A stretch of DNA of 64,000 bases from Hydrolagus colliei (GCA_035084275.1 CM068769.1:1798001-1862000), one strand, 5' to 3'. Shown: positions 1 to 64,000, counted from the first letter of the stretch. Numbers and translations: made by a program. Notes: generated by a model from the letters alone, not told the origin.

Positions 1-1606
1 CTCACTGACATCCCAAACTTGCTTCAAGAACAGGAACCGATTGCTCTTACACTGCGCAATACAACAATGAATGTGTGTGTGCGTGGTGGAAGTGGGGTGG
101 GGTCAGAAAATCCTCCAAATCGGTTCCTGTTAACCCTACAATCAAAGCGCAGCATGCAGGATTTTCATAGTAAAAATACAACAACAAAAATTTTAATTGA
201 ATTTGCTCCCTCGAAGTCGTAGGGCGTCCCAGAGCGCTTCACATTAACAGATGCTGGGCTCGAGCCAGGTGCAGCGCGAGAAAGGCGAAGGCATGGTCGA
301 AGAGGCAGGTTTTCAGCCGAGACCTCAAGTTAGATTGACAGGGGGCGAGGCGAATGGAGTGAGGAAGGGAGATCCAGAGCCTCGGGATGCAGTGGCTGAA
401 GGCGATTTAACATCTTCTCAAAAACGTCTCATAGCGCTTCACAGAATATACTGTTAAGTGAATTGACGTTATATTTGTCGGCGAAACGCAGCGTCAATTG
501 CACACAGCAGCGTCCATACATAGAGTCGTCGATTGTAATGACCGATTTCATTATTATGGTTTTTAAATAGTTACTAAATCTTCCTGAAGTGCAACCGGCT
601 GATCGATTACCAACCAGCGGTCGCTAAATGCATGGCAACAAGAGTAATTTGGAAGATGCAAATTTGCCCAAATTTTATTATTGATAGTTATCAAATCAGA
701 GGTATTCTCTCCGAAATATTTCTCCTAACAATAGGTCAATTCTGTTTACAGTATATTCTGTGAAGCGCTCTGAGATGTAATTGAAATGTGAAAAGCGATA
801 CATCAAAATTGCAAGGGTTATTAGTATATTATCAGACCCTTGCCTCACTTTCCATTCTACACAGATGCTACGTGAGCTGTTTGATATTCCCAGCGATCTC
901 CGTATTTGTTCCCGTTTAAATTATCTTTCGCTGACAAAGCATTAAGGTCAACACAATGTGTCGTTGAAGTTTGTACAATTAACAATCATTTGGACCAGCG
1001 GCTCGAAATTAGTTTGCCAATAGCAAAGCTGTTGAGAAAATGATACATCTCAAAAAAGCTACACATGCTACTATGTGATATCGAAAAGCGGTGGACAAGA
1101 TATAGTGTGATATATGGTGACATAGATTTATGTGATCTATCAGCCGACTCGCAGATAACTCAATTTACAGTTTATTAACTGAAGCACGTTGAGTCGTCGG
1201 GCAACAACAACCAAATTACATATGTACAGCGTCTTGCACGTCAGGAGAAAGTCCCAAGTCTCAGAACAGTTGCTGCTTTAGAAACCAGCTGACGAAGGGG
1301 TGGGAAGCGGGGAGCGGAGGAGGTGTTACCGATGCGTATATCGAAGAGGACAGTATTGGAGGAAAACTCCAAGGAGACGAGGGAGACGCGATAATGCCCT
1401 CGTAACAAAATTAAAGATTAGTTTTGCTCTTGTTTCCTCTACTCTTTCCCTATATATACCATTCTATCACTTTTGCGCTTGTGGTTTGGAAATTTAGTCA
1501 CGTGTTTCCTGTGAGAGACAGACCAGCAAATTTACAAGTAGCGAAAAAGGTCAACTGTCAGTAGTGACATCTGTGCTGTGATTAAACCCATTAACTCCTC
1601 TTTGTA

Positions 1607-2583
1607 AATTTATGTACGGTGGTGTAGCCTGAAGGTAACACTGTGCGAGTGATCACCACAATAGTATGTGGCTGAATCAGATAGAGCCACAGCCAGCACA
1701 GTTACACTGCATGTCTTGCTGCTCGTGTCCAAACTAGTGGTAAAAAGAGCTTCAGCATATTCAGCTCTGAACGTGGCTCTATCGTAAGCATGTCTCAAAG
1801 TCTACAGTGGTGGCTGGCCTGGATAATGACGGTACCAGTACATCAAACATGGATGAAACCAGCAGAGTTTTTCCATCTCAGGGTCACAGTCTGGCCTTCA
1901 GTGACTGACACTTCCCTCTGTGATGGTTCAACAACATCTCCATTCGCTGTCGCTGTTGCCAGGAAGAATATGTTAGAACAAAAAGAAAAATTGCTACATT
2001 GATCTAACGCCATTCACGTCTGTAGGACGTCCCAAGGCGCTGAACCGATAGGACGGGACCGGAGCGGGAGGGAGGGGTGTGGTGGTTCAGTGTAGGGGGA
2101 ATGATAGTAAGTGAGCGTGGAGAGTAAGGAGGGGGAGCACAAGGCATATTCGACGAGCAATTTATTGAGACCGGCCTTGAAGTAGGAACGGGAGGAAGTG
2201 AGGCGAAGGGATTGCGGGTTGACGTTCCACAGTTTGCGGGCAGAGAGCCTGAAAACCCGTCCACCGATGGTAGGGCGATTCGGGCGGGGAACGTGGAGCC
2301 GGCCAGAGCCCGCTGAATGGAGTGGACGAGTAGATTCGCACGGAGACAGCAGGTCGGTGTGAAAGGCTGGGGCAAGTTTGTGAATGGCCTTAAAAGTGAG
2401 GACGATGATCTTGAATTTGACCCTCTGGGTGATGGGGTGCCAGTGGGGACGGGCAAAGGTGAGAGCGATGAGATTGCAAACACCAGAGATACATCCAGAA
2501 TTTGTTGCAATAGCGAGAGTAGGTTACTTACATCCAGGGACCAATAACATTGAAATGAGCAAAGCAATGTGTTTACTCTCCAT
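1607..2583 (-). pseudogene. TCR alpha/delta-type V pseudogene V1 (family A): leader 2532-2583, V exon 1646-1952, 23-RSS 1607-1645
   Basis: Leader MESKHIALLISMLLVPG followed by GTAAGT. V exon reads TANGDVVEPSQREVSVTEGQTVTLRWKNSAGFIHV, then a frameshift, then YWYRHYPGQPPL*TLRHAYD...LSDSATYYCGDH. RSS is CACAGTG, 23 nt, ACATAAATT. Cys23 is Trp. An L2 fragment lies in the intron. Confidence 0.92.
2015..2505 (-). mobile_element. L2 3' fragment in the V1 leader intron
   Basis: L2 3' sequence and tail. The paralogous V4 intron is only 90 bp. Confidence 0.82.
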
Positions 2584-3236
2584 GTGTCCAAGCGATGAAT
2601 CAACCGATTCGACGGGAGCAGTTGAGATTATTGGTTGTGTCGGATTTGTGCCTGGAAGCAGAGTGATGTACCTCTGTATCAGATGACAGTAATTTCAAAC
2701 CCCACCACCGGATTTGTGAACTCTGTTTGATGAGTTGACGAACCATCACCTTGGGACAGACAACTACCAATCTAAATTGCTTCTTATTGTTCTAACGCAA
2801 TGCTGGCAGTTTAGTGCATTGTGAAATGCTATAGATTTGTAGTTAGAATAATCAGATCAAAAGCGAGACCCAAAGTAGTGCACTTTAATTACGTTTTTTG
2901 GTGGAACATTTTGCTAATAATAGCAATAATAACAATCCTTTTTCATTTTAATAATCCTACCCCTAATATGATTATTAGGGGTAGGATTATTAAATAGGAT
3001 TATTAATAATAATCCAATTTTTATCATTGTGTTTTTTTTTAACGGATTATGATTTGGCGTGTGTGTGGAGTAAGGAAACTCACTCAAACTTTCGCTCTGA
3101 TCTGCCTGGATTCGATCACATGTCTCACACTTGTAAGGCAAGTGCTCTCTCTAACCACCGAGAAACAGAAGCTCCACTGTTTCAGAATGGAACGTGATAG
3201 GTTCTGTTAGACGCAGATCATGTGATGGGTGTCTTT

Positions 3237-3256
3237 AGTGCGCCATTTGCTGGTGG
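3237..3256 (-). promoter_or_regulatory. CTCF-like motif upstream of V1
   Basis: Minus strand CCACCAGCAAATGGCGCACT. Confidence 0.5.
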
Positions 3257-4406
3257 TTTAGATCTACAATGTCTTTACAATTATAGACATTTGAAAGCAA
3301 AATTGTTTGAACTGTCCTAACATTTCATTGCGATGTGCACTACTATTGAAAACACAATTGATAGACAGGTGAGTGTGACAGCATTCCCAAGAAACCATAA
3401 TCGATTAGGTTTTTTATGTGATAGAGTAAGTATTATATGTAATAATTATCGTTAGGTTTGAGAATTTGCCATATCACAATTTAATTCGCTTTGAAGAGAT
3501 TTAGAACAGGAGAATGTAATTGAATTAACTTCATATTGTTTGGGCGAAAAACGGTAGAACACGTAGGTCATCAGTGTCCTCATTCTCTGAGAGACTAATT
3601 TATTATTAGTTTGAGCTAATCACTTATTATTACTTTATGGTGTCTTATAGCTCATTCCATAGAGCACACGCATTTGAAGCAAGAAAATTGACTTCACTTC
3701 TAGACAAGGGGAAAGGTTTGTGAAGTTTCCTTACTCCACACAGCTAATACTAATAATCCCTTGAAAATAACAACAATACATTGATCGTTTCAATCCACGA
3801 GAGTTTGTTCCAGATTTGCTTTGTTCAAATGGCTGCCGCGTTTCACACACAAAATATACAATCAATTCGCTTTACTTTATCTGCTTTGTAAAGCAGCTTC
3901 AGGCGTTTAATGGACGCGAAGAAAGCTACATCGATGCGAGGATTATTACTAGTAGAGTCGTGTTATAGGGAAGCATTTAGGCGGAAGGAATGAGGAAGGG
4001 AATTTCAGAGTCAGTCATCGATTCAGTGACCAGCTTTTTGTGGGGAAATAGTTATTTTGAAATAATTACTACTCAGAGTAAAGGGATGCACCAGTCGATA
4101 ATCATCCCTGATACAACTTACTGCTAGCTATATATCGGTGTGTGTAGAAAGAAAACTTGCCTAAGGTTTTGCCATGTCCAGCCCTGCAATCAAACGCTTG
4201 TCTCTCTTTTGTGAGACGAGTGATCTAACCCACTGAGGTTCTTGTATCCCCAGTTCATCTCCTGAACAAGTGATCAAAGGCTTGTCTTGTCTTGAGTGCG
4301 TGTCTCTGCTGATGGTGACTACTATTTTTGCCTCATCCTACAGTGTTAAACTATAGGGTCATCGAAAGAATGCATAGCACACACTGTTATAGATACAGTG
4401 CAAGGC

Positions 4407-4749
4407 AGTTTTTGTACCAGGCTGCCGTGCAGTCTATCACTGTGGTGAGAGAAGTACACGGCGCTGTCAGACACCTGCAGCTCAGATATGGTTAAACTGG
4501 TGGAAGTATTGGATTTGTGAATCTCAGCAGTGAATCGATTGCCAACCCCTGTGCCTGTCACTGGATTATCATTGCCAGTAGAATATCTCCGAACTATAAA
4601 CTCTGGCTGGCTGTGTGGGAAATGTCTGTACCAGTAAAGATAGTAATTGACTCCAGTATTTGGATACGTAAAATCTACATTTGCAGTTACTCCTTCTTTC
4701 TGAACCTGCGCAGCAGCTTTGTAACTGATATTGTCGCCAGCCCAGAGAT
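4407..4749 (-). pseudogene. TCR V pseudogene V2 (family B): V exon 4445-4749 plus RSS with 22-nt spacer
   Basis: Acceptor TTATAG, then DLWAGDNISYKAAAQVQKEGVTANVDFTY...YLYWYRHFPHSQPEFIV...TISELQVSDSAVYF. Cys23 is Phe and the Cys104 codon region is deleted relative to V3. RSS is CACAGTG (4438-4444), 22 nt, ACAAAAACT (4407-4415). Leader not located. Confidence 0.9.
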
Positions 4750-5477
4750 CTATAATAGAAAAAGAAGAGTAGGTCCATACATTATCCACTGTTTGACTCA
4801 ATTTGTTTTTTTCTGAGCTTGGGAAATTATCTCGACTTTAACGGTATTATGAATAAGTCATTTGATAATAATACAATGATACTAGTTATTGAATGATAGT
4901 GAGAACATGATTAATTTGTTGTTGTTGTCCGAATTTGCTGCTATCAAGCTAATTACAAAATATTATTGTGGGCGATACAACACAACCAAACATGCCCAGC
5001 AGTGTTTCACACACAACCGCGATTGAGCAGCAATATAAATAAGAACACTAATCCTTAGATTTGATACCGCGGTTTTCACGTCCACTAGACCTCTCAAAGC
5101 GCTTCACAGAATATACTGCAAAGTGAATTGAAGGTAAATTATTGGGAGAAACGCGGCATGAGTTTGCGCACAAACAGTGTCCCCGCAAACATTCGTGATT
5201 GAAATGACCAAATTTTATTCTTGCGTGATTTTGTTGGGGAACGGATTATTGATAAGCGTATGGAGTACAGTTACTTGCCTAATGTTTCGCCTTGAAACAC
5301 TTGGATACGAACACAATTTGATAGCTTTTGATAGCGCCCCCAGCTTGGAGGGCGCTTTACAAATCGAAGTTACTGTTGTTATCACTTGAAACAGGAAGCG
5401 GCTTTCAAATCTGCCAACGAAGTCAGTTACAGAAAGCAAATTTGGCAAATTAAGTCTTTTGTTGTGAACGTATCATT

Positions 5478-5497
5478 GCTGCGCCATCTGCTGGTTG
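5478..5497 (-). promoter_or_regulatory. CTCF-like motif upstream of V2
   Basis: Minus strand CAACCAGCAGATGGCGCAGC, a close match to the CTCF core. Confidence 0.6.
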
Positions 5498-6087
5498 ACT
5501 ATCGCTACAACAAGTCTATAATTTGTGACATTTCTGTTCAATGTTACCATTCCTGTTGATGAATCAAGTTTGAGTTTTTTTAGAAAAAAAACTATTTTCG
5601 TCTTATTTTCGTTATACGCACACATGTGCGTATAACGGGACTCCCGTGAAGCACGAGGTTATTTACACGTGAGTAACAATACTGTGTGTAATAACATTAA
5701 TAATCCCGCATTTCAAATCGTTCAATTTCTCAAGTTTTATTTCAAGTGGCCGCAAATCGCTTTCAGAAGATTGTATTGACAATGAATTGACTTCGGCACT
5801 TCAGAGTTCCAATGGTTTGAGTGATCCATTCAACATTTGTGCAGTAATAATTTTAAACATGCACTATTGGTTTTGAAGCGTGTATTGTCCCAGTAAATTG
5901 GTATGCCAAGCGACTATCAAGTGAGTCGCTTGGTTTTAGAACAGAGGCATGTGTGTTAACGAAAGAATGTTCTGCTCTACCATGACTAAACCCAGGTATT
6001 CTCTTTTGCAAGGCAATCACTAACCACTGAGACAAAGGCCCCAGTATTTGGGACACTGTACCGCACAAACGCTGATCTGCTGCCAAC

Positions 6088-8196
6088 TAGGGAACGGCGA
6101 TTAATCGGTTTTTCGATTAAACCCGATATGATTTTCAGATCGGTATGCCGAAATAGTGATTCTAAAAAAACTGTTATATCGAGAGATTCGATTTTAAAAA
6201 TATACATCGATATATTGTTAATATCGTTCCTGGCAATATATCAATATTGTTGGTATTATCAGTGTAATGCGATCTTTTCCAGCTTACCTTGTCGCCGGCA
6301 TTGCAACCTCCTAGATCTAGAGCATGGAATGCGCGTACATTCGGTGCGCGCGCACAACTAACGGGCGCGCACATCCGATGCGCGCGCACACTTTACTTTG
6401 TATACTCGACGTGAGTCGTGGCGTCTTAGCAAATTCGCATCGCTGAAAATTGTAGTTTGAAAATTTACCTTTCTCATCATGGGGAAAAGAAGCCCCGTAT
6501 GGGACTACTTTGAAAACAATGCAGTCAGTAATGGTGTCTATAGATGCACAATTTGCAAGGTCTTGGTTAAGACATCTGATTCGCGCACGAGCAACCTGCG
6601 ACATCACATTAAGCAGCACCACCCCGCCCAGCACGCTGCCCGCAGAGCGAAATCATTGTCGACAACAGAACGAAGTCGAACCAGCGCTTCGGAGGAAGCG
6701 ACAGGTAGTGGGGCCAGTACAGCTCAAACAATTCCTGCTTTATTTAAGAGGAGAACATTGTACCAGAGAGGGGACAAAAAGTGGCAAAGTATCACGAACG
6801 CTGTCACTTTTTGCATAGCAAAGGAGAGCTTGCCAATGGCGAAGGACATTAATTCAGACTTCAGACTTCGTAACAATAAGTGGCATTTTGTGGCTGTAAG
6901 TGTTATTTTCGTGTGTGAGAGAGTTAGAAGCGAGATTATCACTGCTTCTACGTGTGTGTCTACTCAGACACACACAGTAGTGATAATCTGGCTTCTAACT
7001 CTAACAGTCAGACTGTCTGTCTCTCTCTTTTGTATTGTAATAGATCTAATTTACACGTGGACATTACATGCTAGTTTCAAGCAAGAAATGGAGGAGAACA
7101 AATCTCTAGATTTTGTTTTTGGTGTGTGTGTGTTCTATTTTGTGTTTAGAGATGGAGGGAGAGAAGTAGAGGGGGATGGTTGGGAGAGAAGGAGAGAGGA
7201 AGAGAGGAGAGGGAGGGAGAGAATGAGAGGGGGAAAGGAGGGAGAGAAAGAACGAGGGGAAAGGAGGGGGAGGAGAGAGGCGAGGGAGGGAGAGAATGAG
7301 AGGGGGAAAGTTGGGAGAGAAGGAGAGAGGAAGAGAGGAAAGGGAGGGAGGGAGAGAAGGAGAGGGGAAAGGAGGGAGAGAAGGAGCGAGGGGAAAGGAG
7401 GGAGAGAAGGAGAGAGGGGAGGGAGGGAGAGGGGGAAAGTTGGGAGAGAAGGATAGAGGAGGAGAGGGAGGGAGAGAAGGAGAGGGGGAAAGGAGGGAGA
7501 GAAGGAGCGAGGGGACAGGAGGGAGAGAAGGAGATAAGGGAGGGAGGGAGGGACAGAAGGAGAGAGGGGAGGGAGAGAAGGAGAGAGGGGAGGGAGGGAG
7601 AGAAGGAGAGAGGAGAGGAGGGAGAGAAGGAGAGAGGAGAGGAGGGAGAGAAGGAGAGAGGAGAGGAGGGAGAGAAGGAGAGAGGAGGAGAGGGAGGGAG
7701 AGAAGGAGAGGGGGAAATGAGGGAGAGAAGGAGCGAGGGGACAGGAGGGAGAGAAGGAGATAAGGGAGGGAGGGAGGGACAGAAGGAGAGAGGGGAGGTA
7801 GAGAAGGAGAGAGGGGAGGGAGGGAGAGAAGGAGAGAGGAGAGGAGGGAGAGAAGGAGAGAGGAGAGGAGGGAGAGAAGGAGAGAGGGAGGTAGGGAGCA
7901 AACAACATCGTATAATTCAACAGACCTTGATACCAACATTACAAACTTTCTGGACCTAGAGCACGCATTTCGAAATGTGCGTGTACCGCGACTGCGTGCG
8001 CATCGTCAGTGCGGACGCACCGTCAATACGCGCGCACCGCGACTGAGCGCGCACCATGAATGCGCGCTCACCTTAAATCCATGCGCACTTCGAATGCACG
8101 CGCATGCGCAGTATAAAATCTCGATAGATCGGTTTAAGCAGGTATGAGCAAACGGATATATCCATATCTGGAAAAATCCCATATCGCCGTTCCCTA
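6088..8196 (+). mobile_element. Non-autonomous, internally deleted hAT (Ac/ZBED1-like) DNA transposon with BED zinc finger remnant
   Basis: Perfect 14-bp TIR TAGGGAACGGCGAT at both ends. Perfect 8-bp TSD CTGCCAAC (6080-6087 and 8197-8204). GCGCGCAC-rich subterminal repeats. ORF from 6479 MGKRSPVWDYF...CTICK...TSNLRHHIKQHH is a BED finger. No catalytic domain. Confidence 0.93.
7150..7900 (+). repeat. Polypurine (GGAGGGAGAGAAGGAGAG-like) composite minisatellite inside the hAT element
   Basis: Almost pure G/A strand built from ~20-nt units, with a larger block near 7500 repeated near 7725. It accounts for the spurious low-complexity ORFs at 7106-7959. Confidence 0.9.
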
Positions 8197-9094
8197 CTGC
8201 CAACTATGCAAAATAATTGAGAAAATGTTGCGTCATTGAGCACTATACATGATATCCGGTGAAGTGTAAGTGAATCTATTTTTCAGGCTCTTTCACAACG
8301 AACTCACTTGATAATATTCAATGTAGTACATTGAGGCGTCTCTCAGCCGTAATAAGGTTCTGTGTCAAATAAAATAGTTATTATTATTATTAATTCCACT
8401 CTTACTCGACATGAACCACCCTATCACTTCTTCTGCTTGTGGTTGTACATCAGTCACGTATTTCCTCTGAATTACATCGGCAGGGACAACAGATTGTCAA
8501 ACAGGGCAAAATTCAGTCCAGGCTTCTTTGCAGAGATTAAACCATTTCTCTCCTAATAGCAGATTAATGTAAAGTGGGCCAGGCTGACAGCAGTCTGATT
8601 GTAACATGGCTTGTGTGATCGCTTGGTAACACGTGGTTGTGTTAGAAGCAGCCAAATTGACAGTCACCCTATTCAGATTGTAACGTATAATTAAGTGAGA
8701 GTTTAGCTGACAAGCTGATGGGAGGGGAATGTGATTTCTTCTGAGTCTGGCTGCTGAAGTTTCTGCTCCACGGAGGGCTTCAAGGGCTGACCAAGATTCC
8801 GCTCACATTTCAAACCGACGGATCGTCCCCCATTTATAAAATGAAGACAGTTTTTGTACGGGCCCTGCAGTGTAGTCAACCACAGTGGGGAGACTAAAGG
8901 CACAGTGATACACTGCGCTGTCAGATACCAACAGCTCAGAGATGGATAAACTGGTGGAAAAACTAAATGTCTGTAGTTGAGCTGAGAAGCGGTTTCCAAA
9001 TCCTGTGCCTTTGACTGGATTGCCACCCATAGGATATTTCGGGACTACAAACTCTGGGTGTTTGACTGGGTAATGTCTGTACCAGAAGAGATAG

Positions 9095-12000
9095 CAAGCC
9101 CGTACGCATGGAGGGTGCGACGGGTGCGTGTACGCACCCCCCAAATTATAAAAGGTCCACATTTTCCGGGGTAGATAATTGTATTTTTTATCAAATTTAA
9201 ATACCAAGTAAATTTATTGAACATTTGATTAACAATCAGTTCTTCAAAACTATGTATAAATTAAAAACACACATCTTTGAATGATTTATTATTAATATAA
9301 AATTATCGAGTCGCACACCAGAATCGGCGTCTACCCAAAACATACCGCGTCGATAGACCAGTCTATGACGCGGCGAGTCTGTGACTCGTGATTGGATAAA
9401 CATAGGCGCGCGCCAAGTCTCAAATCCATCCTCGTTTGGAAATCATCCCGTATACAGCCACAAGGGCAGCACCACTACTGGAAGTTAAATCATCTTTTCA
9501 TCTGATCACCGTAAGTAAAAAATACTCAAGTTTTGAGAGGTGTGACTGTAATGCTAGCAAACAATGACAACATATTTACAAGCTTCTGAGAAATTAAAGC
9601 TTTTGAGAACCCAACAAAAAAGTTATATGTGTCTGGACGGGAATGCCTATCTTTAAAAAAAATACGCATGGACGTAGGCCTATGCTTTAGCGCCTATTCC
9701 ACGTGGTGTGTCAATCGTAAATCATCCCGTATACAGTCACTACATAAAAAGGTAGCACCACTTTGTGGAAGCTGAAATCGTATTTTAATCTGATAAATGT
9801 AATTAAAAATGACTTAATTTTGATAGGCGTGTTTCTGAAATATCATGTTTCTTGTTTTCTCTTGATTATCACATTTGATTTATATTATTAAAAATGTATC
9901 CCTGCAATAAAAAATGCTTTTAGAGACGTCCACTGGGGTGCAAAAAACATATGGCCGCAAAGATAAACAGTGCGACTTTATTTCACATTCAGTTTTGTAC
10001 CCAGAGTGAAAAAACATCAATGTCGCACGAATTTGGCATAAAAATAGTTTCACCATCATATGATCGAGCGAACTCGGGCATTGACAACCAATGCAATTGA
10101 AAAACTTGATGTTGCATATAAATACCATCTCTTGACAAGCCACTTCATCCCATCTGAAGATTACATTTTCCCGTCACGGTTCCTTCACCATTGTCAGCGC
10201 CAGTTCAAGATGAGATACTTGCGAGATTATAAATGGATGGTCTAGAGTCCTTCATTAGATGCTGCCTTTTGCATGCACTGTGCACTGATGGTCCAAGCAA
10301 GTGAGAGGAAACGGATGGGGGCATTTGTTAATACACCCTTTACCATGTTTTACAAACTTAACGAGAAGGCAAAGGAACATTAACGAAATGTTTACCACGT
10401 AAATTCTATGATTAGATCGGCATCAATGCGCGACTCTGTTGCGAACCCACAACATAAGATAGACATTCGTTTGGTCGATGAAAAGAAGAAAAACATTGAA
10501 ATAAATCGACACATCCTAAGAACAGTTGCCGAAGCTGTATTATTCTGTGGACTTCAGTGCATTGCACTTAGAGGAGATAACGAAACAGTCGTGGAAATTA
10601 ACACCGTTACGAGTGACGGCACACATTACAAAGGTAATCCGGGAAACTTTCTGGCAGCCCTACAGATGATTGCGAAGCATGACGAGGTTCTTCGACATCA
10701 CCTTGCTAGTATTGTGCTCGCAAATAGGAATTGTAAATATACCTCACCTAGAATACAGAACGATATCATCACAATCATCAGCCATGATATAATCCGCAGT
10801 GATTTGTTTGATGAAATCAAAGCCGCTCGATGGTTTAGCGTACTTGCTGATGAGGTAACTAGCAGCAACCAAGAGGAGCTCGCCCTTTGTTTCCGTTTCG
10901 TTGACAGAAATAAAGATATCAGGAAGGAATTTCTGTCTTGTCTTAAATTGCCAAGGATCACCGGTGAAGTCATCGCCAGTACCATTTTGGACTTTCTAAA
11001 GATGACGGGACTTAATGCTGCTAACATCTGTGGACAAGGTTATGACGGAGCTGCAAACATGTCCAGCGATAATGTTGCTGTTCAGCGACGAATAAAACAG
11101 CAGTCACCAAAAGCTGTATACATTCATTGTAGTGGTCATTGCCTAAATTTGGTAATAGCGCATTCATGCTCCCTCCCCTGCACAAAAAACACAATTGACA
11201 AGCTAAAGGCTGTTGGTTCTTCCTGGCAAGCCCACAGCGCAATGGTCTCCTGCAATCGATTATTAGAAAGGCTTTGCCAGAGCTAACAAAACATCGAAAG
11301 GGGCTTCTTGACTTGTGCAAGACACGATGGGCTGCCAGACACGAGACATATACTCATTTCTATCAGGCATATACCTACATCATTACAGCATTGGAGAATA
11401 TTGCTCATTGTGCCAACGTCGAATCATGTGGCATAGATTTTAGTGAAGCTAGTTGGGATCCAAAGAGTCGCTGTGATGCAGCATCTCTATTGGCAAGTAT
11501 CACTTCCTTCGACTTCATTGTGACATTTCTTACGATCTATCACTTCTTGTCACATCTCGCTGGCATAACAGTAAAATTGCAAGGGCAGACTGTAGACATC
11601 ATCAAGGCTTCCAATGAGATCTCAACCGTGAAAGCAGTATACAAAGCGCTCTGCGATGACGTAGAAGTCGAATTTTCAAGAAAGTATAAGCAAGCTGTTA
11701 GAATGGCTAATGCTGTCAACGTCATGCCATCCATGCCACGGACTGTTGGTCGGCAGACCATGCGTTGTAACGTGCCTGCAGCTACACCTGAGGAGCATTA
11801 TCGTCGAAACGTTGCGATTCCATTCCTAAGCCACATCCATTCTGAGCTTGGCTCACAGTTTTCCGATTTATCGGTGCTTTCATCAAGGCTATTGGTATCA
11901 GTCCCGTCAGTGTTATGTGGGGATGATGTACCATCACTCGAAGGGGTAGTTGAATTAGACTCAGAAGATATGCACTCACCGGAATTGTTCCCACAATAAT

Positions 12001-13083
12001 TATTCAGATGGAAACACAGATTCCTAGCATTATCCTCTGACAGCAGCAACAGCAATGACGGAGTGTGATGATGACATGTTCCCTAATATATATGTGCTTC
12101 TAAGATTGTGTTGCACTATTCCTGCAACAAGTTGCGAATGTGAACGAAGTGCAATTACTTTACGCAGATTACACAGCTACCTACGAGCAAGCATGACGCA
12201 AGAACGACTTTCAGCACTCGCGTTAATGCACATTCATTATCATATGGAAATCGATATTGATAGAGTGGTTGACGTATTCGCTTCAAAGCAACCAAGGCGT
12301 CTCGAATATGGAACGCTATTAAATAATTAATTTCCCCTCCCTTATTTTTCCAAGTATTTTTTCTTCAGATCAGTATTGCTTCATGGGTCACTTCCTTTAA
12401 TTTTGATTCTAAATAAATAAATAAAAACTAACTACACTATTGCTCACAGTTCAACGATATTTTCCGGATAATGCCGATAACAGGCTTGTAGCACGTGTGA
12501 ATTAAATGTTTTACACTGATTTTCAGTTTCTGTATATTTTCTTGTCTTTTAACAAATTTGCTTTGCTGGAATATCTGAGCACATAATTCATACTTTACTC
12601 TTACATTATTGTTCATTACAGTCCGAAAGATATTTAGTCTTAGGATAACAATGCAGAACAACTTATTAATTACTGTCAATCTGTAATTTATGATCATTTT
12701 CTCTATACGCAAACATTTATCAAGCATTCGTCATTCTACTGTGTTAATTGGATTGTAATTTACTTTATCGTTCGCATTCCTTACATCATCGAGTCAACAA
12801 TCGTGTTTGCTTTTATCGGCGAACACATTCGACCTTCCCAATTAGACACGGACTACCGGGGAAAATAAAAACAGTGAATAAATAATGATGCTCTTAAACA
12901 CCAAGGGCATGAAACATTTAACGTTCGTATTGGATCTTCTGAATCTATTACATAAGACCTCAAACTGTGTAAAACGTCGGAGCGTCGAGGGGGCTTCGGG
13001 GGCAGCCCGCAAGCCTCCGGCCATTGTTGGTCCCATCACTAACAATTCGCACCTCACCAACAAAAATCCTGCGTACGGCTCTG
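9095..13083 (+). mobile_element. Full-length hAT transposon (ZMYM1/THAP12-like, hAT19/Zaphod type), decayed
   Basis: Imperfect TIRs CAAGCCCGTACGCATG and CAGAGCCGTACGCAGG. Duplicated target GATAG (9090-9094, 13084-13088), extendable to GATAG(C/T)AA. Internal transposase remnants. Confidence 0.9.
10150..12330 (+). pseudogene. hAT transposase pseudogene (TTF-type zinc finger, DUF4371-like region, C-terminal hAT dimerisation domain)
   Basis: FPSR...YKWMV*SPSLDAAFCMHC; ORF 10408-11286 (ALRGD, GNFLA, YTSPRIQND, FSVLADE, GQGYDGAANMS, YIHCSGHCLNL); ORF 11274-11999 (LCKTRWAARH); ORF 12055-12330 (ATSCECERSAITLRRLHSYLRASMTQERLSALALMHI). Stops and frameshifts lie between the pieces. Confidence 0.93.
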
Positions 13084-13214
13084 GATAGTAACTTTTTGCA
13101 GTGGTGGAGTATGTGCAAAACATATCGACATTATCTCCTTCTTTCTTAACCACCATGGCAGCTTTCTTACAGACAAAATCGGCGCAACAGAGTTGTGTAT
13201 TAAACGAGAGAAAG

Positions 13215-13500
13215 CATAGCTGAACATTCATAGAATCATAAAATCTTAAGGCATTAAAGAGGCCATTCAGACCATCGAGTCTGTGCCGGCTCTTTGAAAA
13301 GAGCAATACAATCCCATTCCACATCTCTCTCTATCTCCCTATTACTGTGCAATACTGTCCTCCACAATGAAACATCTTCCTCTCTTTTAAAAGATACTTT
13401 TGCATTGGCCTCCCCACCATTTCAGGCAATGCATTCCAGATCCCAACAACGCGATGAATGAAAAAACGTTTCCTCAACTCCCCTCTACTTCTTTTAGAAA
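13215..13500 (-). mobile_element. CR1 3'-end fragment upstream of the V3 exon
   Basis: CATAGAATCATA...GGCCATTC...TCTGTGCCGGCTCTTTGAAAAGAGC is shared with the other CR1 copies. Confidence 0.8.
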
Positions 13501-14485
13501 CTATTAGATCATCTCAATTGCGGACTGATTGCTCTGTCGACTCAGATACAGGTCTACCTCCAACAATTGTTGTTGAAATGGAGCTGACAATCAGCAGCGA
13601 CACTGAAGTAGCTCAACTCGACCTCACCTGCCGTAAAGGTTCCCAGTACTGGACAGACAGCATACAGACTCTTTGCTGCTCCTCAGCCTTCGCTGTTGTG
13701 TCTGTGACATCAGTTTGCTGGGAACCAACAGCAATATGCGTCACGGCAGATCCCACAGTCCCATGTCACCGGATTGACATATCAATTGCTTCTACATTGT
13801 GCAATACACCACTACGGTCTGCGTTAGTGTGGCGGGGGTGGGTGAGGTGGTAGGAGGTGGGGTGCAGGGAATCCTCCCACTCAGTTCCTGGTAACCTTAC
13901 AATCACACCTTACAAATATACAGTCAATTCACTTAACAGTATATATTCCATGAAGCGCTTTGAGACGTCGATAAACTATGAAAAGCGCTATCTTGCCTTT
14001 ATAATCAAACGTAAGTATTATTCATATTATTCTAATCCAACAAATGATGGTCATGAATTTCGGATTAGTTTACATATACATAAATGGATAGAACGTTTTT
14101 ATTTTCTCTCCAAGTAATATTTTCTACTAATTCAAACACATCCTCCATCGTATTGTTCAATAAGTGCCTTTAGCACTTTTGATTGGATTTCTATAAGTTG
14201 TAAAATTAAATTGTTCATCCATTCGAAGATCTTCATGCAGCTCCAGTGTTGATTCGTGAATTAATTATTTCCTGAAAGATCATTATTATATTAATAATTA
14301 TTTCCTTTGTTATAGTGTGTTTAAATAATTCCCTACATGAAGCCATGTGACTTGCCCTTGTTTTATTGCATGTGGTTGGGAATTAATCAGGTGATTCTTG
14401 TGAGAGACACAGCAGCAAAGTCAAATAGGTCAACTGACAGGAATGACATCTGTGCTGTGATTAAACCGATTAACTCCTTTTTGTA

Positions 14486-14971
14486 GGTTTATGTACGGTG
14501 GTGTAGCCTGAACGTAACAATGTGTGAGTGATGCCACAATAGCACGTGGCTGCATCAGATAGAGCGGCAGCCAGCACAGTTACACTGGATGTCTTGCTGC
14601 TCGTGTCCAAACTAGTGGTAAAAAGATCTCCAGCAAATTCAGCTCTGAAAGTGTCCAATCATAATCATGTCTCAGTGTGTACAGAGGAGGCTGGCCCGGA
14701 TAATGACGGTACCAGTACATTAAAACATTGGTGAAACCAGCAGAGTACGTCCATTTCAGGGTCACAGTCTGGACTTCAGGGACTTCTGTGACCCTCTGTG
14801 ATGGTTAAATATTATTTCCATTCGCTGTCGCTGTAGCCAGAGAGAACAAGTTATTCACTGTAACGCACACAACAGAGATAAATCTCCAAATAGTTTTCAG
14901 AACGAGAGAAAATGTCTTACATAAAAGGACTAATAACATTAAAATAATAAAGCAATGTGTTTACACTCCAT
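14486..14971 (-). pseudogene. TCR V pseudogene V4 (family A): leader 14921-14971, V exon 14525-14830, 23-RSS 14486-14524
   Basis: Paralog of V1: TANGNNI*PSQRVTEVPEVQTVTLKWTYSAGFTNVLMYWYRHYPGQPPLYTLRHDYD, frameshift, TFRAEFAGDLFTTSLDTSSKTSSVTVLAAALSDAATCYCGITH. RSS is CACATTG, 23 nt, ACATAAACC. The leader is frameshifted and Cys23 is Trp. Confidence 0.92.
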
Positions 14972-16089
14972 GTTTCCAAGCGAGTAAGTAATTCGACGGC
15001 AGCTTTTCGAGATGAGAGATTGTGTCCTGAATTGTGACTCAAAGCAGAGTGAGGAGCACAGCACTGACGGATACGCCAGTGCTGTGGTCCACACTGATTG
15101 TATGGGACGCTGTTGTGTTGCGCACAACAGCGTCCCACACAAACAGTCGAGGATTGAAATGTATAATTTTATTATTGCATTATCTTTGGTGGGATTACTA
15201 CTAGCTGTCTGGAATAAAGAAAATTGACCAAGGTTTCGCCCTCACCTACCTGGATTCAATCAATCAATGAATCATTCAAAACCTATCTTTCTACAGCGTC
15301 TTTCACGTCAAGAGGACGTCGCAAGGCGCTGTGCGCTTAGGTAGGGACAAGATTAGGGGAAGTGGACTCGGCGCAGAATGAAGAAGAGTAGGAAATTTGA
15401 CTTTATATTTGTGGACGAAACGCGTCAACCAAATCGTGCAAAGCAGTGTCCCATAACAGTAATAGAATTGGGACTGAGGAAAATGGCGGAAATTGGGCAA
15501 GTGGAGGTGTCGGGGTAGGGGAAGCGTGAGTAGAAAAGCCGACTGTATACTTGTGGGCGAAACGTGGCAGCAAATTGCGCTCAGCTTTGCACCACAAACA
15601 GTTGGAGAAAAAGGGCCAGGAGTTAAAGGGTTAAAGAGGGAAAGGAGGGAGAAAGAGGGAACGCTGGGGTGTGGAAAGCTCAGGGAGGAATAGGGGGGAG
15701 AAAAAGGGCGTAAAGGATCGAGTTAGCGAAAGTTGGGTGTGTGACAATATCAGGGAGAAAGTGGGGTAAGAGAGAAGAGGGAGGGAAGGGTGAAAAGAGG
15801 GGAGAACACAGGGATCACAATTGTAAGGCGAGTGCTACAAACATTGAGGTCCACAATATTTCTTGTAACTGAAAGGCATTGAAATACATCTAGTGCAGAT
15901 TGCATTTTGAGAAACAAAAGCCTTGTGATAATCAGCTTGTTGATAAATCTTTGTGCAACTTGTCTCAAGCAGCAATAATGTATGTGAAGGAAGCAATGCC
16001 AACTGTAACAGAAAACATTCGTGTTAGCTGCCAATGATGTTAGATACAGAAAAGCACTGGCAGTTGCATATGATGTTATACGTGTGTTT

Positions 16090-16109
16090 ACTTCGCCACC
16101 TGGTGGTGG
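16090..16109 (-). promoter_or_regulatory. CTCF-like motif upstream of V4
   Basis: Minus strand CCACCACCAGGTGGCGAAGT. Confidence 0.62.
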
Positions 16110-17169
16110 TTTGCAGCTACAGCAGGTTTACAATGGAGACATTTGAAAGCAAATTGTTTGAGGACTGTCTTGAATTCTCTCGTCGTTTCTCCTCCCGTGG
16201 AAGGATATACCTTCGTCTCGTTCTCTGCTTGTTCCTCATGTTTTCCCAGCTTTACTAGAAAATTGGACGCTAATTTAATCCACAATCTCTTGACGTATTT
16301 GCGCTCACACTTGCGCCATCCACCACCACCTCCCACCCCACTCAGACGCCCCCCACACTTCTCCCCCACCACCCATCCACCTACCACACCAACCACACGC
16401 ACAAATTTAACGTAACTATTTGACTACTTCCTGTAACTGATTACAATATTTGACTGAACACTGAGTTTACATCGGTCACGTTGCAGAATCGCAACAATCA
16501 GTTTACATTTATAAATAATATTTCCCATTGGGTGGAGTTCCAAAGATATTTTACTCTCCAGGCAAATTATTTATTATACGGTAATATCGAAACAAACAAA
16601 CTATTCGCATTATTTTGTTTTACATCACTACTACAATTTGTGTTCTCCCTTTCCTGCATCGCCGAATGGTAACAGCGTGTGCTTTGTGTGGACTTTGAAT
16701 CCAGGCGTTACTTGAACCAGTTAAACGTGGGCAACGTGAACTGAGTGAGTCAGTAATCCACGCCTCATTCGCAGAATATTCCGAATCTCATATTTTGGAC
16801 AGAAAAGAAAACAGCGAACTGCTTCTGGATTATGTTCATGTTACAGCTTTAGCTACAAAAAGTCTTCAAGCGATGCATGTTGTTTGTCACTGTAAATAAA
16901 ACTGGGACATAAGCTTTGCAAATTGCCACTAAATTAATCCCTCTTGCCCCCTCCACCGCCCCCCCCCCCCCATCCCTCTCAATTATCTCTCCTCATATTC
17001 GCCATAAAAATCGTACTAAACGACAATTCCTCCTGTCAGCATATCGTTCTGGAACAAGCTTCATCACTGATTATCACTGTAGAACACTGTCCAACACGAT
17101 AAGGGCTTAATGGAAACAGGAGAAGGCCATTCAACACCCCGCAGACAGTTCGAAAATTCTGCGGACCGT

Positions 17170-17645
17170 TCAAAACTCCGTGACCTCATCTCCCCCCATC
17201 CTCGACCGACTCCATTGGCTTCCCATCATCCAGATGATCCAATTGAAGATCTCGGTCCTCACAGTTAAAGCACTCCACAGCCTCGCCCCACCCTACATCA
17301 GTGAACTTGTAATCTCTTACCTACATGCCTTCACCTCCGATCAGCAGCGTCTCGCCTGCTCCACGTCTCCCTACCCTCCAGCCCAACACCTGGCGAAAGC
17401 GTAAGGCTTCAGTCACACTGCCCCCAACTTCCATTGCGCCGTCTCTCTGCCTCGCCTCTTTTCTGTCCTACTTCAAGTCTCAACTCAACGCTCTCCTCTT
17501 CAATGGACCCATCGCAACACAAAATATTCCCCACCACCTGCCCCCATCACCGCCACAGTTCCCCAACTCAGTATGACTATCGATCGTCTCGGGACGTCGT
17601 CCTGACGTGAAAGGCGCAACACAAATGTAATTTTGTTATTGTTGT
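17170..17645 (+). mobile_element. L2 3' fragment
   Basis: PILDRLHWLPI...LKISVLTVKALHSLAPPYISEL plus tail GTGAAAGGCGC. Confidence 0.82.
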
Positions 17646-18673
17646 TACACTGGGGCTGAACTGTACCTCAACTTAAATTATATTTCTTTAACTCATATTC
17701 CACCATGCCTTAACATATATCGATTGTCCACAGTTTGGAAAATGAAATGAATCCAGCATCCACCGCTTTTTGGGAAGAGGGCTCCTGAATTCAACTACCA
17801 TTTGCTTGAAATAAATGCCTCCCGATTTCTGTGCCATCGATTGGCATCAAGCTTTTAAATTTAACATAATGCCCATATCAGCCATTTTGCCCCCAACTTC
17901 CGGAATGTCCCTTTGCCTCGCTGCATCACTGGCTTTCTTCAAGTCTTGCCTCAAGACTCTCCACGTCAATGCACCCATCGGCAAATCCTCATCGCTCCCT
18001 TCCCCTCCCCCCTCCTCGTCCTCAGCTTGGGTCTTAAGCAGTAACTGCCCAGCGCCTTGAGGCGTCCTACTGACGTGAAAGGCGTTATGTAAAAGTAAAC
18101 TTGTTGTTGTTAATCTGTATTACCTCCACTCACTGGTGGAAAGTTTCTCTGACACTATAGGTCTTAAGTTAAAAGTTAACCAACATAAACGTAGCTTGTT
18201 GGTTTTTCATATTTCCTACTTATTAATGTACCGCAGAAAAGCACGTGAATGTGACAGTGCTCCCCATAAAACAACTGATTAAATTTATTAACAATTATAC
18301 TAATACATGTAATGTATCTATATGAAATACGATGTGTAGCAACTCATTACATATTGAGTGGGAGAAACGTGGCAGCCAACTCAGCACACCAGTTTTCCAT
18401 TGGTTTGAATGATCATTTTGTTGATGGTTGCATAGTCATCTTATTTTGAAATAGTTATTTTAATTTTATTAACGGACGAGTAACGCTAAGAAATAAGAAG
18501 CCAATCGACATCCAAGCGGGTTGCTAGTTAACGCGAGGCAAACCGAGGCGTGTGGGTGAATTAAGAATGTTTGTGTACAGTACAGAATATTTTGCTCTGC
18601 AATGAATCGAAACCAGGTGCGCTCGCTTACAAAGCGAATGATGTAACCACTGATCTGCAGGCCTCAGCATGTG

Positions 18674-19402
18674 TGTTTTGGTACGGCAGGAACACTGACC
18701 TGTGCCGCTGTGGGGCTCATAGCAGAGTAATATACAGCAGAGTCTGTCACTGTCAATAGTGAGATATTCAATGGCACGGTTCGCCGCGCTTTATACAGGT
18801 TAGTTGAGAAACGTTCTTTTGCAAATTCTGCAGGATATTCTTTGTTGTTGTTGGTGTATACGTAAAGGATATATTCTGGAGCTTTGTTTGGATAGTGACG
18901 GTACCAGAATATATACGGAGAGTTGCTGCTTGTAGCTGTATAATTAAACTGCAGATATGCATATTCTCCTTCACTCACTGTCACAGTAGATTGGAGCTGT
19001 GTCACAGATTCTCCTCCACAAAACCCTGGAAACGAAAAATACATCATCATTTAATACAAGAGCAACATTTCCAATATCCTCTTATGTTGCACACGGCGCC
19101 TTGTCGCGTCTTTGGTGTGTCTCCAATCAATTCACAGAATTAAATTTGCAAAAAACAATGTTGTGTGTGTAACATTTCGCTCTGTCCTGCCAGGGAATCG
19201 AACCATGATCCGCCCGGCTGTTCACCCAGTCGTATAAAAACTGATATGGTGTACACTCCTACTCCTCAAGCTCTTTCTGTATCATTCTGTACCTTATGCG
19301 ATAAAATATAGGCGTTGGTTAATACTTTCGGATACAAATACAGATAGAATGCTTACCTAATAAGACAACGATGGCTACTGCGACATAGATGTACATTGTC
19401 AT
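18674..19402 (-). CDS. TCR Valpha/delta-type segment V5 (family C), open frame but lacking both canonical cysteines: leader 19357-19402, V exon 18713-19025, 23-RSS 18674-18712
   Basis: Leader MTMYIYVAVAIVVLLG with GTAAGC donor, acceptor TTCCAG. Exon GFCGGESVTQLQSTVTVSEGEYAYLQFNY...YIFWYRHYPNKAPEYIL...LTVTDSAVYYSAMSP. RSS is CACAGCG, 23 nt, ACCAAAACA. Confidence 0.9.
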
Positions 19403-20749
19403 ATGTATTTAATGACACTGTTTGCAGAGACAGCGTTGATAGTGTGGTTGCAGAATGTTTTCTGGGAGGCAGTAAGATACCGTGATGAGGGATGAACAGT
19501 GAATGATATACAGAAGTTGCCATGTGAGGCAGCAGGACAGAGGTTTACGTATAACAACGTTGTCTATGTCATTCAGCGTCTTTTGCTCTGCTCTGCCATC
19601 TCGCTCCTCCATTGGTTCTCCTCCAACCCTGACATGTCTTTGATCAACCAGGTAACTGACATATGCAGCAAATTACACCAATATTTCTTTTACAATTCTT
19701 CCAAACACATACATGATATTCACGTAACTGTACTATCTGCGGATTCCTATAGATTATTGGTATCAACACAACCTACAAGCAACGTGTCTGTAATAGATTC
19801 TTGTAGGGCGAAATTTAGATAAGTTTCATAACTCTACCGAACCAATTATTTTTGCACAGCTATCAGTAGCAGTTCGAATATTTCTCGGTTGAACTGGTTG
19901 TGTTCCAATGTTAATACTAGTTCATAAATTTAACCTATTGAATCCACCACTGTTTGTATGACATTGCCGCGCACAATTGGCAGCGTGGTTTCGCCTGCAA
20001 ATCGTCGAGTCACAATATGTTACAATGTAGTATGAAGCGATTAGTGATGTCTCAAGTTGGACATAGTATTCAGTGGAATCCACTGAGTATGTACACAGGG
20101 CTAGATAGTGAACTAATCTGTGATGGTTTCACAACCACTAGGGCAGCTGGCAATTTGATAAAGAGGTGAAACAATCCTTTGGGTGGGAGTTGGGTGGTGG
20201 TGGGGAGAGATGGGTGTTCAAAGCCAACGGGCAGGAGCCACGTGGCTTCAGCAGTTTCTCAGATGTCTCTGCCCCAGTTAGTTGAAATTTCCCTCCTGCT
20301 ACCTTACCTCTCAAAGCTTCTGTGTTTGGGAAATAAACACACATTTTTCTAGCATAACTCGTGCATGCAAGATACGTGCTGTGCATTTTAATTCGCTGAC
20401 TTCAGCTTCATATATTAACATTAGCATTTGCAAACCGTGGGTCTGAAGCATTGGGAAAGCCATCAAGATTATTGTGAGTATCCAGATCAAACTGTGTACT
20501 GTATTTGCGATTGTAGTTGCTAAAGCAGCTTATTATGGAAGAGCCTCTAAGCGTTTGATTTGATGTAACGTAAAGTCTACCGATGGTTTATTTTGCAGCA
20601 GAGAGTTCCACCTCACATCCTCTTGCAAACATTAATGGATCGAAGGCCATCCACCAATCGATTATCAACCAGACTCCAGCTTACATCACGGCAGAGAAAC
20701 CCCAATAATGCTAATCATAGCATTTGATATGGTGCTTTTGACATGATAT

Positions 20750-21145
20750 TAACGTCCCAATGCGCTTCTCATTCTATATCGTAAAGTGAAACGAAAATAG
20801 AAGTTTCTGGAAAAACGTAGTAGTTCTGGAGCATCAATGGAGATAGGGAAATGAGTCGACCTTTCGGGTCCACGACCCTTCGCCTGAATTTTACAGTTTT
20901 TTTTGTTTGTATATAGTAAAGTGAATTGACTGTAGATTTGTGGGCGAAACCCGGCGGCTGATTGCACACAGAAGTGTCCCACGAAGCGTCCTGGGTTGAA
21001 AGTGACCAATATTTATTATTTTCGTTTATTTTTCGGACGGATTATCATTGGGTAATTCAGATAAGGAAGCTTTCCTAACGTTTCTCCCTGATTAACCTGG
21101 TCCCACGCTTGTAAGGTGAGTGCTCTAACCACAGAGCTAAAGGAG
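20750..21145 (-). mobile_element. SINE interrupted by a ~120-bp insertion (20791-20909) resembling a Penelope-type terminal repeat
   Basis: TATAT(C/A)GTAAAGTGAA is duplicated at 20775-20790 and 20910-20925. The insert reads GAAGGGTCGTGGACCCGAAAGGTCGAC...CCAGAAAC on the minus strand. Confidence 0.65.
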
Positions 21146-21485
21146 TAGTTGGAACTGATCGCGTCTTCCAGATGCTACTATATCTCTTCTGGTTGTACAG
21201 TGATGTGGAATGACTGTGTATGTTTCCCGCTAAATGTGGCAGCCACACGTGCACAGCAGTGTACTACAAACTGTCATCGACTGAAAAGGAACTTTTTTAA
21301 AATGAATAATTATCCCAAAGAATGCGAACCGCCAATCGACGAAAAACGGTATTCCTACTTAATGCGATGTAAATATGTATTTGTGTGTGTGTGTGTGTGT
21401 GTGTGTCTATTATGGCGTCATCAAACTCAGATCGACTTATTTACGAGGCGAGTGATCTGAATGTTGAGCTATAGTAACCTCAGCA

Positions 21486-21960
21486 TGTTTTTGTGCAGGC
21501 TTCTCTTAGACATGCTTCTGTGCTCTCTGCTGCACAGAAGTAAGTGGCGGTGTCTGTCACCCTCACGTTTCTGATTGTCAGTGTGCTGTTCTTCTCTTTT
21601 CCAATTAGCCAAAACACTTATTCTCTCCTCCGCCTTTACCTCTCTTTTTCCCAACACCAATAACCCTATGGAGCCGATTCCATACTGATTGTACCAATGG
21701 AAGGCTAGGCTGAGCAAAGTCGCGTTCCAATCCATGGATACATTTCCATTTGCATTCAATTTAATGACCTGAAGTCTCTGTGACACTTCTCGTTCAGCCA
21801 AGACACCTGGGGAATAGAATGAATATTGTCGCAAAGAAATAAGAAAATGTCTGCCGTAAAACTTGTCGTTATTTAACAGGAAAACAAGTATATTTTTGTC
21901 CAAACTCACACTCTACTTACAGAAGAGCGAAACAATGGAATTCAAAATAATACATTTTGC
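21486..21960 (-). pseudogene. TCR V pseudogene V6 (family D): V exon 21523-21806, RSS with 21-nt spacer 21486-21522
   Basis: GVLAEREVSQRLQVIKLNANGNVSMDWNATLLSLAFHWYNQYGIGSIGLLVLGKREVKAEERISVLANWK, frameshift, KNSTLTIRNVRVTDTATYFCAAE. RSS is CACAGAA, 21 nt, ACAAAAACA. A degenerate leader ends at 21921 with GTAAGT. Confidence 0.9.
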
Positions 21961-23789
21961 TTGGTAAATTGGCTTAATTCTCAATGCTCGTCGATTCATG
22001 TTAGAATCTCCGTGAGAAATGCAATTGGACACCAGCTAACTGCTGATAAACGTTCATGAATATTTGTAGCGCTAACGGTGTTGGTTATAAATATATTCTC
22101 GATGACGCCTACACTGGCTTCTCATTCACTGTAGGATTGCTGGTGTGACATTCATTAACCAATCGAATGCCAGCAGCGTTCGTTCAGCCCACAAAATAGT
22201 AATTTCCTGCATATTTCAATATAGTCTTTATAGCCCTTTCTATCATCTGAATGACGTAATCATGTGCTACTTCAAATGCAACCAAATGTAGCTAGTACTG
22301 GTATTCATGTTATTATAGGTCTCAATGAGTTAGTTAGATTTACAACTAGCTTGCGTAGATCCTTATCAAGTAAATTCATGGACGATTCTCACAGATCCAC
22401 ACAGGTTTTCCTCTCGAGGGTAGAGATTGTGTGTTTGATAATCTCAGCCAATTCGTTTAAAATAATGTTCACTCAATCATCTGTGAAGTAAACAAACAAT
22501 TGAGCTGACGGAATGTCTGTCCATTCACCAAGGAAACCCTTGATCTTGCTCGAGCAGAGACATGGCATCATCACCGAACCTTGTTACAAACCGACTGGAC
22601 CTCTGTTTGATGTTGCAACAGGAGGACAGCTTGTCTGAAATTCTAGGCACCCCCCAGTCCTGCACTGGAGTTTAAGACCAGTGCATCAATCAAGTATATC
22701 ATTCACAGTGCGCAGTTGAGCCGCTTTAGAATGCAGTCGGTGGTAGACGAACTAAAATGAACTTTGATGATTATATCTGCTAGCAACAATAATAATAAAT
22801 GTTCCTTGCATTTTATAAAGTGAAGTACTTTTAGACGTGTAGAAGATTTGAAAATGTATTACATCATATACGTGGATTACTATTGTTTTTGCGAATGCTT
22901 TCAATTGTGTTATTGTTGAATGCTTGAACTGCGCAGCGCAGTCTAAATCAGTAAATATTTACTTTGTACATTCAAGGCTTCACGATCTTTTTCAAAAGCG
23001 AAAGCTGCTACAGCAAAGGCAGTTATCATTACCAGTGTTATTATCAGAGCTCTACCGTGCCTTCGTTGGAATTGCATCCAAGGACATAAGCTGTTATCTA
23101 TGATTTCCAAAATTAGATAAAGTAAATCAGTATGAATCGTTTTCCAGAATTAAACCAATAAAATAAAACTGTTTTTGTTATCGATATCTACACCTTTTTC
23201 AAACCAATATGATCCACTGAAGGTCAGATGCTTGTTTGTGAGGAGCACAACAATATAGAAGCAATCATAGAAAAATTGCTCCTTGATCAATCGAATGCGT
23301 TAATCAGGCTTTAGACAAAACCTTTGTACATTTCAGCTGAGCCGGCGATAGCGTATAGCAGGGAAACGGTGTCAACTGTAACAGGAAGCACTTGTTGTGG
23401 CTGCCAAGTCAGTTGTTACAGAAAGCAACGTGGGTAGTTATGTCAGTAGCTGCTGATGTTATAGGTGTGTTTACATCGCCTTCTGTTGGTTGATTACAGC
23501 TATAACACGTGTACTGCAGAGAGAAATGCTTGCAAGTTATTTTCGTCCCACCCTATCTTTCCTGTTCCTATCCATTCCTTTGGATATTGATACCTTACTC
23601 TTATCTCGCTGCTCGTTTCTCATATTGCGTATGCTTCACTGGGAAATTCGACACCAACCTCATTCCGACGTGTCTCTCATTATACTTGACACACCCAATT
23701 TAACTTGATTCCTGATACTTATCTTGTACTTGGTAATGTTACCTTTAGCAATGTTGACATTAAGAATTTACATTACAGAACAATAAGCA

Positions 23790-24775
23790 TTACATAGAAT
23801 CATAGAATCATTGAATTTTACGGCACAAAAGGAGGCCATTCGGCCCATCTAGTCTGTGCCGGCTCTTTGAAAAGAGCGATTCAATCCCACTGCCCTGCCC
23901 GCTCCCCATAGCCTAATAGACCCGTTCTCCCTAAATAAAGATCTAATTCCCTTTTAAAAGTTGTTATCGAATCAGCCTCCACCACCTTTTCAGGCAATGC
24001 ATTCCAGATTCGAACAACTCGCTGAGTGAAAAAAATTCTCCTCAGCTCCCCTCTACTGCGCCTTGAAACTATTTTAAATCTGTGATCACGAGTCACAGAT
24101 TCACCCACGAGTGGAAATAATTTTTCTCTATTTGCCCTGTCGAAACACCCCATGATCTTATAAACCTCTATTAGGTCTCCCCTCAATCTTCTCTGCTCCA
24201 GAGAGAATAACCCTAGCCTATCTAGCCTCTCCTGAAGTCCGTCAATCCTGGCACCATCCTAGTAAATCTTCGTTGTAACCTTTCCAATGCCTTCACATCC
24301 TTTCTGTAGTGTGTTGACCAGAATTGAACACAGTATTCCAGCTGAGGCCTCACCAAAGTCCTGTAGAGGTTAGTCAGCACTTCCTGACTTTTGTACTCTA
24401 TACCCCTATTTATAAAGCCTAGTATCCCATATGCCTTCTTAACAGCCTTGTCACCTGTCCTGCCACCTTCAACGAGTCACTAACACAAATCCACAGGTCT
24501 CTCTGTTCCTTTGCACCATTTAAAATTGTACTATCTAGCCTATATTGCCTCCCTTCATTTCTTCTCCCAAAATGCATCACCTCACACTTCTCTGCATTAA
24601 ACGTCATCTGCCATGTGTCTGCCCACTTTACCAATTTGTCTATATCCTCTTGCAGATGGCTACTATCCTCCTCACAGTTTACTATTCTCCCTAACTTAGT
24701 GTCATCTGCAAACTTGGAAACTGTACTCCGTACACCCAAGTCCAGATCATTGATGTAGATTACAAACAGCAATGG
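23790..24775 (-). mobile_element. CR1 LINE 3' fragment (RT domain to 3' end)
   Basis: ORFs LFVIYINDL...SKFADDTKLG and MRGDLIEVYKIM...FFTQRVVRIWNALP, plus a CATAGAAT-type 3' tail. Confidence 0.93.
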
Positions 24776-24992
24776 TCACAAAACAGCATTGAGATTTTGT
24801 CAATAGTCGTGGAGACATTACAGATCTGCATGGCGCCTTCAAAACGCCACCCCTCTTTCGACCTCTGCCTCACCGATTCTTCATCACTGATTCCTACAGG
24901 AAACAAATGTATTATTCAGCGTTGAACCGATTAATACTAAGTAAAAACGAACAACGCTATTTTATGCGGCGTTCATGCGTTTTACAGGATAT

Positions 24993-25315
24993 GGAGCTCC
25001 CGTGGCACAGTGGTTAGAGCACAAGCATTACAAGCGGGAGACCTGTGTTGAAGTCCAGGCAGCTCAGGGCGAAATCCTGGCAAGTTGCCTTACTACACAC
25101 ACGCGCCTAATAAAAAATCCTTTAAAATTAGATACAAATATAAATTGGGCATTTTTAATAAACGACTGTTTGTGGGGACGCCGCTGTGCGCAAATGGCCG
25201 CCGCGTTTCGCCCACAAACATACAGTGAGTTTACTTTACAGTACATTCTGTGAAGCGCTTTGAGACGTCGATAAGTTGTGAAAAGCTCACTATCAAATAA
25301 ATGAATTATTACTAT
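24993..25315 (+). mobile_element. tRNA-derived SINE with L2-type tail, near full length. Other copies at ~440-545(-), 3720-3950(+), 5020-5345(-), 13860-14020(+), 35935-36225(+), 37590-37885(+), 39770-39950(+), 51215-51340(-), 54095-54270(+), 61385-61530(-)
   Basis: A-box TGGTTAGAGCAC, B-box GTT(C)GAA(T/G)TCC, conserved core TGTGCGCAATTGGCTGCCGCGTTTCGCCCACAAA, tail GTGAAAAGCGCTATATCAAATGCAAG(TAT)n. Confidence 0.85.
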
Positions 25316-26412
25316 TTACAATGAAACGCTTTGAGACGCTTTAAGAATGTCTCCACCCACGGGAATATTTTGTGCCACAGTTCTGTAAGAAATTGTCCGT
25401 CATTGGAAAATTTAATTGCAACATCCTACAAATGGAGAAATCATAATAATAATTCTTGATTTTGATATAGCGCTTTTCACGACTTCTAAACGTCACCAAG
25501 CGCTTCAAATAATTTACTGGAAAGTGTGTTTACTGAATATTTGTGAGTGAAGCTGGACAGCCAATTGTGCATAGCAATGTTAAAGTAAACAGGGTTAAAG
25601 GAGACTTTGTTTATAGATGACCCGTGGTACTAGCATTGACTGGATGGGCTGGATGGGCTGTCGGTAACCATATAGTGACATTACGGTGGCTGCAGAGAGC
25701 AAATATCCCAACTTCACTACGTCCAGACACCACAATTTATACCTCTGCTGGTCTTGATACAGTGTGACACTGGGGCCGCAGATGTAGCTCAGAATCCTTA
25801 TTGATGTTGTCTCTTATCAGTGCGTCACTATCTCGTCCCTCTAGCTGCTGTGGGCATGTGGGATTGCTCCTATCAGATTCAGGCTTAAACGTGCTCACGT
25901 GAATCTGAGTATCCACACCCACAACATACAAAGTCAATACACTTTACAGTATAGTCTTTGAGACATATTAATTGTCAGGCGATTGATCAGATGGAATTTT
26001 CATGATAATAACGACTTGTTCCGCATCAAACGCTCTTATCTTCAGTCTTCATTAAAAATAATCTATTTTATATTGATTGTAATACAAATATAGCCGACCC
26101 ACCTTTGTATCTGAACAAAACACATACAATTTGCATAAATACAAACAGCATTGACTACAAACGTCTATGTTTCTTTGAAATCAGTTACTAATTCATTATT
26201 ATTGATAAACGTATTTTGAAAGAATTATATCTACTGTAGATGGACTCATTCACCAGCTACCACGAAGCGGGAAGCTACTGACTCCTGTCTAACTAGTGGT
26301 ATACATAGATTATGAAAACGTGTCCAAAGTTTTGCGCTACATGTAGTTGAAACCAATGCTCTTGCTTGCGAGGCGACTGCTCTAAATTCTGAGCTAGAGG
26401 ACACTGCATGAT

Positions 26413-27324
26413 AGTTTTTGTAGGGCGGAAACGCTGAACTGTGTCTCTGTGGGGCTCAGTGCACAGTAATACACCGCCGAGTCTGTGACTCTCACTTGGG
26501 ATATATTTAATGGGACGGTTCTCGCCACTTTATCCACCGTCGTTGAGAAACGTTCTTCTGTAAAGTCTGCATATCTCGGCTTGCTCCTGGTTGATGTGCT
26601 GACGATATATTCTGGGGGTTTGTTAGGATAGTGACGGTACCAGAAGAGATAGTCTGTGTCTGCGTTTGTAGCTGTGTAATTATACTGAAGATAAATATCC
26701 ATCCCCTCGTTCAATGTTATAGCAGATTGGACCTGTGTCACAGTTTCGCCTCCACCATGTTCTGTGAAATAGACACAAACTAGCGTTCAATAAAGTAGCA
26801 ATACTAATGTTGTATATGATACATCGCCATGCAAAGTAATTGAGACATCCGCATGCTCTTCACAGAATATACGTTGCCTTTATTTTGGGCGTGAGCGTGG
26901 CAGATAGCTGAGCATATCATCGTAGCACAAACAGTCATGGAATAAGTGACCATATTATTATTCGTAACTGTTTTTCTGAAAGGGACAAGACGTTATAAAA
27001 GTGGTCTTCCAGTAGAATAAAATACATCGAGTACCTACTCACTGCTCTGTAAGCAGTTATGTATACGTGTGTGAAACAAGCACAGTTGCAGTGTCGCCCT
27101 GTCCCACCGCGAAACTAACACAGATACTCCCGCATCCTGGACGAGTGTTCCAACCACTGGCTACAGGATACCACACATGCACAAATTCTTAATGTGTTGC
27201 TTATTCAATACTATAAAACGTTGGCTTTGGAGAAAATGTAAAGGAATTGCATTCATTTGGAGTATGTTGTTGGCTTACCTGAGAAGGCAAAGATGGCGAC
27301 TGCCACATATATGTACATTGTCAT
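26413..27324 (-). CDS. TCR Valpha-type segment V7 (family C), open frame with Cys23 replaced by Tyr: leader 27279-27324, V exon 26452-26761, 23-RSS 26413-26451
   Basis: Leader MTMYIYVAVAIFAFSG with GTAAGC donor, acceptor TTCACAG. Exon HGGGETVTQVQSAITLNEGMDIYLQYNY...YLFWYRHYPNKPPEYIV...VRVTDSAVYYCALSP. RSS is CACAGAG, 23 nt, ACAAAAACT. Confidence 0.92.
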
Positions 27325-27949
27325 CTGTGTTAATGGCACCCAGTGTTGACGGAGCGCTGATGGTTTAGTTGGGGAATGTTGGCTGGGAAGCAGTTAGATA
27401 CCGTGAGGAGGGCTGAAAAGGAAATGACATAAACAGGTTGCCATACACTGTGAGGGAGCAGGTTTGAGGCTTATGTACAACATTTGTGTCACTGTCACTG
27501 AGCGTTATCTTCTCTGCTCTGCCTTCTCGCTCCTCGATTGTTTCTCCTCCAACACTGACATGCATTTGATCAACTGGATGACAGTCACCTGCAGCAAGAT
27601 AGACCCATATACACATTATATGGCGGAGAAACACATACATGATTTCCACACAGCTGTACCGTTGTGGACTCATGTAATTTAATGGTATCAACACTCGCCT
27701 TACAAGCATTTTGCCTGCGATTGATGCCTGCCAGGGCGACATGTTGGTCAAGTTTACTTACTCCACACCCCGACCTCGGTTTACCGAGAGTAAGTAGGTA
27801 TACGGTTGTTAATCGATTGAAGAGTAACGTTTCAGAGAAATAATCTCTCCTAACATAGGAAACTCGACACATATGTGTTTATAGGACAATGCTGTGCATA
27901 AATGAATGCCTCGTTTCTCCAGCAAAACGAAAATTAAGTACATTTTATA

Positions 27950-28120
27950 NNNNNNNNNNNNNNNNNNNNNNNNNNNNNNNNNNNNNNNNNNNNNNNNNNN
28001 NNNNNNNNNNNNNNNNNNNNNNNNNNNNNNNNNNNNNNNNNNNNNNNNNNNNNNNNNNNNNNNNNNNNNNNNNNNNNNNNNNNNNNNNNNNNNNNNNNNN
28101 NNNNNNNNNNNNNNNNNNNN
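27950..28120. other. Assembly gap (run of N)
   Basis: Continuous Ns. Confidence 1.
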
Positions 28121-28497
28121 TCCAAAATTGTAGGAGGAGGTGCTCAGTAGAAGTCCCACAGTGTGTGATAGGGTTAGATAATTATTTTATGTGTATTGAT
28201 CCCGGTCCTCACATCAAAAGACTTCCTATGCCTCCTATCTACTTACCAACCTTCCCGCCCTCTTAGTTCGGGTGGCTCTGACGTGATCAACGTTCCCCGA
28301 CCCATACGTCCATCCACTTGCGGGCGAGCCTACAACCACTCTGCCCCCAACCTCTGGAACTCCATCCCGACTTCATTCCGGCACAGTTTGTACTGAGAAG
28401 TGAATTGACTGTATTCGATACTGTATAAATGTGGCAACCCACTTCCTCTATGTGGCAACCCTCGTGCTCCACTCATTGAGCTGCGGTAACCTCAGCA

Positions 28498-28975
28498 TGT
28501 TTTTGCACAGGTCCTTCGTAAACACACAGCACTGTGCTCACTGCACAGAAGTAAGTGGCGGAGTCAGACACTCGCACGTCGCGGATCGATAATTTGCTGT
28601 TTTTTTCCAACAGTCAAAGCATTTATCCTTTGCTTCTCCTTCATCTATCTTGATCCCAACACCAAGTAACTGATAGAGCCCTTTCCATGCTGTTTGTACC
28701 AGTGACAGCTTTGGACAGTCACAGTGGTGCTGCACTCCATAGATACATTTCCATTTTCATTCTCTGTCAGTGCCTGATTTCTCTGTGACAGTTCGCTTTC
28801 AGTCGAGACACCTGGGGGTATAGTAGTGAACATTCATGAATAGTAAACCATAAAATATCTGCAATAAATGTTAAGTATGTATCAGGAAAACCTGGATGTG
28901 TGTCCAATCTGATACTCTACTTAGACAAGATTGTAGTAAGTAAATGAAAAATAATATATGGTGCATTGAAATCCT
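28498..28975 (-). pseudogene. TCR V pseudogene V8 (family D): V exon 28537-28811, 23-RSS 28498-28536
   Basis: GVSTESELSQRNQALTENENGNVSMECSTTVTVQSCHWYKQHGKGSISYLVLGSR*..., frameshift, SKLSIRDVRVSDSATYFCAV. RSS is CACAGTG, 23 nt, GCAAAAACA. The leader donor appears mutated to CTAAGT. Confidence 0.9.
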
Positions 28976-29104
28976 GCTTAATTCTCAAGTCTCTTAATTC
29001 ACGTCAAGATGTCTGCCAGAAATGCAGCTGGAAATCAGCCTAAGACTGATCAATGTTTTCAAATGTTTGTGGAACGCAATTAACAATGTACGTTATAACT
29101 ATAT

Positions 29105-29140
29105 TCCCGGTGACGCCTTCACGCACTTCTCACTTCCTGC
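29105..29140 (-). promoter_or_regulatory. Family D V promoter module (CRE half-site TGACG plus ETS-type GGAAGT); paralogs at ~22097-22130 and ~35127-35160
   Basis: GGTGACGCCTTCAC-x7-CTCACTTCC is conserved ~130-150 bp upstream of the V8 and V10 leaders, and partly upstream of V6. Confidence 0.5.
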
Positions 29141-30329
29141 ATGTTTGCTTCTGCAGAATTCATTCGCCAATTGGCCAGCTAAAGGATTGTACTTGTTGCT
29201 TGTTGGTGGAGGTTTGCTTGTATATGGAGTAATCATACATGCCTTATGAATCTTCCACCCTGATTGATTCCCAGGCAAAGCAATATGTTGGGCAAACATC
29301 CTTATTCCACACACACACACACAGACACACAACACACCTCGGTTTAGCTAAGAATAAGGAGGAAACAACAGTTTAGTCTATTGTTGGTTCACTTTATTGG
29401 GGGTAATATTCCCCATTTCCAAAATGTTGTACATCAAAGGCAAACAGCACGACAATTATTATTGTTGATATTATCATTATTACCAAATTTGTTATTATTA
29501 ATATTGCTGTCCAGTCATCTATGTAATTAATTGTACGCAAAAACCATGTAACCAATACCATTCTTCTGTACCTAAGTTAAATTAAATGTTGTCAGTTTTA
29601 TTGTGTTCCCAATGTACACTAAAACAAACTACCTTACGTTAGGTAACAAAACCTACCACAAATGTTAACACGGTGAACTCCACTGGAGGTTGAGTTCTTA
29701 TTTTTCAGAAAGACTACAACCCAAATATATGACTTGCAGATTACATTTCGGGCAAACTAAGCCTTGCGATTGTCATGGTTACAGTTTAGACAAACTCTTG
29801 AACATTTCAGCAGAAGCAGCAATAATAAATAGGACGCAACCAATGTGGATTGTAACAGGAAGCAACTGTTATATCTTACAAGGTAGATTGACACAGAATG
29901 GAACTTGGCAAGATATGTCATTTGCAGATGATGTTATATGTGTGTTTTGTCTGCTATCTGCTGTTGGACTGTAGGTACTGCACTTGCATAATTTGAAAAC
30001 AAGGATTTCTTGGAGGGCCCTTCTTAACGTTCCTGGTCCCATTGCCTTCAATGGAAATTGATACTTTGATCCCATTTACTTGCTTTTTCCTGGTATTGTC
30101 TATGCTTTAATGGGTTACTCGAATTCATTCCCAGTATCTTACTGTGACATATCCCTGATCATTGTTTCTCCACTTTAAATCTATTCCTTGCTCTGATGCT
30201 GTAAACGTTGAATATCGTTCGCTTCACATTGAGCTGCCATTCACCGTTTACATGACAGCAGCACAATAGTTACATGTGTGTGGCACCATTCATTTTGGGA
30301 TGGTGTCACAATGCACTGTATTTATCAAT

Positions 30330-30850
30330 ACATGAACGATAGAATCACATTTGGGACGTCCTCCTCACAAGACAGGCGCTATGTATGAACAATTTTGTTG
30401 CTGTTGTTCACGTCAGTTGGACGTCCGAAGCCGATGAGCAGTCAGTTCGGGAACTGAGCAAGGGAGAGGGCCGTCTAGTGGGGAGGGGCGTGAGAGAGGA
30501 ACGACTGGAGGGCGGGAGTTAGGAACGAATGGGACGAGTCGGGAGGACAGAAGGCACGGTCGAAGAGGAGGGACATGAGACTGGCCTTCAAGGAGGCGAG
30601 GGAGATAGCCAGGCCTAGGGACTGTGGGATGGAGTTCCAGATTGTCCACTGATGACACGGTGAGTAGGGCGGGGGACATGGAGCAACTCGGAGACCGCTG
30701 CAAGGAGGGGCCGTTGGGGTACATAGGAGGACAGCAGGTTGGAGAGTGGGGTGGTAGAGGTGGCGATAGGGTGGTTATCTGGCGTGACAAGGCCGCAAAC
30801 GGCCTTGAAGTTGTGGAGGAGGAATTTGAATTCGAAAACTGGATGAGAAA
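30330..30850 (-). mobile_element. L2 3' fragment
   Basis: Same 3' L2 sequence and tail as the other copies. Confidence 0.75.
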
Positions 30851-31367
30851 TGACAAATAATCAGCGTTTTTATATTTGTTGCTTCAAAAATCAACTTTGT
30901 CCTCAAGTCTTGTTACCTCATGTACCAACTCAATCATGTCTTCGGTGTCTGCTCTATTTCGAACCATTGAATGAACCTGTTGTACCTGCACATCCAGACT
31001 TGGTGTCGCCTAATATAAAGATGTCGAGCAGAGCGTTCTGAATGCTGTGTGCTGACTGCCATGTTCATCGAACAGCCTAAGGAAACAAGACCTTTGAAGT
31101 TATGTCAATAACAATAACATGATTAGATTTAACAGTCATACAAATGCTTGCGTTTGACTCAGCGCCATATCATATGTTTGAAGCAATTATTACCAATGGA
31201 AATGGAACTTGCCAATCAACTGACAAACGGTTTTGAACTTACTGCTGGGTAAACAGTGTATTGTTTAAGAAAACGTCACCAAATATTCCTCCTGCTTGGA
31301 ATTCAACCCAGGTTCATCACTAGCGATATGAGTGATATAAACACTGAGCTTCAGGACTACACTTGGC

Positions 31368-32254
31368 TGTTTGTGTAGGGCGGAAGCACTGATCTGTGTC
31401 TCCGTGGGGCTCAGTGCACAGTAAAACACCCCCGAGTCTGTAACTTTCACTTGGGTTATATTTAACAGGACAGTTCTTCCCACTTTGTCAACTATCGTTG
31501 AGAATCATTTGTTGGTAAAGTCGGCATATTGTGGTCTATTGCTTGTGGACTTCCAAAGCATATATTGTGGAGCTTTGTTGGTATATTGGCGCAACCAGAA
31601 GAGATCGGGAGTGCTACTTATTGTTGTATAATTACACCTGAGATACACATCCTCCCCTTCTTTAACTGTCACGGAAGATTGGAGTTGTGTCACAGAGTCT
31701 CCTCCACAATGTCCTAGAAATCAGACATATAACGTTCAGCAGAATAACACCAATAACAATAATAATGAAGGCATCTGACAAAGCTACATCTTGCGTCGTC
31801 GCGATGGCTAAAGGTCTACTATACTGAATAAAGAATAAAGCGTATTGTATGCTTACTTTGCGGTCGAAACATATTAGAAGATTTTGCACAAGAATGTTCC
31901 ACAAACAGTCGTGGATTGACTAACTGTGTTATCATTAGCAGTATCACATAATGACAGACAATTAACCCCCAATAAAGCAATCGGCCAATGGACCGTATTC
32001 TAAATTACTTCTCAGTAATCACAGCAATGAGTGATGAGTGACTAAACTTGCCTAATATTTCGCCCTGTACCGGCCGGGAATCGATCGCAGTTTCTCTCGA
32101 TTGTGACAACTGTATAAGGCTTGTTTCGTTATTCATTATTTTCTGCAATAAACACAGAGCTGGATAATAAGTGCAGATGGCTGACTAAACAATGAGTGTA
32201 TGGCTTACCTGACAAGGCAATGATGGCTGCTGCCACATATATATACATTGCCAT
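31368..32254 (-). pseudogene. TCR Valpha-type pseudogene V9 (family C) with a single nonsense codon: leader 32209-32254, V exon 31407-31713, 23-RSS 31368-31406
   Basis: Leader MAMYIYVAAAIIALSG. Exon HCGGDSVTQLQSSVTVKEGEDVYLRCNY...LFWLRQYTNKAPQYML...DFTNK*FSTIVDKVGRTV...DSGVFYCALSP. TGA at 31505-31507 sits where paralogs have CGT (Arg). RSS is CACGGAG, 23 nt, ACACAAACA. Confidence 0.92.
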
Positions 32255-32734
32255 CTAAACGTAAAGGGCGCTGATGGTTTAGTTGGAGAATATAGGCCTG
32301 GAAGCGGAAATATACCGTAAGGAGAGCTGAACACTAAATTACATAGAGGGAGCAGGCCTGAGGTTTATGTACAAAGCTTGTGTCTCTTTCAAGGTGCGTC
32401 GTAATTTTTGCTCTGCCATCTCGCTCCTCCATTGGTCCTCTGCCATCACTGTCATGTCTCTCATCTACCGGTTGTCTGACACCTGCAGAAAGTTACACCA
32501 TTATCTCAATTTCAGTTCGTCCATAACATATTCAGGAGTTCCACATGTGTGTTTACCACCTGCGGAGCTTCGGCCTACAATAGAGGTGTCTGGGTTTGAA
32601 TCCAGGCAGAGTGACATGTTGGATAAGTTAACAAACTCCAAACATCCTCCGTGGTTTACTAGATAATGCAGCATATTTACTAATATGGTTACAAATCAAC
32701 CAGTGAGTACGTGAGGCTTTAACCCCGTGCTTTA

Positions 32735-33060
32735 ACTCGGTGTTCAGAGCACTCCACTTTCAAGTGTGTGTTCGAATCCAGGCAGATCAGGGCGAAAGTT
32801 TGGACATGTTTCCTTACACCACAAACACGCCTAGTACTGATCCGTGCGAATATAAATACCACGTTAATAAAATTGCAGATTTCAATCCAAGAATGTTTGT
32901 GGGTCTGGCAGCCGCGTTTCGCCCACAAACATACAGTCAGTTCACTTTACAGTCTACTCTCTGAAGCGCTTTAAGACCTCGATAAGATGTGAAAAGCGCT
33001 GTATCAATTGCAAGAATTGTTATTATTATTATTATAATATTATTATTATTATTATTATTA
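32735..33060 (+). mobile_element. tRNA-derived SINE, near full length, with (TAT)n tail
   Basis: GTTCGAATCCAGGCAGATCAGGGCG head, core and tail. Confidence 0.85.
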
Positions 33061-33154
33061 ATTAATGTGTCCTTTCCAGTTGCATTATTCTATTGTTAAG
33101 TAATTAACTCAAAACACGTTTGTCTTTGGGAAATTCTGTACGATTGGTTGACAA

Positions 33155-34065
33155 TTCATAGATTCATAGAATTTTACATCACAAATGAAGCCATTCGGCC
33201 CATTTAGTCTGTGCCGGCTCTTTGAAAAGAGCGATTCAATGCCACTGCCCTGCCCGCTCCCCATAGCTTAATAGACATATGCTCCCTAAATAAAGATCTA
33301 ATTCCCTTTTAAAAGTTGTTATCGAATCAGCCTCCACCACCTTTTCAGTTAATGCATTCCAGATTCGAACAACTCGCTGAGTGAAAAAAATTATCTTCAG
33401 CTCCCCTCTACTTCGCATTCAAACTATTTTAAATCTGTGACCACGAGTCACAGATTCGCCCACGAGTGGAAATAGGTTTTCTCTATTTGCCCTGTCGAAA
33501 CCCCTCATGATCGTATAAACCTCTATTATGTCTCCCCTCAATCTTCTCTGCTCCAGAGAGAATAACCCTAGCCTATCTAGCCTCTCCTCATAGCTGAAGT
33601 TCCTGAATCCTGGCACCATCCTAGTAAATCTTCTCTGTACCCTTTCCAATGTCTTCACATCCTGTCTGTAGTGTGCTGACCAGAATTGAACACAGTATTC
33701 CAGCTGAGGCCTCACCAAAGTCCCGTAGAGGTTAGTCAGCACTTCCTCACTTTTGTACTATATACCCCTATTTATAAAGCCTAGTATCATAAGCCTTCTT
33801 AACAGCCTTGTCTACCTGTCCTGCCACCTTCAACGAGTCACTAACACAAATCCCCAGGTCTCTCTGTTCCTTCACACCATTTAAAATTGTACTATCTAGC
33901 CTATATTGCCTCACTTAATTTCTTCTGCCAAAATGCATCACCTCACACTTCTTTGCATTAAACTTCATCTGCCATGTGTCTGCCCACTGAACTAATTTGT
34001 CTATATCTTCTTGCATATGGCTACTATCCTCCTCACTATTTACTATTCTCCCTAACTTGGTGTCA
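33155..34065 (-). mobile_element. CR1 LINE 3' fragment, same young family as 23790-24775
   Basis: LYGTLVRPQLEYCVQFWS...LERVQRRFTRMVPG...RGDIIEVY, highly similar to the 23.8-kb copy. Confidence 0.93.
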
Positions 34066-34534
34066 ATAGAGTGATAATGTTTCTTGAATGGATTACCATC
34101 CTGGAAAAGGCGACATGCTAATTGAATATTAAATGTGTACCAACTCACATTTCGGCAAACAGACAATAATACTAATAATCTATGCGTTTAATATAGTGCC
34201 TTACCACGTCCTCGAAACGTGGAGGAGCGCTTCCCTGGTTGTACTGTGCTTTTCCTGTACTGTCTATGTTATGGGATAAATGCGGCACTTACATGCGCAC
34301 AGCAGTGACACACAAAAAGTCGTGCATTGAAGTGATCATTTTAATTAGGAATTACGACACGCGGAAAAGCGATCAATTATTAGATTAATAACCGGATTCC
34401 TATTTACTCCTATGTATTTAGAAGCGAATGGTGTTAGAAACAGTGGCCGATCGTTGGGCGTGGTGCGAAGCGAACCAACAGTCTTATCGTTTGTGAAGCG
34501 AGTATTTTAATCATTGAGCTACAGCAACCTCAGC

Positions 34535-35018
34535 ATGTTTTTGTACAGGCTCCTCTCAGACATGCAGCACTGTGCTCTCTGCTGCACAGAAGTAAGTGGC
34601 GGCGTCTGTCACTCGCACGTCTCTGATTGTAAGTATGCTGTTCTTCTCTTTTGTATCAACCTCTTATCCTCTCATCCGCCTTTACCTCTCTTTTTCCCAA
34701 CACCAATAACCCTATGGAGCTGTTTCCATACTGTTTGTACCATTGGAAGGCGCGGACTTCACCATTGGTCCTGCAATCTACAAATACATTTCCATTTTCG
34801 TTCTCTGTCATGGATAGAGGTCTCCGTGTCACTTGGCTTTCAGACAAAGCACCTGAAAAATAGAAATGAACATTCTAGGAAACAAATTGGGGAACACAAG
34901 CACACCCATCGACAATTTTTATGATTTCACAATTACACAAAGCTCTGATTCTCCGAATAAATATGTGACTTACACAACAGTGTTGTCACTAAATATACAA
35001 ATATATATAATGGATTGG
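34535..35018 (-). pseudogene. TCR V pseudogene V10 (family D): V exon 34574-34852, 23-RSS 34535-34573
   Basis: GALSESQVTRRPLSMTENENGNVFVDCRTNGEVRAFQWYKQYGNSSIGLLVLGKREVKADERIR, frameshift, VDTKEKNSILTIRDVRVTDAATYFCAAE. RSS is CACAGTG, 23 nt, ACAAAAACA. A leader lacking ATG ends at 34975 with GTAAGT. Confidence 0.92.
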
Positions 35019-35449
35019 AATTCGGCTTCATTCTCTGCTTCAGATGCAACGGGCGTTCGACAGAACGCTGATCAACGTTTATTCAATGTTGTCTGCAGTC
35101 TTTAGCTGAGCAGGTGATAATTATATTCTCGGTGACGCCTTCACCCACAGCTCACTTCCGACTTGTTTGCTTATGGTAAATTCGTTCGTTAGTAGATTAT
35201 CATCAGTGCTCATGCTTACTGCTAGTTAAACAGAGCCATACATGTGGATACAAATAACGTGCCCATTCTTTCTGCCTACTCCAGAAGGAATACAAGTCAA
35301 TGTATGCATTTACAAATTCCATTCCTTCGTAAATGGCACTTGCTCCTATTGCTAGAACCATCCTACTAGTCAGGATATTGGATTGCTTGCTTAAACGGAG
35401 TAGATTGGAATGACTCCACTTTTCTACAGGTTAACTACAGGATGTCTCC

Positions 35450-35680
35450 TTGGTTGATTTCAAGCAAGCAGGGAAATAGACTGTAGATCCGACGGCCAAC
35501 GGATCGCTGGCTGTAGGGGAACCGTGAAGTTCTCCCGGTTTTGTACTGGTCTGCCCTTCAAATCCCTGCTGATGAGGCAGGCTGGGCTGCGTTTCATCAG
35601 CAGTGAGAAACCTAGACCTGGAAATAATTCTGTCAATGTGTTACCAAGATACACATCAGGTCTGGTCATACAATCTGTTC
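35450..35680 (-). pseudogene. Possible heavily degenerate V relic
   Basis: Minus frame DVYL...LFPGLGFSLLMKR...DLKGR...ENFTVPL...SD, then a shifted TVYF.A, loosely resembles V FR2/FR3. No RSS found. Confidence 0.3.
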
Positions 35681-36432
35681 TCCACTCAAGGAGCCAGGGG
35701 ATTTACGTAGAACACTGTGAGCAGCTACACGGTGCATCGCCAACATCTATCGGTAGTAAAGCGATACTGTAGGTTTTTATCGTTAGTCTGAAAACACAGT
35801 GATAGAGTCATACAATCTTTCGGCACAAAAGGAGGGTTTTCGGGCCATCGAGTCTGTGCTTGCTGTTTGAAAAGAGCAATGCAATCCGTACGCCCAGCTA
35901 TCTCTCCATAACTCTTTTAGCTGCAACAGTGCATTCGAATCCAGGCAGATCAAGGCGAATCCGTGGACACGTTTACTTACTCCACACGACTAATATTAGT
36001 GCCTCCAAAAATAACCTAAATAATAAAATTGTTGACTTCAACCCACCAATGTTTGAGCGACACGGCTGTTTGCAATTGGCTGCCGCATTGCACCCACACA
36101 TATGCAATCAATTCATTTTACAGTATATTTTGTGGAGCGCTTTGAGACTCAATAAGATGTGAAAAGCGCAATATATCGAATACAAGAATTAGTATTTGTA
36201 TTTTATTATTACTATTATTAGAACGGGGCAAACCTGTCCACTCCAAGTAAATCTCCACCTGGTATGACACGAACAGAAAATAGACTAGAGACGGTCGCGG
36301 GTGGTTGAGAGCTGGGAAGAATTATGACAATGTGTTAGCAAACTACACATCGGCTTTGGACATACTTTCTCTTCTCCGCTCACAGAGAACAAGGGATTTC
36401 AATGAGAAGACTGTGCGGAGGTACACATTGCA

Positions 36433-36452
36433 TCACCGCCATCTGGCGGTAG
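36433..36452 (-). promoter_or_regulatory. CTCF-like motif at the distal edge of the V array
   Basis: Minus strand CTACCGCCAGATGGCGGTGA. Confidence 0.55.
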
Positions 36453-37152
36453 CAATTCGGGACTGAACGTTTTTATCGTTAACTGGTACACACAATAATA
36501 GTAAATGATTTGTCTCCACAAATGCACAATAGAATCAGGTGAGATGTAGAAAAGGGAGTTCGTTACTCTGCTTGAATGCTGTCTAGAATTCGATAGTGTA
36601 ATACAGACCTGAGCCGTGAAGGAATAATAATAATCATTGCATTTGATATAACTTTTTCCACATCGTCTAGATATATATTCTTACTGCACAAAAGGAGACA
36701 ATTCGGCCCATCGAGTACGTGCCGGAAGATTCCATATATCTGATGCGAAACTCACGTAATTTACTCTCAAGTGAATAAGTTGTACATTTGTAAGTGGGAC
36801 ACGTCAGAGAATTGCAAACAGCAGGGTTCTGCAAAGATTCGTGGAACGGAGATATAATTTTGCTTTTTAAAAAAAAATTAATACAAGTAGTATCATTGGC
36901 TTCAATGAGGAAACTTTTAGTTACATAATCACTGATAAATAATGAAAATGTATTGGACATTGATAAGACAACTCTGATTAGGAACTCAAAATGAGATCCT
37001 ACGTATTTGGGGATCAATAAATCCAGATTTTTTGTGTCTTGTTCTTGCAATATTAATAATATCTGAAGTAAATGAAGTTGGAGTTGTAATACCGCATTCA
37101 GCCACAGGGGAGTTGTTGCTTTGTGAACACAAATTGGGAATGCAGTTCATCA

Positions 37153-37167
37153 CTACCACCTGGTGGA
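37153..37167 (-). promoter_or_regulatory. CTCF-like motif at the distal edge of the V array
   Basis: Minus strand TCCACCAGGTGGTAG. Confidence 0.55.
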
Positions 37168-39536
37168 GATATGCTTGTACTGCAGACATTCGTGTCAATG
37201 CCTATCTGCCTTGATTTGGGAACCATTTAAATTGATAGATTAAGAGAATCTAAACAAATCTCTGATGTTTCTGTGCAATCCACCTCAATATGGAATTTTT
37301 CATCTAATGGAACGGAATGTGCTCTTTCTCTCGCTGGAAGTATGCATCCAAACCATCCGAATACAGACGTTAATAAGTAAATTGACAAGACTGTGATGTT
37401 TAAATGTAGAATAAAACCATTTGAATAAGCAAGTTTCTGTTGGCAGAAGTTTCTGTTGGCATTCTGCCAAGGTGCTTCAGCCTGGATTGCCCAAACCAGG
37501 ATCACCCACTTTGGGGGTAGAACACGTGGCTCTTATTGGATTTATTTGGCAACAAAATAAGAGTTATGGAATTCTACAACACCGCAGCAGACAATTAAAA
37601 AAGGAGACATGTGTTCGAATGCAGGGACGTCAGGGAGAACCATTGGGCAAGTTTCTTTGCTCCACACGCATAATAATAATCCGTCCAAAAAAAACACAAT
37701 GATAAAAAAATGGTAATTTCAAAACACGACTGCTTGTGGCACACCGCTGTTCGCAATTGGCTGTCGCTATTCGCCCACAAATATACAGTCAATCAACTTG
37801 ATAGTATATTCTGGAAGCAGATTGGGACGTCGATATGATGTGAAAAGCGCTATATCAAATGCGTGGATTAATATTAATAATTAGACTTCTTGTGCCTGTT
37901 TCAGTGCCCTGGATGAGTTGTTAATTATTTCTCACGATTTCATCAGGTTTCATCAGAATCCACAACTGACGTGGTCAAGTAGCAAATATTTTTCTATACT
38001 TTCGATTATACTTTAATCTATACTCTATATTGTTCTTGTGGTGGAGCGTGCGGAAGTGGAGAGGAGGGGCAGTGTCAATAATGTGGAGGGAGGGCTGTGG
38101 GCTGATAGGCGAGGGAGCGGCATGAACAGGGTGTACACGCAGGACATTGTTGGAATTGACATTTTGACTCACACGTTCTCACTCCGAAAATTTTTACCAT
38201 GCTGGTTCAGCCACAATGGAATCCGCCAATGTTGGACATTGATTAGAGTTCGTGAACTTTCCACGAAAAATGAACTGACACAAATTCTATGCAGCAAAAT
38301 GTAATTAACATAATTGCACGCTCATACATAATACATTACATCATATCAGTGTAATGCTTACGGCAGGTTAGTAAAGTTTATGGCAATGGGTTTGAGCGTG
38401 TTAGCATATTAGCTTTACAGCAGGAATCGATAAGGTAATGTTCCCGTCAACCGATTGTGATTTAACAACACAGCCCAATATATCAACTGCTAACAGAGCA
38501 ACAACTGTGATGAGCACATTCTTAGTTCTGATCAATGCAATTCTGAGGCAAACATATGGTCATTTATCCTGAACCCTGCGTCTAAAGTTATACCAATTAC
38601 ACTGCAACAAACATTATGCTTAAATGTGGAATTCGGATTATTCGGAAAAAGCTAACACGGATAATTAATGTGCAGATTCTCTTGTGATAATCAACATTCG
38701 CCTTGTCAACAAAACAATTTCTAACCAAGATTGTCATTCCAAAAGTCAGTTAACTATCATAAGCATTTCTGTCTGAGCGAACATTATATTTTAAGCGAGG
38801 CGTGTCCAATCGTTTGGCTGCTCCCAGTCCGTTTCCGTATTTGGGAAATGTCACATGAGCCAAAATATTTGTGTTCCCCTTCCAGAAAATAATAGTTACA
38901 CAAATCCTTTTCACGTTGGAAGGATTACTTAAAATGCTCGTAAATGCCTGCTGGGCAACAAGGCTGGGAGTTGGAGCTCTAGGGTGTGGGGTGGGGAGGG
39001 ATTAAGATGACTGAAAGCGGATTCAAGCAGTTATACTTGATGAATGGTCATGGACGTAAAACATTTGCGAATCAACGGCATTGCACATTTGTTGGTCAGA
39101 TCGGATGGGGGGATGGGGAGAAGAATAGAATGGATCATGGCATAAAACAAGATTTTTTGTAGATCCAGGAGACCGGTCTCAACACGCACTCTATCTCATT
39201 GCTTCTCCATCATTCTGCGTCGCTCCTGCACGATATTACTCAGAATCTCTCTCCCTCTTTCTCTCTCTTTCGCACATCCTACACAGTCCCATTTTCTCAC
39301 AGAGTGCCTACATCTTTGTTATTTTTCTCTCACTCAGTCTCTGTCTCTCGCCCACAGTCTCTATCTCTCCGTCTCTCTTTCACCCTACCTCACTTAGTCT
39401 CAGTCATTCTCAGCTCATCTTTGTCAGAGAAACAATTGGTGGAATCTGCTAATTGTGGTGAAACTGAAGCTGGTATTGATGGCATGTGTCCAAGGGAGAT
39501 AGAGAAAGTAGAATGAGCACATTGTGGCCAGTGGAC

Positions 39537-39647
39537 TCACGGGTACACACTGACTGCGGCGTACACTGTACCATCGTCATGAACGATTTTGCAGCGATTC
39601 TCAATCCGGTTTCCTAACGTCAGACTGGCGTAGTTGAGATCAGAGTC
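39537..39647 (-). CDS. Terminal cytoplasmic exon of copy A with ITIM (LNYASL) and ITSM (TVYAAV)
   Basis: TTTGTGCAG acceptor, then DSDLNYASLTLGNRIENRCKIVHDDGTVYAAVSVYP*. Confidence 0.88.
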   Translation of the reverse strand, partial: DSDLNYASLTLGNRIENRCKIVHDDGTVYAAVSVYP

Positions 39648-41134
39648 CTGCACAAAGGACGACAGTCAGCCCATTTGCTTAGGGTTTCAGAGGGAAATCC
39701 CAAAGCCCACCCTCACCCATGTTGGGATGCCCAGCCAGCATGTGTGTGAGCGATTTGTGCGTGTTTGTGTATATGGGCAAGTAGGCTTGAACCTCCACCA
39801 TTTGAAATACCATATCTCTGTCGCTTTGTCTTGCCTCCTACAATTACATTACGAAGAACCACCTCTACGACCATTCCATCGTCCACCGTGTTACTATGAA
39901 GCGCTCTTAAACGCCGTCCGACGTGGAGGGCGTTATATCAATCGAAGTTGTTGATACCCCTATTCTTCCTGCATTCTGTGTCTATCCACACAGCAAGGGT
40001 CACACACGTACACGCGCAGACATTTGAGGTCGTGCGAACTGCTGGCAGTGCCGTGAAATGTTCATCAGATGCTGCTCGAATTTGGGAACCCAACGCAGCA
40101 GCCAAATTATGCACAGCAACGTCACACAAACACATTCCGTCTCCCCCCAAAACTCTCTACTGCCTGTGGCAATAGCCCTGCTGGCTGAGTTTGACTGAGC
40201 TAGGGTCTGAGCTGAGCTGTGCCAGCCTTACACAAGGCACATGCTTGGCTCGCGCAATATTTAGTTGATGGTGACATAGGACGTGAATTCTGCTGAGCGA
40301 GGAGCCGACTGAGGATTACAGTATGGCTGAGCTGAGCTGCAACTAAGCTCATACTGGGCCTGAGCTAACGTAAAACAATGATTCTGTCTCTACTCACTAC
40401 TGGAGGCACCAAGCGTGGAACGATTCTCACTGAAGCATCTGATACAAAAGTAAACAGTGTATAGTACTAGCATATGACAGTTAAACTCAACGTTAATCAA
40501 TATCATTGTTAATCTTATAATTAAGTACATTCTGTGATTATCGATGAAAATGACAATAATAATAATTTGATAAATAATAGTATACTTGCAATTTTGGCAC
40601 TGAATTTAACTGACTTGTCATTTCGTCGAGACATCCCAAAGAGTTTCATAGGGTTCGCCGTTTAATGCAGTTATTGTTCGTATTTTGAGTGACTCAAATC
40701 ATATAGTTTGGGCACAACAGTGAGCCGCAGAATGGCAAGATGAATGACATATTTTATTCATTTAGTGGACAGCTATAAAAATTATATTGCCTTTGTGAGC
40801 AGTGACTCCATATGTCTAATGTGAAACTAAAGAGCCAGACGGACATTCGTTTTCGCATCTCACCTGAAGGGCAGAAAACTTGAAGTGGATTAAATTCATT
40901 CAGACGGTCAGACACACATGATCAGATACACAGTTAGACACATGGTCAGAGACACAATCAGACATGCAAACAGACAAACACACTTGTAGACATTCATTCA
41001 AACACTGACACACATATTCAAACGGATAGCCGAAGATCTTCAGGGAGAGGCAGCACCAGAGAAAGGGTAAGAGAACAATGGCCTCTAGCCTGACAGAAGA
41101 TCATGAACAATCGTTCGCGTCCTGTGGGACTAAG

Positions 41135-41425
41135 TTACATGGCTAACTAGGCGCCTGGCTGTATCCTTTTCCTTTGTGAAGACAGAGGCGAAGTACTCAT
41201 TCAGTAGATCAGCCATGCCCTCTGCCTCCACAATGACATTTCCTCCTAGGTCCCTAATTGGCACCACCCTATCCTTGACCAACCTTTTACTCTTAATATG
41301 TTGGTAAAAAACCTTAGGGTTACCCTTAATCTTACTCGCTAATTGTTTTTCATGCAGTCCCTTTGCCCCTCTAACTTCCTTTTTTAGTTCATCAACATGA
41401 TGACAGGAGTAGACCATCTTGTCTT
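41135..41425 (-). mobile_element. CR1 ORF2 internal fragment in an intron of receptor copy A
   Basis: KQLASKIKGNPKVFYQHIK...MADLLNEYFASVFTKE. Confidence 0.85.
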
Positions 41426-42964
41426 ATAATGTGTTCCCCTAATTTGATAATTAGATCATTAAATGTGTGCGGGGTGATGAGTGAGGTTGGGGACGGGGGC
41501 GGTAGAGAGGTTGGGGGGGTTTGCGGGAAGCTGTGTGGTAGGTCCAAGCTAGGTGTGTGCCTCGTGTGAAAACCCATTACGGTGGTGATGTGCTCGAGTC
41601 ACACTTGCTACAATTGGCAAATTCCTTCGTTTGTTATGATTATACAACAACAAATTAACAAATTACACTGATAAAGGATACAGTATCTCTGCCACCCTAT
41701 GCACATTAGCATAAGGCACGGGGTGAGAAGGGGCAGTGTGTGGTTTCTCCAAATTGTGCATAGGCATAACTGCTTGGGTCTCACCAGCCGACACCTCATA
41801 GCTTTAAGGCAGAAACTCTGTCTGGCAAAATTTATAGCGATTTATAGCGATTATGAATTAAGACAATTCCACCGTTGAGGGCTTTGTCTTGCAGAAATAA
41901 CTGAACGTGAGTGAACGGAATCCTTCTCCCAGTGTCTCCTTTGTCATCCTACACTTGTTGAATAGTGACAGTGCGAAAACCAGCACGATGAGTTGAGTTC
42001 TGCGACGTAAATGGGAGAAGAGTTGCGAAGTACAGAGAAGGGGCGAGCAAAAATATATGTAAGATGGATAGAGAGCAGAGTTTAGAGTAGAAGTATTCTT
42101 ACCTTTCTCCACTTGGACAGTTCTTTTTAGCTGCAAGAACGAAATGTAATAAAAATGAAACATTGGTCAGTACTTACGTATATTCTTGTGGTTTTATTAA
42201 TAGCTATTTGCCATTTCAGCCAGCGTCAAACACTGAAATGGTGATTATGTATCTTGGGAATGAAGTACATCAACTAATTAGCTTACTAAAGTGTCCCAGA
42301 AATTACTATTAATGAAATGATCAACAAAATGGATGGAATTGTTAGCCAGGACAACTGGGAGAGAGAAATTCCCGTCTCTTTTCGAATCGAGAAAAAGCAT
42401 GTTTACCTTCAACATGAACCGTTAGACGGGACCTCGGTTTGTAAGTCTCACCAATGCTATCGACCGAAGGATTGAACATTCAAGCAACACTGTCATACCA
42501 TAGCAGCTTCAACACATTGACTATCACAAAAAATGCTGTCAATTCAAGCCAACAGCCTACAATCCTCGACAGTGTCATGCAAGCTAAGCATAGTATAATA
42601 CTGCCCATTGACTATTATGTTACTGTAAACACAGAAATACTTGTTTGATGCTGCCGATTGTCTCCCGGTAATAGATATTAAAAATCAACAACTGGTTTTA
42701 AATCGGGAGACAGGTTCCGGTTTAAACCAGAATATCCATAATCAAACTCTGCTACCCTGATTTGCTCTGAGAGGATAGCCTGCAAGGGGAGCTTTCTATA
42801 TTATTGCAAGTGGTTGACATATTTGGTGTATCTCTGTTCTCATGCTCGCAATAGCACACATTGAAACACCAGAGCAACCACACAAAGTGTTTAATGGCAC
42901 CGCTGGCTCCAACATGTTTCCGAGCAATTCTTTTCTACATTCACAAACATTAGTAGACGCTTAC

Positions 42965-43063
42965 CTCTCCTATACACACAGATGGCAGGGAAAATTACAG
43001 CGATCACTATCACAGTGACAATTCCCGCAGCAAGTACTGCAATGTGTATCCATGTCCACTTTC
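42965..43063 (-). CDS. Transmembrane exon, receptor copy A
   Basis: CTCTCTAG acceptor, 99 nt KWTWIHIAVLAAGIVTVIVIAVIFPAICVYRRG, GTAAGC donor. Confidence 0.88.
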
Positions 43064-43515
43064 CTAGAGAGGGAACGGGTAAAACAGCAATTGTAAGAGC
43101 TAACAAAAACGGAAATTCATGATTTTGCTATGGTTCAATAATAGCTCTTGTGCAACAGCTCGATCTGGGGTCAGCACACCTTGTCTCACGAAGAAAAAGT
43201 ACATCTTAACTTAGTGAGGATTAGTTTAGAAATGGAACCACTCCTACTGTTGAAAGCAGCGAGAATTGATACACGATCCTGTCGTGTTGCTATCGTTCGT
43301 GAGTTTCGATTTGGAAATGGTTTTAGTTTCCAAATGGGATGTTTTTACCGTCCTTAGGGATAGGGCTAGGTTTAGGGGTTAGCTTTTGGGATCAAACAGG
43401 ACAAACACCATGCGATTACATAAAAATGCAATGGATTCTGTGGTTTTTACGGGAGCTCTCCTAAATTTCTAAAACAGAAATAGGTTATTGTGTGAGATTT
43501 TTACTCAATGCTTAC

Positions 43516-43800
43516 TGGATGCACTGATTCGCAATCGCTCGCTCTCCGGTGATGTGAATTCTCGTCCGCCTATGTTTGTAGTATATTGACACCAGTAATT
43601 TCCTTTTCGGATTCCTGATAGGTTGAATGTAACCGGCTTGTTGTTCTCTGCAGCCACCTGTGATGTGACAAAATCGCCGTCTCTGTATAACGAGAAATTG
43701 CTGCCAGAATAATTCCCAGCACACGAGATCTCAGTGTTTTCTGCTCACATTAGCACCTGGTAATCTGTCTTCATGGAAATGTTTGTCTTCTGAAGTGGAT
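43516..43800 (-). pseudogene. Ig C2-type domain exon resembling LILR/LAIR/OSCAR/IGSF1-type domains
   Basis: 285-nt phase 1-1 exon (TTCCAG...GTAAGC): PLQKTNISMKTDYQVLM*AENTEISCAGNYSGSNFSLYRDGDFVTSQVAAENNKPVTFNLSGIRKGNYWCQYTTNIGGREFTSPESERLRISAS. It shows the C...F-x-L-Y...F-x-L...G-x-Y-x-C-x-Y...S-P-x-S pattern. Stop at 43745-43747. Confidence 0.85.
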
Positions 43801-45479
43801 CTGGAATTAATACACATTATACATAATCTCACAAACGGTCGCCGTGATCGGTGGTGGTGTTGCAGTCAAAATCAGCACCGACATTCAGCCCAGCACCAGC
43901 CTGTGAAACTGTTTATGTCTGAGGGTTAGGTAGAGGCAAACATGTGCACTTTTCTCAATACCAGGAATTAGCAGCTAGCCATAGTGTTCTCCTTCAGACT
44001 GGGTGTCTATCTGGCTCAACGTCACATACTCCCACTCTGATTCAGAGAGTTCTTTGTTGAAAATGCAATGTAAGTTCAATATTAATGTTTTCAGCCAACA
44101 ATACAGGCTGACGCTGCAGTACCGCGCTGGGAGAAAGCAGGATAATAGACTTTGGGGGAGATTTAAAATGGAAATTCTGGCCACATCCTGCCCAGGTAGA
44201 TACTAAACATCCCGCAGCTGTCTTTGAAACAGAATAGTATTTCGACTAGCTGCCGTGATCAACAGTGCTTCAGACAAAATGGGAAATTTGGACTGGCAGT
44301 TCCAGGCGAATGATTTCAAGGCACCTTTGTCAGCTTTATAGCTCTCCACAGAATCTGCCCCACTCGTCGTTTGTAACCTCCAATAACCCCGCATCTCCGC
44401 CTCCCTCCCCTCCTCCTCTCCACCCTCCCTCCGCACAACTGTCTTCACTCAGACATGCTTCACCTCGCGCCATCGTCACTGCAGCACTAAAGCTCCCGCC
44501 CTTCCGACACCATTATAGCCAATCCGACATCTAGCCACTTAGCCTCTTTAGAAGTCCAACAGTGAGACCCTCTGACTACATAAATTAAAGCAACAAACAT
44601 AATCACACGAAACCTCGCTCTGATCTGTGCAGATTGCTTCTGCCTCAGGTTTACTATGAGATAGATTTGTGGACTGTTTTTAAACCTCGGCCAGTGTAAG
44701 CTGTGGTCAGGATCAGCTCGGGGGTGAGAGTGAGCTTGGGGACAGTGTGATTTGCCGACCTGTGTGAGCTGGAAGCCGGTGTAAGCTGGTGTACAATATG
44801 AGCTGGTGGCATTGTGTCGCTGAGGAGATTCCCTGTTGGGGATGAATGTGTACTGCAGATAAGTGACAGTTCGGTGTTGGGGTCACCTACCCACCAGGCA
44901 CTGGCTCAGAGTCAGACACTGCCCTTGTTAAGCTCTCTTAGATGCTACACGACGTGGAAGGCGCTATTTAATTCTAAGTTGTCGCTGTTGCTCATCTGCC
45001 CAAGCGTTGTCCTGAGCTTCTTCAGCAGCGCTCAGCCACTGTCTCGCACACAGTCCTCCACTTCAGTTCATCTCATTCCACCTGCGTTGAAACCGGTCCA
45101 ATTGTCTCCTTTTCTTCCCACGTTACTCATTCCCTCTCCCTCAGCCCATCCATCCCTCGGTGCTCAGCCTCCCCATATGTAATATGCCACCAACTTGTGC
45201 TCAGCCTTTCCCCCATTACTCAGCAGCTCCTGCTGTGATCAACGATGGCATGGTGGTCTAACTCACCACTGTATAGGTACTAAACCTTGCTAACCCACCC
45301 TAGCGTGCTCAGCTCCTTCCTGTGTGCTCATCAGCTTGTGTTCTTCCCAACCTGCGTCCTCAGTTCTCCGCCTGTGCTCAGGCCACTTGTTCTGAACCCC
45401 TGTCGCAACGATCAACCTTCACTCTATTCTCAATCCCTTCCTCTGTGATCACCTCCGCCTCATCCATATAGTAACTCTG

Positions 45480-45955
45480 TATACGACAACAACAACTTCG
45501 ATGTACATAGTGCAATCACGTCGGCCGGCGTCTCAGAGCGCTTCAGATTAGCGGATCCCGGGAACGAGCCATGGGCACGGGCTGAAAGGTGACGAAAAGC
45601 TCGCTGGAAGAGGAAGGTCTTCAGCTGGGAACTGAAACTGGGAAGAGAGGGGGAGAAGCGAAGGGAGTGAGGAATGGAGTTCCAGAGCCTCGGGGTGTAG
45701 TGACTGAAGCTAGTGCCGCCGCGGGTTTTGCGGAGAATTCGGGGAACATGGAGGAGGCCAGACCCAGACGACCGCAGAAAGCGGATGCTGGGTTTGGGTG
45801 AGAAGAGATCAGAGAGATAGGCGAGTGAAGGGATTTGAAAACAAGGCTGAGGATCTTGAAGTCGATCCTCTCTCGGATAGGGAGGCAGTGAAGTCTTGCA
45901 AGGACTGAGGTAATGGGGCAGCGAAGCTTGAGGGTTGCAGTGCACTCACCCGCCC
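45480..45955 (-). mobile_element. L2 LINE 3' fragment between the SRCR and Ig exons
   Basis: PITSVLARLHCLPIRERIDFKILSLVFKSLH; L2 tail near 45490-45545. Confidence 0.85.
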
Positions 45956-46111
45956 TTGTGCTCCCGTCTGTGATCAAACCCCTGAAGTCATAACTCTCTG
46001 TGTTCAAATGTACTCACTGTCCTTTTTGCGACCCATCCAGTGCTCACCACCCTCCTTCCCTCCACCCCACACATAGTGAACTTGAAGATGATCAGACGCA
46101 GAGTTACTTAT

Positions 46112-46401
46112 CTAAGCAGATGACGGCGGCATTATTGTCGTGTGACGGGAAAATATTGAATCCAGGAATCTGAGGGACATTCCTCTGCACTGAACATCAA
46201 ACGTCACAAAGAGACCTAATACTTTCCCAAAGCGAGCATCTCCTGGTGTTGACATTGCCACTCCACAGCCCAGCTCCTTGCACACCACAGCCGCGTCCTT
46301 TATATCCCAGCCAGAGTCAAACACTGTCGCCCACCGTCCATCGTAGCGAACCTCTGCTCTCCTAGCACACATGCTGCCTCCATTCGCAAGTGTCATTCTC
46401 C
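46112..46401 (-). pseudogene. SRCR (group B-like) domain exon, degenerate
   Basis: RMTLANGGSMCARRAEVRYDGRWATVFDSGWDIKDAAVVCKELGCGVAMSTPGDARFGK...VQCRG, shift, CPSDSW...HDNNAAVICL. Acceptor CTACAG, donor mutated to ATAAGT. Confidence 0.92.
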
Positions 46402-47559
46402 CTGTAGCATATCAAACAAGATGTTTATAGTCTGTCTCTTCTTTGACTTCACGTCAACCAGTATACAATAAACTGCACCTGTGCCTGACTCATTGGGAGG
46501 GTGTCTGCGGCATAAACTGTACAACAAGGATAATAATGACTATAATGGTAGCAGTGAATGATTGCAATATACAGTCCACATCCTGGGTACCCCAATGACA
46601 GACGCAGTTTATTCCTTGGTGAGCTGCACACGTTTCACTTACGTTTGCAACCAAATAATATACTATGGAATAAAGATTTCAGTGTCATTATACTTTATGT
46701 TATTAGATTTTGTATTGCAATACATTGCAATATAATACGATACTGTACGTTTCTTCATATTTTATATTCGATTATCAAGCTTCGTAAGTGATTGTTATAT
46801 TTTATATTAATGTATTTGACATATGATAATAAATTATAGTTCCTTATTATAAATTATATTATATTAAGTACTTGTACTTGATATTCTTATACGTTATATT
46901 ATATTTAAGGGAAAAACAAATATAAAATTGGTCACGTCAATCCATGACTGTTTGTGTCAGACCGACTGATGTGCGACATTGGCTATAACTCTTTTCCCGA
47001 AAATAAAGCAGGCAGTAAAATGTATAGCATACTGGTACAGCTCTTCAAGATATCTAGAAGAAACGAAAGCACAAAATCAAATTGATGCATTAATATTTTA
47101 TTACGTTTTAAGAAATTATAATATATATTTGACGTGATTATAATTCATAATAAATGTTATAATATTTATTGAACTACTATGTTTTAAATTCGATTATTAG
47201 TACGATAGGAGATCCCACATGAATATACACCTATGCTGTTTTAAATTACTGCACAACATATTCATAAAATATATCGCTCTAGAACGGTATGTGATATTTT
47301 AAATAAATTAGGTTACAGAATAGAATATTTTGCAGATAAATATTGTTACTTGAAATATAGCTGATGAAACATAAGAGAACCTAGAAGCCAAATGTGACCT
47401 TCGCATGTGTCCTAGCAAGACTTTTCCGTTATGGTATACATTATACTTTCAAGTCAGATATTCGGTTATTGGCAAATACACAGAAACACACAGACAATGT
47501 CATTTTAATAGCGTAATTAACAGCTCTAGTATGTTTCATGGCAAGTTACATAGTAGTGT

Positions 47560-47800
47560 GTCAGACCTTCCGCACTGAGTTGAGAAAAAATGTCTTCACT
47601 CAGATTTCAGAGAATGTATGGAATTCTTTACCACAAACGGCCGTTGATGCTCAGTCCTTGAACACACTCAAGACTGAGATAGATGGATATCTCATTGATA
47701 AATGGAATAAGTGGTGGGGATCAGGTGGAGTTAGACTGCAAGATTAACCATGATTGAATGATGGGGCAGGTTAGAAGGACCGAATGGCCTACTACTACGT
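47560..47800 (+). mobile_element. CR1 3'-end fragment
   Basis: TFRTELRKNVFTQ...VWNSLPQTAVDA. Confidence 0.78.
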
Positions 47801-50800
47801 CTTACGTGCATATGTTCTTATATACATAAACACAGAGAGATAGGTGTTGAACAGTGAAAATTGATAGAGGTCACAGCGTCACAGCTCCGCGAATTGAGAG
47901 CTAATCTTTCCTGGGGGCAGCTCTCTGGAACCCAGTCAATATCGTACATTTTCTACCTAGCTCCCATTTTCAACCCATCAAACAACTTCTTTAAACCTAG
48001 ACATACAGCAGCCACAGCTACAAGAAGAAAATCAAATTGCATTTGTCGAGTCAATGTGACGCAGAGAGCCAAAGCTGCCTATATGGTGGGAAAGAGATAG
48101 AGTATTCCAGAGATTTGAAATATAGAACCTGATAGGTCAGCCATCAATGGGAGAATAAAAGGCCACGAGCGACAAGCCAATAAGCTTTAATAGCGTGGCC
48201 TGTACATTATGTGATGATTTGTTTCCCCACTCTCTAGATGTAGGTAATTAAACGCCAAGACTCACCCGTAGGAGCTAATGTTCCAACAACAGCTTCTGGC
48301 TGTGAAATCATGTCATGACCCGCAGATTCCACCATTACTCTCTCCAGAAATATCCCAGTACAAGGAAAACAAAACAATGTATAAAGCTAGAAACATTAAT
48401 ACAGCAATTCAAACTATCGGGGAGATGACCTGCCATTTTCTCTCGCGCAAGTGTCGGAGATTATATGTTTGGTGCCAGCTCTGAATCGGAATGTCCTCTA
48501 TCATCTTCTCTGTCCTCTGCTTTCTCCTCCCTCCTTTCTAGTATCTCTTCTCTTTTCTCTATTCTCTCCCCTTTTCCTCTCCTGTTCTAATCTCTCTCTC
48601 TCTCTCTATGTGCATTTCCCTCTCCTCTGTCTCCTCTTTTGCCTCCCTCTATGCTGTCTCCAATCTGATATCTAATCGCTAGCAATCTCCGCTCTATTTG
48701 CTCTTCTCTGCTATCTACTCTCCCCCTCGCTCATCTGTCTCCGTCGTTTACTCCCCAAGCAACTTACCCTTCATTCTTTCCAGGATAGTAAGCCAAAATT
48801 ACTTTACATAGTATATTTCACAACAACAGGACGCCCAGCGGTGGACAGCGGGAGATTTGCAGCAGAGCTGGTGGTTGAATTCAGTACAGGTGTTAAGCAG
48901 AGAAAGTACGGCTAATAGGGTGGCAGAAGGCACAGTTGAAAAGAACCTCTTGAGATGTCTCCCGATGGAGTCAAGCGAGTTCAGCGACTGTGGGATGGAG
49001 TTCCAGATGGTGGGCGCAGAGAAACTGACGGCCATCCCGCCTATGATGGGGCGGTCTACGTGCAGATAGAGACAGCCAGAGTGGACTACAGCAGCGATCT
49101 GAGGGTGAACGACAGTTGACGGTCAAACATGATGCTGTGGGATGAAGTCATTGTTTGGGTTATTAACAATACTCATAGAACAGGAGAAGCATCTTGAGAA
49201 TGGATACGGAGCTGTACAGTATCATAGCTTGGAAGTGCGTGTCTGGGTCTTGGTGATGGGGGCAGGTATTTTCCGCAGACTTGGATATAAACAACACGGT
49301 GGAGATGTTCGTGACAACTCTTGTGGCGATCGCTGAATTCCGTGATCCACAAACGCGAACTTCCCTGTAACACGTCTGTGCACTCACATCAGGAAAGCAT
49401 CTCAGCTGATGATGTCTGTTAGTGTAACAACAACTCAAATATCTGCAACCCCGCCCACTATAATCTGCCAGTTAATATTAACCGTTCAAGCTCTGTGTCC
49501 ACAGGGGAGAACAAGTGTTGCTTCAGCGCATTGGACTTCAGCAGTGACCCACAAGTCCAAATAGGATATGAAGAACTTTGAAATTATGTACCGAAGATTT
49601 AATCGGATGATACCAGGGTTGAGTGACTGCAGTTATGTGCAGACACGAGAAACATGAGATTGGTCATATTAGGTTAGTGAATTTACGGGAACGTTTAGTG
49701 GATTTAGTCATAAAAAATTTCAGCCCATTGAAGAAGTAGCTAGATAGATTCTTTGTTCCACTGTTATTACCCGAATGACACAGGTCAATGGCAAAAGCAG
49801 CGGAGTGGACACAGGAGAAGCAGATTGTGTTTACCTATCAAGTTATTCACGTAGAAAACACACTCTCTGAAAGTGTGGTGGAAACAGCTTCTATAAAAAC
49901 ATCCAAAGGGGAATTGGGAAGGTACTTGAAAATGGAAAGGGATGCGACTTCTAGCGCAGATGAACGTAATTCAAGAGGATAAATTGGCAAGGCTATGCAT
50001 CAACACAAACCACAGAGCTCCTTTCACGTCGGGAGGACGTCCCAATTTAGGTCGGCATCCGAGAAGGGAGGAGAGGGGTGGAAGGGGTGCGGTGGCGGTG
50101 TGGGGGCGGGTTATGGCTAAGGCAAGTAGGAAAGTGGGGATATTTAGGAGGGGAACGGAATGTACCCTCGAAGAGGAATGTTTTGAGATCGGCCGTGAAG
50201 CAGAAAAGGGAGGAAGTGGGGTAAAGGGATTGCGGTATGAATGTGTGGGCAGAGAGGCTGAGACCCCAACCGTCGATGGTAGGTCAGATGGGGCGGGCGA
50301 CGTGGAGCAATTAGTGCCCGCTGAAAGGAGGGGACGTAAAGGCTGATAAGAACGCAGCAGGTCGGAGAGATAAGGGGGCCAACGTCGTGAATGGCCTTGA
50401 TAGTTAACTAGGTAAATAGGCGAAAGTTAGGACTGGTTCTGTCTCCATTTCAATGTGCTGAAAGACCTAAATCTTGGAGCATGCATGATACAATGTTTTC
50501 ATAATGCATACAATGTTGCCAACCTGTGGGATCCTGGCAATTTCACGCAGATCATCACAAGGAGCAGCTCACAAAACATGCAATCAACTCACTTTATGGT
50601 GGAATCTGTGAAGCTTTTTCTTATATCTTGAAGATCTCATGCCTTATCAGAGCCACAAATTGCAACCCGAAGCATGGCTCTGACGTTCTTCCTAGCTCGC
50701 ACCCTAACCCTAAATGGAAACCCTGACGAACAAATCAAACCTTGACCCACAAAAATCAACCTGGACCGCATTTAGACACTAATACTGAGCATCGTCATTT

Positions 50801-51457
50801 ACATTTTTGATTTACTTGGCGGAAATCAACAAAATGAGACAAACTAAAACGCAGTTTCTGAGAAGCTCACCGAGTAAAAAATAGTTGAGATAAAGCGACT
50901 GGGATATGAAAACTGACCTCTGCAGTGTGCCTCTGTACCGATACATTTATGCTTCAGCACATCACGGCATCAAAACAACTGGAAACCACCACCAACTGCG
51001 AAGAGAAAACAAAAGTTGCTTGTCTGTCTGTCAATCATTTTTGTATCATTCTTGCCTGCCTGCTTGCCTGCACGCCCCTTCGCCCGCCACACATCAGAGC
51101 AGTTGTCCAGAGAAATTCAGAGAACAAAGGCTCCGTGACACAAACTGTGTATTCATTCATTTTATTTTGATTGAATGTATGTTTGCTTAGTTTGTCATAA
51201 GAATGCAGTAATAACAATCATTGCATTTGATATAGCGCTGTTCACATCTCATGGACGTCTCAAAGTGCTACACAGAATACACTGTGAATTGATTCGATAA
51301 CTGCGGGCGAAACGCGGCAGACAATTGCACACAGCAGTAAGATAACAATCTGTCGAAGATTTAAAAACGGCACAAGATGTACTTCAATTGATTACCTCAA
51401 CCGAGAGGGCCAGAGACAGTGATGGAGAGAAATCAATTGAGAGATAGCCGCTCTGTT

Positions 51458-51494
<37 letters not shown>

Positions 51495-54400
51495 AAGAGA
51501 GAGAGTGTAAAAGGCAGGATGAGTATGAGAGAGAGAATGAGAGAATAACCTGCAGCTTGTGAAGGGAGTAGCTGGGAAAGCCGACAAGGAGAGAGTCGAG
51601 CCCAGATGTAATGAATGCATGGATTAGCGTTTCGGCAGTGTAGCTACGAGGTAGTCTGGCAATGTTGCGCAAGTGGTGGAAAAACATTCACCTCGCAGAC
51701 TTGAGGAACAGGGATCGATCTCGCGGAGACAGAAACATTATGCAAATGTGGATGCTTCACACAAATGGCCATGCTTACTTGCTTAGCTAATTGTAAATAC
51801 ATCGCACTAGCTCTCGGATTGTAAAACCGCATTAGAGTGGAAGTTATTCCACCATAACTAAAATATTATAACGACTCATTGGTCAGCGGAACGACAAAAG
51901 TATGTGGGATACTATAGTGCATAGTAGTTTTCCAGATTAGGGCCAATAATCTGCAATCAACCCGCTTGATAGTACATGATGCGAAACAATTTGAGACGTC
52001 TGGAAGACGTGAAAACCGCAACATCAAATGCTATAATATTATTAATATCACACAGTCAATATATTGTGTAGAGCATCATTCAAAAGGTTTTTGAGATGTC
52101 GCGAATATGTCTTCCCAAACTACGTAAAACATCTCTCTGTTTCTCCCACAAATGTGTCGTCAATTTTCCTACTTTCCTTCCCCCAACCACGACCCTTCCC
52201 TCCCTGCACTGGTCCCTACCTCTTTCCACTCCTTTCTCCGTTCTTTTATTTTCCCTACCCCGACAACTCCCGACCTGCTCTGGTCCCTACCTTGGGACTT
52301 TTGTTTAGTAAGTAAAGCTTTTTGTGACGTCGATATGACGTGCAAAACGCTATATAAGTTAAAGGATTATTATTATTTTTTATTATATTCGTGAACCTAA
52401 CAATTAACAACATCATCAATAAAATTACATTTGCAAAGCGACTTTCACGTCGAGAACACTCGGGCCCAAACACATATGCTATACTTCACACGAACCCTGA
52501 TCATAAGCAGACAAGCCTTCCCCTCCCCCAGTTTCTCGTTTATTTTTGGAAATTGACTTTGAACATAAACATAGAAAACTGTGAGAAGCTTAAAATGTTA
52601 AAATAGGTGTGATAAAGAGTCTGAGCTGTGATCTCTGTGTTTTCCCTGTAGGTAGATATACGTGCTTTTCACTCACCACATCAAGTATGCTAGGGACTCT
52701 TCACCAGCTTTTCAACAGAAAAGAAAACCTGCTACATTCATTATTTCTGAAGTCTATATTTGCTTCTATTTCCACGCGAGGGTATCTCTCACGCTATCTT
52801 TCCATCTCTTTATCGCTCTCTCCCACTCACCAACTGGCTCCATCTCTGTCTCCCTTTATCTTGCTCTCCGTGGTTGAATATATTTTTCTCTGTCTCTGCT
52901 TCTATTCACTCTCGCTCTCTCTCTCCCCATCACACACTCCTTATATTTCTGTATTCAGTGCTAATTGTATGGTTTTACTAAAATTCATAGAATTTACAGT
53001 TTGTGTCAAAATAATTTACATTTCTGAATAATGTAAATCGAATCAGAAAAGATCAGAATTAGAATTCATGATTCTGATTAACGATGATGCCAGTAACCGC
53101 TACGATTTTGTACATGTATCCATTGCTGAAACATTTGTATATTTATGTAATGAAATACTACAGTATGCTTCGACTGCAGAGCTACTATCTGCCGGCCTCT
53201 CTATTGCTTTTTGTGAAAAGAGTGAACGTTGATGCAGGGCCTGTCATGTGGAGAGGACGTCTCAATGCAGAGAACAGTCGAAGATTGGGAACAGAAATAA
53301 GAAGATGAGGATTAGGAGCAGGATTAGGCCATTCGACCCCTCGAGCCTGCCAAGCCAATCGACAAGATCATAGCTGAACTTCTTATCTACCACCACCTAC
53401 CCGCCTTATCCCAATATCCATTTATCAAAAAAAATGTATGAATTCCAGTGTTGCATATTTTCAAAGAATGAGCATCTACAGCCCTTTGTGTTAGAGAATT
53501 CCATAAATTCACTACGCTCAGTGCAAAAGGGCATGAACCCTAATTTTAAGATTGTGAGCCCTGGTTATAGTTTCTCCAACCAAGGGAAAATGTCTCCAAC
53601 TATCAAGTCTGTAGCGCAGAGATTTACAAGGCACCTTTCAAGTCGCGAGTTTAGCTGATAACCAATAGTAAATTATACAGGCAGTTGACAGAAGGTGCAT
53701 ATTAATTTAGTTAGCGTGAAATCTTATGCTAAAATATTTTTCATTTATCCAAGCAGTAAAACTCCCTCGGAGACACGCTTTTCCCTGTATCAGAACCAGT
53801 TGCCAATTATGGTATGTCTGCACAATCACAACCGTATCTACCAGCGATTCCCAATGATTGCAGAAGCTCTTCAGTTTAAAGTGGTGTTTTGGGAGCAGTC
53901 GATGCAGATAGGATGCACGGATTGGAGACTCTTGGTTTGATCAGTGAGTAGCAGGCCAGGCTGCCTGTTGATCTGTGCTCCATTTGTGGGACTGATTTTG
54001 TTTGAATATTAGATCGCATAAGTTTATAAAGTTGACATTACGCTGCTTTCATCCTAAAAATAATATCTTTAAAATATACACAATAATAAAAAATTATCCT
54101 TTCAACCCACGACTCATTATGGGGGACGCTGTTGTGCGCAATTAGCTGCCGCGTTTCGCCTACAAATATACAATCAATTCACTTTACAGTATCTTCTGTG
54201 AAGCGCTTTGAGACATCGAAAATATATCAAAAGCTCGAAATCAAATGCCAGGTTTATAATTACTGTTATCCAATCCCACCAGGCCTCACAGCTGTTGCCT
54301 AATTAACTGTAACGTTGGATATGTAAATGACGGGAATGTAAGGTCACACTTTGAATTTTAATCATAATATTTGTTTCCAAACTAGAGAGGTTGGCTGGAT

Positions 54401-55014
54401 GCAGGAATAGCTGTTATTCTCGCTTCAGAATAATAGAATGTGCCAACCGTCAGTAATAACATTGGTCATTCCCACCCAGGCTGTTTGTGGGACGCTACTA
54501 GAACAAAAACGAGTTGCTACCTGCACTCGCAGCATGCACAGTCACTTCAATTCATTGTATAATTTATAACGTATCTTGTCCTGTTGCTGAGAAGGACTAT
54601 CTGCCAACAGCAAGAATTATTATGCTCTTGGTTGCGGAGGAGGTACAGGATGAGCATACAAGGCCATTTGCTTCCCTAAACAATGCCGCCCCTACTACAT
54701 TAAACAAGGTTCAGCTCTCATCCTCTCTCACACACTGGTCTCTCGCATTCTCCATCTCACACACTCTATATCTCTCTTTGTCAGTACTTCTCCCACACGC
54801 TACTACATTCTCTCTCTCCCAACGCCATCTGTTTCTCTCAAAGTTTCAATAACTCTCTCTCACAAAATGCATCTGATACCCTCAGTTTACTACTATCTCA
54901 CAGACAATGTCTAGCACACAGGCTGTGCCGGTATCATCCTTCTTTTGCATATGATCCATTGCCTCTGCATAATGTCTATCATTTGCTTAATAGAACTATA
55001 AACGGTACAGTATG

Positions 55015-55355
55015 GTAATAATAACATAATAATCCTTGCATTTCATATAGCGCTATTCACATAGTATTGGCGTCCCAAAGCGATTCACAGAATATATTGT
55101 AAAGTGAATTGACTGTATATTTGGGAGCGAATCTCGACAGCCAATTGCGCACAGCAGCGTCTCACAAACAGTCGTTGATTGGAATGACCAATTTGATTGT
55201 TGTGGTATTTTGGGAGGGATTATTATTAGGCGTGTGGAGTAAGGAAACTTGCTCAAGGTTTCGCCCTGACCTGCTTCGATACGAACATAGGTCGCCCCAA
55301 CTTGTTCTCCCAGCTTGCGAGTCAAGTGCTCTAACCAACAAGCCACATGAGCTCC
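55015..55355 (-). mobile_element. tRNA-derived SINE, near full length
   Basis: Reverse complement of the head, core and tail seen at 24993. Confidence 0.85.
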
Positions 55356-56149
55356 GAAAATGTGGTGGAGTCCGATGCGATAACAACTTTTAAAAGAGAG
55401 GTAGATATTTATTTTTGGAGCATGGGTTTACACGTTTATCGGAAGAGAGCTGGGGAGTGGATTGAATTGCTCTTGTCGAAGACCCTGCATAGACCTAATG
55501 GCCTCCTTTTATGCCATAGTTTTCTGTTATGCTATGATTGCTCGCCTTTATTCCATCTAACTATCTATTCTAGCCGATTTATTTGGGCTTGTTGAAATCT
55601 CGCATAATATTAAAATACCAAGTAAATACACTTCCCCAATTTGCTCTAGAAGTTTCTCAGATTCTGCAGTTTCCTCCAGATGAATTCGAATCCAATACAA
55701 AAGTGATAATACTGAATATGTTGTCAAATTTCAACGGCTGATGTGTCGTTGAACCACCGTCAAGTTGTTAGCTTAGCAGCGTTGTCAAAAAGCAAGCCGG
55801 AAACGAACAAAGCTTCGCAACCTCCTTCAACTTCTCGCTCATTTGATGGATTGACACAAAGAAACAAACAAACCGAGGAGCTGAAATTCGCCAAAGATGG
55901 ATTATCTAAAACATTTGAGTTGTGTCTACTGATGTATGTGTTTCCATACCAAAATGTTTGCCTCAAGTTGACATCAGACCACTTAATGAAGCTTCACTTG
56001 CAGCCAACGGCTGCAAGTGAACAGCCAACAACAAAACATTCTTGTTTTTCTTTTTTTTTTGTAAAGCATTTATGTCTCTCTCTCTCTCTCTCTGTCCTAA
56101 TCTCTGCCTCACCCTTACACATATATGCACACAATGTTCCGTTCGCAGC

Positions 56150-56153
<4 letters not shown>

Positions 56154-56197
<44 letters not shown>
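56154..56197 (+). repeat. (CT)n microsatellite; other dinucleotide runs at ~21380-21405 (GT), ~29308-29335 (AC), ~51455-51500 (TG/AG)
   Basis: Directly visible. Confidence 0.9.
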
Positions 56198-56200
<3 letters not shown>

Positions 56201-56884
56201 CCTCTCTCTCGGTTCATCCCCTACAAGCTAATATATTGGCTATGCTGTATTTCGGACAGTTGTTAACAATCCCGTTAGTCCATTGCGGAAGGACATTTAA
56301 GTTTCTCAATGTGTTCTGAGACCGTACAAACTCAATTCAAGCCTGATCAGTTTTTTTGTTTAACTATTGCAGACAGTGTCAAACGGAAAAAAGATGATGG
56401 ATAGCTGAACATTTGTTGTGGTTTAGCTGAGCAGCATTACCAGGTAGAAAACACAAACCATATCAATCTGCCTGCTAAATGTGCTCACACAAGTAACTGA
56501 AAAATGAACATCAATATATAAGCACAGCAAAGAATTTCTGTGCTGGATTTTTAATCCTAACTTTATCTGCACAGAACCAATTTGAATCTTGAATACGCGT
56601 TACAATAGTTGATATTTAAAACAAATACTGCCCTTATCACGATTTGGAGTTGCTCTACAAAAAAAACAATTAATCAAAATGCATTTAGTTCAAAGGCAGC
56701 ACATTAGACACCCATTTCTAAGAAGTAGATAGAGTGAGACGAGTCAGCGACGTAACAAAATGAAGTCGGTCAGCTCAGTGGTAAGAGCATTCACATCGCA
56801 ATCTTGAGAGCATGCGGTCAATCCATGGGGAGATTGAAACGTGAGCCAGTTTTCGTTATTCCACACACATGCTTCTATTCACCA

Positions 56885-57375
56885 GCAGTAACAACAACAA
56901 CAACCTCGATTTAAATAGCGCCCTCCACGCTGGATGGCGTCTCAGAGCGTATCACAACAACGAATCACGAGACCGAACCAGGGGAAGGGGGAAAAAGGCG
57001 ACCAAAGGCTCGGTCGAAGCGAAAGACCTTGAGCTGAGAAGTGAAAGTGGGATAGGGTAGGGGGCGAGGCGAAAGGAGGGAGGAAGTGAGTTCCAGATCT
57101 TCGGGACGCACTGGCTGAAGGCACGGCCACAGACGGTGGAGCAGAGGATTTAGGCTAAATGAGTAGGCCAGATCCGGTGAATCGAATACAACGGATTCTG
57201 GTTTGAGTAGAGAGGAGATTAGAGAAGTAGGGAGGTGCAGAGTAATGGAGGGATTTGATGACAAGTGCGAGTATCTTAAATCGATCATCTCCGGAACAGG
57301 GAGCCAGTGAAGTCTGCTAAGGACTGGGGTAAAGGGGGAGCGAAGTTTGGTGCAGGTGAGAATCATAGGAAGGAA
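56885..57375 (-). mobile_element. L2 LINE 3' fragment
   Basis: PVLSRLHWLPV... with its own 3' tail near 56890. Confidence 0.85.
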
Positions 57376-57544
57376 CTCGCTTGTTCATCGATTATCGAAT
57401 TCCGGTGAAAATGAACACTCCATGATATATATATATTTCGATAGTAATAACTGTTTGCTCAGTGGATCCACGAATGTATGTGGCACAGTGTGATGTATAA
57501 TTTCCTTCCCTATTTGGCACTGCAAATACACAGCCATTACATTT

Positions 57545-58375
57545 GTTAGTATAACATCGGGCGCTGCCAGCCTCAACATCCAAGGCTGCACTCTCCATCT
57601 CACAAAGCCAATCAGGAACCTCGGCATCATGTTCGATCAAAAACTTTCCTTCCTCCCCCACATCCGCGCCTTGACCGGCACAGCCTATTTCCATCTGCGC
57701 AACATTGCCAGGCTCCGCACCTATCTTACCCCCCGCGCAGCCGAAACACTCGTGCACGCGTACATCACCTCACGGCTGGACTACGGAAACTCTCTCCTAG
57801 TCGGCCTCCCCAGTTCCTCCATTCATAGGCTGCAGGCCATCCAAAACTCTGCAGCCCGTGTACTATCCCGCACCCGCCTCTGTGATCACATAACCCCCAC
57901 CCTCGCCCGTCTCTACTGGCTCCCCATCCTCCAGAAGATCGAATTTAAGATCCTCGTCCTCACCCACAAGGCCTTACACGGCCTTGCCCCATCCTAATTA
58001 ACCGATCTACTCTCCCCCTACACGCCCACCCGGACCCTCCGTTCAACAGGACTTGGCCTGACCCAAGCCCCCCGCCCGAACCGCCACACCATCGGAGGCC
58101 GGGCCTTCAGTTTCTCCGCTCCCACCCTATGGAATGCCATCCCTCAATCCCTCCGTTTCACCTCTTCCCTTTACTCTTTCAAGGCCGATTTGAAGACTTT
58201 CCTCTTCGATCGTGCCTTTTGTTTCACCCCGAACTCTTTTACCTCCCCTTCGTGTTTCACCACTTCCCAAACACTCCCCTCCCAGCTCGCGTCACACGCC
58301 TCTTGTTTAGCGCCTTGGGACGTCCTCCCGACGTGAAAGGCGCTATATAAATGTAAGTTGTTGTTGTTGTTGTTA
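57545..58375 (+). mobile_element. L2 LINE 3' fragment with tail
   Basis: ORF 57629-57997 AYFHLRNIARLR...LVHAYITSRLDYGNSLLVGLP...LQAIQNSAARVL...WLP...FKIL; ends GTGAAAGGCGCTATATAAATGTAAG(TTG)n. Confidence 0.93.
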
Positions 58376-59961
58376 TAACATTCAAAACGATTCTAAACTT
58401 CTGGACGTTTTCCCGAAGGCGCTGCATCAGATATGAGGAGTTTTATAATGGATCACATTTGCGCAACACTCACACCCCACCCCTGTCATCACCCACCCAC
58501 CCCCAACCTCTCTCCCCCACACCCGATAAACCGGCCTCGTTTGCTGCAGACCTTGTAACATCTAAATACATAAAACCTACCTTGGGTGCTAAAGGAAACC
58601 TTGACCCGAACCATGGACATCACCAGCCGCCCCCTTATCCCCATCGCTGTGCGGTTTATTGGATGGAAATTAGCAGAAAGATTAAAACTCAAATCAGACA
58701 AACAGTGAGAGGCTGAACATTGAAAACACATAGCGAAAAACAGGCGAGGTGAAGAGTTTGAGGTGTGAAAACGAAAATGCGTGGGTTTCGTCACCACATC
58801 ACAGCAGCTACACAAGTTTTGCTGGCTGCAAATAGCAAAGAAAATCTCTGTATCTTGTTCCAACTGACTTTCTCTCCCCCCATGCTGGCTGGCTGGCGTC
58901 TTTATATCTACGTCTCTCTTCTTCTTTATCTCCCCCTCTCTCTTTCTCTGTGACTCTCCCTTTCACAATAGCTGTCTCTCCTTGCAAGCACGGTCAGTAG
59001 ACGCTTTCGCACAATCTCGCTTTGTCCATCAGTGACTCTCTCTCGTTCCCTCTCCTTCTATCTCTCTCTCTGACTGTCCCGCCGAGCAGCAGACTGCACT
59101 TGAACAGCACTGTATATTTTGCATGCGAAATGTTGTGGAAGTTTCCTTACTGCACACACACAAATGTGGACAGTCCTCTGTTTACCAAACAAAAGCCAGA
59201 TTCACAATTTTAACTCTAATGTTGGATCTCCAGATTCGGGAATGCAAACCTCAATATTACTGTCAATGCTGTGCGAACATTCTGCTGTGTTTCACTCACA
59301 GTATGGGCATACAATTCACTTTTCAGTATCAATAGTGTTGGTGTATCAGATGGAAGCATAATTACCATTATTGTTAATATGTATGACTGCGTATTGGTCG
59401 TGAACCATGGCATCTCCATAAAGGATTTGGGACGCTGTCATTCGTGAGGGACACTATATAAACGCAGGCTGTGGTTGCTAAATCAATGTAATAAGTGGTA
59501 TTTTTTCGATCAGATCAGGAACAATAGTAAAGGTCATACCAGTTTGAATCGCCTGATTGCAAGTGAAAGAAGTCAACATTTAGCGTTGCTACTTAATGTT
59601 GCCAAACATACAGTTACTTAATTCTACGTTATATTTTGTAAAGGTCTTTGAATGGCGTCAAAAGCAGGATGAACCATTTTATCAAATAAAGGATTGTTAT
59701 TGTTCAATAAAGTCACACTCACGCACTCAACCACTCAATCAGTTTATCTCTCGCTTAACATTTCTCTCACTCAATCTCTCTTTCTCAATCCGTCACACCC
59801 AATCTATATGATTCTCAATTTCTCTGTCACAGATGAGTTATCATGAAAGTTGAGATCAGCGCGAAGCTGGCAATGACCAAAGTGACGACGGGAGAAGGAA
59901 AGGCGAGTGAGATCACCTCGTGATCTCCAGCCTCTGAGCTACACTCTGACCGTGGCTTAGA

Positions 59962-62900
59962 CTATACCAGGGTCCACGTGTCTCGGGCATTCTCACTCCT
60001 GTTTCCTAACACCAGATTGGCGTAGGTGATATCAGCGACCTGCAAACAGGTTGACAATTAGCACATCTGCCGAAGGACAGTGGAAACCCCCCATTCCTCT
60101 TTCCAACACCGCACACCCACCGCTGAGAGGCCCCAAACCATAGATCCTGTGTGTGTGTTTGGCTGCGTGTGTAGTTCTCTCATTCATTCGTTAACTCATT
60201 CAGTCTCTCAGTGTTTGTGTGAGTGTGTGCATTCGGCTTGCAACACTGAAACTTGGATCTCCATTCTCCAGTCCCCGTTTGCTTGTTCGCTTTCCTGCGT
60301 CTCTCAACGACGTGATCAATACACTACTCTTCTTCGATCAACTTCCCACCCATATCCTACCTGCTTTCTGGATCTCCAAACCACAGCACAGGTCTAAATT
60401 CCTGACCGACTAGCGCCTTGGGATGTGCATACACAGATGCTGACATTTTCAGACAGACACATAGAAACACACATAAACGCACAGGCATACAAATATACAA
60501 CAACAACAATAACTCCTTAATCTTATAAAGCGCCTTTTATAAAGCGCCTTTCACGTCTTGATGACACACATAATCACACACATATACGTAGATGTAAACA
60601 CAAGTACACATAAACAAATACACAGATACTCACAGATACACACACAGAGACAACGTGCCATCCTAACCTGTGCTACATCAGTCTGACACTTAGCCTGGAC
60701 AAGGTTTTTTTCAGACTTAGACAGGGCGGCATTCGTATGACACAGAAACGGATCTGGGCTAACCCTGGCTGACACAGGGAATGAGCTATGCTGACAAGGC
60801 CTGAGCTGGCCTGATACAGGATCTGAATCAGGCCAAAATAATTATCCTGTCACCACTCACCTCTGGAGGCTTTGATCGTGGAGCTCTTCTCACTGTAGCA
60901 TCTGAAACAAACTAAAACGTTATTTAACATCAGCTATGTTGCAGTAAATCTCACCGGTAGTCATTAATAATATTGATGATATCAATACATAAAACTTAGT
61001 ATTTTTTAACGGAAATAATAATAATAACTATGCGACAAAGAGGGATAGAATATTAATTCTTGTATTAAGAATAAATCCTTATAATAACCTCAAACGATCC
61101 CAATGTGCTTCAGAATAGACGCGGTACAATGGAGAGACTGTATGTTCTCCCGATGGAAAAGGCGCTCTAGAAATTTATCGTTGATTCTATTTTTGCTATG
61201 CTATATAAGAGAGGGACATAAACATCCAAATTGCGAGCAATACGGACACAAAGACAGATAGTTAGACCACGTAAAGACACACAGGCAGATACATACATAC
61301 TCACAGCTTGACAAAGACAGACGGTAGTGAGACAGAAAGAGTGAGAGTGAGGCTAACAGAACAATAATATTAATAATCATCCTGGAATTTGATGTAGCCC
61401 TTTCCACATCGTCTTGAATTCTCAAAACGCTAGACGGAATATATAGTGAATTTTGTGAGCGAAACGCGGCAGCCAATTGCGCACAGCAGTGACGCAGAAA
61501 AAGTCGTGGATTCAAATGCCCTCTCATTTGGAGTAGTTTGATGAGCAAGCGATGGATATATGTGGTGCTCAGTCACACTGCTGACCAGGTCTGTCTGTGA
61601 CCGGCACCTTTCCTTCTAGGTTCAAACCCAGGAAACCTCTCACTCACATGTTATGTCGCTCGCTCCCGCAGGCATTCGTGAAAAGGAACTCAGACAGGAA
61701 AGAGGAATGAATTCACTGCTGTTTTATTCAAGAGCTGAGGTGTGGGGTTGTTTCGGCGACAACAAAAAATATTTTCTGTCAACTTGGGAATAGTGGATCT
61801 GACAGGATTGTTGCTGAATGAGCAACAAGGACATAAGGGGCTGAATAATCTATGCATTATAATATTGCGTGCAGATATGGTCTCAGATTGAAGGAAGGAT
61901 GTATTCGCCTATGTGAGGCGGAAGGCGGGTGGTGTAAAACATAGATTCACTAGGTTGGTAGCTGGGATGAGGGAGGAGCTATGAGACTAAGTTGAGCCAT
62001 CTAGGCCTACGGTTTGTAGAACATAGCAGAATCAGAGGTGATCCTATAGAAACCTATCAGATTATTAAGCGGCACAACAGAGTTGATAGCGGGAGACAGT
62101 TCCCCAGTTTGGAGAAAATATAACCAGGAACACAATATTACAATTATGGTTCAGCCCTTTCGCACTGAGTGACGGAAAAACTTCTTCTTTCAGATGTTCG
62201 TGAATTGATGGAAATCTCTACACCCAAATGGCTGTACATGCTCGGTCCTCGAAAATAATAGTCGGGGTAGGGGGAAGTGGAGGGAGAATATGAGAGGGTG
62301 AAGAATTAGGAGGATAACTGAAGGCACGGTCGAAGAGGAAGTTCTTGAGACCGGCCTTGAAGGAGGAAAGAGAGGAATTGAGGCAAAGGGATTGCAGGAT
62401 GGACTCTCACACGGTGGGAGCAGAGAGGCTGGCCTACTCCACGACCACCGATGGTGATGCGGTTGGGGCGGTGGACGTGGAGTAAGCAGTGCCTGCTGAG
62501 TGATAGAGATACACCATTTCGGAGGAATGGGCACGGGCAAGTCCTTGAATGGCCAGGAAGGTGTGGATGAGGATCTTGAATTCGACCACAGACTGACAAT
62601 TTTCTCGGACTCAAATTACGCATCTGGATAGCATCTGACAAGCTCATCGCTTAAAATGGGAACACTTGTTGCTCAAGCTTATTTCTGCTTGCCCAGTCAG
62701 GTCCACAGTTAGTGATTTGCCTTGCAAAATAAGCGGTACAAATACCTTATCATCAATGCCTGGCCTGGCCTTCTAAATCTTGACGGTGAGAGTTTTTGTG
62801 ATCACGATGGAGAGAGACCAAGGAATTGGCTCAGAGTAGAGAGCTCCAGTTTGGAGAGAGAGCAAAGGGAGATATGTTATGGAGAGAGAGGTAGAGAGCG

Positions 62901-63972
62901 TGAGCAAGGAATCAGATTAGAATAGAGAGCTTCAGTGCGGGAGCGAGCAACAACACAGACACGTTGCGGACACAACAAATAATGGGGTAATTGAAGCAAA
63001 GTACTTACATAGTGCTTTTCTGTTTGCCTGCAAATACAAAACGTAATAAAGCTTAAAAATGATTAAGTACATGTGGGGTATTGTTGCAAGATTTGTAATG
63101 ATAATCCTTCCCTTTTCTCCAATGCCAAAACTCTTCATAAGCGATCGTTGTCAATAACACTTCACTTTAAATAGCACCCCCCACACACATACATACAGAT
63201 AGAGAGCCTGTCACCAGCTTGACAAGCAATAGAACTGGATATGTAACCCTGCAGCACAACATTTTGGATCATTGTTAGCAATTCAATCGCCTCTGTTTAT
63301 CTAATAATATCAACAACAGAAACAACTGATCAACTACATCAGTAGGTACCCAAATTAGTCGATTTAGTGCGTCCATTTCCACCGGAAAATAATCCTTAAA
63401 AACTAAAAATGATAATAACAATCGGGTCAGTCAATGCACGGCTGTTGGTGAGAAACTGCTGTGCACAATTGGCATCTGAGTGAAAAAACACACGGTCAGG
63501 TCACCTGAAATTATATCCTCTGAATGTTGTTTGAGATGTATAGCAGAAGTAGTGAGCACAATATCGAATGGAAGAATTATTTCAGTAATTAACGTAATAT
63601 TGATAATTATTACTAAAGCTGGTTTTGTGGTATTACGATGAATATTATTAGCGTCACTATTATCATTATTTTTATCAATTTTTCTTTATTATCATTAGTA
63701 TTGGTGTCATTAGTATTTCTGTGATCTTTGTTGTTGCATTGTTATCGCAGTTATCAGGTAACAATCTACGGAAATGCACTGGATGGAAACAGACAGTGGT
63801 TGACTTCAATTATGCCTCTTCCTTTAGTTCCAACAATTATACTCTAAATTCCGTGACAATAATGAACATTCACCACTCTGATACACATAGAATCGAAGAA
63901 TGTTCGCTATGATCAATATCGCAGTGAGTAACCCCACTGTCAGTCCTGTTGTGTGCTTCCATGTCCAGTTTG
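59962..63972 (-). CDS. Receptor copy B (5'-partial): TM plus cytoplasmic tail with two ITIMs; ectodomain outside the window
   Basis: Exons 63874-63972 (99 nt), 63009-63027 (19 nt), 61648-61688 (41 nt, weak GAG acceptor), 60861-60901 (41 nt) and 59962-60039 splice in frame to NWTWKHTTGLTVGLLTAILIIANILRFYVYQSGKQKSTISFSRMPAGASDITYATVRRAPRSKPPEVADITYANLVLGNRSENARDTWTLV*. The TM, one 41-nt and the terminal exon are clearly paralogous to copy A. Confidence 0.8.
61890..62240 (+). mobile_element. CR1 3' fragment in an intron of receptor copy B
   Basis: AGAGGTGATCCTATAGAAACCTATCAGATT (RGDPIETYQI)...GAAAAACTTCTTCTTTCAGA. Confidence 0.7.
62240..62700 (-). mobile_element. L2 3' fragment
   Basis: GAATTCAAGATCCTCATCCACACCTTCCTGGCCATTC (EFKILIHTFLA) on the minus strand. 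Confidence 0.75.
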
Positions 63973-64000
63973 CTAGAGAGGGAAATAGGCAAAGTGTTAC

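Follow-up and report, generated by a model that had tools for sequence, protein, structure and literature searches.

The window, i.e., the whole stretch of 64,000 nucleotides of Hydrolagus colliei DNA that was analysed, contains on its minus strand the exons of two receptor-like genes. The first, termed copy A (48354-39537), has, in order, exons for an SRCR domain, an LRC-type Ig domain and a TM segment, then a 41-nt and a terminal exon; these were located on the strand and at the places given by an earlier note on this DNA, whose end coordinates for the region (39537 and 63972) were exact. The series is preceded by a relic of leader mini-exon 2 (48320-48354, minus strand) reading ..IFLERVMVESAG, the C-terminal half of a signal peptide, which aligns with the locus L001 and with exon 2 of the locus L003 (VILLERKSVESA of protein XP_042201732.1). 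The SRCR exon, of the group B type and decayed (46112-46401), is documented by Pfam PF00530, DNA alignments and a three-frame view. It is followed by the LRC-type C2 Ig exon (43515-43800), which is phase 1 at both ends with both Cys present, and by the TM exon (42965-43063; GKWTWIHIAVLAAGIVTVIVIAVIFPAICVYRR), which is likewise phase 1 at both ends with intact splice sites (ag/../gtaagc). The 41-nt cytoplasmic exon (40398-40438; DASVRIVPRLVPPV) is bounded by tcag/../gtgagt, and the terminal exon (39537-39647; DSDLNYASLTLGNRIENRCKIVHDDGTVYAAVSVYP, then the stop codon 39539-39537) encodes the ITIM LNYASL (39638-39621) and the ITSM-like motif TVYAAV (39569-39552). The reading frame passes correctly from the TM exon to the 41-nt exon and on to the terminal exon.

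Five V segments, all apparently defective, follow downstream of copy A on the same strand, the first of them 5 kb away; their RSS have spacers of 22-23 nt. The two nearest to copy A (28536-34900, minus strand; RSS heptamers 34574 and 28536, 23-nt spacers) have a frameshift in common; the heptamers of the three others are at 8887, 4444 and 1645. The best solved relatives of the segment at 28536 were TCR V-alpha and V-delta domains; another V segment of the window drew mixed antibody and TCR matches, and a word-based protein search on the TCR alpha/delta question found nothing. No J or C exon was noticed in the window, for which no dedicated search was run. Since all of the V segments look defective and neither a J nor a C exon was noticed, the proposal that the family is linked to the "distal end" of TCR alpha/delta was not supported. 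Between 39 and 64 kb no further gene came to light, and none of the 10 longest remaining ORFs had a Pfam match.

The nearest proteins to the window exons were all from Callorhinchus milii. The homology of copy A with L001 is colinear, starting 10 kb upstream and continuing to include the 3' UTR, and L001 shows the identical exon order. The TM exon has 52% identity to the TM segment of P0002 and the terminal exon 53% identity to the P0002 tail, the homologue of the 41-nt exon lies at L001 19457-19497, and the introns next to the Ig exon can still be aligned with paralogues in C. milii, at about 75%. Because the exons align in the same order with C. milii genes and proteins, their matches are not due to chance. 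Splicing was deduced from consensus sites and predicted proteins.

The 5' portion of copy A is damaged in several places. Aligned with three homologous C. milii exons, the SRCR exon shows a deletion of 17-20 nt near 46180 that shifts the frame, a second small indel, and a donor reading TTAG/AT (AT at 46111-46110) in place of CAG/GT. The PF00530 match to this exon was strong (53.4 bits, cutoff 26.1; E 3.5e-14) but covered only profile positions 2-76 of 100, and the domain is incomplete: the remainder past position 76 requires two frame changes, and in WATVFDSGW a Cys is changed to Phe. An in-frame TGA at 43747-43745 interrupts the Ig exon, the rest of which is open; the same site is AGA (Arg) in two homologous C. 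milii exons and is open in 35 of the 35 family domains checked, most of which have Arg there and a few Lys or Ser. The leader relic has kept its donor (G/GT) and lost its acceptor AG (gtacTGg/GATATT in the window, versus gtacAG/TAATAC in L003 and gtgcAG/TGATAT in L001), and leader exon 1 was not found in a search allowing up to 7 mismatches. An intact coding gene would have all exons open, canonical splice sites and a leader, and copy A falls short of it. The exons had been read as a spliced gene joining SRCR, Ig, TM and tail; with the SRCR frameshift, the AT donor, the TGA in the Ig exon and the loss of the leader acceptor, that reading was not confirmed. Judged by its sequence, copy A is most likely a pseudogene of the family, open only in its three short 3' exons.

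Copy B lies about 20.4 kb upstream of copy A, also on the minus strand, with its TM, 41-nt and terminal exons alone inside the window (63972-59962), in accord with the earlier note's paralog of this same three-exon structure. The TM exon (63874-63972; NWTWKHTTGLTVGLLTAILIIANILRFYVYQS) has 76% nucleotide identity to that of copy A and is followed by the 41-nt cytoplasmic exon (60861-60901; DATVRRAPRSKPPE) and the terminal exon (59962-60039; VADITYANLVLGNRSENARDTWTLV, then a stop codon). Seen from the TM exon onward, copy B encodes a single-ITIM tail: the ITIM ITYANL is kept, and the ITSM is absent because of a 4-nt gap and a change of TAC to TAA relative to copy A. The region is thus probably best described as two tandem minus-strand members, about 20.4 kb apart, of a chimaera type I membrane receptor multigene family, copy A being a pseudogene. 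Compatible with a dead copy A, copy B could be an intact, expressed single-ITIM inhibitory receptor in a cluster that is partly active, a reading to which we give somewhat less than an even chance. Its three visible exons are open and flanked by canonical ag and gt sites, and its ITIM matches the IIYANL of intact relatives. Against this, copy B has lost the C-terminal tyrosine motif, which is retained in those long-tailed relatives from C. milii that were examined; Asn and Arg occur in its TM segment (IIANILRF); and the exons for its leader, SRCR and Ig domains are past the window end.

We also considered if copy A might still work, by skipping the dead SRCR exon and splicing at an AG (43742-43741) that directly follows the TGA, or because the TGA is a null allele of the individual sequenced; the product would then be an Ig-TM-ITIM/ITSM inhibitory receptor. 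The open TM, 41-nt and terminal exons with their canonical splice sites stand as evidence against the pseudogene call, and the TGA is the one disabling change within 286 nt of Ig exon. Since the Ig exon is intact but for one codon and the 3' exons are open, the inactivation of copy A could be recent or polymorphic. Moreover, the L001 SRCR exon is also broken (TGG to TGA) and NCBI nevertheless models the L001 gene as protein P0002, so that some members may work without the SRCR exon. This rescue is nonetheless unlikely: no usable leader is at hand, the alternative acceptor is without a pyrimidine tract (ACCAGGTGCTAATGTGAGCAG) and would delete the A strand of the Ig domain, and 35 of 35 family Ig domains are full length. 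Still less probable is an intact gene whose apparent lesions come from errors of assembly or sequencing in a repeat-rich tandem array. Tandem immune gene arrays are difficult to assemble, Ns fill a gap in the window at 27950-28120, and the relatives in C. milii are on unplaced scaffolds; however, there are at least five independent lesions (substitutions in a codon, a donor and an acceptor, the 17-20 nt deletion and the small indel), such a set within 9 kb rarely arises from read errors, and the neighbouring V segments are decayed too, which fits relaxed constraint in the region. That the SRCR exon is part of another gene or relic, juxtaposed by chance with the Ig-TM-ITIM exons, is hardly credible, for although the AT donor prevents SRCR to Ig splicing as it stands and SRCR-only genes also occur in C. 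milii clusters, the leader-SRCR-Ig-TM-41-nt-terminal order and phases recur in L001, L003, P0003, P0025 and XP_042201732.1, and the colinear homology with L001 runs through the whole unit.

An Ig profile built from 22 family domains matched PirB (5.9e-17), LILRB2 (9e-11), LILRB1 (5e-9), FCRL5 (6e-9), NKp46 (1e-8) and FceRIa (2e-6), whereas a single-sequence search reached NKp46 at 2.7e-5; identity to mammalian LRC domains was only about 19-28%. The earlier note had allowed that leading matches outside the LRC would tell against this typing. The best solved relatives were PirB, LILRB2, LILRB1 and NKp46, with FCRL5 close behind LILRB1 and with CEACAM and Siglec not leading, so that the typing withstood this test. 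The AF2 model of the Ig domain of the intact relative P0003 (and not of the broken window exon) had a pLDDT of 92.9, and in Foldseek its top 11 matches were all LRC members (TM-scores 0.70-0.83), led by NKp46, LILRA5, LILRB4, CHIR-AB1, PirB, LAIR1 and OSCAR. The family Ig domain is LRC-type by profile search and predicted fold. In Pfam the best match to the window Ig exon was no LILR model but the HIDE1 (C19orf38) Ig model PF17737 (34.5 bits against a cutoff of 23.2); among relatives, P0001 scored above that cutoff (39 bits) and P0002 and P0003 below it (21.7 and 19.6 bits). The SRCR domain of P0003 matched PF00530 over positions 1-99 of 100 (109.5 bits), and the SRCR domains of intact relatives were closest to DMBT1, CD163, CD5L and CD6.

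A multigene family combining SRCR, LRC-type Ig, TM and an ITIM tail is real in a cartilaginous fish, as had been suggested, and is uncharacterised. In C. milii, intact proteins run from a leader through SRCR, Ig and TM to an ITIM tail, and they bear the automatic name "DMBT1-like", just as was predicted for such genes. The homologues P0002 and P0003 (XP_007883112.1) have SRCR, Ig, TM and ITIM tail; XP_042201732.1, every exon of which maps in L003, has a leader, 3 SRCR, 2 Ig and TM, with the motifs VTYATV, IIYANL and PIYATV. A profile search found 614 relatives, and among the 152 family proteins examined (the best 150 of the 614 matches plus two found earlier) 48 also had SRCR. As regards synteny with the LRC, the relatives are located on unplaced scaffolds or on a 5.27 Mb Pristis sequence record. 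Mosaics of SRCR and Ig, all uncharacterised, were also seen in sharks, rays, teleosts, Amia, Polyodon, Polypterus, Latimeria (coelacanth) and a caecilian; the ray-finned fish, Latimeria and caecilian members rule out an architecture specific to cartilaginous fish. A literature search found no paper describing an SRCR-LRC-Ig receptor family, in keeping with the supposition that it is undescribed.

The LRC paired receptors (LILRB/LILRA, mouse PirB/PirA, KIR, NKp46, OSCAR, LAIR1 and chicken CHIR) have the Ig type in common with the family by profile and fold, and likewise have one Ig domain per phase-1 exon, ITIMs in long tails and an NxxR TM in short-tailed forms; an NxxR TM motif has been reported for Xenopus LRC receptors (PMC6557307). 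Unlike them, the family adds N-terminal group B SRCR domains, and no LRC framework genes were seen at the window locus, where the neighbours are V segments. The SRCR domains of intact relatives strongly match DMBT1, CD163, CD5L and CD6, and the membrane group B SRCR receptors (CD163, WC1/CD163L1/SCART, CD5, CD6) resemble the family in being type I membrane proteins encoded by tandem multigene arrays. Family members receive the automatic names DMBT1-like or M130-like. These receptors and DMBT1 are, however, without an LRC-type Ig domain and without an ITIM/xVYAxV tail of such kind, and DMBT1, a secreted protein, contains CUB and ZP domains. HIDE1 is a single-pass membrane protein whose Ig model in Pfam best matches the window Ig exon and P0001, but it has one Ig and no SRCR, whereas the family has SRCR and often several Ig domains. 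In FCRLS, FcRL-type Ig domains are followed by a C-terminal SRCR domain. This mouse protein (Fc receptor-like S, scavenger receptor), a mosaic in which Ig domains are combined with a group B SRCR domain, is soluble and without an ITIM tail (PMC4016189); in contrast, the family has its SRCR at the N-terminus, an Ig of the LRC type and a membrane anchor. The family likewise differs by its SRCR from the teleost LITRs, whose C2 domains have relatives among FcR and LRC domains, whose tails have ITIM and ITSM, and for which no SRCR domain is known to have been described. Like the family, LITRs comprise paired stimulatory and inhibitory Ig receptors in fish (PMC4810170, PMC7404264).

Intact members comprise a two-exon leader, 1-3 group B SRCR domains, 1-4 LRC-type C2 Ig domains and TM, followed by a tail that carries one or two ITIMs and, at its C-terminus, an xVYAxV motif. 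If the family acts like LILRB, PirB and KIR, ligand binding by the ectodomain would lead Src-family kinases to phosphorylate the ITIM tyrosines, and the phosphotyrosines would then recruit SHP-1, SHP-2 or SHIP and so damp ITAM signalling. NxxR TM motifs are typical of activating partners. Such a motif (IVNVARLIVV) is present in the short-tailed C. milii members P0025 and P0181, and short-tailed members of this kind would pair with an FcR-gamma-type adaptor for activation; inhibitory and activating signalling are thus suggested for the family by its motifs. Long-tailed ITIM forms alongside short-tailed NxxR forms give the family an LRC-type pairing, with no NxxR form in the window itself. The ITIMs, which besides those of copies A and B include IHYASL, IIYANL and VTYATV in relatives, agree with the ITIM/ITSM tail described in the earlier note, and both LNYASL and TVYAAV were seen; the ITSM part is limited to the decayed copy A, which alone has the canonical TVYAAV, whereas C. 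milii relatives carry PVYATV, PIYATV or PVYANx. Canonical TVYADI and TIYADV are present in ray relatives that have Ig only.

Copy A, the first of the two tandem receptor copies, consists of five exon-like blocks on the minus strand, matching those located by the earlier note: an SRCR block (46401-46112, preceded by cag and starting in phase 1), an Ig block (43800-43515, start ccag/AT, end AS/gtaagc), a TM exon (43063-42965, phase 1 at both ends), a 41-nt exon (40438-40398, boundaries tcag/ and /gtgagt) and a terminal exon (39647-39537) encoding DSDLNYASLTLGNRIENRCKIVHDDGTVYAAVSVYP followed by a stop. The TM, 41-nt and terminal exons join in a consistent frame, and these three short 3' exons are open, a run of ~84 codons that is not unlikely by chance. 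The sole Ig-like frame of the Ig exon is interrupted by a TGA at 43747-43745 (..DYQVLM(stop)AENTEISC..); in two Callorhinchus milii (C. milii) loci the homologous exon has AGA (Arg) at this site, and the Ig domains extracted from the family are open there in 35 of 35 cases, mostly with Arg and in a few with Lys or Ser. The SRCR exon matched only positions 2-76 of the 100 in the Pfam SRCR profile, and its lesions were judged by alignment with three C. milii homologues of this exon: 17-20 nt are missing after CAGAGGAA, which shifts the frame; there is an additional small indel; the donor GT is changed to AT (TTAG/ATAAGT vs. CAG/GTAA in all three references); and a conserved Cys is substituted (WATVFDSGW). 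A conserved block at 48354-48320 is the counterpart of leader exon 2 in intact genes. This mini-exon reads ..IFLERVMVESAG, compared with VILLERKSVESA in the C. milii protein XP_042201732.1, and its donor is kept; its acceptor is TG in the window vs. AG in both references. Leader exon 1 (MESLFLIF) was not found at up to 7 mismatches in the window or in L001, the C. milii locus on MU249876.1. The lesions in the Ig, SRCR and leader blocks thus represent at least five independent disabling changes, and copy A is a pseudogene. The exons that the earlier note had joined into a spliced gene are real and homologous, but the window holds that gene only as this pseudogene and as a second, incomplete copy.

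The second copy (copy B) repeats the TM exon (63972-63874), the 41-nt exon (60901-60861) and the terminal exon (60039-59962, tail DATVRRAPRSKPPEVADITYANLVLGNRSENARDTWTLV and a stop) on the minus strand at an offset of 20.4-20.9 kb, and so bears out the paralog of matching 3' structure that had been proposed. Its visible part has an open frame and canonical splice sites throughout; only 28 window bases are left upstream of its TM exon, and the ectodomain lies outside the window. The window locus itself is ordinary, a decayed tandem copy, and with copy A no more than a pseudogene and copy B seen in part, the value of the observation rests with the family to which they belong.

The stitched Ig-TM-tail of the window, used as a query, retrieved three C. 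milii proteins: P0002 and P0003 (XP_007883112.1), both named "deleted in malignant brain tumors 1 protein-like" and both with SRCR, Ig, TM and ITIM tail, and P0001, named "IGSF1-like", with two Ig domains and a TM. Both a multigene family and its automatic annotation as "DMBT1-like" had been predicted, and the intact C. milii members agree with each. The full HMMER search with the Ig-TM-tail profile gave 614 representatives at E <= 0.001, of which 63 reached E <= 1e-30; SRCR domains were also present in 48 of the 152 family proteins examined (the 150 best matches and two already found before). Named examples, annotated as "uncharacterized", "DMBT1-like", "IGSF1-like" or similar, come from a chimaera (C. 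milii), rays (Narcine, Pristis), sharks (Heptranchias, Scyliorhinus, Chiloscyllium, Hemiscyllium, Heterodontus, Cetorhinus), teleosts (Epinephelus, Leuresthes, Prochilodus, Ameiurus, Chanodichthys, Chaetodon), and Amia, Polyodon, Polypterus, Latimeria and the caecilian Geotrypetes, so that a restriction to cartilaginous fish does not hold. Ig-only relatives without SRCR were seen in Hypanus, Mobula, Carcharodon and the lizard Pogona. The proteins nearest to the family exons of the window are all from C. milii (55-65% identity), and the intron flanks of the window Ig exon are ~75% identical to those of C. milii paralogues.

An intact C. milii gene, that for XP_042201732.1, was mapped exon by exon at locus L003 (MU249905.1) and comprises leader exons 1 and 2, three SRCR, two Ig, TM, small cytoplasmic and terminal exons. 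At L001 the exon order is that of copy A, with colinear homology for ~10 kb upstream. The SRCR exon of L001 (9893-10204, MU249876.1, in the P0002 gene) carries a TGG to TGA change, and for this reason the NCBI model of P0002 begins at an internal Met and has no signal peptide; decay of the SRCR exon is therefore not unique to the window, and the annotated P0002 gene may also be decaying. The Ig exon at 14430-14715 of L001 and the second Ig exon of another C. milii locus, L002 (about 11305-11590), are 98.9% identical on separate unplaced scaffolds, which represents either a very recent duplication or haplotigs. For P0003 and two further family proteins, P0025 and P0011, no encoding contig was on record. 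In the sawfish Pristis pectinata, a cluster of several very large family genes (L005 and L006, 3.5-4.3 Mb of CM019895.1) sits on a single sequence record of 5.27 Mb; the largest product reaches 3235 aa, and as many as 23 Ig stretches alternate with SRCR domains.

Domains of DMBT1, CD163, CD5L and CD6 are the nearest to the P0003 SRCR domain, which is of the group B, single-exon, eight-cysteine type. The best Pfam model for the window Ig exon was the HIDE1 (C19orf38) Ig, at 34.5 bits vs. a cutoff of 23.2, a cutoff under which two intact relatives score; a literature search for HIDE1/C19orf38 as an inhibitory receptor gave nothing relevant. An Ig profile prepared from 22 family domains was searched against solved structures and matched PirB (5.9e-17), LILRB2 (9e-11), LILRB1 (5e-9), FCRL5 (6e-9), NKp46 (1e-8), OSCAR (4e-7), FceRI-alpha (2e-6) and KIR3DL1 (9e-6). 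An AlphaFold model of the P0003 Ig domain (pLDDT 92.9) was submitted to Foldseek, and the first matches were NKp46, LILRA5, LILRB4, CHIR-AB1 and PirB, followed by LAIR1, LILRA2, OSCAR, GPVI and KIR; the eleven best matches had TM-scores of 0.70-0.83. Members of the LRC (the family of LILR/KIR/PirB/NKp46/OSCAR/LAIR-type Ig receptors) thus come first by profile and by fold, so that the proposed LRC/LILR-type assignment stands and an FcRL, CEACAM or Siglec type is rejected for the Ig exon.

A six-frame translation of 39-64 kb contains 123 occurrences of the ITIM pattern; a motif count alone was therefore rejected as giving the ITIM meaning, and its weight rests only on conservation with homologues. 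The tail of copy B keeps one ITIM; its distal tyrosine motif is gone, with a 4-nt gap compared with copy A and a TAA at the copy A Tyr codon. The TVYAAV of copy A, which had been read as an ITSM, is present there, but in comparison with the C. milii relatives examined it is confined to this dead copy: their distal motif is PVYATV, PIYATV or PVYANx, which is not a canonical ITSM. The short-tailed C. milii members (P0025 and P0181) have the TM GIVNVARLIVV, an NxxR motif of the kind reported for Xenopus LRC activating receptors (PMC6557307). With both ITIM forms and short-tailed NxxR forms, the family resembles, by its sequences, a set of paired inhibitory and activating receptors. The ectodomain of intact members, made of SRCR and Ig domains, would engage a putative ligand, whereupon the tyrosines of the I/V-x-Y-A-x-L/V motifs would become phosphorylated, and the phosphorylated tails could recruit SH2 phosphatases and so damp ITAM signalling; the NxxR forms would presumably signal via an adaptor.

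No description of a family of SRCR and LRC-type Ig receptors was found in openly searchable (non-subscription) literature, in agreement with the suggestion that it is undescribed. A paper on LRC evolution (PMC6557307) mentions neither SRCR nor cartilaginous fish, and the survey PMC4016189, which describes mouse FCRLS as a soluble mosaic that includes an SRCR domain, reported that homologues of LRC-type (C2-only) receptors were not found in sharks and traced the emergence of these receptors to bony fishes. The relatives of the window locus suggest a different picture, in which cartilaginous fishes have LRC-type Ig domains, in proteins with both ITIM tails and the NxxR TM form; such proteins may have been overlooked owing to their automatic "DMBT1-like" or "IGSF1-like" names. 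It is possible, although we put the chance somewhat below even, that the jawed-vertebrate ancestor already had LRC-type paired receptors (ITIM and NxxR) as mosaics with group B SRCR domains, that this form persists under those names in cartilaginous fishes, ray-finned fishes, coelacanth and caecilians, and that in chimaeras it is interspersed and co-duplicated with TCR-type V segments. If so, the origin of LILR/KIR/PirB-type paired receptors would shift back to the base of the jawed vertebrates, and SRCR plus LRC-type Ig would be an uncharacterised architecture widespread in fishes. The window is a pointer to that uncharacterised, widespread receptor architecture.

On the same, minus strand as the copies lie five V segments, each followed by an RSS of 22-23 nt spacer (heptamers at 34574, 28536, 8887, 4444 and 1645), and the nearest heptamer is 5 kb from the copy A stop codon. 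TCR V-alpha and V-delta domains are the closest to the 28536 V, the 4444 V gave mixed antibody and TCR matches, and a word-based search of proteins with one of the window's V segments gave no match. The 34574 and 28536 V segments have a common frameshift, the latter also with stops; neither canonical Cys is present in the 4444 V, a stop interrupts the 1645 V, and FR1 is aberrant in the 8887 V. All five thus look defective, and this end of the V array (1645-34900) appears to be a pseudogene graveyard. No J or C exon was noticed in the window, and the proposed linkage of the copies to the "distal end" of TCR alpha/delta is therefore only putative. L003 provides a second instance of V segments among genes of the family: its 29896-31213 region holds a V pseudogene (..NDAAT(stop)YCAL, with the stop in the YYC motif, and a 23-nt RSS) and a partial V, lying between two tandem SRCR-Ig genes in the orientation opposite to theirs. 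L001, L002 and a further locus, L004, as well as the Pristis loci L005 and L006, yielded no V segments, so the linkage is not general for the family; where interspersion does occur, in the window and on a single C. milii scaffold, it provides a route to studying the co-amplification of immune gene arrays.

The region 41-62 kb otherwise consists of repeats, and its 10 longest other ORFs are repeat-derived or low-complexity and gave no match in Pfam. Retroelement remnants lie in introns and between the copies at 41130-41417, 45460-46007, 56890-58380 and 62190-62650; one is an ORF2-like fragment and others are tails of the form ..LWNSIPxSLR..LKTFLFxRAF, and the remnants are 68-83% identical to repeats of the C. 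milii loci. A run of 171 N occupies 27950-28120. A purine-rich tandem array at 7154-7898, with a unit of about GAGGGAGA and higher-order periods of 129-226, accounts for the spike in GC-skew and AT-skew at 6-8 kb.
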